Source of the DNA: Saccostrea echinata | Lineage: Eukaryota | Assembly (NCBI RefSeq): GCF_033153115.1 | Contig: NW_026889796.1 | Span: forward strand, 8,928,001-8,992,000 | Direction of reading: 5' to 3' | DNA length: 64,000 nt | In this document: in pieces, positions 1 to 64,000 of the stretch | Layout of the letters: each line of letters opens with the position of its first letter | How positions within the stretch are numbered: position 1 is the stretch's first letter | Position numbers and translations under genes: made by a program | The notes under the pieces: model-generated | Database searches by the model: none | What the model was told of the DNA's origin: nothing | What the model saw: the letters and a program-made list of their open reading frames with translations, nothing else

Positions 1-1407
1 TTGAGCTTGTCCACAGCCTCTGTGTAGACACCTTTCAGTTTGTCCATCTTCTCCTCTACAATCTGCTTGGCGGCATCAGTCAAAGGCTTTGACTGCTGAA
101 GGAGTTCACTGTGAGAATTACAGTTTAAACAAATGTATATATATGTCGACACCTCAGACTTTTAAATTCAGGTTGCGTAGAAAAGGTGTTTCATTTTCAG
201 GGTCGTTACTGTATGTATTGGAAAAAGGTATGGACAATGTGGGAAAACTGTTGACTTGATTTTTTTAAAAGAGATATTGCTTGGCGACTAGCTTTAGCGT
301 TTTCTCCTTAATTATTTTGTCTTCTCTGAGAATTCCTATTGATTAGATAAGAATTCACACTAGTTTGATATTTAAGAGAAGACCCTCCTTCCCAGCTTTC
401 TTATGTTTGTCTTATGATATATACGTTCATTTGCAATAAATGATAAAAAAAGTTGTAGACAAAAACACATACAACAAAGGTCTCCTGGTATTACATGTGT
501 TCTTGATACTCTGATAAAGATTTGCGTCGATATAATATTCAGGAGTCCCTCTTCTCTTATGCCTGGTTTATGTATTTTTTAATGAATGCAGAAAAAGAGG
601 TAAGGACATGTTACGTACGACAGAGATCTTTTTGTACCAGATGTGTCTGTTCCACCAGGATTACTGAGAGCATTCATGGTTCCCATCAACAAACCTAGAT
701 ACAGCCATATAAAAAAATCACACTTGTTTTCTGTTTATTTAAGAAATAAGGTATCATTTTAAAACATATACCGGGATATTCATATCCCGATAGATGTTTA
801 AAAATGATACCTTATCACTTATATTTACATTTGTGACTTATTTATATTTTCTATTTGCCTGATTATAATCTTTAAGGCGTGAAATCTTTTATTTTTCAAG
901 CTCAACGGCACGTGTTTGATCTATTGATTGCGCGTCGACCCTTTATGGCGTCACTGAGAAATTACGTCGAACATTTATGACGTGAGGAGTTTATACGGAT
1001 ATAGATACACATTACTTTTAATAGTGTTATATAAAAGAAAACATTTGCAAATGTAAATATATATATAGTTTATGGATTGCATGAGATTAAGTTATTGATG
1101 AGGTAACATACAGATCTGTCAATACTGAACAATTAAATGCAAAAATATTATACAAGATTCACATCGAAAGAAATAAGGAAGTCGTAATTAAAAAGAACCA
1201 ACTTTGAAGAGCTTGTGAAGCAAGCTGTGAGCCTTGTTCTTTTGCTGCAGTGAGAAGGTTCTGTCCAACAACTTTGGCCTGATCTCCAACAGCATGGACT
1301 GTGTTTGTTAGGGCGTGTCCAACATTTGTGAAGGCATTCTTTAGGTCATCGAAAAAATTGGCTTGACTTCCAGCAGCCAGACACAACAGGAGAATGGCTA
1401 CCTTCAT
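1..1407 (-). CDS. Secreted amphipathic-helical protein, paralog A (3' part runs off the window)
   Basis: Phase-consistent GT-AG exons 1407-1203, 694-619 and 108-<1 give MKVAILLLCLAAGSQA-NFFDDLKNAFTNVGHALTNTVHAVGDQAKVVGQNLLTAAKEQGSQLASQALQSLLMGTMNALSNPGGTDTSGTKRSLSELLQQSKPLTDAAKQIVEEKMDKLKGVYTEAVDKL... Signal peptide present; same exon structure as paralog B. Confidence 0.9.
746..815. repeat. Imperfect ~70-bp palindrome in an intron of paralog A, probably the end of a non-autonomous element
   Basis: ATAAGGTATCATTTTAAAACAT...CGGGATAT-TC-ATATCCCG...ATGTTTAAAAATGATACCTTAT arms are reverse complements. Confidence 0.8.
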
Positions 1408-2204
1408 GATTTCACTATATGTAAAGAAGAGACTAAAAAAAGTGATATGCAGGTGTTGAAAATCCAATTACATGTGTTTCTTTACATCACCATATAACAA
1501 GGGCAAAATAAAATCAATATGTATAACAAATATAATATATTTAAAATTTCCTTTATAGTCAGTAACAATTTTTGGCTATCAGTTTGGTTTGAACTAAACA
1601 AAGAAGACTGGCTATCTCTCGGATGTGCCACAAATGTGTAACCTCTGTCTTTAAGACAGAAAATTTTTATTCCAAATCAGACATTTTTAGTATCTGTAGT
1701 AACTTCTTTTTCGTTAAAAATGGTCTAATTATTTGTATATACGAAAACTTTAATTTGATAAAAGCTCTCTTTATCTGTTGTGTGGTGAACGTATGTTTAA
1801 TGAATACTTCATGTTTGTCGGGAGCTAGAAAAACCTTGGTGGTACCTTCCACCTGTACTTATTACATGAGGCTGAGCCGAGGAATAGTATAAGAGGTACC
1901 AAATAGAATCTTCTTTATACCTGATATGGCCTTTAAGTGTTTTAACCAACAAAGTTATATTGAAAAAAAATCAAGAAATACATAATACATTATTTTTAGC
2001 AAAGTTTCTAAGGGTATCTCAGTCGGATGAGTACCATCAGCAAAAAAGAGTTTCTCCTCACAGTTTGGCCAGTCTGGATTCAATTTCGACAAACTGGAGA
2101 CGTTGTTCAGAAAATGTATAAGACAATACGTGCCTTTTATTACAAGTTGATGTTTTTGTCAAACACAGAGCAAGAGAAAAAGTGAATGAAATATTAATAC
2201 TCAC

Positions 2205-2265
2205 ATCGGCTATTATCCAACGAACCTTACTGTTAACAAGACTAGCGCAAATCTGCTGTTATATA
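2205..2265 (-). promoter_or_regulatory. TATA box and short non-coding exon 1 of paralog A
   Basis: Minus-strand TATATAA at 2265-2259, Inr-like ACAGT about 30 nt downstream, donor GTGAGT at 2204; matching acceptor just before exon 2 (exon starts 1414). Confidence 0.6.
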
Positions 2266-2895
2266 CCGCGTGTAATAGTCATTTGAATGCTATCAGGCAA
2301 AGATAAGAATGTATGTTTCGGTGCATAAAATGGCTCCATATTACGCCATTCAAATGCCTAGCGAGAGTATTATGATGAGGATGCTTTATTTCATAAACAA
2401 TAGAAAGCAAAAACGTAGCAATAGATAAGCAATGACTGTGTTAGGCCTAATCCCAATATGTTCTACAGCTATGAATTCTTATTTGTCATGACTTTACTTT
2501 TCACTTCATCTAATCTATTTAAATTCTATTCCTTGCTTTTCTGAGAATCTTCACTGCCAACTTGCACAAAAACATCTTGCATTGAACTGTTTTGTTAAAA
2601 TTATTTAAATCATTCCAAAGTTCATTTTCATTCCTCTGTGTGTAGATCCTCTCTTGTACCGTCAGATGGATTCAAGATAAGTGACACTAAAGGGCGACCG
2701 GTCATTCATGCAAGTTCCTCTTCCTTGCATTTATCTATCTTTTGAATTCCATTTGCAAAGCTTATTTTATGTATCATTTTTATCTATATAAGATTAATTA
2801 AAGTAAAAATGTATGACGTCACGTCTTTTAATCAGATATCCACCTTTACCAAGAAAAATTGGTATTGAATTTTGTTTTGAAATTGAAACAGGTGC

Positions 2896-3315
2896 GAATG
2901 ACAAAACAAAAATTGTTCGATACTTCACATTTATTGTGATGTTCTATCATCGCACCTACAAAAATCAATGGCATCAGCATGTGAGATTCAGGGTATTATA
3001 CCCCACATCTATTCTCTTTGAACCTTTTAGTTTAATCTTATAAAAAGATTTTTTTTCTCATTTTTTAATTGCATGCAAAATTTATATGATTATCAAGAAA
3101 TATGCACCTTTGTATTCTTTTTTTATGACAAACGATTTCATGTAAATTGATCTGTAGAATATTACAAACCTCGAGTTAAATTGATGAAACTTTAAATGCA
3201 TAGATACTTTGATTACGAATGACAAAACAATAATTTTTCGATACTTCTACATTTATTGTGATATCCATCATATCATCGGCATCATCACGTGACATATAAG
3301 ACTCAGGGTATTATG
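2896..3315 (+). repeat. Local direct duplication (~100-bp block repeated ~320 bp apart)
   Basis: GAATGACAAAACAA..TTCGATACTTC.ACATTTATTGTGAT...TCAGGGTATTAT at ~2896-3000 and ~3217-3313. Confidence 0.7.
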
Positions 3316-3359
3316 ATTAGCATGTGGAACGTTTATGGCCGTTTTGATGCGTTGCGTCA

Positions 3360-3838
3360 ATAAATTATCTTGTGTTTGGATGTTTTACTAGAAAAAGACA
3401 TTGATGGCAAACTGACAACTGAACTTTATGAGAAATGTGATGATTTCAACTCTCCTCTCGGCAAGTTCTCATATTTGTGTAGCAATATACATATATCGCC
3501 TGCATATGGGTTTTTGCCAACTAATTTCAATACAACTTATTTTAGAAATAAACAGCATGAACAAATTCTAAAACGAGACAGATTACTGAAAAATGATTTG
3601 AGGGTTCGCGTTTAAAGTCTGCATTTCGCAAATTCTGTGGTTGATACAATGACTTGTTTCAAGTTGTTTGCAAAATACAATATATCGTTAGATTATATGT
3701 TGATTTAAGTCTTTCAAAAAAATATATTAGAATATTTTTTTTCCAAGTGAATTGTTTACGAATTTCTCCATTTATCCGATCGTGACAAGGGGAACACGGC
3801 TGGTCGACAGAGGATGCTAAATCCTTCATGGTACCTGT
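3360..3838 (+). mobile_element. Degenerate 3' fragment of a Penelope-like (Naiad-type) retroelement
   Basis: Encodes LDVLLEKDIDGKLTTELYEKCDDFN...YLCSNIHISPAYG, homologous to 14130-14270; also carries the family's 3' motif at ~3779-3838. Confidence 0.8.
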
Positions 3839-4454
3839 TATGAGAATTTTGTCGGACATGTATATTGGTACTGTAAAATACACTTGAATCGGTACTCTGG
3901 GTAACGCCAAATCAAATGATGAAGATGGTGAATGAATTAACATTTAGTATTTTTTAAATGGATTAAGTGAATTCCTTGGACTTAAGATGATTACATCGAA
4001 TTCTTGAAAGAAATCTTTAATAACACGTTAATAAATAAAACAGCGAAATTCTCCACAAATTACTTTGTTGTGCATGAGGTGTCCTCTATGTAAGGGAACA
4101 GTGTGTTCTCAATAAAAAAGAGTGACCATGAAGTCAAAAGCAAATAAGTCAATGTAGAAATCTTCAATTCATCGACGAATTAATTCTCTTCCATTACACT
4201 TTATTTTCTTTTGATCATACATATAATTGTTTTTAGTGATATTATCTCTACAAATCTTAAAATTGTGCGCAATACCGTTTTTTGTTCTCTATGTGTAATT
4301 CTTTACTTTTGATACAATTATGACCAAGTTGTACACATTTATAAATATTAAAAAAAACGAACAAATTGTTTTCCACCATCTTTTTATTGTTTTTATATAC
4401 GAGTTTTTAAAAAGTGTACTAGTGTACAATAAAATATTTTCTATTTGTTGCACT

Positions 4455-7400
4455 TTACTGTGGGTTAGCTGGAGCGGATCCAGTATTGGAGAGGGTTTCT
4501 TGAAGAGCCTGGGCGCCATTTGAGAGAACATTAACGATGTGTGGCTGCATGTTGGTCAGAGTTTGTTCTGAAAATAATCACTTCTTAAGTAGACTTGAAA
4601 ATCATTTTAAAATCTTAAAAATATATGCTTAGAATTAAGATTCATTTGAGCAAAGACATACGAAGGATATCTGTAACAGCATCCTTGAGGGCGCTAAGAG
4701 CATTTTGTCCATGTTGAGCGATTTGAGCTGAAGATTGAGCAATAGCATCTCCATGGGCACCAGAAGTCAAGCTGGTTTGGAAAGCACTTGCAGTTTGCTT
4801 CAGGGATTCACCAACTCCACCGACCAACTAAAAAATAAAAAAAAATGCCACAACACTCAAAGCAAGATTTTGTTCATTCAAACTATATGATGTGTTTGGT
4901 ATCAGGTAGGCTTACCTGTTGAAGAGCCTGTACATGAGGCTGGAAGAAGTTAGCAAGACCCTGTCCAACTGTGCCAAGGGCATCAGTAAAGGTGTTTCTC
5001 TTGTTTCCAGGGTGAAGAGAAAGGACATTTCCGAACAGTTGGGTCAGATCGGAGACGAGCTCAGATTGAAGTTTGTTACTGACAGCGTGATGGGCAGCTA
5101 TGTAAAGACACGTAAGTGTGTTGTTTTCTGATTATATTCTTTGATTTTAGGGAGGTATAAAAAAGAAAGAAATTTGGACTTTAACGTAGAACCTACGTCG
5201 TTTGACGTCATATCAAGTAAATGAGTTTAGACTGTCTTTTTTGATGCTAGATCCATTATGACGTCATAATTAATTTAATGTTACTTTTTCCCGTACTTTC
5301 TCCAAGACTGTCTCATGTAATGAAGTTACACAACTGTGATAATATGAATGGCATGCAACTATTTTGAAGGCAATCAGAAATCGCAAGAAATCTAAATAGT
5401 ACAATATGTTGATGAAATGTGTCTGAGTCAAAGATCTGTTAAAAATTTTGTGTAAATTTTGTAATGTCTATCATGAAATGACGTGCATTCCATTTCATAA
5501 TTATTTGTTAATTATTCAAAATGGTTGGTGTATAAAAATAATGTTTCCCTAAAACATGTAAAATATTATATTATGTAAAATATTATTTTTTTTAATTAAA
5601 AAAAATTACATTTTTTTAAATAAATATTCACATTGTAAATCTGAACGTTATGTTATTACCCCAAAACAGTCATTTAATAATTAAATCCTGTGTAAGTGCA
5701 AAAAGGTCAACAAAAGATGTATTGATAAATAGTGTCTCTCATTCGTTTGCGGCGAAAGGTATATATTTTAATCACTTTTTGTAATTATTTGGGTTTGATC
5801 TTTATCATATTAAAGATTGAAAACATTCTGACAAAGACTTTTGAAAAATATTTACAAATTTAGGTGGTAAATTGACTCAAAAAATATTGGGCACATTTGC
5901 CTACATTTGTTGAAATGTGGACTTAATCTTTTATGTCAATTGAATAAAACAGAATTTATTCTTGAATAATATTGCTTAATACGGCTCAGTTAATAAAGTC
6001 TATAAACGACGATGTTTGAAGAAGTATTTTTGTGATTTTCTATATTTTCTTTAGGACCAGTACCCCTAAATATGGATGAAAATATGTAGTCGCAGCGTAA
6101 CATTATCATTCCAAGTTGCACAGGCTGCACGACATTTAATAACAAGGAAACATACCACATATTTTTAACTGATTGATAAGCGAGTGCTAATATATCATTT
6201 TGAAAAGTTTGAAAATCTTGTGACAAAGACTTTTCCGACATAGGTTCTACCTTAAATGAACAAATACTAAAGATAATTCACTGTCTCAGTGACAACGGAT
6301 CTCGTATAATAATATAATAATACACATGTGCCTAATAATCAGGATTATATAAATTTAGCATTTGATAATACTAGCGGTATTTAGGGTCGAGGAAGGTGTG
6401 TATGGGTGTTTTTTACATCCGCATACTTACAAACAATCTGATCGACTTTCTGGATAATTTCGGAGGCGGGCATGTTTGTGAGTTGTGAGGCCAGAGCTTT
6501 AATCTGGTTCAGAGCCTCAGTGTAAACTCCATTCATGTTGTCCATCTTCTGCTGAACGATCTGCTTGGCGGCATCAGTCAGGGGTTTGGCCTGCTGCAGA
6601 AGTTCGCTGTGTAGAAATGCATAGAAACTAGAAACGACCATTACATTGCTTTCTCTTGAAAATTACAGAAAATTTATTGATTCTTAATGCTATATCTATT
6701 GAATAGGTATTTTTAAAAACTTGGGATCATTAGACCTCGTCCCTTTTCGTTCTTGTAAGGTGTTTAGATATCATCTATTTAGGAATTGGTCATTTTAACT
6801 TAAAACTTAATTTTTATAGCTTTTATTGATTTTATGAGTGTTAAATTGCCATAATACGTACGACAGAGAGCGCTTGGTACCGGAGGTGTCGGTGGTGCCA
6901 CTGCTGCTGAGAGCATTCATTGTTCCCATCAAAAGACCTTTTTTTACAAACGTAAATTTTTTTATATGTTACGATTTTGTAAATTCATTTACAGTTTATG
7001 ACTACATTGTACGATAATTTTATTTAAAAAGAAGTATAAGAGGTAGATCTAGATTGCGTAAAAATTATAGATCCCAAAAATATTCCTTTTTTTCAAATGA
7101 GATAAGTATTGAAGAGAAATAGAAAAAAGGTCACTACTCAATCATCTCAGAGTTTTCTAAATTTAAAAAAATTAAATCAGAGACACATGTTGTTCATTGG
7201 ATTTAGAAGAAAAAAAATGTTTCACAACCACAGCGCATTAAGGGATTACAGTACTGCTATATGCACTTTCATATAATGTAAGGCTGAGATCCAGTTGCTT
7301 GTATTAGGCAAAATGCATTGGAAATAAGACAAATTAAAAATTCAAGGAATTTCAGGGAATGGAAAAAAATAATTCAAAAGGATCAGTGTAGTATCAATAA

Positions 7401-7840
7401 TATGTACTTAACTGTAGAAAGTCAATATAAAACAAAAAACTGCATGTACATGTATATATGTTCGTATTCTGTGTAAGTAAAAGCATCTCACTATTAAAGC
7501 AATGAAAGTTTACTAATAATATTCGTTTGTAGAAAAATCCATCAATATTGCGAGAAACTATAGTATTATACCACAGGCATAATGAAATGATTAAATAGTC
7601 TAAAAAGACAAGAACTAATTTTAGATGCTCACTCTGAAGAGCTTGAGAGGCGAGTTGTTTTCCTTGTTCAGCAGCTGAACTGAGAAGATTCTGTCCAACA
7701 ACTTTGGCTTGATCTCCAACAGCATGGACTGTGTTTGTTAGGGCAGAACCAACGTTTGAGAAAGCATTTTTCAGATCATCTAAAAAGCTGGCTTGACTAC
7801 CGGCCGCCAAGCACAACAGTAAAACGAATGCAACTTTCAT
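4455..7840 (-). CDS. Secreted amphipathic-helical protein, paralog B (complete, 306 aa; putative Lys-Arg-processed precursor)
   Basis: Six coding exons 7840-7633, 6937-6862, 6606-6431, 5097-4916, 4827-4662, 4567-4455 (921 nt, all GT-AG, phases match, TAA stop). AATAAA on the minus strand at ~4388 and ~4205. Signal peptide MKVAFVLLLCLAAGSQA; KR at residues 91-92 and 186-187. Confidence 0.92.
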
Positions 7841-8095
7841 TATTCTGCAAAACACAAACAATTTAATTCATTAATCTCTTTTTTATGTATAACTCTAAGA
7901 CATGCCTGAATAAAATCTGAATAAAAAGCACACACAAATCAAGCGAAGCTTCTATGCAAAGCTAGATTTATCGAAGCATTTGTAAGTAAACTGCTTTTCG
8001 TATAGCGAGGGTTTGCTTGATTCCCATGGTAACAACCAAGGAGATTACTGTAAAGCCCCGCAGAAAGCAGCATCAGACGTAAACAAAAAGCTCAC

Positions 8096-8330
8096 TCTGA
8101 AGAGCTCTGGAGGCAAGTTGTGTCCTTGTTCTTTGGCAACATGGAGAAGATTCTGTCATATGAATTTAACCAGATTGCTAAGAGTATTGACTGTATTTGT
8201 TAGAGCCTGTCCAACACTTGTAAAAACATTGGAACATGTCCAACATTTGTAAAAGCATTCGTCAGATCATCAAGGTCTGCCTCCTCGGCACCAGCTGTTA
8301 ATATAACAACAGGACAAGGGCTATCTTCAT
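8096..8330 (-). pseudogene. Dead duplicate of the signal-peptide exon of the secreted-protein family
   Basis: ATG at 8330 reads MKIALVLLLY then TAA. Remnants DDLTNAFTNVGH and the ALQ|GTGAG donor at 8095 survive. Acceptor AG lost, frameshifts, and an internal ~25-bp duplication. Confidence 0.85.
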
Positions 8331-8731
8331 TGTTCCAAAGACGAAATTTTGAATGTCTTCAGAGAAATGATTTTCTAGTATACTTCCCAACAGCTTGTTT
8401 AAATGCATCTTTGTAATCGTTTCTGCTACAACTGGAAATTTGCACTATATAAACTCGTTTTGAATGTAACACTACATCTATATATGCTGTAGAGGATATT
8501 AAAGGTTTGAAACGAATCTGGCACGCTAGCAGTTTAAAGATTAAAATCAGGATTATTTGAAATTTTCATTTTATTGTTTATCTAAAAACATATTGAACAT
8601 TTTGAAAATTAAATTGAAGATTATTTTTCTTTTCTAAAACGGTTCAATTATCAGTTAATGTAAGTTTATCTAGCACCCCTTCTTGAAATTGTTGCATTAT
8701 ATCCTGAAATTTACAGGAAACTTTAACTTAC

Positions 8732-8797
8732 ATTTCTGTAATTCCTGAGATATGAAACGAATCTAAGAAAAATTCCGATGACTTCGGAGTTTATATA
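8732..8797 (-). promoter_or_regulatory. TATA box and short non-coding exon 1 upstream of paralog B and the dead exon
   Basis: Minus-strand TATATAAA at 8797-8790 and donor GTAAGT at 8731; same geometry as the paralog A promoter. Confidence 0.6.
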
Positions 8798-9294
8798 TCA
8801 AATATGTACATCTGTCAAAGTTCTCATCACGATCATACGAACCTTGGAAGAATCACTCGAGGAGCACTGATAAGGTCGTCTTCAGTTCCAAAGGTGGCGC
8901 CATTCACAACTGACCACTCAGCAGATAGGTGTTTACTTTCATGATAAAAATTTCCCGCCTGTGCCCCCTTTTGTTTTACGGTTGAACTACATGTAGTAAT
9001 GTAAAGTACTATAACAAGTAAATGTTCGCAGTGTAGCACTGTCGAATGGACTTTTTTGGCTTGTCGAAGAAATATCTTTCCGGCTGAGGGTCCCCTTCAA
9101 GTTTGTGATCATACCACTGAATCTACAGCTTCCAAATTCTCTCTCCGCCGAAGCAAATGTTGAATACATTGCAATAAAAATACTACATGTACTTTAGAAG
9201 TCTACCGTCTGAAATACAGTCACTGATATCTATTTCTTCTAGCTATTGCAGGTCTTTTTAATATGCACATGATGTACCTAACCCAAAAGTGACC

Positions 9295-9460
9295 ACGTAG
9301 AATATTGACCGGGAATCATTTTTCTACGTGGAAATTTGACCTCCTGGTCAATATTCTACGTAGGAAAATGACCCAATTTTCTGTAGAAATTATGGCCTTG
9401 GTGTCATTTTTTTTCATGTGGATTGTAGAAAAATGACCATGAAGAATAATGACCCTGTGT
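9295..9460. repeat. Cluster of direct/inverted GTAGAA(T/A)ATTGACC motifs, likely the subterminal region of a DNA transposon remnant
   Basis: ACGTAGAATATTGACC (9295) ... GGTCAATATTCTACGT (9346-9361), plus degenerate copies to ~9455. Confidence 0.55.
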
Positions 9461-11691
9461 CATTTTTTGATACAAAAAATCTTGTTAGGCAAATACATAT
9501 GGGTTAAATCACGCAGCCTTATGATATGAAGTGTTCATTTTTGAAAGCTTTAAAGTTTAAATGGCAACATTAAAAGGTTATACTATACATTACATTAATA
9601 ATACATGATGTTTTATCCCCATTAAAGGAAAACCTAACAAGCTATAATGATAATGACTTTTAGAACAAGAATACGCATATTCTTTGATTTATCACATTTA
9701 ATAAAATAAGTTTCCACAGTTGTGATTATTTTAAAAAATCAAGATCCTTTTCTTCGCTGGTGTAAGAAAAGGAAAATGTATAGCTTCCATAATTGTGATC
9801 TTTGATTTTACTCTGAGAAAATTATGTGCAATAAATAAAAATATAGTCTTCTTTTCTTCAGAAGTTATAAGAAAGTTTAACGTGTTGGAACGCTACCCAA
9901 ATTAATTTGCGAGGAAAAAAATGGAAGATTGATAAGAAAATTCGATTTCGTAAGTTTATTTGATTTTCTATGAATAAAGTCTCAGACTTCTTCTCATAAA
10001 AATATAGGGAAGATTAAATTTGTAAAAAAGAAAAATTAAACACAGAACTAAATCAATATGCCTCTGACCTTCGATATCAGGGGCACAAAAAATGATGAGC
10101 TCGAAATCTTTACCAATGTCTTTTGTCGTTTGTTAGTGTCCACAAAGTCCTTAACAAACTGAGGCTTTTTACATCAAAAAATTTGACTGATTAAAAAAAG
10201 AGAGGTGCTTTGTATACTAAGAATTGACACAAGTCTATACACGGTAGTATCGTCTTTCCCTTTTCTAGTTACATGTAAAAAAAAAAAATTACCAATAGAA
10301 AAGAACGAATGTTGTATTATGAAAAAGGCTTCTTGTCTAATTTACATAATGTTTTCCTGAGTATGATTGGCAATATTAGCACATTTGATGTTGCGTGTGC
10401 AAAAAATATAGAACTTTACAAAAGAGTATTGTAACACATTGTGTTAGAATCAAGTACCATGTGAGGTTCGTATGAGCGTATCTATTGTGGCTTGTTATAA
10501 GGGGAAGGGGTTACGGGATTGTAACCCACTTTTTTAATTTGCTAGCCTATAGGAAAAGATTCCCTTCTGACCATGTACGTCTTTCCTACAAACAAATTTG
10601 GTGTTTAAGAATATAAAAGGGTTTTTAGGATATAGGTGAAAAGAAATCATTTTTCCTTTCACCGAAAATCCTCTTATAAAGACTTTATTTACATAATGCA
10701 TATGAGCATTGTAATGCAGATTATACATGTATCTATAATGATCAAGAAAGGGGAGTATATTGCCAGTATTTCTATCACAATCGTAGGGCAGAATTAGTAT
10801 TTTGTATGCCCCCGAGATCGAAGATCGGGGAAATGTCGTTCCAGTCTCGTCTGTCTTTCTGTTCTACAATCACTCAGCAACAAACTTTAACTTTCCTTCA
10901 GAGTATTGAAGGAAAGAAGTTATTTTCGTGAATTTATAGATATGTATGAAGGCTGAAATATTATTTACTCAGATCTTAACTTTTGCCCGTTTTAGGGGCA
11001 TTATAATGTAAAACACTATACCCCCTTTCCTTAGAAGCGGGCTTATTAATATCCATGTAATAAATAAGGGTGAATCAGGTCAAAGAAACTATTTTCAGCT
11101 GTGACGTCGGAATAAATTTAGATGCCAAATGAGGCACCAACGTGAGTGACAAACCGACCATTCAGCTAAATGAGTCGCACTGCATTATTCGTTATTACAA
11201 AAAATACAACGTTTAGAAAAGGCCAGTTTTTCTAATCGCTTTCGGACAAACATATTGCCATTTTCAAGCATTATACACTTAAAACAATTTGTACATCATT
11301 ATCTACTAATTTGATGCTAACATTTACAAACAATTGTTTTACAACAGTAAAATTTGGATATTCTCCACTCCATTGTATAAGTTATTTGTGGACAATTGCC
11401 TGTATTCCCGTGCTGTACTGTCAGTGAATACAATTTTCACGTGTATTCCATCGTCCAAAGCAATCTACTCTGAGGTGTACTCACGTAATGTCATGTATAA
11501 ATGATCTTCGATGACTCGTCTAGTTTGAAATGGTCTATATATATTTTGTTTACTACGTATACTACTTTGATATATAGCTACTATGGCCGAGGTACATGTC
11601 TTGCAGCAATAAACTTATGTTTTTAAATGCATTAAATTTTTAATTTCTAGTCAACAATTACAAAGCTACGACGAATAACACCAATAGCGTC

Positions 11692-11757
11692 GCTCGCGTG
11701 GCGCAGTGGTTAGAGCGTTTGCTCTAGAGTCGCGGTGTGATGAGTTGGTTCGAATCC
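11692..11757 (+). mobile_element. tRNA-derived SINE head (3'-truncated) flanked by 8-bp direct repeats
   Basis: A box TGGCGCAGTGG (11699-11709) and B box GGTTCGAATCC (11747-11757). Nearly identical to the SINE head at ~28008-28036. CCAATAGC at 11681-11688 and 11756-11763. Confidence 0.75.
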
Positions 11758-12644
11758 AATAGCACATGGCAAATTACGAATATCAAGTTATTAAACTGGA
11801 TTCTTATTACTTGTAAAGACTTTGTGAGCGGTATTTCAACGTACCATTCAACAATGAAAATTGAATTTGTTTGTTAATGTGAGTATGGGAAATCTTAATT
11901 AGTACTTAATCTTTCTATTTTTAAGAAAAAAGTAGAAAATATTAGTCATTCGAAATCGTGTCGTAAATTTGCCTGAATCACTTGTTTGGAGTAACTAGAC
12001 CAGCACGCTTTTCTGTTCATTCATCGGAATTGGCAATTTTTCGCGGTAAACACCGTCTTGCGCAACGACAACAATATCCATATATGGTAGATTTCTCGAC
12101 CTTTGAATGAACCTAAAAGAGGGAAAAAAGATATAACTTTATTTTAAAAATGAAGTATACGTAGTATTTTCAGTAAATGATAGCATTTCCATGTGGTCGT
12201 TTCTAACGTCGTGCTTCCTCTGATTTTTTTTCTTTTGTTAAAAAGTTTTAATGCAATACTTTTATGATTCAATGCATTGGCTATACAGAAACTGATAAAA
12301 GGTGGGGGTAGGTTGAAAGCGGGCACGAATTTAAAGGTAGAAGTATGGGGTCTAAAACTTCTCCTCAAAATGGTTTGTAAAAATATTTCTACAGGTCTAT
12401 CGTTGTCAGAGACATATGTCATTTTCGGAACAAAATCTTTGAGGAATAAAAAAAAAACGAAAACAACTCAATTTTCGCGACATCTTATTTTAGCGAGAAA
12501 GTCATTGACTCTCTATTAGCGAGACAATTTTTTTAAGAATTTGGTTATTTCTCTATATAATCATAAGGAATACTATTATACGCGTGAATGAAATGTTTGC
12601 GAGCACACTGTCTCGTGTAATTAAATAAAGTTCTCGTGAATAAA

Positions 12645-12920
12645 GTGGAGGGAGAGAGAGAGGAGAGACAGGAAAGAGAGGGAGAGAGAGAGGAGGAGGA
12701 AGAGAGAGGGGAGGAATGAGAGATGGGAAGAGAGAGAAAGTGGAGAGAGAGTGAGAGGTAAGAAAGACAGAGGGGAGAAAACATTGGTAGAGAGTGAGAG
12801 GAGACAGTGTGGAGAAAGAGTAGGAAAGGAGAGTATGGGAGGGAAGAGACGAAAGGAGAGCGGGGAGAAAAAGAGGAAGGGAGGGAGTGGCGACAGGTGG
12901 GGGAGAGAGGGAGAAAGAGC
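12645..12920 (+). repeat. Long GA-rich polypurine low-complexity tract
   Basis: About 275 bp almost entirely G/A on the plus strand. Confidence 0.9.
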
Positions 12921-13404
12921 TTGAAATCGTTTCAGCTTTATATTTCAGATATCTAAGAAGTTTCAAATATACGTGCACGACTGAGTTGACTTTTAAGTTT
13001 CTTGTATTTTTGATGTTGTAAAGTTTTCTTCTCCGGCATTGGTATTTCAAAATTTACTCTTTTTTACCCTCTTGATATTATACTTATGTATTTCGTTTAC
13101 TTGTATAAAACGAGATATCTAACTTGAATGTATTGCAAGTTACCAATCATGTTTTCCAGTATCTATATAGACAGACGCACAATTTAACAAATCTACAAAA
13201 ATAAAGTCTACAAGTTTGTGGAATTTGGATAATAAGAAATTATGGAGAGATAACTGTCACAATTTTTTAAATGTTTTTTTTTCCCCCTAATTTCTTGCTT
13301 TTCAAAAATTTATTTCAAAAATTGAATTTTATTCTCATTTTAATTCTAACTTTTAGTTTAAAATTTTCCAGTTTTATATCATTTTCTTAATGTCATTTTA
13401 TTCA

Positions 13405-14718
13405 ACGATTAGCAGGTCCAAATAACAGTTTTACCAAACTTCTTTCTTTACTCCTCACTAAAATATTACCAGCAGCAGTGAAAAAGAAGCTTCAGGAGTT
13501 CTGTGCAACAATATATTTGAGAAGTGGTATAAATCAGTTGTGGATACTTAAGAATTCTAAGAACCTTTCGGAAAATTTAATATCACAAAATTTTACCAAA
13601 ATCAATAACATCAAAACTTAGGACTTTTCAACTCTATGTACAACCACTTCCCATTAAAACTTAAAGTCCAGGCTTTTTGACATCATTGACAGCTTTTTTT
13701 TTCCAATAAAAATGGAACTCGTAAATTGACTTATCTTGTCATTGGTCATTTGCAAAATTATTTTGTTTAAAAACAATCTGATTGTACACACAAATACTCT
13801 GAGGTTGACATTAAAAAGATGCTCGAGTTTCTGATTGACAATATTTATGTGTTTTTTGGAGACAAGGTCTTCCAACAATCTGCTGGAATTCCCATGGGCA
13901 CCAATTGCGCCACGTTATTAGCAGACCTATTTTTGTATTCATATGAAGCAGAATTTGTTCAAAATCTTTTACGTGAAAAGAAGAAATCAATTGCTGTGAT
14001 CTTTAACTCATCATTTAGATCTATCGACGACGTATTGTCAATTAACAATGTTTTTTTCCTTTCTTATGTCGACACGATATATCCCGGTGAGCTTTATATA
14101 AAAGATACCAGAGAGTCCGACACATCTGTTTCATATTTGGATATTTTATTAGTAAAAGACGTTAACGGTGATCTAACAACAAAGCTCTATGATACACGTG
14201 ATGGCTTTAACTTTCCAATCGTCAACTTCCCTTACTTATGCAGAAATACACCCTAATCACCTGCATACGGGGTTTATATCTGTCAGTTGATTCGATACGC
14301 CAGAGCATGCTCTACGTATGAACAATTTCTTGAAGGAGGTAAGTTATTGACAAACAAGGTGATGAAACAAAAATATCAGCAGTCTCGTTTAAAGTCATCA
14401 TTTCGTAAGTTCTATGGTCGATATAATGGCCTTGTCAACAAATACAATCTTTCATTAAGTCAAATGCTTACTGACTTTTATCATACTAATTTTTAGGCCA
14501 TTATTTACACACTGAATTGTCGAAGGATTTTTCCGTTATATCCTGATCATGACAAGGAGCACACGGCGAGTGTGATCGGTCGGCAGGGGCTGATCACTCC
14601 TCCATGGCACCTGATCCCACCTCTGATGTCTTAGAAGTCCGTGTTTGCTCTCCTCCTATTTTGTAATGTTTAATGGACTTTTGAGCTCGAATACTGTTCG
14701 TTATCTCCACATATTTAA
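13405..14718 (+). mobile_element. 5'-truncated, disrupted Penelope-like retroelement (Naiad-type RT and 3' UTR)
   Basis: PLE RT motifs DFSTL, GIPMGTNCATLLADLFLYSYE, FRSIDDVLSINN, YLDIL, FNFPIVNFPYL, SPAYGVYICQLIRYARAC, FRKFYGRY. Stops/frameshifts; no C-terminal GIY-YIG domain after the RT. Confidence 0.88.
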
Positions 14719-15061
14719 TTAAAAGAGCTCTTCATACGACACACAGAATAATATATGTAAGGAAAAAAAAGTATTTGACATAGTAATACAATTTGAGTTC
14801 CAATTTCTGCTTTCATTAAAAAGGAACAACAATATTTCATCTCCTAATTATATATTAGATCGATGTTTTTAAATTCTGTGCGTATGCTTATGATACTATA
14901 GTCACGTTATCATACTACTAGCCTTACATCCAGTCAACAGAACCAACTAAATCAAACAAAATAATGCAGGTAAAATAATTTAAGATTTAATAAACTCTAG
15001 AAAATATATCACAGATAAGCTTAAGAAATTCTTCAGAAACATCACAAACAGATATATTCAT

Positions 15062-16610
15062 CTAATTCCTGCGGAAAATCTTCCGAATTCTCTGCAACAG
15101 TCCAACTTTCTCAGTATCTTTGGTTTTTCTTTTTTTCTGAAAAATACATCCATCAAATATTTCAAAACCAATATTCGTTTACACATAAGTGCTTCTAAAA
15201 CAAATGATTTATATTTTAAGTATTCGGGATCTTGAACTCACTGAGCAACAACATGCTCCACAAACAAACAGGCGCATCAGAGGGTGTCTCGTCAAATAAT
15301 TGCTCTCTACGTCAGTATCCGACTTGGATTCTTGGATGTGGGACTCAATTATCTGTTACAAACAAATAGAAATCTTATGAAAATCTTACATAACAAAGTT
15401 ATGCTATTATTTAAAAGACATATGTCTTGTTTTTGTTTGTTTTTATTTTGGTTAAATAAACTTTCAAGAAAGAAAGAAAACAAAATCGCCCCCCCCCCCC
15501 CGCTTCCTTAAAATTTTCGCCATCCATTTTGTGTTTGTTTTCTCCAAGATTAAAAATTTTTTACTATAATATATTGGAATTGAAATACTAACATTACTCG
15601 GTGGGAAAAAAATCTCCATTTTCTTACCTCCGTTGACAGAAGTGAAATTTCGGTATCGATAATTTCCAATCCAAATATATTCCTGTAATAGAGATCAAAT
15701 GAATTCATTTCAAAATTATCAATGCAAGCTATTGAATTATATCAATTGGAAATATGCCACACCTTAAAACTTTTTGCAAGTTAATATAACATACTTACAT
15801 TGTTCGATTTTTGGTGCTGCATGCAGCAGTTTTCCCATCCGACATGGTGGTTTGAGAATCTGAGCTCTGTAATTAGACACAGGTAGGTTAATAAACATAT
15901 TTTAAATCAGTTAAATCATTTCACATCTTGTACCAAAGATTGAAAAACAACATTATCTTACCTGTAACTCTTGGGGTATTGTGGTAGCACATTCTGTCCT
16001 ACTTGATTGTGTCTCAGCTGTGCTTATCGCCAGTGGTCTATTGTCTTCGTCCCATTCACGGGGAAGGTACTGAGCATGAATCTCACCAACTACAATTCCA
16101 GATTTGGCATCAAAGATGTGTACCAGTCTCTCCATACCCTGTATCACAGAATTGTCAATTCGGGACGCCTCGTCCGTTTTCTCAGGGGACGCATTACAGT
16201 TCGCTTCAGCCACTTGAATCTCTTTTTCTCTCAGTTGCAATAAGTGAGCATCTCTTTCTTTTTCAAAGACGTTTGTGTCTGCTGTGTCCTCATAGTCTTG
16301 AGCTTCATTTGATAATTTGGGGTCACGGAAGTCTTTGCTTTCTTCTTTCAAAGGAAATGCAGGTATCTAAAACAAGTTAAAACACAATAAACATACAATG
16401 GACATAACTTTTATGGAAGATTAAAAATATTAATATAACTATTGTTTGTAGCGTAACGTATTTATGTGCAATTTTTCTACCTTATAATTGCCCAATTCTG
16501 CTTCTACAACAGTACTCATGACGTTTGTTTGGCCTAGATGCTCCTGAGGCCCAGGGACATCTCCAGTATTCTGAAATTCACGATTTATATTTTTATGATT
16601 TCATGAACAC

Positions 16611-16641
<31 letters not shown>

Positions 16642-17514
16642 AGAGAGATCTTTTTTTTCCCAGAAACCTGTATCATAAATGACAAATTGCGCAGAATATG
16701 AACAATAATAATCAAATTTATTATAATATGTTGATGCTGATGAAAAAATACCTTTAACTTTTCTTCTTGTTCCACCATATCTGCCCAATTGTATGGGAAA
16801 GCTAATATTGCCAATTTGGCCTCCTGAAAAGGTACCGTAAAATTTATATCACATTGGCTATTTTGCCCACAATGTACTGTGTAGAATCAAAATAAATTGA
16901 AATTTCTTTACATGAAGTTAAATACACCTACCACACTGGTCACGGGGTCTTCTCCGAAATCCAAAATCTCGTTCTATAAAATCAAGACACGGATTAGAAA
17001 TTATTTGCAACAATTACATGAAAACATTATTAACGAAGTGGGTTTATTATAGATTTTCTAAAGCATTTTGAACATTTATAAATTGAATCATTCTAGTGTA
17101 TAAATTAATTTGTCTCCTGATATTGTAGGCAGTACAGATATCTCGGAACATTTAAAAAAAAAAAAAGGAACATTTTTATGTCCCTGTAGAAATGGCACAG
17201 AATACATAAAGCAAAGATAAAAGATATATCACATCAAAATGAGTTTATAAACTAGTTCATAGCGAATAGAGTAAAGAGCCTACTGTGGTCATAACTTTTA
17301 TAAAAGACTAATAATATCAAAATAACTATTGTTTGTAGCGTAACGTATTTATGTGCATTTTTTCTACCTTAGTATTGGCCAGTTCTGCCGTAGAAGATCC
17401 CGCTGCTTCCACAACAGTACTCATGATGTTTGTCTGGCCAAGATGCTCCTGAGGCTCAAGAACATCTCCATTATTCTGAAATTCACGATTTATATTTTTA
17501 TAATTTCATGAACA

Positions 17515-17560
<46 letters not shown>

Positions 17561-18105
17561 TTTTCCCAGGACCCTGTGTCAAAAATTACAAATTGTGCAG
17601 AATGTAAACAATAATAATCAAATATATCAAAATATGTTGATGTACAAATACCTTCAACTTCTCTTCTTGTTCCACCATATCTGCCCAATTGTATGGGAAA
17701 GCTAATATTGCCAATTTGGCCTCCTGAAAAGGTACCGTAAAATTTATATGACATTGGCTATTATGCCCACAATGTACTCTGTGGAATCAAAACTGAATTG
17801 AAATTTATCCATAAGTTAAATACACCTACCACACTGGTCACAGGGTCCTCTCCGAAATCCAAGATCTCGTTCTGTAAAATCAAGACACGGATTAGAAAAT
17901 AGCTGAAACCATTACATGATAACTTTTCTTTTTTTACCAAAGTAGGTTTATTATAGATTTTCAAAAGCATTTTGAACATTTATAAATTGAGTCATTCCTG
18001 TGAATTAATTACTTTTGTCATCTGATATTGCAGTCAATACCGACATCTTGAAATAAAAGTAGTAACAATTTTTACATTGTTACTCACCTGATTTTGGGTA
18101 TTCAT
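15062..18105 (-). CDS. Orphan protein copy 1 (385 aa, acidic/disordered, two NWADMVEQEE modules, C-terminal Cys cluster and basic tail)
   Basis: Twelve GT-AG exons 18105-18088, 17871-17830, 17723-17652, 17475-17368, 16973-16932, 16823-16752, 16570-16481, 16366-15962, 15866-15799, 15682-15628, 15352-15242, 15136-15062 splice into a 1158-nt open frame ending RLFVCGACCCSKKRKTKDTEKVGLLQRIRKIFRRN*. Confidence 0.82.
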
Positions 18106-18159
18106 TGTACTTCCAAGCACAGTTTTTTCTTTGATTAGATGACAACACTATTCTGCCAT

Positions 18160-18215
18160 TCGTTACCAACAAACTAAAGTTTACTGACGTCATAATAGCC
18201 ACTGTGACGTTGCAA
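18160..18215. promoter_or_regulatory. CRE palindrome with nearby RFX-like half site upstream of the orphan gene ATG
   Basis: TGACGTCA at 18185-18192, conserved at 23855-23862 and 42868-42875; neighbouring GTTACC/GGCAAC half X-box and a TGACGT half site in all three copies. Confidence 0.5.
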
Positions 18216-20793
18216 TTGCCGTGACGAATATCCTGCGCTAAAACATTATTCTCTCCGAATTTTGACTAACAAGTAGAATTCGAAACTGCATTTTGTCAAG
18301 ATTCTGTCCATTTTTCACGAAATTTAATCAATCTAATACATCAAAATAAGTTATAATTCTTTAGATCCTGCGCTTATTTCCCTTGTGCCAATAAATACAA
18401 ATGATTAGGGGAATTTTTTGAAAATGTAATTTCATTTTTCTCGTGGGGGGGGGGGGGGAGGGGGAGGGGGGGGTTTTGTCTGAACACAGAAGATTAGACT
18501 AGAATAGTTTAAACGTAAATTTTAATTTTACTGCTCGTTGTAAAAGAGTATTATTTTTTCTGTTTATTCTTACTTAATACACATGTATGTACAGCTTTCA
18601 GCAGGAAGTATTCATTCAATACAAAAGTGGAGGGGGGGGGGATTATTCTTATCAACCCTATACCATTCTAGTAAATTCTAATTATTTTCTTCAGTCTAGA
18701 ATAATCTCAATCAAAGGGCATTTAACGCTGAACTTTGATATTCCAATACAAATAGTGCGAGACAATTAATGTCAGCAGCTTTGAGAGATGGATCCTGCAT
18801 TTCTTCCGATGTTAGAAAACGAAAGTAGGGTTTACAGAGGCTGACATTTTGGACATCCAAAGTTGTCAGGAGAGGAAAATAGTTTTAGAAAACAGGATTG
18901 GTGTATAATGAAAACAATGCTGATTTACTGATAAACTTCATTTTGAGTTATTTAATGTTCTGAATGAAATAAATTAATTAGTTCACTGCAAGATACGAAA
19001 AATGCAGAGGGAAATCGTTAAGTGATTTATAAGGAAAACTTGCAAGGCCGGGGTGGATCCTCGCGTATCCGGAAAAAATAGATATATTTGAAATAATCAG
19101 TTGTTAGTGTTGAATTAATTGTAACTATCATAATTATAACCATGCATGCAATGTAAGAAGTTAAACTACGGCAAGGATTGCGTGGACTGCTATTTAATAG
19201 TATTTTTCAAGATTAATTCATTCTATATAGATTTAAAATCAATTCCACTTTTAAAATTGAAGAGAAATGCCTGACAGCAAAGCAAGAAATAATAAAGGAG
19301 GAACTGAATACCTTTATTGACACCTGAGAAAATTCTCAGTAAAATGTATATTTTACGTTTCTGTTCATCTGTACAGAATTTTAGCCACTACCAAAGTTAT
19401 TGTTCTTGCCGATAAAGTTCATAAATTTCTAGGTATCTGGGACAATGACAATTAAACTTTCTAGAAAGGTTAAACAGGGTCTTGACTACAGTACCCTGCA
19501 ATTTCGTTTCTTGTCGAAACGAGTTTAGAGAAATATTCTACGTTGCTATTGCACTGATGAGGGAAGGAGGGGGGGGGGGGGGTTAAGTTGATAAATATAA
19601 CATAAGACTATTACAAACACCAAAGCTTATTTTAAGGTATTTTGTAATTTGAGTACATTGTTGTTTTTAGAAAAAAAAAAAAAGAAAAAAAAAAGTCCGA
19701 ATCACACAGTATCCAATTCCCACTACCTTGGATTAGTTGTATATAATATTGAGCGGAGAAGAAGTCGAGATTAATTAGTATATAATAAAAATGTTGATTT
19801 TCAGATAGACCTCTTACTAGCTTTTTCATATTCTGAATGAGTTGATAGTTAGTTTAGTGAATATGAAATACATAAGAAATACAGAGGCGAGACTTTGTAA
19901 ATACAGAAAAATTCAAAACTTGGCCGAGACGGAAAGGGCGTTTTGAACACAGAAAGAAAAGATTGAAATAGGCATGTGTTTGGGTTAAACTAAATGTTAT
20001 ATCATAAATTAAATTCCATACATGCATTTTGAAAGGGAAACATGGCAATGAAAGTGTGAAATACTATTTACTGTCGAAAATCCCTATTTTTCGACATTGA
20101 TTAATTCTAAATAAATTAAAAATAAATTCCACTTGATAAATAAAAGGGGAATGCTTGATATAACAATGACATATCATATCATGGGAAATGAATTCTATTA
20201 TCGATATTTGAAGACATTGCTAGTTACAGATAAAACTCATTTCTCCGTTCGTCTGAATAAACTTTTAACCTCTAGTAAAGTTGCTGTTTTTGCCGATAAT
20301 CTTCATTATTTCTTTGTGCATTGGACAATGACCATAAGATGTTCCAGAAAGTTTTTCTCGAGTCTTGACTACCTTACCATGAAATTTTGTGTGGATCCAA
20401 GGCCTGTTTGAATTTTAGAAAAATATTCTGCGTTGGTTCGTTTTTTTTTTTTCAAAGAGCTCTTCACACAACACACAGAGTAATAAATGTAAGGGGAAAA
20501 AAAGTACTTGACATAGGAATACAATTAGTTCTGAATTCTGATTTCATTGAAAAGGAACAACAATATTTCATCTCCTAATTATATATTAGATCGATGTTTT
20601 TAAATTCTGTGCGTATGCTTATGATACTATAGTCACGTTATCATACTACTAGCCTTACATCCAGTCAACAGAACCAACTAAATCAAACAAAATAATGCAG
20701 GTAAAATAATTTAAGATTTAATAAATTCTAGAAAATATATCACAGATAAGCTTAAGAAATTCTTCAGAAACATTAACAGTCAGATATATTCAT

Positions 20794-23775
20794 CTAATTC
20801 CTGCGGAAAATCTTCCGAATTCTCTGCAACAGTCCAACTTTCTCATTATCTTTGGTTTTTCTTTTTTTCTGAAAAATACATCCATCAAATATTTCAAAAC
20901 CAATATTCGTTTACACACAAGTCCTTCTAAAATAAATGATTTATATTCTAAGTATTCAGGATCTTGAACTCACTGAGCAACAACATGCTCCACAAACAAA
21001 CAGGCGCATCAGAGGGTGTCTCGTCAAATAATTGCTCTCTACGTCAGTTTCCGACTTGGATTCTTGGATGCGAGACTCAATCATCTGTTACAAAGAAATA
21101 GAAATCTTATGAAAATCTTACGTAACAAAGTCATGCTATTCTTTAAAGACATATGTCTTGTTTTTGTTTGTTTTTATTTTGGTTAAATAAACTTTAAAAA
21201 AAAAATCGCTGACCCCCTCTCAAAATTTTCGCCATCCATTTTGTGTTTGTTTCCTCCAAGATTAAAAACATTTTACTATATTAAACAGGAATTGAAATAC
21301 TGACATTACTCTGAGGGAAAAAATCTCCATTTTCTTACCTCCGTTGACAGAAGTGAAATTTCTGTGTCCATAATCTCCAATCCAAGTATATTCCTGTAAC
21401 AGAGATCAAATGAGTTCATTTCAAAATTATCAATGCAAGCTATTGAATTATATCAATTGGAAATATGCCACACCTTAAAACTTTTTGTAAGTTTATATAA
21501 CATACTTACATTGTTTGATTTCTGGTGCTGCATGCAGCAGTTTTTCCATCCGACATGGTGGATTGAGAATCTGAGCTCTATAATTAGACACAGGTAGGTT
21601 AATAAACATTTTAAATCAGATAAATCGTTTCACATCTTGTACCAAAGATTCAAAAACAACATTATCTTACCTATGACTTTTGGGGTATTGTGGTAGCACA
21701 TTCTGTCCTACTTGATTGTGTCTCAGCTGTGCTTATCGCCAGTGGTCTATCGTCTTCGTCCCATTCACTGGGAAGGTACTGAGCATGAATTTCACCAACT
21801 ACAATTCCAGATTTGGCATCAAAGATGTGTACCAGTCTCTCCATACCCTGTATCACAGAATTGTCAATTCGGGACGCCTCATCCGTTTTCTCAGGGGACG
21901 CGTTACAGTTCGCTTCAGCCACTTGAATCTCTTTTTCTCTCAATTGCAATAAGTGAGCATCTCTTTCTTTTTCAAAGACGTTTGTGTCTGCTGTGTCCTC
22001 ATAGTCTTGAGCTTCATTTGATAATTTGGGGTCACGGAAGTCTTTGCTTTCTTCTTTCAAAGGAAATGCAGGTATCTAAAACAAGTTAAAACATGTAAGC
22101 ATACTATGGAGATAACTTTTATGAAAGACTAAAAGTATTAATATAACTATTGTTTGCAGTATAACGTATTTATTTGCAATTTTTCTACCTTATAATTGTC
22201 CAATTCTCCTGTAGAAGATCCCGCTGCTTCGACAACAGTACTCATGACGTTTTTCTGGCCTAGATGCTCCTGAGGCCCAGGGACATCTCCATTATTCTGA
22301 AATTCATGATTTATATTCTGATGATTTCATGAACGAGAGAGAGAGAGAGAGAGGGAGAGTTCTTTTTTCAAGAAACCTGTATCGTAAATTGTGCAGAATA
22401 TGAACAATAATAATCAAATTTATTATAATATGTTGATGCTGATGTAAAAATACCTTTAACTTCTCTTCTTGTTCCACCATATCTGCCCAATTGTATGGGA
22501 AAGCTAATATTGCCAATTTGGCCTCCTGAAAAGGTACCGTAAAATTTATATGACATTGGCTATTATGCCCACAATGTACTGTGTGGAATCAAAATAAATT
22601 GAAATTTCTTTACATGAAGTTAAATACACCTACCACACTGGTCACGGGGTCTTCTCCGAAATCCAAGATCTCGTTCTATAAAATCAAGACACGGATTAGA
22701 AATTAGTTTGAACAATTACATGGAAACATTATTAACAAATTAGGTTTATTAAAGATTTTCAAAAGCATTTTGAACATTTATAAATTGAATCATTCTAGTG
22801 TATGTATTAATTTGTCCCTTGATATTGCAGGCAGTACAGATATCTCGGAACATTTAAAAAAAAGGAACATTTTCATATTCTTGTAGAAATGGTACAGAAT
22901 ACATAAAGCAAAGATAAACATATTTCGCATCAAAATGAGTTATAAACTAGTTTATAGCGAATAGAGTAAAGAGCCTACTGTGGTCATAACTTTTATAAAA
23001 GACTAATAATATCAATATAACTTTTGTTTGTAGCGTAATGTATTTATTTACATTTTTACTACCTTAGTATTGGCCAGTTCTACTGTAGAAAATCCCGCTG
23101 CTTGGACAACAGTACTCATGATATTTGTCTGGCCAAGATGCTCCTGAGGCCCAGGGACATCTCCATCATTCTGAAATTCATGATTTATATTTTTATGATT
23201 TCATGAACACGAGAGAGAGGGAGAGAGAGATCTTTTTTCCAGGAACCTGTATCATAAATTGTGCAGAATATAAACAATAATAATCAAATTTATTATAATA
23301 TGTTGATGCTGATGTAAAAATACCTTTAACTTCTCTTCTTGTTCCACCATATCTGCCCAATTGTATGGGAAAGCTAATATTGCCAATTTGGCCTCCTGAA
23401 AAGGTACCGTAAAATTTATATGACATTGGCTATTATGCCCACAATGTACTTGTTGAATCGAAACTAAATTGAAATTTCATTATATGAAGTTAAATACACC
23501 TACCACACTGGTCACGGGGTCCTCTCCGAAATCCAAGATCTCGTTCTATAAAATCAAGACAAGGATTAAAAACTAGCTGAAACCATTACATGAAAACTTT
23601 TTTTTTACCAAAGTAGGTTTATTAAAGATTTTCAAAAGCATTTTGAACATTTATAAATTGAGTCATTCCTTGAATCAATTACTTTTTCCCCGGATATTGC
23701 AGTCAATACCGACATCTTGAAAAAAAAAATAGGAACAATTTTTGCATTGTAACCCACCTGATTTTGGGTATTCAT
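20794..23775 (-). pseudogene. Orphan protein copy 2 with a premature stop
   Basis: Same 12 exons (23775-23758, 23545-23504, 23395-23324, 23170-23063, 22675-22634, 22525-22454, 22296-22189, 22075-21671, 21577-21510, 21393-21339, 21084-20974, 20868-20794). The last codon of the large exon is TAG (21673-21671) where copies 1 and 3 have CAG. Confidence 0.78.
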
Positions 23776-24698
23776 TGTTCTTCCAAGCACAATATTTTCT
23801 TTGATTAGATGACAACACTATTCCGCCATTCGTTACCAACAAACTAAAGTTTACTGACGTCATAATAGCCATTGTGACGTTGCAATTGCCGTGACGAATA
23901 TCCTGCCCTAAAATATAATTCTCTCCGAATTTTGTCTCACAAGTTGTATTTGAAATTGCATTTTCTGAACATTCTGTCTAATTTTCATTAAGTTCAATCA
24001 ATCTAATACATCGAAATAAGTTATAATTATTGAGATTCTGCGCATATTTTCCTTGTTTTTGCGGGGGGAGGGTCTGAACACACAAGATTAAGCTAAAATA
24101 GATTAAACGTAAATTTTAATTTTACTGCTGGTTGTAAAAGAGTATTGTTTTTTTTTCTGTTTAGTCTTACTTAATATGTACAACTTTGAGAAGGAAGTAT
24201 TAATTTGAAAACAAAACTTGGGGGGGGGGGGGGTTTCCTTGTCATCCCTATACCATTCTAGTAAACTCTAACTATTTTCTTCGGTCTAGGATAAACTCAA
24301 TCAAAGGGCATTTAACGCTAATCTTTGATATTCCAATACAAATAGTGCGAGACAATTAATGTCAGCATTTTGAGGGATGGATTCTAAATTTCTTCCGGAA
24401 GAAGGGTTTACGGAGGCTGACATTTTGGACGCCGAAAGTTGTTGGGAGAGTAAAGTATTTTTTTGAAAACAGGATTGGTGTAAAATGAAAAATGTTGATT
24501 GACTGATAAACTTTATTTTTGATTATTTAATGTTCTGAATGAAATAAATTAATTAGTTCAGTGCAAGGTATGAAAAAAGCAGGGAGAAATTGTTAAGTGA
24601 TTTATATGGAAAACTTGCAAAGCCGGGGTGATCCTTGCATATCCGAAAAGAATAGATATATTTAAAGAATTAGTTGACTGTTGTTAGCGTTGAATTAA

Positions 24699-25127
24699 TT
24701 AAATTTCCATTTCTATTTGTTTTCTCTGTGATAACTATTTGAAAGTTAGTTGAGTTGATTTCTTGATCATTCTACCGGAATGTAAATTTGGTCAAGGAAA
24801 GGTTAGGAGCTAAGAAGGCCTAATATGCATGTAAATCTCGTGCGACTGTCTTTGTGTTTGACGTCGCGGGGACGACGATTGAAATTGACATGTGAGGCCT
24901 CGTGTAATTTAAATCTATTAGTCTAAATTTACAATTTTATTTCACAATGAAATGGAAATATAAGGAATCACTGTCTAGTTAGTAGAGTATGCCAGGGACA
25001 TCAACGATAGTTGGAAACGTTGGATAATTTATGCATAACGGGCGAAGTCCGTTATGCAAATTATCCCACGTTTCCAACTATCGTTGATGCCCTGGCATAC
25101 TCTACTAACTAGACAGTGATTCCTTAA
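24699..25127. mobile_element. Non-autonomous element ending in a ~165-bp near-perfect hairpin; present only in duplicate unit 2
   Basis: Absent at the equivalent site of unit 1 (~19120) and copy 3. Palindrome 24961-25126 closed by a C-GAA-G loop; TTAA at both ends. Confidence 0.82.
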
Positions 25128-25586
25128 GTATCTATTTATATCCATGCATGCAATGTAAGAAGTAAAAACAGGGCAAGGATTGCATGGACTGCTATTTAAT
25201 AGCAAAAATCGCAATTTTTCAAGATTGATTCATTCTTTTTAAAATTAAAATCAATCCCATTTAAGAAATTGAAGAAGAATACAACAAAGCAAGAGGTAAG
25301 GAAGGGGGAACTGAATATCTTTATTAACATCTGTTGTTGAACAGGCCTCTGATAAATTAGTTACATGTACCTTAGTGAATATGAAACACATAATAAATAT
25401 AGCGAGAGAATGTTATAGAAAAATTCAAAACTTCTCGTCTCTGTGTATTAGACTTGTCAAACCATTAGCCTCGCAGTCTATGAGATTGATCAACTCCATA
25501 TATCTCTGTATGCAGACAGTAACAAATTAACCTAATAATTGATTTATTTTCTCAAGGATCACATTGCGAGAGATTTAATCACAAGA

Positions 25587-26610
25587 CAGGTCCGTAACCA
25601 GGGTTCGAAATTCACTATATACAACTCGCAAAACGCAAGTTAGAATTCCCAAATTGCGAGTTAAAAATTAGGTAACTCGCAAAAATTTGCGAGTTGATTT
25701 TTTTGCATTGAAACTGTAGCAAAATTATATAATATGACAGAACACAATGCTCTTGATTTAAATCAGTATTTTAACTAAAAGTCACACTGTAGTTGTATTT
25801 TGTGTATTGTACAGTAGTTACTTTTTCCTTAAGTTACATGTATTTAATTTATATAAATTTAACTTTATATGAAAATTGCGAGTACTAGTCTTATAAAATT
25901 GCGAGTTCACCTTCTTGGTACTCGCAATTATTTGCGAGTTGTAATTTTAGGGAGTTTCTAACCCTGGTAACAGCGTTTATCAAAGGAGGGGAGAAGGGGA
26001 GTAACCCCCCCCCCCCAGAAAAAAGACAAGAAAAAAAATTAACTGGTAAAACTCAGGAGGGGTTTAAATCTTCCTTTAAATTGTTGGGAATTTTTTAATG
26101 CAATAACACGGCACATATTCCACCTCCTGCAACAAAAGCTGTGTTTGTGTTGTGTGTGTGTGTGTAAGGGGGAGCACGGCGTTTGAATAGACTCTTTGCA
26201 AAAGTTGTGTCCCTTTGTGGACTCAACCAAAAGGTCAAAATGGAAAAAAAAACATTAATTTTTTTCCTCTTTCTCCTACCAAACATTTGGGCGTGCACCG
26301 ATACAACCACTGTGTTTAAATTCTTTTTTTTTTCAATATGGGTACACTGTAGCTCATCCTGTGGCAATCAATACACAAGACACAGAATTTTTTTCCAGTC
26401 AAATGACAAAGTTACAAAGCAGTAAACTACAATGGCTACTGTGAGGATTCTATGCCATGGGTTTCCCCAAAGATGGCGGCCAAGGGGCATAACTTCTGAA
26501 AGTGTGGATTTAAGCATGACATACAATAGAATCTAAAGCAAAACACTTTTCTTAAAAGCTTGACCCCCCTTCCCGTAGTACAACCGGACCCCCGTAGTAC
26601 AACGGACCTG
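25587..26610. mobile_element. Outer MITE with CAGGTCCGT termini, interrupted by a nested MITE
   Basis: CAGGTCCGTAAC at 25587 and AACGGACCTG ending 26610; flanks CAAGA and GAAGA. Confidence 0.55.
25599..25966. mobile_element. MITE with CAGGGTT termini, internal AACTCGCAA/TTGCGAGTT repeats and 5-bp TSD
   Basis: CAGGGTTCGAAA...TTTCTAACCCTG; GTAAC directly repeated at 25594-25598 and 25967-25971. Confidence 0.85.
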
Positions 26611-27342
26611 GAAGAGGTGATGATCAAGATGACTGAATATAACATAGGCCTATTTTAATTCAAAATTTAGTGTCCCTACATTTTGATTAGGCTATACTCT
26701 TCACATAGTCAGACTCTTTAAAGTAATTAATCTTACCTTTGGCCGTCATGTAATCTTGATAAATCATTGAGGCACTTTATTTATTTTTTAAAAATAATTC
26801 GTTTTCGTTTAGATTCTGAATAATTTAAAGCGTCTCTCCTTTCTTCTTTGAGCGAATCTCGACGCTGCCATCACTTGTGATGCAGTCACAATAAACTTGA
26901 CGTCATTTCTTAAAAGGGCCGCTACTCTAATTTCAAAAAGAAAACATTATGGAAAGTGGTGTCCGTAATAAATGATTTTTATTTAGTAACACAACGCCGG
27001 CCATATATTGCCAGATATTAATTCTCACCTGCCGGACATAGAAATACAACCGGCAGCCACTAGTCGCATTTTAACCAATGAATGTTCCACATTTCAATCC
27101 GAATGAAAATAAATAATTTTTTTATTACATGTACATTTAACATCATGAACATGTTCAAATTTGTTTGTGAAAATAATTGTAAATGGAAATCCAAAACAAT
27201 TGTTGATTTGTCACGGTTTTAATGTGGCAGTTAAGTTTGATTCTAGACCTTCCAGAGCAAAGGTGACTGTTCCCAGGTACATTTAAATTTATCTTTGTGT
27301 ATTTTGGTAGACTTTGCAATCCACTGAGACCCTAAAATGTAA

Positions 27343-27703
27343 TATTTACATTCAATGAATATTATCTCCTTTATTTCTTAAGAAAACCATTGCCGTTCAT
27401 CAGTCCGTAAACATCACTTGAGCTTATCACCTCTACAGTTTTCTGGAGCATTGGCTGTTCCATCAATGAAACGTACAATGACGTGCATATTAATAATACG
27501 CTATTTCATCTACTAAATCCTTTTTTGAATAAATATGTGCACAGATATAAATATAAACAATAAAATACCTTTCTCTGTTTGTTAGTGCGGGAAATAACGT
27601 TGCAGCTATTAACCCGCTTACGCGGGTTATGCATTTTTTCTGCAACAGCTGCAACATTAATTCCCGTACGTACTAACAACCAAAGAAAACATTTTATTGT
27701 TTA
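27343..27703. mobile_element. Hairpin-terminated non-autonomous element (copy 1 of 2)
   Basis: Homologous over ~360 bp to 50327-50700. Terminal palindrome 27554-27703 centred on TAACCCGCTTACGCGGGTTA. Confidence 0.8.
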
Positions 27704-27746
27704 AATGGATCCACTTCGTGAATTTCTTCAAAATTCTACTTTATCA

Positions 27747-28380
27747 AGCGCGGATCTAGAGAAAGGGGTCCGGGCGGACCCCCTCCCCGGGAATTTGCAG
27801 TTATCAAAAGTATATACTGAAGCAAATAAAAAATGACTTTGGAACCCCCCCCCCCCTTAGAAAACGTGGACCCTACCACCACCACGAGGAAACAGGTGGT
27901 TCCACGTTCGAGAAATGGATTTCACGTTTTTCACAAAGTATTTTTTATCAAGAGAAATTTGTAAATTTGAAATTTTTTGACTGGGTGGAACACCCTCCCT
28001 CCCCACTTAGTGGTAAGAGCGTCTGCTCTAGAGTCGTATTCTCTTTAGAGACATGTAGGCGAAAGTCTGTCCACTTTCTAAAGAGAATACTAGAGTCGCT
28101 GAGTAAGGAGTTGATCCTTATGTCGCGGGTTCAAATCCACTACGGGATGGGAGAATAGTCCTTCGGATGAGACTGTATGTATAAACCGAGGTCCCGTGTC
28201 GAAGTACGAAGAAAGATCCCTCACTGCTCAATTGCCCCGAGTGCCGAACATAGGTTAAAATTTGCAGCCCTCCACCGGCAAGTGGTGGCGTCTCCATATG
28301 AGTGAAAAATTCTCGAGAGGGACGTTAAACAACATACACCCCCCCCAACCCCCCAGAAAAAAAATCCTGAATCTGCGCCT
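27747..28380. mobile_element. Degenerate MITE (GCGCGGATCTAG...AATCTGCGCCT) hosting a SINE
   Basis: Imperfect inverted termini with G/C-run subterminal tracts. Confidence 0.45.
28003..28333 (+). mobile_element. tRNA-derived V-SINE
   Basis: A-box remnant AGTGGTAAGAGC and B box GGTTCAAATCC. V-domain-like GTCCTTCGGATGAGAC...TAAACCGAGGTCC...AAAGATCCC (28158-28220). 3' tail TCCATATGAGTGAAAAATTCTCGAGAGGGACGTTAAAC. Confidence 0.75.
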
Positions 28381-29414
28381 TTGTATGCTTGTCAGAGGGA
28401 TCAATTTTATTCAAGCTTCATAAAATACCGAACAATATCATGTTACTGGAAAGGGGGTGAGAGTGAAGGCCCTGAAGGGGTATCCTCTTCCCTGTATCAG
28501 ATTTTTAAAATAAATGATAGAACTTTTCTTTTTACAATTTGAAAAAAAGGGCACAGAATCTCACCCATCATACCCCCCCCCCCTTTTGATGACCTTAGTA
28601 ATACTTCTTACTACCAATCAGACAAAGTTAACCCTGGATCGCAGGTAATTGTTGTGATAAATTTATGATAAGAAAAACTCACCAGGATTCATGCTATCAT
28701 ATAAAGCTGCTTCCACAACTATACGCAGTTTTCAGCAGTAACACTATGGTTCTGCAATTCATTTGTATTCCCTTGTATAACGATTTTGAGGCTTATTTTT
28801 TGGGAAAAAAAATTACGTACTAAACTTTTTTCCATTACATTATGAAATATTGCATTACAACATGTACAGAAAATAAGAGAACAGCAAATGAATGTACAAC
28901 GTACATGTACTTCAAGTTTTCAGACTGGGGTAGGTGCATGTAGTCACACTCAATTTGTGGTCTCTTAATATCTTTACTTTTTATGTGAATTTGTAGTCTG
29001 AAAGCAAGTAAATATTTTCTTTTGAGCTAAATTTGATCATGTTGTACAATTATGCCCAAAATGCCACTCGAATGCACATCCTTTTATATGGAATGATCAT
29101 TTTTAATTACAATCCAATAAAAAAAAATGCTTGCATACTCTGAAAGAGATGCACATTATCAACAAATATCACAAAATGTAAAGCAATTACATACGTGTAA
29201 TTTTAAAAACAAGTTTCTTTTCAGTATACATGTAATAACTTGGAATATCACAATTGTCCATTTATAGGTTTGCATTCTGACAACATTAGTGTGCTTAACA
29301 AGTCCAGATTTCAATGATGAAAATCCAGATATCACCATAAGAAGTCCTCCAGAATTCAAAAATGAAAGTTTTCAAAATTAGAAGTCCAGATTTCAACATC
29401 ATATAGTTTATAAT

Positions 29415-31279
29415 CTATTTCTTTTTGGTTTTATCGTCCTTTTTCTCTTCCTCCTGTGCCTCCTCCCCCTCCTCTGGTTCGGGTATGGGTGGGGGTGCGA
29501 TGTGAGGGAATACATTTTCCCCATGATATGCAAGTTTTCCCTCCAATTTTAGCTGGCTTTCTATCTGTATAAGTCTGTTGAACAGGGCGATTCTTTCACC
29601 CCTCACTGGGGCCCCAATTTTGAAAAATCTTGCATTCATTCCAACAGCCTTTTTTGAGAAAAAAAATTGCAAATTTTACAATAAAATATGGAAGAAATGG
29701 GTCATAAATTTATCCTCTTTGAAATTTATCCTATTCAAATGATCTGAAAATATTTGGATATACAGGTATTTATCAATATGGAATCATAGAGTAAACATAA
29801 TTGTAAGAAACTGCATACCATGTCTGCTAAGAAAGTGTCAGTTGTCTCTCCGTAGCATGTAGTCAGTACAATTTGATTCTCTGCATCTGTAATCAAATAA
29901 CACATGAACATAATTCAAAAGTTTTCAAAATGACTCATTTACATGAGAACATTTTTTTTCAATTAAATATGAATGGTTTGGCACACTGTAACTTTGGTAT
30001 TCTGCATTGTAGGAACTACTCACCTTCCATTTTCTTTGCACAATCGAGGACATCTGTCACTGTGTTTAATTGGTCCATCTTGAGGATGATGCCACTGGTT
30101 TTAAATTCTTCTGTGAGCTCCTCCTCCAGCAGTTTGGCTGGGCGGGGGTAGGTGTGGTTACCCATCACGTAACACTGATCACTGATCCTCTCGCACAGTC
30201 TCATCCAATGTTCCTTTTCCTGTCATATACAAACAATTAAATATGCATGGATTGCAGTTACAACAAGACACACATGGGTCACATTGCTCACTTGAGCACT
30301 TTGACTAGGAAAAAGCAGAAATCAATTCAGTATTGAAAAGTTTAAATATAAATATAAATGTGGTTCCGATATTTAATCTTTTATTGAGGCCTTGCCCTAC
30401 CTCCAGGGACATGATTGGAACACATCTGAAACTGCTCTACCTGAGGATGCTTCTGAATTAATAAGACTGGGTTTGACGTTCTTGAGATATATCACTTATA
30501 TACTTTTTTATAACTGTGAAAACTTTTATCCCCTGTTGTGGCCTCACCAAACCCCCAGGGGTCATGATTTGAACAAACCTGAATCTACACTACCTGAAGA
30601 TACTTCCATATTAATATGACTAACCATGGCTTTGCTGTTCTTGAGAAGAAAATTTTTCAAGATTTTTCCTATATATTCCTATGTAAAACTTTGATCCTCC
30701 ATTGTGGTCCCATACTACCACTGGGGTTATGATTTGAACAAACCTAAATTTACACTACCTGAGGATGTTTCCATATCAATATGACTACACAAGAATTTGC
30801 TGTCCTTGAAAAGTTTTTTCAAGATTTTTTCCTATATATTCCTAGGTAAAACTTTTATCCCCAATTGTGGCCCCACCCTACACCCAGGGGTCATGATTTG
30901 AACAAACCTAAATCTACAATACCCGAGGATGCTTCCATATTAATATGACTCAACAAGACTTTGCTATTCTTCAGAAGATTTTCAAAGATTTTTCCTATTT
31001 ATTCCTTCATAAAACTTTGATCGCCCATTGTGGCCCCACCCTACCCCCAGAGGTCATGATTTGAATAAACTTGAATCAACACTTAGGTTTCACATAAGTT
31101 TCAACTTTTCTGCCCAGTGGTTTTTGAGAAGAAGATTTTTAAAAGGTACCACCAATTTTTCACTGTTTCTTAATTATCTCCCCTAGGAAGAGGGAGTGAC
31201 CCTTCATTTGAACAAATTTGAATTCCCTTCACCAAAGGATACTTTGTGCCAAGTTCTGTTGAAATTGGCCTAGTGATTT

Positions 31280-31312
<33 letters not shown>

Positions 31313-34300
31313 ATGACAGACAACTGTCGGACAAATTTCAATCAGAAAAGTTCACTTGAGCATTTAGCTCAGGTGAGCTAAAAAGTATTTTCAAGTACCT
31401 TTACATATGAGCCTAGAATTACTTACCTGTTTCCTCAGGGGGTCAATGATAGCAATGACTGATGGGTAGCGACCAAGTAGCTCTGCCCAGAACTCTACCA
31501 TGTCCTCGGGAACCTTTTGTTGTCCCCCCATCACCTCATATTTACCCTTCTCCTACAATTCATAAGTCAAACTTATCATAAATGGTTTCTTTGCACTATC
31601 ACCTGTTGCACAAGATGGTGAATTTATGAGGTACACGTTTTAGTACTTAGATGGATTAAGGAAATATCAAGGATTGATTACTGATGAAAAGAAAACCTAG
31701 AATTTAAGGGTTTTTCTTCCTAAAGGATTCTTTACTTTTTTTCTTGTGTGAAGTGAAAATGTGACTATTCTGAACTTATAGTTATGAAACTTATGATCCA
31801 AAGTGATTAGTAGACAGTACTTCTTATTCAATACAACACTGTTATTCTATAATATGCACATGTTATATCAGTATCAAGTTATTATCTCAAGTAAGTTAAT
31901 TCTTCAACTACAAGAGTTAGTGATGAGTATAGATATAACATTTAAAAGGAACTAAATACAAACTGACACTGAAATAGTTCATTTTAATCATTAGAAGAAA
32001 ACACTTTAAGGTCCTAAATTATGTCAGATAGAACTATTCTAATTGATTGTTCATAACAGTTTGAGTTTTATAGAATTTCTATTAGGTATGTGAAGTATCT
32101 GATTCTGAAACTTGTATGCACAAAAATTTATCTTAATTATTTAAGCATTTTAAAGCAATTGGTGTCATGTGCATACAAATTGAACATCATGAATATGACT
32201 GTATCTACATTTCAGTAGATTTATGACACTGTGCAATGCCAAAAAATTACCCCCTCCACTTCTTTCTCCCCCCCCCCCAATTACAGAAATTAAATTTAAA
32301 TTATGAAGTAATATTACATCATGGATACATTCAAAGACTAGCTAGGATATACAGAAATACATGCTTATAGCTAAGTGCCAGGGACAAACAATTTTGATTT
32401 TTTATAAACATAATTCGTTATATTCGTTAAGTTCATAATATGTTTAAAACTACATGGAATGAAAATCACTTCTAAATTGTAAATTGTAATTCATCATGTT
32501 TGCTGCAACCATGTTTTATTACTGTATATATTTTTTCAACGTGTTTTTCCCCCCTTTTTGTGCAATGACATGTATTTTCTATTACATTCAATAAAAAAGT
32601 GGTAACTATAAAAATTTACTAGATTAATAATGAATTTAAACAAACAAAAAGACAATTAATAAAGCCACTTGATCTATGTACCACTCCATCGAAATCAAAA
32701 ACATGATTCTATTCAAAGATGTCCCAGAAATTGACACGTAACATTGACTATACACAAACATAATTCACAATATACAAAATTTACAACACATGCAGTTATA
32801 AATACATGTACCACAGCATATCTGTAAAGATTAGTTCACATCATGTCATATAAGAGTGTTCGCTTCATTTGATACCTTGTGCATACCCTGCCCAGGAAAA
32901 TCGGATTTGGCTGGTATAGAGGGATCCTGGTAGAGATCATATTTGAAGTATTAAATTACATAGGAAAAAAAAAGTCAAATGACGCTAAAGCATGCATGCC
33001 GCTTCTCAAGCACAAATTCGCAGTACGTTGCAAAAAAAAGGAACAGGTACATGTAACTTGTAAAATTGAACATATATATAGCACACAGAGACAATAATTA
33101 AGCAATGTGACTGTATTAAGAACAGCACAATGTGTGCCATAATGTGATTGAACGCAGTGCGCAAAAACATGGTGCCCTGTCCTATAAAAACCCACTTAGA
33201 CATTCACCTACACATTTAAATTTGGCATCAAACACTCTTACCCAAAACAAAAAAAAAATCTCATTATGTACTTACTAAAGCCTGACCTGCTTTCTTATCC
33301 TTTTAGGTCAAACAGTAATTTTAACAATGAATAATATCATTATGTATCGATCATCAATATCCCTTTTCATTTTGAATGAAGTATTGTATTGTGAATATAC
33401 TGGTACATATAAGTACCAGTTAAGAATAAATCAGATCATTTACGTATACATGCACATTTCTTTACATATGGTGAAATATCAATTATTGCTAAAAAGTATC
33501 AACCACATGCGAAAAAATGAATTTTAAAAATGTTAAGATAAGAAAAGAAATTTTAGAAGGGTAATACATTTTATAGGCTGTGTGCCTGCATGTAACTAAT
33601 GCCATTTTATGTTAAATAAATATTTGTTTGATATAAAGAAATAATGGTTAAATAGTTTAAAAAATATAATGAAATTGGAATTAATGCATGAAATTGGAGG
33701 CTGGTTACTTACATAGTCAAATATTTCTTTGCCGGCGAGATTGAGAGCTATGAAGAAATCCTCCCCTGGTGTTAGTTCTAGGCTGGTGATGGCATCCTGT
33801 AGGATATCTAATCCTTGTTCAGGTTTGTCGTAGGAGGGACACAGAGCCCCAATGTCATTCCCATACTGGGCAGCCATCTGAAAACAACATTGGAAAATCA
33901 AACATTTTTATCAATGAAACACTTTTACAAAATGGACAATTCTTGGCCCATTTTTCCTTGGATTTACTTTTGATTTCTTATTATCAACATGAAAATTGAA
34001 GGCAGATGAGCAAAAAAAAAAAACTACTGAATCTCAAATCCCTTTCCACTCCATCAGTATATGTCTAGACTCTACAGCAGATATAAACCAAATACAGCAC
34101 ATAACCTTAGATAAAAAAAAAACATGACCAGTAAAGACTCATAAAAACAAAAGACTTCCTCTACATATGCACAGCAAGCAGCTAGTGTATACAAAGACAA
34201 CCAAGCAAGCTCCCATTTGAATAAAAATAATTTATTTACTGAAAGATATAGCAGATAAATCAAATCACTTACCCCACTTTTGTTTACAAAATTTTTGGTC

Positions 34301-37300
34301 ACATAGCTGTAGATTTTCTGGCAGTACCTAAGACTCTGAAAAAGAGATATTCAAATAACATTTGTTGGATGTAAAAATTTAACTTGATGAATTTGTTAAC
34401 AAATCTTTGACCCACGACTGTGGTCTCGGTAAATTTTCCTTATCCCATGTATAAAAATTTACCTCAGAAATAGGCATTCCAGGTTTTGGGACCACCATGA
34501 ATTCTTTGACACAATTTAGTTTTCCTGGAGCTGACCGACCACTTTGAATAATAGTTACCATTGGAATAGGAATTCGCATATCCTTGGGAATCTTTATGAT
34601 TAAAAAAAAATGGTATATATTATTTGGTAAAAAGAAAAATAGGAAATATAGTAGAAATGCTAAATTAATCATGTTCTCATATCTCTTTTTGAGAGAGAAA
34701 GAGGAGGGAGAAAATTTTCATGATTTTCTAGAATTAGAATTCATCATAAAAATACATTTTTTTGGCTAGTAAATTCACAGATTTGTCAGAATATGCACTT
34801 AAATATTGTATAATGGGTCCAAATTTTGAGGTTTTGTCATTGTATTGCAAAACATAGAATACTCAAATTCTACATCATAGGTAATGTATGTGTACTTAAA
34901 AAAGCGGGCTTCATATTTTAGCGGCTTTGGTGCAGTCAACAATGCACTAATTTATGAATACAGCTAAGAAATAATTCATATATACAATACACGGCACGGA
35001 CATGTGTAGCACTCATTCATGATTACGCCAACAACTCTATACCCAGTGATTTCGCTAAATTTTGAATACACAATATTAGGTACATGTACAGTATATTGCA
35101 GTTTAAATCACAAAAATTGCCAACACAGATTTAGAATGCTACCTTTGAAGAACCTAATTGCAAAAGCTTTGAACCTAAGATCATACTCTATATGGTGACC
35201 CCCCACTCTTGTCTTACCTCTCCAAATCTGAGGGCAGCAATATGCTGATACAGTGGAACATCTCTGACCGTTGCAGCAGCTGTACAGGCTGCTCGGCTTG
35301 CTACACACAACGATCCAGCACCAGGAAGAAGTTTTTCTTTCGGTTCATCTGGAATCACTACAACTGGTGCACTCTTTCCCTTCCTTCCATGACAAAAAAA
35401 AATGTCAAATTAATTTTAAATAATTCATATATGTGTTGTTGGTTTTTTTTTTAAAAAAAAAGGTTGTTTTTTTTTTTTTTTAAAAAAGGTACATGTATAT
35501 TGACCCATGCTGAAAATTTATTTTTCATTATGGAAGTGTATAACTTCATGGTTCATGAATATTTTTAGCACAGAATTATTTAAAATTATCAGACCCTTCA
35601 GATACATATATATATTCTTTCTAGAGAAGTGGATATAGGCATATAACCTACATGTGGATGTATAGAAAAGTCTGTCTAATTCTCTGAAGAGAATACACTT
35701 CCTGGGAGAATATGAAATACACAGAGTGATACCATTCTCATTTCTGATTTTTTTTTTATGTGAATATATGATTTAAATCAAATAAACTTATTTCATTTTA
35801 TGCTACAGTGAGGCATCCAACTGTATGCCTTTGCTGTTACCAAATGATCTATATAAAGTGGTGGCATGCACAAATATTGCTCAAATAATTTAAAACCTAA
35901 AAGTCTTTATTGTGAAATATAATGGTATATATATATGTCATTTGAACATATTACTAAATGTCATTCAAATTCAGCTAAAAATTCCTTATATATTTAATTC
36001 ATGCAATAAAAAAAATATAGATGTAAATGGATTATACATGTAGAAATAAATATGTAGTCAAATACAGTATATGTTTTTTTTTATACACATGAGGACTTCA
36101 ATTCAGAAAAGGATTATAAATGTATGGACAGACCTTATGAAATGTCCAGTAAAAATTCAAAACTTACTTCTTCTTACAAATGTCTTAAGTATCACTGAAT
36201 CTTTTAAAAGTATCTCAAAGTCTTTTTGCTGTGGACAAAGCTTGTTAAAAGCTTGAAATGTGTTAATATTAAATGTACTGTAGACTAGTCTATATCCACA
36301 TAGATAAACCCATCACCACCAGAATTTAGAATGTGTGATACCACTCACTTCTTACTGGAAACAGGGTTATTCCTATAGAATTACAATCACATAAAATTTG
36401 TTGTTACATTTACTATATCACAAGTTCAGAGGCAGAAGACTTACAGTGTATTTAATTCATATTATGAAAATCATTTAACGACAGATTTACACATTTTTCA
36501 CTTAGCACAGTGCTGATATAGCCCTGCATTTTCAATGATTGTAGCTTATAACTGTGGTGCATCAATATTAAATATTTCACTCTTTGATGTTAGATAATTG
36601 GTCCTATAGCATTCATATAGAATTCAAAGTCAACTTTGTGACATGCGAATCAAAATGGGAAAAACATATTTGTAAAACTAATATTTTTGTGCAGTTTTTT
36701 GCACAATTATGTCTCTCTAGTTTCATTTATTCAAGGTTCATCCATCCACAACTAATAAATCTGAGTAAACACTCCACATCAATACATGAATAAATGGCTG
36801 TTCACTGCAAGAAATATTCAGGAGAAAAAGGTTGTGAATCTCCCAGTTATTTATTTCTTGCCAATTAAAGTGGGTATATCTTTTGACTACAAGCTAGAAC
36901 ATTTAACCAACATCATCAAGAGAAACATTAAAATTTGCTACAATCATTGAAATGGCAAAACCTGTCTTTCTGTCTGTGTTACAATCATTTTTTCTATAAG
37001 ACATATTGTTAATTTGTAACTTGCAACAGAAATTCAATTTCATTTTCAGCTGTAAGCAGCACAATGACAAACATATACTGTTATACAATTTCAAGGTCCT
37101 ACGTCCTAATAACATGACCAACCATACATGTACTTACAAGAAATCAAGATCACCAGCAATGCTGTTACTGATTGAAAACAAACTTACTCCCATCAGAAAT
37201 TATGTATTTCCATCACTTAAGCATTGTTTGGTAACTAATATTATTCTGTTGACACAAATATCATTTTACCATTTTAATCCAAAAATATAAAGCTATGATA

Positions 37301-39863
37301 TACTTTGTCCATTTTTATTCCCTGCAATCAAAGAAGAAGCTGATGCAAAATTCACAAGCATGATGGCTTATTAGCATCCACTACAAAGTCAACACAGCAG
37401 TAATGTCTCATCAAAATTCAAAGGTCACAAATGCTGCTGCTTTTTATGAATGTGATCACAAAAAAAATGTTATTAAATGATTGTGGCATAACTTTGGACT
37501 TTTTCTGGGCAGTATAAATAAGTACAGAAACATATGCACATTTATATGCCTTATTGTATGTTTCATATTCCAGGATTTCCAAAATGAAGTACAAATATAA
37601 CTCCTTCAGTTTTACTTGTCTTATGTTGTCGGGTACACTCATTCAACACTATACTTACTGTTCACTGCTCCTGATTACAAATATTACAAAATTCATCAGT
37701 TTAAGAAAAAAACATGAACTTTATAATCTTGAAGTGAAATACACTGAACAGTATTTGGATCCACCTATGTAGAAAGATAAATTACATACTTCGCTGATGA
37801 TTTTCCTCCTTTCTTGCCACTTGTGCTAGCAGTATCCTCCTCCTTGACAGGAGTTGCCCTGTCCCCTCCTGACGCCGCTAGTTCAGCTGCTTCCTTGGCC
37901 AACCTTTCCTCCTCTTCAGCTTTTAGTTCTTCATAGAGCTTCCTGCAGAGCAAGCAAAGTTACTGAAACATTTAACATAACTTGTTATTTTCATACTAGT
38001 ATACTTTCTGGAAAAATTATTGTGAAAAATAATTACTCTTAAATATGTCTACAGGAAAATACATTGGCTCTAAATGCTACTTCATCTTTTGCCATTAAAT
38101 CTTTCAGAATTAAAAATTCAAGAACGATAGCTTGCATACATGTAGCTTCTTTTATCGGAGTCTACAACTAAGAAATAATATGCAGTATCCCCACAATCTG
38201 TCTACGTATAAAAACAGATAATTACGTTAGTATGTTATCTACATCTGACTGCAGGGCTGGGTCCACTCCCTGCAATCTGTTGTTGATGTCTCCATTAAGT
38301 AGAGCAATAGCTGCCTCTACACTGGCCTCTCTAGACTTGTCCTCCTCCTCCCGTTCCTCAGGCTTTGTGTTCTCGGGTAAGGAACTGTTTGTAGATGAAT
38401 TCAGAACTGTTGCAGCCAGCTACAAAAAATACCAAAATAATATCCAAAAATTTGCTCATAACTTTTGCATATTTTAAAAGCATATAATGCAGGAAAATAT
38501 TTTATGCAGATCTCATTATATCAATCAAAACCACTATACCTTTTTATTATTTCTTAATGTACAGTACATGTCTGCTTGAATTGTTGTCTGTCCTTTGCTA
38601 TCAAAACCATGTCTTGCTGATACCTATAATGGAATATGGAAGATAAAATTTGTAAAATGAAAAAAAAACAAGTTATGTCAAAAAATGCCTTTTTGCCAAA
38701 TCATACCCTCATATGCCATGTTATGAGTTGAGAGGTAGCATAATGATAAGGTAGGCCTAACTAAGACAGCAAGAAACCGTCTTTACTTCAAATTCTTAGG
38801 GTAACGGGTGGGTTCGCCCTAATTACATGTTCGCTCTGAGTGGTTTCACCCCAATTATACCTGTGTGTATTTTGGCAGTTTGCTATGACAAATTTTCAAT
38901 GTTTTATGGTTTTTGCGTGTGTGTTATGGGAAATGTTTTTATTGTATCTAAAGCGATCTATTCGTTACACCTATTTGATTACGATTTTAATAAAGTAAAT
39001 TTACTTCAATCAAAATTTGAGAAAAAGATGGAGATTGTTGGAATAAAATTATAAATTGAAACAATTGAACTAAACTTGTATATTTTACATACATGTGAAT
39101 TAAGTTGTTTTTTCACATGATTTTTTGAAGAAAAGTTCATATTATCTGTCGTTAAAATCAGAAATAATTATTTAGTATTGATCCACAACCATAATTAAAT
39201 TCAATTATTAAAGTGCTCAATAATTATGTTAATCTAAACTCAGTGATAAAACGACGTTTGTTTAAATAAACATCAAGTACACTGTATGATTGAAGAAAAC
39301 CACTCGGGGCGAATCCACTCAGGGTGAACAGGGAAACGCCCCGAAACCACTCAGCACGAACAGGTAGTAGGGGTGAAACCACCCAGATTCAATCTTAGGA
39401 GGGGGTCTACTTCTAATATAAAATGGTGGTGTGTGCAAGGGTGGAGTGGGGGTGTCACAAAGTCGTTTTAAGCCTTTGTAAGTAACTATGATCAAAAGCA
39501 AATTCTGTAGCACTAAAAACCACAATCTCCTACCAGATTCACCCTTGAATAGTACCTGTGATATGAGAGGTGTCTTCGCAAATTCTGCAAAGTAGTTTGC
39601 CTACAATAAAAACAAATTGAAAGTGTGAATTATTATATACATTCTTTAATTATATCAACACTAAATCTTTTTTACGTTCAAGGCAAAGTTTTGTAAAAAG
39701 TACGTACCAAATGTCCGTAAACATCGTTTGGATTGTCATAGAACATAGAATTTAATACTTCTTCCATTTTCTTTGGTACACCATTTTGATCGTAATACTT
39801 TACTGCTCTCTGCTTTAATTCGTATCTTTCTCGAGCCTCTGCTGTAGAACTTGCAGAGGCCAT
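29415..39863 (-). CDS. eno4: Enolase 4 (divergent, sperm/flagellum-associated enolase-like protein), ~592 aa
   Basis: Thirteen phase-consistent exons: 39863-39708, 39600-39556, 38623-38540, 38419-38226, 37942-37790, 35383-35218, 34591-34463, 34335-34273, 33877-33713, 31552-31427, 30219-30024, 29886-29819, 29648-29415. Enolase-fold motifs FDSKGQTTIQ, VPLYQHIA, IPIPMVTII, KEFMVVP, IIDP, GETTDTFLADMAVG, KIGAPVRGERIALFNRLIQIE, plus ENO4-type N-terminal extension and Lys/Glu-rich insert. Confidence 0.92.
30262..31384. mobile_element. Non-autonomous Helentron/HINE-type element with ~166-bp Cg170-like tandem core, in an eno4 intron
   Basis: Ends AACAAGA..CATGGG.CACATTGCTCACTTGAG and TCACTTGAGC..TAGCTCAGGTGAGCTAAAAA; 4-5 repeats of TTGTGGCCCCACCCTAC...GGGTCATGATTTGAACAAACTTGAATCTACACTACCTGAGGATGCTTCC. 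Confidence 0.9.
36349..36354 (-). CDS. eno4: Candidate 6-nt eno4 microexon
   Basis: CTGTTTCCAG|TAAGAA|GTGAGT; phase 2-2, compatible with the flanking exons. Confidence 0.4.
37138..37167 (-). CDS. eno4: Candidate 30-nt eno4 alternative exon
   Basis: TGTTTTCAATCAG|TAACAGCATTGCTGGTGATCTTGATTTCTT|GTAAGT; phase 2-2, open (NSIAGDLDF). Confidence 0.45.
37659..37670 (-). CDS. eno4: Candidate 12-nt eno4 microexon
   Basis: TTTGTAATCAG|GAGCAGTGAACA|GTAAGT; phase 2-2, open (SSE). Confidence 0.45.
38800..39390. mobile_element. MITE with GGGTGG(G)TTC(G/A)CCC subterminal repeats, possibly Mutator-like, in eno4 intron 2
   Basis: Left GTAACGGGTGGGTTCGCCC, right GGGTGAAACCACCCAGATTC; flanks AATTCTTAG and AATCTTAG resemble a ~9-bp TSD. 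Confidence 0.6.
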
Positions 39864-39960
39864 TTTGTGTTTATTTATTTTCTTGAAAAACTAAATTACT
39901 CCGCAGGTATTACCCTTTACACAGAATAAACAAGCAGTTCTTGTAAGCGTCTTCAAATAT

Positions 39961-39983
39961 CCGCCATATTCAACGTTGCTATG
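39961..39983. promoter_or_regulatory. YY1-like and RFX X-box-like motifs upstream of eno4
   Basis: CCGCCAT at 39961-39967 and GTTGCTATG at 39975-39983, about 100 nt upstream of the ATG. Confidence 0.4.
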
Positions 39984-41449
39984 TGGGTCAAGGGAATATT
40001 TTCGAACACATCAATTCGATTTGCATTTTTAATTATGTTCATTGTCTTATTTATTTTAAAAAAGATTTCTTTACAGAATACCTTCTATGTAAAAAGAACT
40101 TTGTTTAAAAAACGAAAATACGAAACTATGACAAGTGTTTGTTTTTTTTAAAACAATTCGTTCTGTATCAAATTCGTTTTCATGCGACAAACTATATATA
40201 ACCACGCCACATTCCCCCCAGATTTTGTAACGATTGTACAATAAATACACATCAAATAAAGTCAAAGTAAATGTAGAAATGCAGAGTGTGGTTGATCGAA
40301 AGAATCAAAATTGTCATTGATCGGAAGGAAGAGACAGTTTAATTGTGCTGAAATTCAATAATATAAATAAAGAAATTTGGAGAATGTGTTTAATTCTGTT
40401 GTAAGAATACGATCGTCTTCTTTATGTTTAAGGGAATTTGGAGGGAAGTAAGAAATGAATTCTTAACCGGATATCATTTGTGTTGATCAAGGCTGCTTTA
40501 GCATTTTCGCAGACGAGATTACACTAGATTAGCCTGTTAAGGTCAGACGACCTTAATAATATAATTTTTTTCCAAGAATTTGTTATTGATTGAAGTATTG
40601 CTACTTTAACAAGTTTCCTCTCAAAAATTAAGGTACCTTACCAGGCATTTGTGCAAGATACCAGAAGATGTTATTTACTATATAATCCTTTTTGGAAATC
40701 TTTTTGGAAAAGTTGAGTGTACGGACTGCACTCTGTAAATTTTTTTTTACCCACATCTAACGCATTATGCGAGGCAGTACGCATTGGTGAGACTGACATT
40801 TCGGTAAGACACGAGTATAAGCATATGTTATCTCAGTCCCACAGAGAGTCCAAAATATCTATGAAATTATATTAATCTGTTAGCTAGGGATGAGATCAAA
40901 ATTCGCTGTGTTGAAAAAAGGCAAATTCAACTACTTAGGGGAGGGGGAATAAAGAGTCCAAGAAGTTTTTGTTGTCCAACATCATAAATACACAAAATAA
41001 CCCCGGCGATACTTAATGTTACTAGTATTTTAAATGTTTTCTTTTTTTAAATTATATGAATAAACAAAAGAAATATAAGTTATTAACAGTGTAACAAATT
41101 TTAATATTTTATATTTGAAATTGAATCAACATTCGTCACATTGTCTTGAAGGGAAGAAGACGTTTTGGATGAAAGCTTTCTGATTTTAGTTGTGGGTTTT
41201 TTTTCAGTCTTGAAGTTTTTATCTCGTCCCTTGCATAAAAAAAAATTCATGTAACTTAAACGTTTTGCTATGTTGGTACAAATTGCCAGAAGCCGAAAAT
41301 TTCTCTTTCTGAGAGTAATTACGTTGTTATGGTAGCTGAAAAAAATTCGTAAGGGAAAGATAGCATGAAAAGGGCTAAAATAAGAGTACCACTGAAGTAA
41401 ATGCAGAGCATCAATCGGAAGCATTTAAATTGTTTTGCTTTTAATATGA

Positions 41450-41920
41450 AGCACCGAATTAATATAAACTCAAATAACTGAAGATGTATCTTTAATTATC
41501 TGAAGATATCAATATTCTTCTTGATCGATTGGCAGATAAATTCTCTTCATATACTTCATAAATGATTATCCTCAATTCTGAATTATTGCGCACTTTAACT
41601 CAAAATACTTGAAGCAGAAAGATATCTTGTTAATATGCCTCGAAAATTTTTAACTTTAGATGCAACAATTTTAAACTCTCTATTGAAACTGGGAGATGGA
41701 ATGGTCTCCCAAGAGAACAAAGGATTTGTACTTTATGTGATCTTATTAAGATTGGTGATGAATTTCATTATGTTTTTGAATGCACACAAAAAGAAATTAA
41801 AGAGGCAAGGTTAAAATATATTTCAAAATATCTCATATGCAGACCAAATATAGAGAAATTTAAACAACTTTTTTCAACAAGTTTTTCTGTATTGAAAAAA
41901 TTATGCAAATTTTGTAGTCA
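41450..41920 (+). mobile_element. 3' fragment of an RTE-X-like LINE (C-terminal CCHC zinc knuckle)
   Basis: From 41655 reads FRCNNFKLSIETGRWNGLPREQRICTLCDLIKIGDEFHYVFEC...RPNIEKFKQLF. Confidence 0.78.
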
Positions 41921-42957
41921 AGACCAGGTAAAAAAAACTTTCTAGAAAGTTTAATTTTCATTGTTCCATATACATGTACCTAGAAAATTATGAATTTTAT
42001 AAATTTGCACGAAGGTCAACTTGGGTAGTGACTAAAATTCTGTACAGATGAACAGAGACGTAAAATATAAATTTTACCGGAAATTTTTTCTTAGGTGTCA
42101 ATAAAGACATTCAGTTCCCCTTTTTATTGCTATGAGGTATTCTTCTTCTATTTTATAGGTGGAATTTATTTTAATTTTATATAGAATTAATTAATATTGA
42201 AAAATAGCGATTTTCGCTATTAAATAGCAGTCCATGCAATCCTTGTCCTGTTTTACTTCTTACATTGCATATATGAATTTAATTTATGATAGTTATAATT
42301 AATTCAACACTAGAAACTGTTCACAGGTTTCAAATGTACCAATTCTCTCTAAATCTAGACCGGTAAAAATAATTAGAATTTTCTGGCATGGTACAAGATT
42401 GAAAAGCCCTCCATCCCCATCCCCCCACCCCAAAAACAAGCAAACAAACAAACAAACAGAACAATTTTTTTTAAATTTAATATCGCCTGCCCAGAGTTAT
42501 ACATGTTAAGTAAAAATATACAGGAAAAAGTACTCTTTTTCAACCCGCAGTGAAAATCTAAATTTACATTTAAAATAATTTAGTCTAACCTTGTGTTCAG
42601 ATTTATATAAAAAAAAAATGAAAAGGCATTATTTTTTTTATTTATTCAATTATTTGTCTTTCTTGGCGCAAAGAAAATAAATACAGATTCTAAAATAATA
42701 TACAAGTGCATCTTATTTCGATGTATCGGACTGAGTGAAATTCATGAAAATTTAATTATTTTTACAGAATCTTGACAAAATGTAATTTCAAAAATTAACT
42801 TAGGAGGCAAAATTTGAAGAGAGCAGATATTCATCACATGACAATTGCAACGTCACAATAACAATTATGACGTCAGTAAACTTTAGCTTATTGGCAACGA
42901 ATGGTGGAATAGTGTTGTCGTCTAATCAAAGAAAAAAAATCTGTGCTTGGAAGTACA

Positions 42958-45900
42958 ATGGATACCCAAAGTCAGGTGAGTAGCAACTTTGAAAAAAGTT
43001 CAGCAACATATATGCATAATTCACTAGTTATAATATGTGCATTTCTCTCCAATCATTTTTTTAATTAATACAAAATTATCCTGACAATAGCGTTAGGAGA
43101 GTCCACTAAAAACTTGACAAAATATGCACTCTAAATATTTGAAGAAATTTTAGGATACAGGGATTTATTGTAATATAATTTAAAACAGTATTTCATGTTA
43201 ATATTGAACGAAAATAAATGCTTTTAATAAATCAAAATTACATAAAATAATAGGCTATAAAATAATTTTTATCAACTGTGATTTCAAACTCATTAAATAA
43301 AATAAGTTGTGGTTACAGGAGGGATTTTTATTATCTTCTATCAATACAAAGTACTATTCGCACAGGAGCACAACTTTTACAATTCTTAAGTGACATGAGT
43401 GTGCCACTATTCATGTTTCAAATCACTGTCTTTTATATGAAGTAAAATCGGGTGTTTTCTTCAAAATTTAATCAAAATACGATCAATTTATAGGTATTGT
43501 CTGCAATATCAGGGAACAAAACTTATTGATACACTGGAATGATTCAGTTTATAAATGTTCAAAATGCTTTGATACACTTTCAATAAACCTAATTTTATTA
43601 AGATTTCATCTAATGGTTCCAACTAGTTTCTAATTTATCCGTGTCTTGATTTTATAGAGCGAGATCTTGGATTTTGGAGAGGACCCCGTGACCAGTATGG
43701 TAGGTGTTTTTAACTTCATATAATGAAATTTCAGTTTAGTTTTGATTTCACACAGTACATTAGGGACAGATTAGCCAATGTCATATAAATTTTACGGTAC
43801 CTTTTCAGGAGGCCAAATTGGCAATATTAGCTTTCCCATACAATTGGGCAGATATGGTGGAACAAGAAGAGAAGTTAAAGGTATTTATATGTCAGTAATC
43901 AACATATTGCATATATTTGATTATGTATTGTTTATATTCAGCGCAAAATACCATTTATGAAACAGGTTCCTGGCAAACAAAATCACGTACATGTTAAAAG
44001 TTTTCTTTCTTGGAATGCAAAAGTAAATATGTTTTTTAAAGTATAATATCTTTCTCTCTCTCTCATATTTATGAAATTATAAAAATATAAATCGTAAATT
44101 TCAGAATAATGATGTCCCGCCTCAGGAGCATCTAGGCCAGAGTACTGTTGTCGAAGCAGCGGGATCTTCTACTGCAGAATTGGCCAATTCTAAGGTAGAA
44201 AAAAAATGTAAATAAATATGTTACAATAGTTATATTCATATACTTAGGGGTTAGGGTGAGAGTGTTCTCTCTGGCATGAGAGCTAGTCTTTGGGTTGGGG
44301 TTAGCTTTAGGTTTCCTGTTGGGCTAGGGTTAGCATTCAAAGAGGATTAGGGTTAGGCTGATGGGGTTATGCTGAAACTTAGTCTTTCATAAAAGTTATT
44401 CCATAGTATGCTTATTCTGTTTTAACTTGGTTTTAGATACCTGCATTTCCTTTAAAGAAAGAAAGCAAAGGCTTCTATGACCCAAAGTTATCAAATGAAG
44501 CCAACGACTATAAGGACTTAGACACAAATATATGTCCAAAACAAAGAAATTCTCACTTATTGCCTTATGGAGAAAAAGATATTCAAGAGACTGAAGCTAA
44601 CAGTAATGCGTCCCCTGAGAAAACGGACGAGGCGTCCCGAATTGACAATTCTGTGATACAGGGTATGGAGAGACTGGTACACATCTTTGATGCCAAATCT
44701 GGAATTGTAGTTGGTGAGATTCATGCTCAGTACCTTCCCCGTGAATGGGACGAAGACGATAGACCACCGGCGATAAGCACAGCTGAAACACAATCAAGTA
44801 GGATAGAATGTGGTGCCGCAATACCCCAAGAGTCACAGGTTAGATAATTTTTTTTTTTAATCTTTCGTAAAAGATGTGAAATGATTAAACTGGATAAAAT
44901 ATGTTTATTTACCTATCTGTGTCTAATTACAGAGCTCATATTCTCAAACCACCATGTGGGATGGACAAACTGCTACATGCAGCACCAATGGTGCAAAAAC
45001 TTCTAAATGCAGCGGCCCCGAAAATCGAAAAATGTAAGGATGAAATTTTAACTTACACAAAGTTTTAAGATGTGGCATATTTGATTTTCCATAATTCAAT
45101 AGCTTGCATTCTTAATTTTGAAATGAACGCATTTGATCTCTGTTACAGGAAAATACCTGGACTGGAAATCATAGACACAGAAATTCCTCTTCTTTCAACG
45201 GAAGTAAGAATATGATTTTTTTCCTCTCAATTATTTTTGCATGGATTTTATGACTAGACTGAGATTATGTTCTGAACATTGATGTTGATGTGGTTTAAAA
45301 TGAATTGTAAGGTTTATTCAATAGTAATACCTTGTGCTTTTGTTGATTTGTGTCATGAATTCTCGTACAAAGGCAATGTGAATAAAACCAAAAAAAGCTA
45401 ATTTAGGCGATCTCTAAAAATGTTCTTTTGTTGTCCGTATGTAACAATATTTAGTTCCCATTTCATATATTAAAATGTTTTGAATATCAGAGAGGACAAT
45501 CACAACATGGATGACGATTTTGTATTTTTTATTTTTTTTGGGGGGGGGGGGTTGCTTTTAGTTTTTGGTGGGGGGGGGGGGGGGGTTAGATTTATCTTAC
45601 CACAAAAAAAGAAAACTAAACTAAACAAACAAACAAACAAATGATGTCTTTCCAATAAATAGAATTTTGTTATTTAAGATTTCCATAAGATTTATATTTC
45701 TTTTTAACAGATTATTGAGTCCCACATCCAGGAATCAAAGTCGGAAACTGACGTAGAAAGCGATTATTTGACGAGACACCCTCTGATGCGCCTCTTTCTT
45801 TGTGGAGCATGTTGTTGCTCAGTGAGTACAAGTTCCCGAATACCTAAGATATAAATCATTTGTTTTAGAAGAACTTATCTGTAAACGAATATTGCATTTG

Positions 45901-45996
45901 AATATTTGATATAATTTTCAGAAAAAAGGAAAATCCAAGGATATTGAGAAAGTTGGACTGTTGCAGAGAATCCGGAAGATTTTCCGAAGGAATTAA
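42958..45996 (+). CDS. Orphan protein copy 3 (321 aa, single NWADMVEQEE module)
   Basis: Nine GT-AG exons 42958-42975, 43658-43699, 43809-43880, 44105-44194, 44437-44838, 44933-45033, 45149-45203, 45711-45821, 45922-45996; open from MDTQSQ to RLFLCGACCCSKKGKSKDIEKVGLLQRIRKIFRRN*. Confidence 0.82.
44242..44382 (+). repeat. Degenerate telomere-like (TTAGGG) insertion with ACTTAG direct repeats
   Basis: TTAGGGGTTAGGG...GGGTTGGGGTTAG...CTAGGGTTAG...TTAGGGTTAGG; absent from the same intron in copies 1 and 2. Confidence 0.75.
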
Positions 45997-47074
45997 ATGA
46001 ACATATCTAACTGTTACATGCATCTGAAATAAGAAGCTAATCTGTGATATATGTTTATTAGATTTAACTTTATTAAATCTTAAATTATTTTTTGACCTGC
46101 ATTATTTTTTTTATTTAATTAGTTGATTCTATTGGCTTGATGTAATGGAAGTAGAATGATTTCACGATCAATTGTCATTACCATAGGTACATAATTTAAA
46201 AACGTTGTCTATCCAATATATTACTAAATATAATCATGTAATGAAAAAAATGAAGTTCTTTTTAAATAAAACCAGAACTCAGATGGTAATCCAGGGTCAA
46301 GCACTTTTTTTTAAATCTATTACTCACTGTATTGTATGAGCTACTCTTGTAAAAAAAAAAAAAGCAATAACATTTAAAACTCAAATCAGACCTTGGATCC
46401 ACACAACATTTCATGCATATGCATGGTAGTGTAGTCAAGACTCCAAAATAACTTTATGGAACATTTTATGGTCAATGTTCCTCGTATAAAGATATTATGA
46501 AGTTTATCGGCAAAAAGGTCAACTTCAGTAGTGGATAAATTTTTTGTGCAAACGAACGGAGAAAGATATTTCATCTTTAACTAGCAATCTCCTCAAATGT
46601 CGATAATAGAATTCAATTCTCCTGATGTAATACACTGTATGTCATTTTTTATGCCAATCATCCCCTTTTTATTAACAAGTGGAATTTATTTTTATTTTTT
46701 TAAAGATTTAATCTCGCAAAATTTTCGGTACATGTAGTAAATAGCATTTCAAGCCTTCATTGTCACGTTTTTCTTTTTTAAAATGCATGTATCGAATTAA
46801 ATTTATGATAGGGCTTTTTTGTTTAACCCGATTCTAAGTTTCATCACCTAGACTCTCTTTTAAAATACCAAAAGCTTCAAACTTTGGACGGACAGCATAC
46901 AAACAAAGTTTGGCCTTATTTTTATCCTTTCATAATATTCCTAAACATGTCGTAACCCGTTTCTCCGATACAGTTTTTCTCTCTTAGAAGTAATTTTCAC
47001 CAAAATATAATACATTTCATCAGAAAATGACAATAATCATTACATTCTAAAGAATCGCCAAATACTGAAGATAC

Positions 47075-47240
47075 AATGATGAAGTATTAGCATATATAAT
47101 GTCAATGTATCACCATATTATGAAGAAATATCGGCATATGAAGTACCCGCATATAATGACAAAGTCTCACTTTATTATGAAGAAGTATCAGCATATAATT
47201 ATAAAGTACCAGCATATCATGTCAAGATATTATCATGGAG
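47075..47240 (+). repeat. Degenerate ~21-bp minisatellite
   Basis: About 8 variants of (A/T)ATGA(A/C)GAAGTATCAGCATAT. Confidence 0.65.
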
Positions 47241-48047
47241 AAGTATAATCACAACATGAATATTATCAACACAAGGCAGTTATTGATGAATACATTTATT
47301 TACTGAAGTAAATGAATGTCTTCATCAATAGGTAAGAATATTCTTTGCTAGATGCTGTTGATTGAAAATTTTTGGAAGATGGACCAAACTGTACACTACC
47401 TTCCCATTTTTTAAAAAATTTTAAATCAAAGAGGCACATGTATTAATATTCTGGGTTTTTTTTATTAAGACGATTTCCATAGAAATTATTACAGATGTTA
47501 ATGTTACGCGGAATAGAAGCAAACAAGCGGACCTGATCAATTTTAAACCTGTCTACAATATATACATACAAAATATGTTTTAAATATTCAACTTTATATA
47601 AATATTTAAAAAGAGATCAAATCAAGTAAGTTGTTGTACATGAGGTATCCATGTTAAATGAAATTAACTGATAAGATATTATTACACTTTCTAGTGTATA
47701 AAAGCCTCAAAGCATCACGCGTTAGCATTTATCTGTCCACTATGTAGTTTGTGGTTAACAAAGCTGGTTCCCATTAATGTAGAATAATTTTTGATGCCTT
47801 GCTGAAATCACCTATTAAAAAGATGAAAAAAAGTGAGATATACATGTAATTCACATGCAAACCATTAACTTTTATTACTTTGCAAAAAACAAAATGTCTT
47901 AAAATGATTAAAAATAGAACATTTATTACTTTGTCAAAAAAGAAACCTATCATGGAATAATTCAAAAGTTGAACCACCAATTTAAGCATGTGTCATGAAA
48001 CATTTTACTAGTTAGATACTGTACCCTTTTTAAAATGCATGCATTGT

Positions 48048-51000
48048 TCACCATTTGGCATTCATGCCGATCTGCTTCACAACTTCATCAACAATTTGGT
48101 AAATAGCTTGACTGTCAGCAGACGACACTTCACTACATTCAAGTCTCCCTAAATTCAGAGTGGTAAGGAAAATTGAGATAAGAAAATATGGCCTGTTACA
48201 AAAAAGAAAAGAAAGAAGTAACTTTGTCGGTATATAAATTGTCCAAAATCATATACACATGTACATCCCATGTAAATTTGTTTATATGAGTTGTGATTTG
48301 CAAATAGACTGAACCATATACATGATTGTATAATCGAATTTTATTGTCCAAAATTGTTCAAAGAATGTCATCAGATCAAATATTGTTGCAAAGTGTCGGA
48401 GTTAACAATAGATTACCTGCTTCAAGAGATCGTTTGACACAGTCCGCCTCAAATCTCAGACCACCACTATAGGGAAAATTATATGGAACTGGACCATTGG
48501 CTATTTCATTGCTAATTTTACCAGATGGTAGAGTGGCTTCCAAAGGACACCAGAAATTTGCACCTATCTATATTTTTGCCATTTAGAATTTATAAAATAT
48601 ATAAAAAAAACTGATTCACTAATATGCATTTCACAGAAGTTTCATAAAAAATATCTATGAATATACCAATATCTTTCGAAGAAAATGATATTTTCCTGTC
48701 ATTTTTACATAAATAGAAAAAAATCATTTTCATAAATACAATGTTCTCTTGCTATCACCTCTATTTTTCCCTTGGTACCATATATTGTGGCTGTGTTGTT
48801 CTTTCCTGCTTGAAACAATGTGCTATAAACTAACACGGCTCGCCCACCATTCTTGTACGTTAATGTAATGCATCCATCTGTATCAACTCCTGCAAAACAG
48901 TTGCATTGATTTAAGAAATAACTGTCTAGGTTTGGGGGTATATTAGTATAAGGTACATTATACAAACATTACTACTGCGAGTCATATTACATTAATTCAG
49001 GAATGAGGGGCCAACCTTGATCCGACAGTGTTGCATCAGCTGTAATTTTTTCTGGGGTTTGATTGTTAAAAATCATGGTGGCCAACTGAATTGTGTAAAC
49101 ACCAATGTCATATAACCCCCCTCCTCCTAATTCAGGGTCTGTGATTCGATTTACTTGGCTAAGTGGAATACAAATCTGAGCTTGAACATGCTTGATGTCT
49201 CCCAAATTTCCAGCCCGCACCTCTTCTTTAATTTTGCGGTAAACTGGAAAGCATCTTGTCCATACTGCCTGCGGATTAATGAGAAAAATTACATTAAATT
49301 CCATTGGATCAATGATCACAAAAAGAACATAGTAAATAGAAAGAAACATAAATTGCATGACACTCGACGTTTGGGTTCAGAACTTATTTTAGTAGTATTT
49401 AAATTTTGCGGAAATGAAATTGACTACTTTGATATTTTCTGACCTAGGTCTTATGTACCTCCATGAAGAACTTTTTGCACTCTTTAGCCACCTGCTGGAC
49501 CTCCAGAATCTGAGACAGACTGGCTGCTACTGGTTTCTCACAGAGAACATTCTTCCCAGCTCTTAACATCTGCTTGGACAGTGCCACATGGTAAATGTGT
49601 ATCACACCAATATACACAATGTCTACAAATAATACATAAGTAGTATACATAAACAAATACATGCATTTTTACAAGTATATAAATGTTAAATGTATACCAG
49701 GTATATAAATGTACACTATATCAAAAATGTGAATTCGAAATTCAGCATATTATTATGCGTCGATCATCTTTTTTCATGACACCGGTACATCAAAGGTCCT
49801 GAAAGTCATCAGTTTTAGAACTGAACATAATCCAGGTGAACTGTATTCACCTATATCTAATTTTGTTTGTGGTTATTATCCTATAGTTTTCAACATATCA
49901 ATCTTAATGGACATTAAACATTTGAATTTTCAAAAAATATTTCAAGAGAATTTATGTCACGTACCATGACTGTAAATTGCAAGCCTTAGAAGAGTATATA
50001 AAAGATAACGACCAGGTCATATATATTCTCTGAAACCATTAAAATAGAGTATGCACAACTGGACCATGTATATCCATGTTTACATGTACATGATGTAGTT
50101 GATGAATTTCTATAGGTAAGATGTTTGTTTACAATACATATCCCTCAGGAAACATTCTCATGATTGCAGCACATGAATGTGGGAAAGAGATTACTAATTA
50201 TTCAATACTCAAGAATTGTAACTTCTTGAGAAGTTGTTACTCAAGAATTGTAACTTTGTAAGAACGAGCACAACACTTTAAATGACTTACAGCATTCACA
50301 TTTACCGACATCTGGATCATTGGCAAATATTTACATACACTGAATATTATTTCCTTTATTTCCCATAAAAACCATTGCTGTTAATCAGTCCATAAACAAC
50401 TCTTAGCAAGCCACCTGCATAGGTTTCTTAAGGAACGGCTGTTCTATCAATTATGCATACAATGACATATACATCTATAATACAATATTTAACATATTTA
50501 ATTTACTTTGCATGTTCTTTTTAAAAATATGAATATAAACAATAAAATGTCTTTCTTTCTTTGTTAGTGCAGGAATTAACATCGCAGCTATTGCAGAAAA
50601 AATTCACATAACCCGCTTACGCGAGTTATGTATTTTTTTCTGCAACAGCTGCGACATTAATTCCTGTACTAACAACCAAAGAAAGCATTTTATTGTTTAA
50701 CAAATTCACACTTACTGACATCTGGATCATTGGCAACACATTCACATATACCAACAACACATTCACACTTACTAACATGTGGATCAATGGCAACACATTC
50801 ACACTTACTGACATCTGGATCATTAGGAACACTTTCTCTCTTACTGACATCTGGATCATTGGCAACACATTAACACTTACCGACATCTGGATCATTGGCA
50901 ACCTCCTCATAAGATCCATATGCCGTCTTTATTCCAAATTTGTCTGCAAAAAGTTGTGCTCTTTCGAGTGATCTTGCCCCTATGCAAACAACCTAATTAA

Positions 51001-51372
51001 GACAATCCATGAAATTAAAAAAAAAATTATCTAATTACAGGGGTATAAACTATAAATATTATCTTTCTAATGCTTTTCATTATATAATAAAAAAGGAGAT
51101 TCAATTTACAGGCAAACCATGAATATTTAATGACTTTAAAATTATCGTATAAAATTTTGATATGGAAAGTGAGTTTTTTAATCAATTTTAATTTACACAA
51201 CTTTTTGAATACTGTACCCCATTGAAATGCACAGTCATTAAAAATTAGTTTTTATGCCAACCATGTGCTACAATTGTAATACCTCATGGACATTACTTGG
51301 AGGAGCCAAGAGTGCCGAAACAAAGTCATTAGAGATGGTACCCGCTCCACAAATTCCCCAATGAAGAGCCAT
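48048..51372 (-). CDS. dhdh: Dimeric dihydrodiol dehydrogenase (trans-1,2-dihydrobenzene-1,2-diol / D-xylose dehydrogenase, GFO/IDH/MocA family), paralog A, 333 aa
   Basis: Seven exons 51372-51283, 50992-50881, 49622-49459, 49268-49016, 48889-48759, 48567-48417, 48148-48048. Motifs WGICGAGTIS, AYGSYEE, DIVYIG..H, VLCEKP, AVWTRCFP, LGGGGLYDIGVY, FWCP. Confidence 0.95.
50295..50902 (-). repeat. 36-bp minisatellite of the dhdh-A exon 2 end plus 5' splice site, split by an inserted element
   Basis: Donor-like GT at 50880, 50844, 50808, 50772, 50751, 50715, and one more at 50305 beyond the insertion. Confidence 0.92.
50327..50700. mobile_element. Hairpin-terminated non-autonomous element (copy 2 of 2) inserted into the minisatellite
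   Basis: Homologous to 27343-27703; palindrome 50536-50699; minisatellite units on both sides. Confidence 0.82.
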
Positions 51373-54175
51373 GCTTAATGTCAGTATGATAACCTTGAAA
51401 GACAAAGCTAATCTGGTAGTTTGCACACGTATTAACTGCTTTTCCTCTATTGCTTTTGTTCAAATTATTTTGAATAAATATGCAAATATTAATATATACA
51501 TGTATACATATGTAAATATTATATAAATATATATAAATAATATATTGATATTTTCGTTTTCTTGACAATATTGCAGTTCACAACAGCCCTAGTATAATTA
51601 TTTTTAAAAAATTGGGTGAATGTTTTCATTTTATGTAATAAATCTATAAACTTTTCTGTTCAACTTTGTTTTCTCAAATGTTTTTGTTTGCTTGTTGTTT
51701 GTTTTGTTGCTTTTCTGAGTTTATTTCACATTTTAATCATATACCACGTCTTCAGTATGTATAACAGTAACCTGCGTGACAATTACTAGATGTTATCTCC
51801 ATGGATACTAAAAATAAACCAACATTATATCAAAATTATTATACATGTAATTATATCAGTACTACTGTTTTACTAAATTACGTTTTCTTGTTGTGCGTAA
51901 AATGCTTTATTGACATCCCAGATTGCTGCATGGACAATTTCATGCTTATGTATTTTTTTTTTTTTTTTTAAAAACCCTACAAGATTGAGAAACTAATAAT
52001 TTTTCTTCGTAGAAACGAGTTAAATTTGTCACTATTTTAAAAATGGGTTATTACAATGACCATTTTATATTGTATACATTTCAAAGTTACGCAACGTTGA
52101 TTCACATGTAAAATTACGTCGTGTTGTCCTGTGTAATAATATAGCGGCATAGCCCGTTAAACCACCTTAACTTTTTTGCATTTTTAATTAACAGTGTTTC
52201 CAGTGTTATACATTACATTAATTAATATGGGATCTCAAAGGGTTTTTTTTTTAAAGATTCTTCATTTTTGTCGTCCACAATATAAATGTCATAAATCTGT
52301 ACTCTTTTGGGCATTTACAACGGATCCGGTAGTATGTTTTTAGAAATCGAAATCATATTTCTAATTTTTCACTGAGGGAGTCTGGTTTGGCTCCAATACT
52401 AATCAAGGGACCCCTGATTTTAAATTTCACATTTTTTTTCACAAAACAGATGATCAGCATATACCATAAGATATGAATAATGGTAGTCTTGGTAATGACG
52501 ACAGTTTCTTCAACAATCTCCATAATAGTTCAATTAGACAAACTGACAGAATCAAAATGAATTACAAATATAACCCCACCACCTCCTTCTATAAACATTC
52601 TATATGGGCGTTTAAAATTTGTAGCTTAAACTCAGTTTTCCCTTTTCAGTGTCATATAAAATAAAAGCATCTTATATTACAAAAATAAACAATAATGAAT
52701 AAATATTTACCTTGCCTCTAGTAATCTTAAAAATGCAGCTGTCTCTAATGTGCAAGAGTTCGCATACGAAGTGAGTATTTTTTTATATGTTATTGTCGTT
52801 TCTACAATGTGACCTAAATCTTGACTAATATTAAGCGCAGCAAAATATGACGTTATAGGAATCACGTTCTCACACAGAATATCACAAAGGAAGCTTCAAT
52901 TAAATGTATTAGTTAATTTACATCATACAGCCTTGTTTACTCATCTGGAAAAGGCCACATATCACACGCAGGACCCCGCCTTACATATGTTGCTATACAC
53001 AACCAGAAGTCTCTGAAGTTACTATAGCTCTACTGGTTTGTATATAAAACAGTAGCAATTGAACTTAATTAAAACTAAGGCAACACAAATAAATATTATC
53101 ATGATTCTTAGCGTAGTTTTATCTTGTGTGGCAAGTTTTATTGAAATCAGACTAAAACTGTAAGAGGTAATCACCTTCAGAAGAATTTCACATAAAATTC
53201 TATCTCAAGTAAATTTTATTAGAAATTCGCCAAAATTTAAAAAAAAAATCGATATACAGAATAATGTCTACTAGTGTAGAAAGTATTTTTGAAGTTGGAC
53301 CAAAAGAGTACTAAGCGTATTGAAAGAATTTCACATTAATTACCATGTAAGTAAAAATTTCAGTTATATTATTTCAAAATCCAAAATTACCCCTATGCAA
53401 AGGTCCATACTCCATGATACCAATGATTGCATTAGACATGTTCAGTCAGACGTTTATCTTAATTCCTGAAGAAGATGGAGTTTATAAAATTTACCTCACA
53501 AATCACATCCATATATGCTTTACAGCAAGACTTTTGACAGCAGGGTACGATCACAATACACAACGTGTTTTTCACGTCTCTGTATTTGTACTTTTAATAA
53601 TTTCTATTATAGATTTGGTTTTGACTTTAATTGAATCGACATTATTTCTTTAAATTCTTATATAATATATAATTCTTTTTCTTATAATTTTTTAAATATT
53701 TATTTTATAATATATATGAATGCCATATTTTTAATACATACAACGTACGCGTGTTTTCTTGCATCACGTTCATGTATGGCACCAATTTCATAGATGATGG
53801 GGAGGGTTCACCTTGTATTGATGAGGTGTTAAAAATTGAATTATAATTGTATAACAAACAAAAAACAACAAATGTACAAGTAGGTCTGTCCAATTTTATA
53901 GTTCAAAATCTGCCCACAAAACATATAAAATAAAGTTATGATAGTATGTGAAAATTACGAATAAATCAAATATACGATACATATTACATATGTATTACAT
54001 GTTAGGCATTTATACATTCTTTGAAACGATTTTATTTAGCATCCTTCTCATTCTTACATAAAATAAGTCAATATGCTTCACGTCATCAATATATGGTCAT
54101 TAGTTTGAATATGAGAGCGAACAGATGATAACAGCCAAATCTCAGAATCTCACCATTTTTGAAACATGAACACCA

Positions 54176-56608
54176 TCACCATTTTACATTCATTCCAATT
54201 TTCTTCATAACTTCGTCAATAACACAGTAAAGAGCCTGACTGTCGGCAAAAGAAATTTCACTGCATTCAAGTCTCCCTAAGTAAAAAGTGATAAGATATA
54301 TNNNNNNNNNNNNNNNNNNNNNNNNNNNNNNNNNNNNNNNNNNNNNNNNNNNNNNNNNNNNNNNNNNNNNNNNNNNNNNNNNNNNNNNNNNNNNNNNNNN
54401 NNNNNNNNNNNNNNNNNNNNNNNNNNNNNNNNNNNNNNNNNNNNNNNNNNNNNNNNNNNNNNNNNNNNNNNNNNNNNNNNNNNNNNNNNNNNNNNNNNNN
54501 NNNNNNNNNNNNNNGAAGCAGGTGGACAAAACAGTTTGTGTTTGAAAGTACAACCCTTTCATCCTGTATATTTCCTCAAAAACAATCCAAGACTGAAATG
54601 TTAGTTCATTGTTTATGTCTTGTGTATGAATGTTAACAATGATGAAGAAAAGCCTTATGTCAATCAATGATTCATTCTTTTTGACTTTTCAAAGTTTTTA
54701 TCAGACTGGATTAAGGTACTTGTACATTTTAGATTTATATTAAATGATATAAACTGATTACCATTTTCTAGACATTCTTTGACACAATCAGCCTCAAAGC
54801 GCAGGCCTCCTGTATTTGGAAAATTATTTGGCACTGGACCACAGGGTATTTCATTGCTAACTTTTCCAGATGGCAGAGTGGCTTCCATTGGGCACCAGAA
54901 ATTCTCACCAATCTAGGGTTAAACATCCTATTTTATTTTTTAAAATCCTTATTATATATTCTATTTATACAACAATTCCATTGCCACAAAATTCATATAA
55001 GTGCAAGTTTGGCTTATGAAGGAATGACTGATCTTGGTTGTTTAAACCAATCACCTTCATGATCTTGTCGATATTTTACCTCTATTTTCCCTTTTGTGCC
55101 GTGTATTGTGGCGTTATTCTTTCCCCCGTCAATCAATGTGCTATAAAACAACACAGCCCTTCCGCCATTCTTATATGTTAATATAATACACCCATCTTCA
55201 TCAACTCCTGCAAAAAAGGAGGAAAAAAATGATCATTTACTAAGAGGCTTGCGATGACAATATGGCTTTCATGGTTAACTGATTTAAATGAAGAATAGAA
55301 TAGCCCATATACGCATCTGAGTCCAAGGTATATAACTATATATAATACTGAAAAGTGCTACAGCTTTTTTAAACATTATTATAAGCCGATTCGAAGACTG
55401 TTTTGTTTTAAATAATTGTTTCCTGGACGAGAATATACATGTTTCACAGATGATTATCGAGAAAGTTCGTCTCAGTTCCCAAAACATGCTACACATAACA
55501 TACCCCGATCAGACATCTTGGAATCGGCTGTGATTTTTTCTGGTTTTTCATTGTTGAAAATCATGTTAGACAATTGTATGGTGTCAAGTCCAATTTCATG
55601 CAACCCTCCTCCACCCAAATCAGGATTTGCGATGCGTTCGAATCCGATAATTGGAATACAGAATTGAGCCTGCACACACAATATTTCTCCCAAGTTTCCA
55701 GCTCGCACCTCTTCTTTGATCTTACGATAAACTGGAAAACATGGACTCCAAAGTCCCTGAAGTAGATTTTAAAAAAAAAACCTACTCAATATCTGCATTG
55801 AATTACATGTATGTGGAATTAATTTCTAAGCTGATTTTTATTATTATTATTATTTTTTTTTTTTTTTTTGCATATTTCTACAGATATTATTTTTCTTTTT
55901 AATTAAGGGTCCAAGTGGAATTCATAGCAGGATACGTCTAGTTTTTCAGAGTGAAAGATATATTCCAGACACACGAAAGCTAGCAAAGAGAGATACACAG
56001 GAAGAACTACTATTATGCAATTGTATAGGTTTCGTCAATGATGGCATGTATACATTATGTATGCAAAGAGACTTAACGGTTAGCTTTTAAATTCAGCTAG
56101 GCCATTTAGAACATTTACCATTAACTTCTTTAATAAAATGTACACAGGGTAGAACTATACCTCCATGAAAAACTTTTTGCATTCTCTGGCGACCTGCTGT
56201 ACCTCTAGCACCTGAGCCAGGTTAGCAGCCATTGGTCTCTCACACAGTACGTTCTTTCCTGCTCTAAGCATCTGCTTGGACAGTGCCACATGGCAAATGT
56301 GTATCACACCAATATACACAATGTCTATATAACGTAAAAAAGCATGTATGAAAAAATATTCTTAAATAATTGATATTTCAAATTCTTGCAAGAAATGTAA
56401 TATTGGCATGTTTCAAATTAATGTACATTTAGGGTTATATTACGTCATATTCCTATATAATGAAGACTCGGTGTTATGTCATCTTGAAAATCAATTGACT
56501 TTTGGTATTTTGAAAATGTGTTAATAATAGTATCACAGAGGTTTATGGATGCTTAGGGAACTCATTTCAGTGTATTTGAAGCTAAATCAAAAGCTTTATT
56601 AGTCTGTG

Positions 56609-56690
<82 letters not shown>

Positions 56691-58649
56691 AATAACTAAG
56701 TTTATCATTCCATTAGAAAATAAGACTCGCAACCTTTCTATCGTCAATTTTCCTTATTTTTGTAGCAATATACCCTTATCACCTGCATATGGAGTTTATG
56801 TCTCCCATTTGATTCGATACGCAAGAGCACGCTCTACGTACGTACAATTTCCAAAACGACACAAGCTATTGACAAACAAGTTGATGAAACAAGGAAATCA
56901 ACAGTCTTATTTGAAGTCAACATTTGGCAAGTTCTATGGGCGATACAATGACCTTGTCAGCAAATAAAATCTATCATTAAGCCGAATGCTGACTAACGAT
57001 TTTCACACTCATTGTTAGGCCATTATTTACACACTGAACTGTCTACGAATTTTTCCGTTTGCCCGATCATGACAAGGAGCACACAGCGGGTGTGACCGGT
57101 CGACAGGGGATGCTTACTCCTCCATGGCATTTTATCCCACCTCTGATGTTTTTTTAGAGGTCCGTGTTTGCTCTGCTCCCGATTTGTATTGGTTCAATGG
57201 ACTTTTGAGCTTGATTTATTATTCGTTATCTCCATATTTCATTCAACTGTTTTATGTTAAGACAACCTGACCACAAATATTTTAAACTTATTTTCAACAT
57301 ATGTTTAATACATAAATTTTATATATTTACGATATGATCGTTATACGTTTAAATCTTTGTTTTTGAACATATGTCAAATTTAAAAGACATTGTGTTAAAA
57401 TGAGCTGAAATATTCAAGTATAAGACTTAGAGTTTGACACATGTTTATGAACCTATGTTCCCAAATCTTTTTAGATTGATATTTATAAACATTTAACTTG
57501 ACCTTCAATTCTAGTTACCGCACAATCTCTCACTGAAGTCAAGAAGCTACCATACAGGGTTCAATATTGCTATGAGGTTGACAGATGAACACTTTCCCTT
57601 CTTGGTCATAGCAACAATGTTATTTTCTTCATCAAACGTGGTCAATATACAGTATGATATTCAACTTTAGGTCTATCAGATAAGTACAATTAAAGGTGTG
57701 TAAGATACTAGGTTTCTTGATTAAAAGGTGACTTAATTCCCAAAGCAGCAAGGAATTATTACTATAAATCATAGGAATGTTTTTACATGGTTACACTACA
57801 ATGTAGCAATAAATTCCGATTTTTTATGCTATCTGTGTTACAAGGCCCTAAAAATATTATTTGGCAGTATTGATTTTATGCCAAATGTATCCATAGTTAC
57901 CACTAACTTAAATATATATATCGGAAGTAGTAACAAGGTGTAATTTTTTGTGAGAATGGCTTTTTTGTCTTTATTAAGACTCAATAAAGATTCAGAGTAA
58001 CTGAAAATCTCAATTTTTTAAATTTTTCCAGCTATTACCATGTCGACAAAGACACATAGCAACTTAATTTAAGTGGTTACAGAGAATAGTTCTTAATTTT
58101 AATTGGTATTCACACTTACCAAAATCTGGATTGTTGCCAACATATTCACACTTACTAACATCTGGGTTATTGCCAACAAATTGACACATACCAACATCTG
58201 GATTATTGCCAACATATTCACACTTGCCAACATCCGGATCATTGCCAACACATTCACACTTACCAACATCTGGATTATTGCCAACACATTCACACTTGCC
58301 AACATCTGGATTATTGCCAACACATTCACACTTGCCAACATCCGGATCATTGCCAACACATTCACACTTGCCAACATCCGGATCATTGCCAACACATTCA
58401 CACTTGCCAACATCCGGATCATTGCCAACACATTCACACTTACCAACATCTGGATTATTGCCAACATCCTCATACGATCCATAAGCTGCGTTTATTCCAA
58501 ACTTGTCTGCGAAACTTTTTGCTCTGTCCAGTGACCTGCTTCCAATGCAAACAACCTTTAAAACACATAGATGATTCTAGGACACCTGTAGGTTCTACAT
58601 ATCAGTGACATAGCTACCACTACTCAAAGGTAAAGGAAACTGCCTCATC

Positions 58650-58684
<35 letters not shown>

Positions 58685-59710
58685 CACATTGGCTTGGCAA
58701 AAGCACAAATCAGTTCAGTATTGAAAAGATAACCGGGGGAGGGGGGGGGGTTGAATTTTAAACTACCTGATGATGCTTCCATGTCAATATAACAAATGGC
58801 TTTGTTGTACTTGAGATTTAAAAAGAAAAATTCCCATATATTCCTTTGTAAAAATTTGATCCCCCATTGTGGCTCCTCCCTATCCCAGGGGTCATCATTT
58901 GAACAAACTTGAATCTACACTACCTGAGGATGCTTCCATATCAATATGACTAAACATAGCTTTTCTGTTCTTGAGAAGAAATATTTTTTCTATATGTTCT
59001 TATGTAAAATTTTTGATCCCGCATTGTGGCCCGACCCTATCCCCGGGGGTCATCATTTGAACAAAGTTGAATCTACACTACCTGAGGATGCTTCCATAAC
59101 AAAATGATTAATCATGGCTTTGCAGTTCTTCATATATTTCTATTTAAGACTTCGATCCTCCATTGTGGCCCCACCCTACCCCCAGGGGTCATGATTTAAA
59201 CAAAATAGAATCTACCCAACATGCGGATGCTTCCGTATAAATATGACACATCATGGCTTTGCTATTCTTGAGAAGAAGATTTTTAAAGGTTTTTCCTATA
59301 TATTTCTATGTAAAACTTTGATCCTCCATTGTGGCCCCGCCCTACCCCCGGGGGGTTATGATTTGAACAAACTTGAATTTACACTACCTGAGGATGCTTC
59401 CATATAAATATGACTCATCATGACTTTGCTGTTCTTGAGAAGATTTTTAAAGGTTTTTCCTATATATTTCTATGTAAAACTCTGATCCTCCATTGTGGCC
59501 CCGCCCTACCCCCGGGGGTCATGATTTGAACAAACTTGAATTTACACTACCTGAAGATGCTTCCACATGAGTTTCATCTTTCCTGGCCCTGTGGTTCTTG
59601 AGAAGAAGATTTTTAAAAGATGCTATTAATTTTTCACTTATTCTTTATTATCTCCCCTTGAAAGAGGGCGTGGCCCTTCATTTGAACAAACTTAAATCCC
59701 CTTCACCCAC

Positions 59711-59742
<32 letters not shown>

Positions 59743-59825
59743 GGCAGTAGTTTTGGAGAAGAAGATGAAATTGTGAAAAGTTTACAACGACAACAACAAC
59801 ACCGACGACGATGACAACGACGACA

Positions 59826-59867
<42 letters not shown>

Positions 59868-61188
59868 TGGCTCAGGTGAGCTAAAAATCACACACACGCA
59901 CACACACACCCTCACACACACACACACCCTCACACACACACTTTTTTATTTATATCAAACTTATGAACTACATGAACATATTATAATTACGAATCTTAAT
60001 TTTTCCCAATTTTATTTGGAGTACAAATACATTTCAGCGAGCTATAGGGCAAATCTAACCTTATTTAATTTACGTGTACAAATAACAATAGTTTTAAAGG
60101 TGCATGTCGTTATTTCTTCCGTAATTCATATGTTAATATATTTTGGTAACCTATTTAAATGTAAACATTTTTTTTTCTACAGATGCGTCTATTCCGGACT
60201 TATCAATGAAATACTCATAAAGAAGACATGTCTAATTGTTCAAAGGAACGGTAGCTAATACATAGTGTAATTAAGAAATGTTAATTCTGAACATTTTTTA
60301 AACCCAAAAATGGGTCCAAAAATTTGTCTTTTTTAAAGAATTGAGATCCAAGTCTAAAAAAAAATCAGCTTTAGGAGCATTCTATTGAGTATGCTGAGGA
60401 GTCAGTCATTTTTACGGAAAGCCTCGTGTTTTATTCATCAAAACTATCGTAATATTTTTTACCCACTAACACCCTATTTTCTACTTACATTTTGAGTCTT
60501 TGTTGTTCTGATAATCTTCTCAAAAATATCAAGAAGAATTTAATTCCAGATCATAAGTTTTCAGAGATAGAAATTTTCATTCATCGTCTATGAAAAATCC
60601 CAAGAAGTTTGGTTTCCCGCCATATTTTCAATGCTTTATATCTCAAAAATATGCTCAAATACTCATATTTTTCTTATTTTGTTTCACGTAATGAAAGCAT
60701 CGAATTAAAGTTCCAAAATTGAAAAGTTAAATGCAAGTTATCTCAGCAGAATACATTCTTAATGATATTTTTTTTCTAATTCTTATTTAAGCATAATTGT
60801 TTGCTGTAGTAGGTTTGTAAAATTATGCTATTCTATTTATCATATATTTCATCGTTTTTCTTCATTGTGTATCATAATAAAAATTGTTTTGTTGGAGGGG
60901 TGGGGGGTTAGAAAATTGTTTTGTTGGGGAGAAGGGGACTTCGTTCACACGAACTCCTTTCTTCAGGACTTCAGACCCTTGCTGCAAATTTTGCCCAACT
61001 TAAATGGGGGGGGGGGGGCTATAACACTGGATATTGAAGTGGTTTCTTCATCATATCATCATAATTTTCCATAAGCCATAAATTGAAATACTTGGTACCT
61101 CATGGACATTACTTGGTGGTGCCAAGAGCGCAGAGACAAAATCATTAGAAATGTGTCCGGCACCACATATTCCCCAACGAAGAACCAT
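54176..61188 (-). CDS. dhdh: Dihydrodiol dehydrogenase-like paralog B, 332 aa, intact frame but altered active-site motifs
   Basis: Seven exons 61188-61099, 58555-58444, 56324-56161, 55756-55504, 55207-55080, 54912-54762, 54276-54176, phases matching paralog A. Motifs read CERP, GLWSPCFP, GGGGLHEIGLD. Confidence 0.92.
54302..54514. other. Assembly gap (run of N) in the last intron of dhdh-B
   Basis: Continuous n bases. Confidence 0.99.
56612..56687. repeat. (TA)n microsatellite
   Basis: About 38 perfect TA units. Confidence 0.98.
56715..57241 (+). mobile_element. 3' fragment of the Naiad-like Penelope element in a dhdh-B intron
   Basis: IVNFPYFCSNIPLSPAYGVYVSHLIRYARA...KFYGRY plus a 3' UTR matching 14500-14718. 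Confidence 0.88.
58107..58466 (-). repeat. 36-bp minisatellite (10 units) of the dhdh-B exon 2 end plus 5' splice site
   Basis: Donor positions 58443, 58407, 58371, 58335, 58299, 58263, 58227, 58191, 58155, 58119, exactly 36 nt apart; five GT and five GC. Confidence 0.95.
58650..59886. mobile_element. Non-autonomous Helentron/HINE-type element with Cg170-like tandem core, in dhdh-B intron 1
   Basis: AACAAGAGGCCCATGGGCCACATCGCTCACCTGAG start, ~5 core repeats, (ACA/ACG)n microsatellite, end GCTCACTTGAGCCTTTGGCTCAGGTGAGCTAAAAA; followed by (CA)n at 59889-59941. Confidence 0.92.
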
Positions 61189-61597
61189 GGTGTAAACTAG
61201 ACTTCAGAACAGCTCTGTAATTACAAGTTATGCATTAACATTGCATTTGAATTTACACCTCTGAAGTTAGAAAGGTTAAATAAAAATTATGATACATAAT
61301 TTTCAAATTACAGTCTACAACTTAGATTTTATATGGTTACAATATTGGATATTGGGTTTTGAGCCCTTTGGATTTCCATAATGCAGGAGTCAAAAACGAA
61401 TAAAACGTTAGATCAAATTCGATCATTTGGATTAGCAACAAGGAGGATTCGTTTCTATGAATATCAGAATAATTTACTCACATTCAAATTGTACCACTTT
61501 TTCACAAATTATGGATAGCTTTATTTGTCACAATCGTGATCATAATTATTAAATGATTTTTGTCCTATAAATCAATCATAATTATAAATCTTTTAGG

Positions 61598-61776
61598 CAT
61601 AGGCGTCGGAAGCAAATTGAAAGTGGGGTGGCTAATTGAAAGGGGGGGGGGGGGCTAAACCAACCAAAAAAAGGTAAGCCCCAATTTTCAATGCCTATAT
61701 TATGTCTATCTTTGCAAAAAAGTGGGGGGGGGGGGCTAAGCCCCCCTAGCCTCCCCCCCCGGTTCCGACGCCTATG
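61598..61776. mobile_element. Short MITE with 14-bp TIR CATAGGCGTCGGAA
   Basis: CATAGGCGTCGGAAGC...GGTTCCGACGCCTATG with G/C-run interior; flanks TTAGG and TTAGA. Confidence 0.88.
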
Positions 61777-62012
61777 TTAGATATACTAACATTTACCTTA
61801 ATAGCGTATGTACTTCTTTGCACGTCGAACTGCAGAATGAGTTTCGAGTTATAAATGTGTTCGTTCTATATTGTAACCTGTAGCTAGGCCCTAATTTCAT
61901 GCTCACCCCTATGGATTACATAATATGGGAGCCGGGAAGGGTAAATCTACAAGAAACGGTTATTTTGAACTTTTATTTCATTTTATTTTATTTCATTTGA
62001 ATACATAGAACT

Positions 62013-62299
62013 TTACAGTGGCATATATTTATCCCCACATGCAAGATAAATTTTTCTATAAATTATCTCGACATGCAAGAGTTATGTTGACATGCAATAT
62101 AAATATGTCAACATGCAGCATAACTCCCTTGACATGCAGGAAAATGTAATCGGATAAAACTTAGAAAATTTTTTATAAAAAACGTCAAATATCGCCATAT
62201 ATGTAATCTAAATTGCCAAATTAATGTTGACCTGCGAGACTGTATATACATGTAGTTTGTTATGGAAGGAAAAGTATGGGGCATATTTCTGCCCCCTAC
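62013..62299. mobile_element. Small element with tandem GACATGCA(A/G) motifs
   Basis: Five ACATGCA repeats in 62036-62140; weak inverted ends TACAGTGGCATATAT / ATATTTCTGCCCCCTA. Confidence 0.4.
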
Positions 62300-64000
62300 A
62301 TGAAATCCATGAATTTAATTTATTTTCAAACCACTGTCCAATCAGCTGTTCTTTGTTTGCCAATGATTTTTCTGAACAAGAAATTAACAATGTATGTAAA
62401 ATAGACCCTTTACCAGGAAAATTTATTTGGACTAAAGAATCTGTTGAAGTGTATTCTAAAAATATCAAGAGTCCAACATTCAGAGCAAGATTTTCTGAAT
62501 TTATTAATACTGATTATGAAAATAGTGACACAATTGTGATCTCATTTAACACTATATTGCAAGATTGTGCAAAACTTTCAACAAAATATGTGGCAAAAAT
62601 ACCAAAATCCAAATCCCGTAGATGCGACAAAAAAACATGGTTTACTGAGTCATGTACTGATCTTCGAAACACAGTAAAACAATATGAAAAGTTAGTAAAT
62701 CAATATCCTTTTAATGGTCAGTATAGAAAACTCTTTTACACATACAGATCTAAATACAGAAGGCTATGCAAACATGAAGAAAAATCATACAAACAAAAAA
62801 ATTGTCATGAGATTAACAACAATCTCGATACCAATCCCAAAACATTTTGGAAAATGTTGCACAAACTAGATAAAATGCAGAATATGCATAACAACTCTCC
62901 TGTTCTTCCCTGTGATATATTTTATCAGTATTTCAAAACACTGAATACTGCTAATAGCAATCAGAATGATTTCCACAAATTCATTGCAGAACAGTTTAAT
63001 GTTTTAAAACAAAAACTAGAGAATGATGTTAGTCCCCCTATTACAACTCAAGAAATAATGAATGCCATAAAAAATCTAAAACAAGGTAAAGGTACATACA
63101 TGGATCTTATTTCAAATGAAATGTTAAAAAATGGAGGTAGTGTATTACTGAAGCCACTACAAAAACTGTTCAACTTTATTTTAAACTCAGGGCAATTTCT
63201 TACTTTATGGAATGAAAGTATTCTGGTACTCTTACATAAATCTGGTAACAAACTTGATCCTTGTAATTACAGAGGTATATCCATTACATCAAACCTAGAA
63301 AAACTTTTTAATAGGATTATTCATTTCAGCATTTGACACTATATGGAGGGTTGGACTTTATTATAAACTTTAGAAATCCAATATACACACCAATATGTTC
63401 AATATTATATTATGTTCAATATTATATTTTCTTTGTATGAGAATACAAAAACCAAGATAAAGTTTGCTAATGGTTTCAGTTATCATTCACATCTGAATGT
63501 GGTGTTAAGAAAGGTGATATCTTAAGCCCATCTCTCTTCAACATTTTTATTAATGGTATTGTTGATGAACTTAAAACAGGCAATTGTGATCCTGTTCAAA
63601 TTGGTGAAATCTCTGTAAATTGTCTATTATATGCTGATGATATTGTTTTATTATCTGAAAGTAAAACTGGGTTACAGAATTGTTTGAACATTCTTGAAAC
63701 ATATTGTTCTAATTGGAAACTACTGGTCAATGTTGAGAAGTCTAAAGCCCTTATTTTTAACTCAAATGGTCAATTTTGCATCAGTGAGTTTACATATAAT
63801 GGAAGTGTTCTTCAAACAGTATCAAAATTTTGTTATCTTGGATTAACCTTGAAATGTAATGGAAATCTGAACTTAGCTATGTCAGTACTTATGGAAAAGG
63901 CCAGAAAAGCCTATTTTAAGGTTAAGAAAACAATTGGTTTGGATATTCCATGTAAACTTTTGGAAAAATTTTTGACTCAATTATAACACCAGTTCTTCTT
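62300..64000 (+). mobile_element. Disrupted non-LTR retrotransposon ORF2 (RTE-X-like; endonuclease end, linker, RT), runs off the window
   Basis: FSNHCPI (endonuclease SDH remnant), NPKTFWK, LKQGKGTYMDLISNEMLK, DPCNYRGISITSNLEKLF, then after an internal deletion GVKKGDILSPSLFNIFIN, LLYADDIVL, LLVNVEKSK, FCYLG. Confidence 0.9.

Follow-up and report, generated by a model that had tools for sequence, protein, structure and literature searches.

A six-exon gene in a tandem array

The window analysed here, a 64,000-nucleotide stretch of Saccostrea echinata DNA, carries on its minus strand a gene of six coding exons between positions 7840 and 4455 (Table 1). Spliced at introns that are all GT-AG, the exons yield a 921-nt coding sequence and a 306-aa product (hereinafter P0001) that matches RefSeq XP_061194211.1 ('uncharacterized protein LOC133202411', Saccostrea echinata) letter for letter, confirming the spliced protein put forward in the original prediction. 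Among four runs presumed to be RNA, the exon 4/5 junction (4827/4916) is joined in contigs of X1 and X2, the exon 3/4 junction is matched by a contig loose end in the same two runs, and the exon 5/6 junction (4567/4662) is joined in X1 contigs; the exons are not covered in runs X3 and X4. Junctions 1/2 and 2/3 are supported by their GT-AG borders and by the RefSeq model. The acceptor of exon 2 has no pyrimidine tract.

Table 1 Positions of the gene, its processing sites, its paralogues and a decayed exon copy
Feature	Position	Strand	Details
Coding exon 1	7840-7633	-	208 nt; signal peptide and bulk of segment 1
Signal peptide	residues 1-17, 7840-7790	-	judged by eye
Exon 2	6937-6862	-	76 nt; end of segment 1, Ser/Thr/Gly linker, first KR
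K91-R92, predicted convertase site 1 (GTKR/SLS)	6875-6870	-	codons AAG CGC
Exon 3	6606-6431	-	176 nt; segment 2: helix 2 and start of helix 3
Exon 4	5097-4916	-	182 nt; end of segment 2, second KR, start of segment 3
K186-R187, predicted convertase site 2 (GNKR/NTF)	5002-4997	-	codons AAG AGA
Exon 5	4827-4662	-	166 nt; segment 3
Exon 6, coding part	4567-4455	-	113 nt; stop TAA
AATAAA	4388-4383	-	3' of exon 6
Paralogue A, exon 1	1203..1407	-	
Paralogue A, exon 2	619..694	-	includes KR at 632-627
Paralogue A, exon 3	1..108	-	continues beyond window edge
Two further paralogues	G000:C47:8918.3k-8924.5k		within 10 kb outside window
Decayed extra copy of exon 1	8330-8096	-	29-nt insertion, 1-nt deletion, in-frame TGA; upstream of gene

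The mature chain (residues 18-306) comprises 289 aa, with 13 Lys, 2 Arg, 7 Pro, 0 Cys and 0 Trp. Its dibasic pairs are K91-R92 and K186-R187 and no other, and both Arg are preceded by Lys in 378 of 200,000 shuffles of the chain (p ~0.002). A mature part free of Cys and Trp, with Arg confined to two Lys-Arg (KR) pairs, is exactly what had been predicted; the accompanying claim that both pairs lie in Gly/Ser/Pro linkers is weaker than stated there, the linker at site 2 being short (LHPGN). Cutting at the two pairs would release residues 18-90, 93-185 and 188-306 (segments 1, 2 and 3), of 73, 93 and 119 aa and with net charges of -2, -2 and -4, respectively.

Four tandem paralogues occupy ~18 kb of contig G000:C47, this gene being the first. 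Paralogue A retains the first KR in other codons (AAA AGA), as the original prediction had it. Two single-protein queries of the oyster's own genome, which set lower bounds, found no family genes past the tandem array. P0001 is 80% identical to one Magallana gene, 78% to one Crassostrea gene and 75% to its neighbour P0012; because it is closer to the genes of the other two genera than to its neighbour, two paralogue classes probably predate Saccostrea, Magallana and Crassostrea.

Upstream of the gene, the decayed copy of exon 1 is likely what remains of an alternative exon for segment 1. In C. virginica, LOC111134516 has three RefSeq isoforms (three of 12 rows) that differ solely in their first exon, and the M. 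gigas model K1PZS2, which fuses several genes, opens with two copies of exon 1. Segment 1 is tandemly repeated in mussel and abalone relatives; P0069 has repeats of segment 1 alone, whereas the repeated part in P0166, which retains segment 3, is the end of segment 2. On account of the alternative first exons in Crassostrea, the decayed copy here and the tandem repeats in mussel and abalone, segment 1 behaves as a swappable, variable module.

An apparently undescribed family

Searching 1.84 billion representatives with an 11-sequence profile gave 130 matches at E <= 0.001. P0104, P0144, P0165, P0171, P0175 and P0176, which are tape-measure-like or repeat matches, were rejected as family members because the likeness is compositional. 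For the measurements below we aligned 56 rows of full or near-full length, eight from earlier searches and 48 from the profile search, setting aside exon-sized fragments, several partials, the longer members P0130 and P0138, the six compositional matches just named and five members with multiple repeats. Rows were picked without regard to KR, and three have no KR at all; they are relatives of each other and do not represent independent events.

Thirteen of the 20 representatives looked up carry names. Named members come from Mytilus, Tegillarca, Pecten, Sinanodonta, Patella, Haliotis and Gigantopelta, from the nemertean Lineus and the bryozoan Watersipora, and also from Pomacea. Their annotations read 'uncharacterized' or 'hypothetical', except that the Watersipora protein bears the automatic RefSeq label 'apolipoprotein A-I-like'. 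When a profile built from 17 distant members is compared with the oyster-centred one, the two align over 271 columns (E 2.8e-38). The oyster proteins are 67-93% identical to each other and are not hypervariable. A single unnamed 58-member cluster in the ESM Atlas (0.89 and 0.81) is noted as a lead only.

Accession, motif and concept searches of open PubMed Central and bioRxiv main texts returned no description of the family, which is apparently undescribed in these texts. The original prediction had recognised no named family; that statement stands after the database and open-text searches, but the family proves far wider than one oyster gene.

Conservation of the Lys-Arg sites

Mean column identity among the 56 relatives, which come from bivalves, gastropods and a bryozoan, is 23%, and M1, R92 and R187 are the only columns conserved in at least 90% of rows. 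Arg occupies the site 1 column in 54 of the 56, with Lys before it in 41, and the site 2 column in 52, where it is preceded by Lys in 43 and by Arg in nine. Since gappy loops can draw KR pairs into one column, alignment-free counts were added. Across the 56 mature regions (15,302 residues), Arg accounts for 1.6% of residues against 7.5% for Lys, and 114 of the 238 Arg follow K or R, compared with 22.0 +/- 4.4 (maximum 36) in 300 shuffles. There are 97 KR pairs but 7 RK pairs, and Gly stands before 27 of the 97 KR pairs, against a background of 8.4%. About one-fifth of relatives are monobasic at site 1, and a few lack one Arg of the two. In Mytilus, Haliotis, Gigantopelta, Pecten and Lineus, five relatives consist of 6-13 pieces set off by dibasic sites, with up to 12 KR sites, many of them preceded by an amidation Gly; the pieces are mostly Gly-ended in Haliotis and Lineus.

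By the established rules for precursors, KR without Arg at P4 suggests cutting by PC1/3 or PC2, and Gly-Lys-Arg suggests amidation. Both sites of the oyster gene have Gly at P4 and not the Arg that marks a furin site, and neither KR is directly preceded by Gly. In the AlphaFold model the two pairs lie at loop ends, where helix 2 and helix 4 begin. A search for convertase pro-domains gave four exon-level matches in one region of C9. Because the two Arg are conserved, KR far outnumbers RK, Gly-Lys-Arg ends occur and multi-repeat paralogues exist, we consider it very probable that the precursor is processed at KR by a convertase.

The M. gigas product is detected by proteomics: in PMC7574277, K1PZS2 (CGI_10005951) figures as an uncharacterized protein of whole oysters sampled through metamorphosis and is more abundant at 29 C than at 23 C. 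These proteome samples were LysC/trypsin digests and constitute the single proteomic record, and no cut peptide or processed N-terminus is on record. The polyprotein originally proposed to be cut at KR gains much support from the conserved Arg, the asymmetry between KR and RK, the Gly-Lys-Arg ends and the multi-repeat relatives.

A protein that stays uncut, its basic pairs capping helices or binding an anionic partner, would agree with the placement of both pairs at the starts of helices in the predicted models and with the lack of a recorded cut product. It would leave the 97 KR against 7 RK, the enrichment of Gly before KR, the avoidance of Arg elsewhere and the KR-delimited repeats without a reason, and we regard it as very improbable.

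KR and Gly-KR are also marks of regulated secretion and would fit a hormone or pheromone precursor that yields long helical peptides acting on receptors, and a growth-linked abalone peptide, HGAP (haliotid growth-associated peptide), exists. HGAP is said to be shorter than 100 aa and would not fit the family; an abalone ganglion prepropeptide of ~290 aa, reportedly known as well, could be a described family member. Against a hormone, the 56-row alignment contains no short conserved motif and the apolar faces of the helices are continuous over 40-60 residues. Motif searches in the readable supplementary files of two oyster neuropeptide surveys and one nemertean survey (PMC8557429, PMC8398477, PMC4200219) likewise gave no match, leaving a signalling precursor improbable.

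Amphipathic helices in the predicted products

The products expected from convertase cutting are strongly amphipathic. None of 1000 shuffles matches the amphipathic moment of any of the three segments. Period and charge layout were counted over 49 of the 56 rows, seven close ones being left out. The 33-residue spectra peak at 96, 99 and 98-99 degrees in segments 1, 2 and 3, respectively, and not at the heptad value of 103 degrees; in segments 1 and 2 the top-ranking lag is 11. Measured from the apolar centre, the pooled rows have their K/R maximum (0.20) at 90-120 degrees and their D/E maximum (0.28) at 150-180 degrees; in P0001 itself the pattern draws on few charges (14 K/R and 21 D/E counts). 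A layout with K/R at the interface and D/E in the middle of the polar face defines class A, which is typical of apolipoproteins and unlike the lytic class; descriptively, the charge placement of the family would be class A rather than lytic. In 12 close relatives, every one of the 36 segments carries a net negative charge.

AlphaFold models the whole precursor as five long helices of 39-65 residues (pLDDT 78.1, pTM 0.69), and the low-confidence model of a distant member has this layout too (pLDDT 49.7, pTM 0.36). Because the precursor is packed with a pTM of 0.69 in this model, the pieces may not need to act apart. A complex prediction pairing segment 1 with segments 2-3, run without use of the alignment, scored 0.00, a value that weighs neither for nor against their association.

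The same whole-chain model would suit a five-helix bundle that acts as one unit (a surfactant, mucus or adhesive protein, or one armed by nicking) and is merely nicked at KR. Fold matches that cover helices from all three segments, as well as the length of segment 2, which is 93 residues in all ten oyster sequences measured, point the same way. However, several relatives carry multiple copies of segment 1 by itself, and in P0166 part of segment 2 is multiplied; both imply that the pieces can exist independently. The model of the distant clade has the low pTM given above, and a nicked bundle is in our estimation distinctly unlikely.

The original prediction also held that segments 1 and 3 start alike. 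The likeness amounts to no more than helical periodicity gives: an internal duplication was rejected, as the best internal diagonal scores 30.5, whereas a control with the profile reversed scores 32.7 and 200 column shuffles reach up to 30.8, and BLASTP of segment 1 against segment 3 found no alignment at E <= 100.

Comparison with apolipoproteins and other helical proteins

Searched against PDB sequences, the 56-row family profile has apoA-IV as its top match (E 2.9e-11), with apoA-I, apoLp-III and apoA-II lower; a tape-measure protein ranks second (E 5.8e-11) and designed bundles come next. The oyster-centred profile finds nothing below E 0.01 among PDB sequences; a viral glycoprotein construct at E 0.018 was taken as chance. 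Pfam matches among the 56 members are PF01442 in 39 (E <= 0.01), Baculo_PEP_C in 33 and ApoLp-III in 19. The PF01442 scores of P0001, P0122 and P0162 (24.1, 32.4 and 35.1 bits) lie far under the curated cut-off of 90, and P0001 exceeds the cut-off of a phage tape-measure Pfam family. PF07464 does not match P0001 and scores 28 bits in P0122, against a cut-off of 36.3 bits.

At the level of folds, Foldseek found no match in the PDB at E <= 0.001. The VIA fold search returned generic bundles only: apoA-IV (Z 10.5, rmsd 4.1, 172 aligned) is level with unrelated bundles and below the tool's mark of ~13, and pore-forming toxin folds are low (ClyA Z 7.7, AhlB Z 7.6), a rank that tells neither for nor against such a fold.

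P0001 resembles apoA-IV and apoA-I (PF01442) in being secreted and Cys-free, in its long amphipathic helices with a period of ~11/3 and class A layout, and in having Pro-His at helix starts. It differs from them in its PF01442 score, in a Pro-His spacing of 70 residues (40 in the family consensus) instead of 22, and in its two internal convertase sites, apolipoproteins losing at most a short propeptide. Tandem Pro-punctuated 22-mer repeats are absent from the oyster chain, which has no significant internal repeat to go with its 7 Pro. Insect apolipophorin-III (PF07464) likewise consists of five amphipathic helices without Cys, and its matches in 19 of the 56 members are weak; the oyster protein departs from it in the length of its helices, in a chain of 289 aa against ~165 aa, in its internal KR and in a score under the cut-off.

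A single precursor cut into several helical lipid-binding units is known from nematode polyprotein allergens (ABA-1 type) and from prosaposin. Their units are homologous disulfide-bearing repeats, and the allergens have conserved Cys and Trp and are cut at RX(K/R)R. The oyster units, by contrast, are not detectably homologous, contain neither Cys nor Trp and are bounded by plain KR.

These comparisons suggest that the products likely act like exchangeable apolipoproteins; with respect to membership of that family, the PF01442 score falls under the cut-off and the 22-mer repeats are lacking. The likeness may reflect composition and period alone. The original prediction of apolipoprotein-like lipid binders gains support from the 11/3-type period, the class A layout and the apoA-IV match at the top of the PDB sequence search.

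The original prediction had offered membrane-active defence or mucus peptides as its other option. Here the cut products, chiefly segment 1, would disrupt membranes in mucosa, haemolymph or mucus, being anionic or dependent on His and pH, and segments 2-3 would serve latency or as a carrier. Antimicrobial-peptide precursors (myticalins and those of frog and spider) share with the family a signal peptide, a conserved KR site, a multigene organisation and, in some members, an amidation Gly, and the lytic-peptide precursors of frog and spider have a similar repeat-array architecture. The tandem gene array, the alternative segment-1 exons of C. virginica, the segment-1-only arrays, the Gly-ended repeats of Haliotis, Gigantopelta and Lineus, the net charge of +3 in repeats of some relatives (P0162) and a weak match of exon 1 to Clavanin (E 0.091) agree with this possibility. 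On the other side, the middle of the polar face is held by Asp/Glu and not by Lys, and the oyster proteins are conserved. Myticalin peptides (PMC5577615) are 23-42 aa long, cationic and hypervariable, unlike the anionic oyster products of 73-119 aa. According to PMC7574277, moreover, the M. gigas protein clusters with the 29 C-raised, growth-enriched clade, and immune terms fall in the opposite clade. The classical lytic option is weakened by the negative net charge and the length of the products, and we judge a defence role rather unlikely.

A candidate lipid-binding polyprotein

The reading that we favour, and to which we give an even chance, is a processed lipid-binding polyprotein, in which a KR-cut precursor gives rise to three amphipathic helical, apolipoprotein-like polypeptides. 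The signal peptide suggests that the precursor would be secreted via the ER, and it is predicted to fold on itself as a five-helix bundle with its apolar faces hidden. An enzyme of the PC1/3 or PC2 type would then cut at KR and a carboxypeptidase would remove the basic pair, as precursor rules lead one to expect; in many relatives, not in the oyster gene, the resulting Gly ends would be amidated. The freed helices, to go by their class, could coat lipid droplets, lipoprotein particles or membranes and so emulsify or carry lipid.

More tentatively, and with some doubt, the family as a whole could constitute a small exchangeable apolipoprotein system of the kind long missing in lophotrochozoans, in which a self-packed five-helix precursor is cut by convertases into several apolipoprotein-type helices and in which segment 1 has been diversified by alternative exons and tandem repeats, in some lineages into amidated membrane-active peptides. 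To our knowledge, lipid transport and emulsification by small soluble proteins are poorly known in molluscs and their relatives, and our searches of open PubMed Central and bioRxiv texts found no paper on lipid transport by small soluble mollusc proteins.

Whatever its function, the gene belongs to a conserved, expressed and unnamed family that spans at least three phyla, and its predicted products, with their N-termini and masses, are specific enough for testing. Should the defence reading apply, the family would represent a large untapped source of anionic or amidated amphipathic peptides in farmed shellfish. If lipid binding is correct, apolipoprotein-type helices would here be joined to prohormone-type processing, and a lophotrochozoan system of this kind, if it exists, would follow a plan unseen in vertebrates or insects.

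Splice acceptor of exon 2 and repeat-like elements

In the gene encoding the 306-aa secreted precursor, the acceptor of exon 2 (window positions 6951-6938, minus strand) carries a run of A in place of the pyrimidine tract, and the exon that follows it contains the first Lys-Arg pair. Were this 76-nt exon left out in splicing, the reading frame would shift. Intron 3 contains a dispersed repeat at positions 5180-5500, which is matched by many contigs in all four sequencing runs compared. A stretch at about 11760-11690, as read on the minus strand, resembles a tRNA and is possibly the head of a SINE.

Other open frames in the window

Open reading frames found elsewhere in the window.
Feature	Positions	Strand	Remark
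Near-identical open frames, 134-137 aa	15953-16366, 21671-22075, 44437-44847	-	three copies
Open frame running into 33-nt tandem repeat	58064-58576	-	repeat open in several frames
Three open frames	62212-63986, 13771-14256, 56557-56967	+	retroelement-like appearance

The plus-strand frames resemble fragments of reverse transcriptases from retroelements; the two of them that were searched gave no Pfam match at E <= 0.001. The same search returned no match for the frame that runs into the tandem repeat, the start of which resembles an oxidoreductase exon, or for the one near-identical frame searched. The near-identical copies are either a repeat element or an exon that recurs in a gene family arranged in tandem.

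Segment 3 and unusual family members

In the family consensus, segment 3, the last predicted cleavage product, has a Pro/Gly-His motif that is followed 40 residues on by a Pro, and this spacing occurs twice. According to the family alignment, about 10 residues of the first 40-residue interval are missing in oysters. The family member P0138 has a C-terminus extended by about 90 residues; this extension contains Trp and resembles a VHL beta-domain. In the repeats of two other relatives, P0128 and P0166, Lys-Arg is followed by a short spacer whose last two residues are Glu-Arg, Ala-Arg or Leu-Arg. In this the spacers of P0128 and P0166 resemble the second processing site found in spider lytic-peptide precursors.

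Follow-up and report, generated by a model that had tools for sequence, protein, structure and literature searches.

What kind of protein is encoded by three related multi-exon genes, here called copies A, B and C, that lie within one 64,000-nucleotide stretch of the Saccostrea echinata genome (the window), and to what kind of family do they belong? A sequence-only reading had described a lineage-specific family of three copies with a putatively lipid-anchored C-terminus. The three copies are real and spliced, and they belong to a much larger family characterised by a repeated N-terminal module.

Gene structure of the window copies

The three genes were modelled as follows, the module being described below.

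18105-15062, minus strand: copy A, 12 coding exons, 385 aa, two modules
18105-18088, 17871-17830, 17723-17652, 17475-17368, 16973-16932, 16823-16752, minus strand: copy A, exons 1-6
16570-16481, 16366-15962, 15866-15799, 15682-15628, 15352-15242, 15136-15062, minus strand: copy A, exons 7-12
23775-20794, minus strand: copy B, 12 coding exons, two modules, premature stop
23775-23758, 23545-23504, 23395-23324, 23170-23063, 22675-22634, 22525-22454, minus strand: copy B, exons 1-6
22296-22189, 22075-21671, 21577-21510, 21393-21339, 21084-20974, 20868-20794, minus strand: copy B, exons 7-12
21673-21671, minus strand: in-frame TAG of copy B at codon 289, the last of the large exon, with the Cys/basic tail lost downstream
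42958-45996, plus strand: copy C, 9 coding exons, 321 aa, open frame, one module
42958-42975, 43658-43699, 43809-43880, 44105-44194, 44437-44838, plus strand: copy C, exons 1-5
44933-45033, 45149-45203, 45711-45821, 45922-45996, plus strand: copy C, exons 6-9

In these models, built from window coordinates, every intron of A, B and C is bounded by GT..AG, and all introns are in phase 0 except intron 6|7, which is in phase 2. Copies A and B possess 12 exons and copy C nine because exons 2-3-4 are tandemly duplicated in A and B. The spliced translation of copy A (P0001) is identical to S. echinata RefSeq XP_061194784.1 (LOC133202942), and the encoded proteins carry net charges of -29 (A), -28 (B) and -16 (C). 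Joints with GT..AG at five of the eight introns of copy C are present in contigs from public runs; no run is recorded as RNA, and the kind of the four runs used is a software guess. The exon models, the GT..AG introns and the joined contigs for copy C bear out the earlier proposal of a real spliced gene of 9-12 exons. The peptides named in that proposal are all present where it had placed them, although the GLEIIDTEI exon reads GLEIMDTEI at exon 7 of copy B, and the three rebuilt copies exist, but the in-frame stop of copy B had been overlooked.

The predicted model of P0001 has pLDDT < 50 for 276 of its 385 residues and, outside the module, shows order only in one hairpin and two C-terminal helices, in agreement with the low-complexity protein with short conserved islands that had been described.

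Family size, spread and selection

One 24-residue exon (the module exon) matches 80 places in the S. echinata genome, in 61 clusters on 17 contigs, and close copies of the window genes number at least nine within this far larger family, so that the supposed family of three gives way to at least nine close copies and about 60 genomic loci. A single-sequence HMMER search of a protein database identified relatives in S. cucullata and Crassostrea virginica, and at the search depth reached, a restriction of the family to oysters, and with it the claim of lineage specificity, is supported. No Pfam family lay above cut-off for P0001, eight relatives and 21 modules. No mention of four of the family's gene or protein identifiers was found in full-text literature, six identifiers are absent from the supplement of PMC12564202, and no literature on this family was found; the family is previously unstudied.

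Among the copies dN/dS is 0.17-0.59, not near 1, indicating purifying selection, and this had been named beforehand as a check. The module exhibits values of 0-0.23 in 26 of 28 pairs and the C-terminal exons 0.15-0.39 among the eight pairs listed; values for the linker are 0.70-2.5 among the three linker pairs listed.

The spread over 17 contigs, the stops carried by copy B and copy F (C47:2.19 Mb) and a repeat fragment beside several copies would fit a family that is cargo of mobile elements, or one of selfish or decaying repeats without host function. The fragment lies upstream and/or downstream of several copies (40 scored of 276 candidates, 40/40 matching) and occurs in the window as follows.

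41913..42344, plus strand: dispersed repeat fragment, also at 46420-46829, 19077-19490, 19963-20390 and 25125-25333

Such an origin is nonetheless very improbable: introns are retained and spliced contigs exist, dN/dS is well below 1, and dS between A and C (0.203) matches their intron divergence (0.217). Seven dispersed loci encode an identical 20-residue core, with DNA identity to one of them mostly 66-74% and at two 84-91%, and their likeness is limited to the stretch from the CRE (see below) to the 3' gene body. The long frames in the three 30-kb regions listed are, by inspection, RT-like, zinc-finger-like and tetraspanin-like, and none is common between loci. The window genes are spliced and selected members of a large oyster family of proteins predicted to be mostly disordered.

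A repeated module with a core like the SLIP1-binding motif

The hallmark of the family is a 38-residue module, present in one to three repeats per protein and missing in its full form from 4 of 28 family proteins examined, whose core resembles the SLIP1-binding motif (SBM).

43658..43880, plus strand: module of copy C, exon 2 with LDFG and exon 3 with the SBM-like W-x3-V-E-x2-E helix
17652..17871, minus strand: module 1 of copy A
16752..16973, minus strand: module 2 of copy A
23324..23545, minus strand: module 1 of copy B
22454..22675, minus strand: module 2 of copy B

The core consensus, N/S-W-small-D/E-x-V-E-x-x-E, is a predicted helix, and SLBP contacts SLIP1 through N93, W94, G95 (small pocket), D96, V98, E99 and E102 (PMC3763545). 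A set of 46 modules from 24 proteins was compiled with a search pattern that demanded W or R at position 0 and left +4, +5 and +8 free. Position 0 is W in 45 modules and +4 is V in all 46; the acidic offsets are D/E at +2 in 40, E at +5 in 45 and E at +8 in 45 (D in one). Offset -1 is N/S in 42, and +1 is A/S/C in 35, V in 10 and I in one, with window copies A, B and C possessing Asn at -1 and Ala at +1, while the SBM non-contact offsets +3 and +6 are variable across the set. The 49 module exons taken from the genome read V (46) or M (3) at +4, E at +5 in 48, and E (46) or D (3) at +8, with E at +7 in only 26; the variants M at +4 and D at +8 are those present in the oyster SLBP candidate motif. 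AlphaFold2 places the core helix at residues 27-37, beginning at the Trp, as in the SBM.

On the family profile, the N-terminal motif of oyster eIF3g scores 19.2 bits, where members reach 22.4-39.3 and none of 2,022 background Trp 11-mers exceeds 8.8; these 11-mers are mostly non-coding translation and hence an easy control. The oyster SLBP candidate motif scores only 4.9 bits, a value reached by 2 of the 2,022 background peptides. When a profile of 21 modules was compared with the PDB, the second-best match was the SLBP peptide in 4JHK, a crystal structure of zebrafish SLBP bound to SLIP1; at E 0.4 this is a lead only, and a stretch of APOBEC2, which is unrelated, reached an equal score. Judged by its residues and their spacing, the N-terminal module is likely an SBM, and the Trp-acidic protein-binding motif proposed earlier is upheld in the form of this conserved core, a putative binding helix.

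The i, i+4, i+5, i+8 pattern is, however, expected of any binding helix, and the Val or Ile found at +1 in 11 of the 46 modules may not suit a pocket that is shallow and has been described for Gly/Ala. Conservation is equally strong in the first 25 module residues (LDFG, K-L-x-I-L-x-F-x-Y), which find no equivalent in the flank of the oyster SLBP candidate, and the module may therefore have a different or an additional partner. A possible though rather unlikely explanation is that the module is a new motif or mini-domain for another partner, with the SBM likeness a convergent acidic helix and the proteins scaffolds unrelated to translation. The conserved upstream two thirds, the prediction of two helices (14-20 and 27-37, pLDDT 79), the E of only 0.4 for the SLBP peptide and the lack of a Pfam family above cut-off are consistent with another partner, whereas the coincidence of conserved and variable core offsets with the SBM contact map, and the score of the oyster eIF3g motif beside family members, argue for the SBM.

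Searches of the ESM Atlas with the whole protein and the module gave no usable match, and a PDB sequence search with P0001 and a Foldseek search with the module model each returned 0 matches. A PGPGW Pfam match to the ILAFPY.W stretch fell below threshold, and clathrin-box, gamma-ear, LIR, PP1 SILK/RVxF and cyclin RxL readings, compared by eye with the column counts, suit only part of the family. No Pfam match to SLBP RNA-binding, eIF3g or DEAD-box domains was found in P0001 or the eight relatives, and the SLBP and eIF3g genes of the genome are located elsewhere than the family loci. Derivation of the module from either gene is not supported because their motif exons do not possess the lead-in residues.

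C-terminal tail, upstream element and neighbouring gene

Two further islands were located in copy C.

44671..44739, plus strand: conserved beta-hairpin island RLVHIFDAK...AQYL
45759..45996, plus strand: C-terminal LF-L-CG motif, Cys cluster, basic stretch and amphipathic helix in exons 8-9, a candidate membrane anchor

The hairpin island (strands 229-233 and 240-245 in the P0001 model) is confined to the window subfamily and its nearest relatives. Among 375 sequence windows of P0001 the tail helix has the greatest hydrophobic moment, and it ranks first in all seven complete close relatives, P0010 included; no long hydrophobic segment was seen in the window subfamily. The Cys-cluster exon is present in all nine close copies, sitting behind the stop in copy B, and matches 11 genomic places, compared with the 61 clusters of the module exon; other subfamilies possess LFLFG or LFFFG in its place, and a basic amphipathic tail is common to many family members. 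S-palmitoylated peripheral membrane proteins such as SNAP25 and GAP43 have Cys clusters beside basic or amphipathic segments. The window subfamily resembles them in its Cys cluster, lysine-rich stretch and amphipathic C-terminal helix, but has no homology to them, its acylation is putative, and the Cys cluster is missing in other oyster subfamilies. From its composition and its top hydrophobic moment the tail is likely a membrane anchor in the window subfamily, which fits the earlier Cys/basic tail claim for this subfamily, but not as a family-wide trait.

Upstream of the genes lies a CRE.

18185..18192: CRE (TGACGTCA) of A, 80 nt upstream of the start codon
23855..23862: CRE of B, 80 nt upstream of the start codon
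42868..42875: CRE of C, about 83 nt upstream of the start codon
About 39863-29415, minus strand: enolase-like gene between B and C, a neighbour only and outside the family

The CRE is present upstream in 9/9 close copies and in 28/29 distant loci, and downstream in 0/29, against a background of 0.094 per 1.5 kb, counts that are not independent because the loci are related. The CRE-like promoter recognised earlier is thus conserved, while the RFX-like site noted with it is a half-site in only five of nine close copies. An upstream in-frame ORF that starts at an ATG inside the CRE stays open in A-E but is not preserved in F-I, and was dismissed as an explanation of the conserved 12-mer. The enolase-like gene (Enolase_C E 0.01-0.02 on two exons, below the Pfam cut-off), which we take to be eno4 by its architecture, lies head to head with copy C at a distance of 3.1 kb. 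The meaning once given to this neighbourhood is not supported, with six of nine close copies and nearly all distant loci located elsewhere. The EWDED stretch has no conserved W-D/E motif of the kinesin-light-chain W-acidic cargo type.

These features bear on a further explanation, in which the proteins serve germ cells or cilia as palmitoylated membrane adaptors, share their regulation with eno4, and depend for their function on the lipid anchor and on kinesin-light-chain-type Trp-acidic motifs. It draws on the tail of the close copies and nearest relatives, with its Cys cluster, basic stretch and amphipathic helix, on the dN/dS of the C-terminal exons, on the proximity of copy C to eno4, and on mammalian spermatid genes that are driven from CRE sites via CREM, as described in two articles (PMC10454534, PMC3285179). 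Yet EWDED or EWEED, once regarded as a conserved island, is present in only five of nine close copies and in none of seven other relatives aligned over that stretch, the Cys-cluster exon is far less widespread than the module exon, the RFX-like half-site is inconstant, and eno4 adjoins only three copies. This explanation is improbable for the family; a lipid anchor may hold for the window subfamily but is not the core of the family.

MIF4G adaptors and a proposed function

A PAIP1 gene is present in the S. echinata genome (C10:10.25-10.27 Mb), and SLIP1 and CTIF were not found by the searches made, whose matches read as eIF4G1, eIF4G2, UPF2 and PAIP1; no literature on SLIP1/MIF4GD/CTIF was found that mentions oyster. 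PAIP1, CTIF and SLIP1 all bind SBMs, and residues R239 and Q240 of the human PAIP1 groove were mutated, according to a preprint (bioRxiv 10.64898/2026.07.31.742013). One of these two residues reads Ser in oyster PAIP1 by our own mapping. A complex prediction for the module with oyster PAIP1 residues 76-312 scored 0.00 and gives no verdict, the run having used neither alignments nor control complexes and a tool unproven on peptides.

Given the match of the module core to the SBM, the family proteins are likely decoys or tethers for SLIP1, CTIF and PAIP1. The explanation we favour, at somewhat under an even chance, is that disordered, multivalent SBM mimics sequester or relocate these adaptors, with the window subfamily likely membrane-tethered. 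The repeated module would sit in the SBM groove of a MIF4G adaptor (PAIP1, CTIF or SLIP1), and since the family proteins have neither an RNA-binding nor a catalytic domain, the bound adaptor would be sequestered or moved elsewhere. Avidity could arise from tandem modules 38-76 residues apart, the two sites of the SLIP1 dimer being 65 A apart. Competition with DDX19, eIF3g and SLBP may weaken export-coupled, pioneer-round or histone mRNA translation or steer it elsewhere. Window subfamily members would be tethered to membrane via S-acylated cysteines and the basic amphipathic helix, and a CREB/ATF-type factor might switch the family together in one cell state, such as gametogenesis or stress.

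The cellular SBM proteins SLBP, DDX19 and eIF3g possess one motif each, joined to an RNA-binding, helicase or eIF3 domain, as far as the sources describe (PMC3763545; bioRxiv 10.64898/2026.07.31.742013). The oyster module shares with them the same residues at the same spacing, a disordered N-terminal region and a helix predicted from the Trp, and the oyster eIF3g motif is near-identical to the module core. Unlike them, an oyster family protein carries between one and three motifs, each preceded by a conserved lead-in of 25 residues, and has no folded domain. The family occupies about 60 loci, many of its members have a basic amphipathic tail, and outside the motif it is not homologous to the known SBM proteins. 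The 4E-BPs and PAIP2 are translation inhibitors that are disordered and imitate a docking motif. The proposed competition by a disordered protein bearing the docking motif alone is like theirs, whereas the oyster target would be the MIF4G groove rather than eIF4E or PABP, and the oyster proteins are multivalent, multi-copy, lineage-restricted and unrelated in sequence. The SARS coronavirus Nsp3 SUD bound to PAIP1 (PDB 6YXJ), as described in the preprint, is a foreign protein in the SBM groove of PAIP1, which demonstrates that the groove is open to co-option (bioRxiv 10.64898/2026.07.31.742013). Unlike the oyster family, and compared by description only, Nsp3 SUD is viral and folded and is reported there to enhance viral translation.

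In its boldest form, which we hold to be doubtful, the proposal is that about 60 CRE-controlled rock-oyster genes encode multivalent, partly membrane-anchored SBM mimics, a host '4E-BP equivalent' for PAIP1/CTIF/SLIP1 that, in one cell state, rewires the translation of histone mRNA and translation coupled to mRNA export. The common promoter element predicts co-expression across the family. If the SBM reading is true, one large 'uncharacterized' lineage-specific oyster gene family would gain a testable function, its roughly 95 natural variants (46 from proteins and 49 from the genome, overlapping) would map the residues tolerated by the groove, and an SBM that stands alone and is repeated would add a new mode of regulation of the SLIP1/CTIF/PAIP1 hub.

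Gene structure, splicing and selection

All the peptides named in the sequence-only reading were located in the window, and self-comparison of the window resolves its three family genes into a tandem pair on the minus strand (copies A and B) and one inverted gene on the plus strand (copy C). Models built from window coordinates give 12 coding exons each for copies A and B and 9 for copy C. The 385-aa product of copy A is identical to RefSeq XP_061194784.1, the Saccostrea echinata 'uncharacterized protein LOC133202942', and copy C encodes 321 aa; in copy B, codon 289 is an in-frame TAG, a stop overlooked in the earlier reading. Introns of all three copies are GT..AG throughout and, apart from one, in phase 0, so that exon duplication or skipping need not shift the reading frame; exons 2-3-4 are duplicated in copies A and B.

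Splicing of copy C was checked in contigs from four public runs, presumed to be RNA, of two studies. GT..AG joints were found for at least five introns, those between exons 2 and 3, 5 and 6, 6 and 7, 7 and 8, and 8 and 9 (15 of 25 joints listed). In one contig exon 4 is followed by exon 3, the pattern expected of a two-module transcript, and a joint omitting exons 6-7 was seen in three runs. Joint letters specific to A, B and the further close copies E and G indicate that several copies are spliced. Pairwise Nei-Gojobori comparison of nine copies, the pairs being non-independent, gave whole-gene dN/dS of 0.17-0.59 across 36 of 36 pairs. In the 38-residue repeat unit, hereafter the module, dN/dS was 0-0.23 in 26 of 28 pairs, the other two (0.69 and 0.50) each having 3-4 differences; values were 0.15-0.39 in the C-terminal exons and 0.33-0.84 in the large exon (8 pairs listed for each), and 0.70-2.5 in two linker exons (3 pairs listed). 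Between A and C, dS (0.203) matches the divergence of the introns (0.217). The joints and the whole-gene ratios bear out the proposal of a spliced gene under selection, and the two objections raised with it, missing spliced transcripts and dN/dS near 1, therefore fail.

Other features of the window are as follows:
1159-1467, 7394-7867 and 8075-8230, minus strand: tandem genes with a repeated exon for small secreted-looking proteins, which have a signal-like start, then amphipathic Ala/Gln-rich helices, and nothing over cut-off in Pfam
13771-14723 and 56557-57246: non-LTR retroelement remains, two stretches that match at 82% over 520 bases and resemble RT fragments by eye, one of them adjoining the 3' flank of copy A
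30380-31083 and 58750-59617: tandem arrays of a ~160-bp repeat, one in an intron of the enolase-like gene
48000-50100 and 54170-58600, minus strand: tandem pair of genes for Gfo/Idh/MocA oxidoreductases, with 75-85% identity between their exons and a 36-bp minisatellite close to each; an N stretch at 54302-54514 falls within the second gene
62212-63986, plus strand: remains of a non-LTR retroelement, with an RVT_1 match at 63471-63983

Family size and distribution

The family had been described as three-copy, a count that the genome does not sustain. Searches with the large exon and the Cys-cluster exon returned 9 and 11 loci, respectively, and the 24-residue exon 3 alone, which holds the Trp core of the module, matched at least 80 places at E up to 1 (from 91 candidates) in at least 61 clusters on 17 contigs, the lowest-scoring matches being weak taken singly. 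A recognisable module exon is present in 29 of 30 loci cut out from this match list. A HMMER search of 1.84 billion representatives found 24 matches: 5 from S. echinata, 17 from S. cucullata, one from Crassostrea virginica and one apple LRR protein, which was treated as a chance match. By sequence, at the HMMER depth reached, the family is confined to oysters and expanded in Saccostrea. That it represents mobile-element cargo is very improbable. Its proteins are annotated by automatic names only, and nothing on them was found in the literature covered, from which subscription journals were largely absent.

Members have in common the module, in 1-3 copies (Trp-to-Trp spacing 38-76), followed by a long variable linker, and many also possess a C-terminal helix that is basic and amphipathic, together with an LF-(L/F)-(C/F)-G motif. 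Specific to the window's subfamily are a hairpin island, the GLE-I-D-EI exon and the Cys cluster. EWDED, previously listed as a conserved island, is a recent feature present in 5 of 9 close copies, and proximity to eno4, previously considered meaningful, is limited to three copies.

Family loci at G000:C62:4.57-4.59 Mb and G000:C54:28.52-28.54 Mb, on different contigs, share 95-99% identity across most of 20 kb, as would result from either a recent segmental duplication or haplotypes left uncollapsed. Copy F (L014, G000:C47:2.19 Mb) is decayed, with two in-frame stops, an altered acceptor and a 1.3-kb insertion, its module still being intact. At the close copy G000:C30:6.277 Mb (L016/L017), promoter, exon 1 and downstream exons are present and module exons 2-3 were not found. 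A subfamily at G000:C2:32.62 Mb, C1:49.20 Mb, C16:24.30 Mb, C29:33.84 Mb and C47 (several) has an identical module core followed by ~190-bp internal repeat arrays, suggesting a further repeated exon unit. The repeat fragment flanking the window's copies is also found in two tandem arrays, at G000:C12:18.19-18.21 Mb and C14:20.03-20.05 Mb, where it is spaced at regular intervals of ~2.27 kb and ~2.95 kb.

Likeness of the module to the SLIP1-binding motif

Pfam, Atlas, PDB by sequence and Foldseek gave no match naming the family proteins. With a profile of the module, the second match in PDB was the zebrafish SLBP peptide of the SLIP1-SLBP crystal (4JHK chain C; E 0.4). PMC3763545 describes the SLIP1-binding motif (SBM) as a helix starting at Trp94 with contacts by N93, W94, G95, D96, V98, E99 and E102; DBP5/DDX19 and eIF3g carry it as well, in their disordered N-termini, and the SLIP1 dimer has two SBM sites 65 A apart. 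PMC8373075 reports that DDX19B W6A/V10A loses binding to CTIF, which DDX19B tethers at the nuclear rim. Two preprints give PAIP1 as a third SBM binder in a system described as metazoan-wide (10.64898/2026.07.31.742013) and the SBM as present across metazoan SLBPs (10.64898/2026.10.14.759114).

Among 46 modules from 24 of 28 family proteins (plant match and three PAIP1 proteins excluded), SBM offsets -1, 0, +1 and +2 are occupied by N/S (42/46), W (45/46), A/S/C (35/46) and D/E (40/46), and offsets +4, +5 and +8 by V (46/46), E (45/46) and E (45/46); offsets +3 and +6 are variable, as is +7 in 49 genomic exons. Judged by residue pattern, the family proteins carry a putative SBM. Membership of the SLBP, eIF3g or DDX19 families was rejected. 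The motif of S. echinata eIF3g (SWAEQVEQVED, chosen by pattern; its small exon precedes the Pfam-matched exons by 2 kb) reaches 19.2 bits against the family profile, compared with 22.4-39.3 for members and a maximum of 8.8 for 2,022 background peptides, mostly non-coding; an SLBP candidate, DWAEEMEIRDR, likewise chosen by pattern, scores only 4.9 bits. AlphaFold2 predicts helices at module residues 14-20 and 27-37, and its model of the copy A product has pLDDT under 50 for 276 of 385 residues. The main gap in the SBM interpretation is the 25-residue lead-in of the module, which is equally conserved and which the SBM does not explain; binding of the module to some other, unnamed partner is a possible, if rather less likely, alternative.

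A PAIP1 gene is present in the S. echinata genome, and searches for SLIP1 and CTIF located neither. One exon of the PAIP1 locus (L093-L094, G000:C10:10.25-10.27 Mb), which is used alternatively, encodes a second PAM2-like motif. Matches to the PAM2 (PABP-binding) motif also lie in long open frames that recur on five contigs (L077, L078, L079, L080 and L087) that resemble retrotransposon gag-pol by eye.

A conserved promoter element

The CRE proposed earlier, TGACGTCA, lies ~80 nt upstream of the start codon and is invariant in 9 of 9 close copies between diverged flanks; the accompanying RFX-like half-site fared less well, being kept in 5 of 9. In 30 distant loci chosen from the match list, 29 with a module, a full CRE occurs within 1.5 kb upstream in 28 of 29 and downstream in 0 of 29 (background 10 sites in 159,169 bases), counts that reflect retention and not 28 independent events, since the loci share common ancestry. 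The sites lie in half-site clusters, often with a splice donor next, within ~100 bases, and similarity between dispersed copies starts at the CRE in most pairs listed. We infer that a CREB/ATF-type bZIP factor would act on the CRE. CREs serve stress genes besides CREM-driven spermatid genes, and germ-line expression of the family is therefore a guess. The abstracts of PMC10454534 and PMC3285179 describe CREM as driving spermatid genes in mammals.

A possible mechanism

The observed genes, their splicing and selection, the family, the motif pattern, the CRE and the partner gene form the basis for a mechanism to which we give slightly less than even chances: module proteins would dock MIF4G adaptors through SBM mimicry, and then compete or sequester or relocate them. 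Each module would dock in the SBM groove of PAIP1, CTIF or SLIP1, with avidity gained from tandem modules. Because the family proteins have no RNA-binding domain and are unable to bring in mRNA, the result would be competition with DDX19, eIF3g and SLBP, or an adaptor held elsewhere. In the window's subfamily, the Cys cluster, lysine-rich stretch and strongly amphipathic last helix would fix the protein to a membrane, and an adaptor held there would be a similar idea to CTIF held at the nuclear rim by DDX19. A membrane adaptor as the core function, as first proposed, is improbable. The proposed docking and competition would work similarly to 4E-BP and PAIP2, which are unrelated to the oyster family. 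It is conceivable, though on balance doubtful, that ~60 CRE-controlled oyster genes encode multivalent, partly membrane-anchored SBM mimics that would rewire adaptor-dependent translation.

Follow-up and report, generated by a model that had tools for sequence, protein, structure and literature searches.

A minisatellite across an exon-intron junction of a dihydrodiol dehydrogenase-like gene in the oyster Saccostrea echinata

Analysis of a 64,000-nt stretch of the Saccostrea echinata genome (referred to here as the window) leads us to conclude, with considerable confidence, that the array of repeats where exon 2 of dhdh-A meets intron 2 is an exon/intron-junction ('mirage') minisatellite. Assembled RNA uses its first splice donor, while the donors repeated further along are likely silent pseudo-donors and an in-frame TAA in the first unit is likely neutral. 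The locus itself is ordinary, and its value lies in the combination of a paralog pair with a common junction array and a unit isolated by a transposon, which together form a natural test of exchange between intronic copies and an exon. A more interesting lead than this single array is a genome-wide excess of similar arrays that is confined to splice donors.

The array and the donor used in RNA

The gene dhdh-A is a seven-exon DHDH-like gene on the minus strand, its exons having been placed by protein match (Table 1). The repeated unit of 36 nt consists of 22 nt of exon end followed by 14 nt of intron start, and it is reiterated head to tail into intron 2. Unit 1 (50902-50867) spans the real exon-intron boundary, where exon 2 ends at 50881 (GTC G/GTAAGT), and its exonic part is the last 22 nt of exon 2. 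The array, which had been described from the letters of the DNA alone in what we call the sequence-only reading, is real: TRF detects it with a period of 36, and a pattern search returned 31 matches compared to a mean of 11.3 in shuffled sequence, with none of 100 shuffles scoring as high. Donor-like GT dinucleotides are found on the minus strand at 50880, 50844, 50808, 50772, 50751, 50715 and 50305 (offsets of 0, 36, 72, 108, 129, 165 and 575), and the spacings between 50880 and 50715, given in that reading as 36, 36, 36, 21 and 36 and all multiples of 3, were recovered exactly. Internally, the unit is built as 18+18, with GTTG(G) in both halves. That the unit is a dispersed satellite family was ruled out, since a motif shared by the units is matched exactly at 8 places across the 923-Mb genome and every one of these is in gene A or gene B.

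Table 1. Positions of the features discussed, numbered from the first letter of the window.
Feature	Position	Strand	Basis or remark
dhdh-A coding exon 1 (XP_061194135.1)	51283..51372	(-)	protein match and spliced joint to exon 2, run X1
dhdh-A exon 2	50881..50992	(-)	protein match and RNA contigs; phase-1 donor used in RNA
In-frame TAA, intron part of unit 1	50870..50872	(-)	sequence; one assembly
36-nt minisatellite (units 1-4, 21-nt half unit, unit 6)	50701..50902	(-)	TRF and pattern search
374-bp non-coding dispersed element inside array	50327..50700	(-)	genome copies with shared ends
Unit 7, distal end of array	50292..50326	(-)	exonic part identical to end of exon 2; donor-like site 50305
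dhdh-A exon 3	49459..49622	(-)	protein match; RNA contigs join it to 50881
Gene B	54179-61188		within window
Paralog B homologous 10-unit array, exon 2/intron 2 junction	58106..58465	(-)	TRF; 5 of 9 later donors are GC

The copy at 50305 belongs to the array as its unit 7, because removing the 374 bases of an inserted element turns the 410-nt spacing into 36 and thereby restores both the register and the unit exactly; an origin of this copy as a solitary or separate duplication is ruled out on the same grounds. Searches with the two halves of the element gave 863 and 1817 candidates (40 scored for each), and full-length copies with the same ends and 87-94% identity were present at 20 of 22 fetched loci, some copies having been fetched twice. 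The element has a 164-nt palindrome at one end. It is dispersed and has sharp ends, no visible target-site duplication and no terminal inverted repeats, as do non-autonomous Helitron/Helentron-like elements, to which it may be related. The hundreds of candidate copies of this element are accompanied by its frequent appearance in transcript contigs.

Contigs from six of ten candidate sequencing runs were compared with the gene; none of the ten is on record as RNA, and the runs were taken as RNA because their contigs are spliced. The joint 49622-50881, which connects exon 3 to the first donor, was found in two of the four runs of the first set (depth 43 and 30), and runs X2 and X6 were without coverage of exon 2. 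In a second comparison, pieces of exon 2 stop at 50881 in all four runs examined (from 2 samples), exon 3 appears as a loose end in three of the four, and the RefSeq protein P0001 also uses the first donor. No joint to a later donor of gene A was present in the assembled contigs, which derive from 2 samples and drop rare forms. One 66-nt contig of depth 3.7 lies inside the array, but with 10 differences, of which both listed ones are B-type, suggesting that it probably originates from the intron of gene B. Only the first donor appears in assembled RNA of gene A, with the qualification that contigs lose rare isoforms and that NMD would hide them. At the protein level, no extended form was found in the protein clusters of A or B, and the peptide encoded by the repeat of B matched none of 2948 candidate proteins, which is a weak indication of its absence.

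The GT is retained at all six later sites of gene A. When scored against the U1 consensus, these later donors match at 5-7 of 11 positions compared to 8 of 11 for the first donor. A donor-weakening variant has spread within the array, a -1 G>A change that is present in four of the five full intronic units and falls at a CpG.

On the basis of these properties, the dhdh-A array belongs to the known exon/intron-boundary ('mirage', F7-type) minisatellites: it lies at a real boundary, the donor is reiterated, the mRNA (as contigs) uses the authentic site, and the units are concerted. In lancelets, splicing is unaffected by the 'mirage' minisatellites of Adh3, troponin C, the globins BflGb6/BflGb9 and PGBD5, whose copies undergo concerted evolution (PMC3087553; PMC3902484). 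The oyster array is like these in having tandem copies across an exon-intron boundary, a unit size within the Adh3 range (10-72 bp), splice signals in many copies, normal splicing, concerted evolution in a cluster and several loci per genome. It differs in being common to two tandem paralogs (dS 0.88) and re-matched to the exon of each, and in being split by a transposon; moreover, the lancelet arrays described there cover both kinds of boundary, whereas the excess in the oyster genome is at donors only.

A second comparison is provided by the 37-bp VNTR in IVS7 of human F7 and its kin (CBS IVS13, 6-16 intron 2, LMNB2 and PDGF), where the first unit likewise lies across the exon end and donor and the donor is repeated in the intron (PMC1557585). 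The F7 unit includes 4 exon bases and its pseudo-sites are identical, whereas the oyster unit includes 22 exon bases, keeps the frame, and has weakened later donors in gene A. The most upstream site alone is used in F7, LMNB2 and PDGF, while two pseudo-sites are used in CBS and 6-16 (PMC1557585), a use that was not seen in the oyster A contigs. A literature search in which subscription papers were mostly outside scope turned up no description of arrays of this kind in any mollusc, oysters included.

Paralogs and the origin of the units

Saccostrea echinata contains three tandem DHDH-like paralogs (A, B and C), the last of which is located outside the window. Exon 4 of dhdh-A is 100% identical to RefSeq protein P0001, which aligns with DHDH (dimeric dihydrodiol dehydrogenase; PDB 2o48; Gfo/Idh/MocA family, Pfam PF01408) over residues 1-329 (E 4.5e-64). 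The oyster cluster differs from this reference in its three tandem paralogs and in the alteration of B at three positions, with R97, E176 and D180 in place of K97, D176 and Y180; gene A keeps all three residues, as does paralog C, which is without an array. We take K97, D176 and Y180 to be the catalytic residues of DHDH; a literature search on this point found no relevant paper. The frame of gene B is intact despite these replacements (dN 0.14 versus dS 0.88 to A), and one RefSeq isoform of B, of 247 aa, begins in exon 3. The synonymous divergence between A and B (pS 0.52, dS 0.88) indicates old paralogs, and a protein tree gave no clear branching order for the three paralogs and for the genes of Ostrea and Crassostrea. 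In addition, contigs with ~11 differences on exon 3 of A suggest that some paralog is expressed.

The units of the two arrays sort by gene. All nine intronic B units are nearer to the exon end of B than to that of A, and all five full intronic A units are nearer to the exon of A, in agreement with the earlier description of the A units as copies of their own exon end. The separation was reached by 1 of 8008 label permutations, and a tree of the units (bootstrap 81 for the B clade and 40 for A) shows that units of A and B do not intermix. This separation resides entirely in the 22 exonic bases, where the mean distance is 4.43 between genes and 2.20 and 1.87 within them; for the 14 intronic bases it is 2.23 between genes and 2.33 and 1.76 within. 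The A and B units have their period, register and intron tail in common, and among 15 weakly constrained sites just 1-2 distinguish them, whereas the synonymous difference across the whole paralogs is 0.52 (P 0.0003-0.002).

The sequence-only reading had proposed that the arrays either expanded independently or keep homogenising with their own exon. The second proposal is strengthened by the sorting of units by gene, and the first loses ground, as the units are far closer than expected from a dS of 0.88. A single origin followed by homogenisation within each gene is likelier than independent expansion because unit similarity is far above that expected from this divergence and the period and register are shared. 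Under this model, a duplication across the donor would have arisen once by slippage or unequal crossover, probably aided by the short GTTG(G) repeats that the unit contains. Either gene duplication or ectopic conversion at a later time would have brought the array to both A and B. Within each gene, turnover would then have held the copies close to the one in the exon, which is under constraint, and the array would be tolerated because the most upstream donor wins and, in gene A, the later donors are also poorer U1 matches.

It is unlikely, in our view, that the two arrays were instead born independently from their own exons at a junction prone to duplication. Such a history would fit the match of the units to their own exon, the frequency of donor arrays in this genome, the internal repeat structure described above, and the heptamer TGAATAC, which is common to the last unit of B and to the intron start of C, a paralog that has no array and yet has an intron start resembling array letters. 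It retains some probability because array-free C keeps this part of the intron start, so that those sites may be constrained. On the other hand, the period, register and junction letters are the same in A and B, whereas other arrays range from ~15 to 52 nt, and the similarity of the units is hard to reconcile with the age of the paralogs. The low divergence of exon 3 between A and C, discussed next, also counts against independent origin in hinting that conversion occurs in the cluster.

Exon 3 of A (window 49459-49622) and that of C (contig C47, about 9006279-9006443) have a dS of 0.27, compared to 0.71 for the whole genes, which, judged from the sequences, is a hint of gene conversion within the cluster.

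The homologous array of paralog B has its own pattern of variation. GC replaces GT (+2 T>C) at five of its nine later donors, two of the nine equal the first donor of B in U1 matches, and the reading frame is open through the array. Four of the nine intronic B units hold GAT (Asp) where the exon of B has AAT, and this codon, which is linked to CCG, is the one found in gene A and in an Ostrea protein.

Donor arrays across the genome

The pattern of three GGTAAGT motifs at 15-45 nt spacing has 1533 matches genome-wide versus 247 for its reversed control. Taken singly, the motif is less frequent than the reversed one (90,586 versus 146,474), so that the excess comes to ~10-fold per motif occurrence. 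For periods of 35-37 the counts are 151 versus 6, and AGGTGAG matches number 977 versus 445 (a comparison made without a single-site baseline). The acceptor motif TTTCAGG shows no excess (236 versus 281). These genome-wide counts are of matches rather than of arrays, and they come from three motifs with one reversed control each. A hand count of listings for contig C1 gave 18 donor arrays and 5 control arrays (P 0.0001). Extrapolation from the 27 arrays that were sampled within the first 100 of the 1533 matches suggests ~400 strict donor arrays genome-wide, and the class is larger than the strict count because the array of gene A itself would fail the strict pattern.

The sampled arrays carry marks of exon ends. 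In 23 of 25 cases, GC content ahead of the first donor exceeds that beyond the array (0.43 versus 0.32; two arrays left out), and the frame abutting the first donor matches Pfam (E up to 0.01) in 8 of 26, of which 3 are above the curated cut-off. These matches are to importin-beta, cadherin, MTMR GRAM, collagen, RFC lid, DGK-delta, ligand-gated channel and ELP1, and frames on the mirror side gave 0 of 20, six more being too short to scan. Judged by these features, many donor arrays in this genome start at predicted coding exon ends. Very long donor arrays also occur in this genome, with ~36 units at contig C2:15738600-15743200 and >60 units at contig C4:3196024-3198435.

Plain neutrality gives no explanation for the ~10-fold genome-wide excess, which may reflect survival beside a constrained copy, instability of 5' splice sites or extra U1 sites. 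A further reading is that, throughout the genome, such arrays are slightly advantageous or form preferentially, for example as extra landing sites for U1 snRNP or because the DNA of transcribed 5' splice sites is unstable, with dhdh-A as one instance. The triple-motif, period and AGGTGAG counts, together with the behaviour of the acceptor motif, point in this direction. Nevertheless, we consider this reading of dhdh-A doubtful, given that the counts are of matches for few motifs and single controls, that survival beside a constrained exon copy and selective loss of acceptor duplications could yield much of the pattern without function, and that the later donors in dhdh-A are weakened rather than kept.

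Within the junction-minisatellite reading of dhdh-A that we prefer, some observations run against strict neutrality. All spacings of the A array up to unit 6 keep the frame, which could reflect selection, as could the spread of donor-weakening variants in the A and B arrays, though the change in A is at a CpG. Frame preservation as a sign of function was nonetheless rejected, because the period is also divisible by 3 in 11 of 25 other arrays (P 0.18, with the periods of ~4 sampled arrays miscalled by the script).

If an annotation-based count upholds the donor-only excess, it would turn what is now lancelet and human anecdote into a measurable process, and it would offer, in an invertebrate, hundreds of naturally occurring cases in which to test how the first donor is selected. 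A broader and tentative proposal, which we hold to be possible but far from established, is that oyster 5' splice sites are specific sites of minisatellite birth or retention, that the arrays co-evolve with the coding exon, and that intronic copies can rewrite the protein and move between tandem paralogs by conversion; the Asp-codon units of B would then represent an exchange in progress.

The in-frame stop in unit 1

Unit 1 of the A array reads GGT AAG TGT TAA, and the in-frame stop reported earlier at 50872-50870 is present in the assembly sequence, in a stretch that no RNA contig covers. It arises from a G>T change at +9, a position at which the other five full A units have G, and neither paralog B nor paralog C has it. 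Across the six full A units there are 14 departures from the majority sequence, and of the 42 changes that the unit's intron part allows, 4 create a stop; a metagenome scan for the array or the TAA gave 0 matches. Considered together with its confinement to one unit, the TAA is likely a neutral substitution.

The stop lies just after exon 2 of 7 and upstream of every later donor, so the earlier statement that use of any later A donor would include it holds as a matter of logic. A rare slip to such a donor would therefore be expected to produce a target for NMD, but as a side effect and not as a means of control. The proposed functional contrast between a closed array in A and an open one in B is not supported by the data, in which A contigs show the first donor alone and the TAA is in a single unit. 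Regulated unproductive splicing, in which later A donors would send transcripts to NMD via the TAA while B makes extended proteins, is very improbable: it would suit the position of the stop, the open frame through the array of B and the retention by A, and loss by B, of the putative catalytic residues, but joints to later donors are absent from the A contigs (in which rare forms are dropped), no extended protein was found in the clusters or among the 2948 candidates, the TAA is confined to one unit, a transposon lies inside the array, C keeps K97, D176 and Y180 without having an array, and early stops are ordinary in the donor arrays of this genome, 14 of 25 others having one before the second donor (3 of the 8 with a Pfam-supported frame; for those without such support the longest open frame was chosen).

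Other features of the A and B genes were recorded in the same analysis. Unspliced contigs extend across intron 5 of gene A (window 48540-48788, depth 19-28) and across part of its intron 2 (window 49594-50507, depth ~8), and these may represent intron retention, pre-mRNA or DNA. A related tandem repeat of 158-164 nt forms two arrays, at window 30519-31083 and 58836-59565, the second of which is inside intron 1 of gene B, and a common oyster element probably has this repeat as its core.
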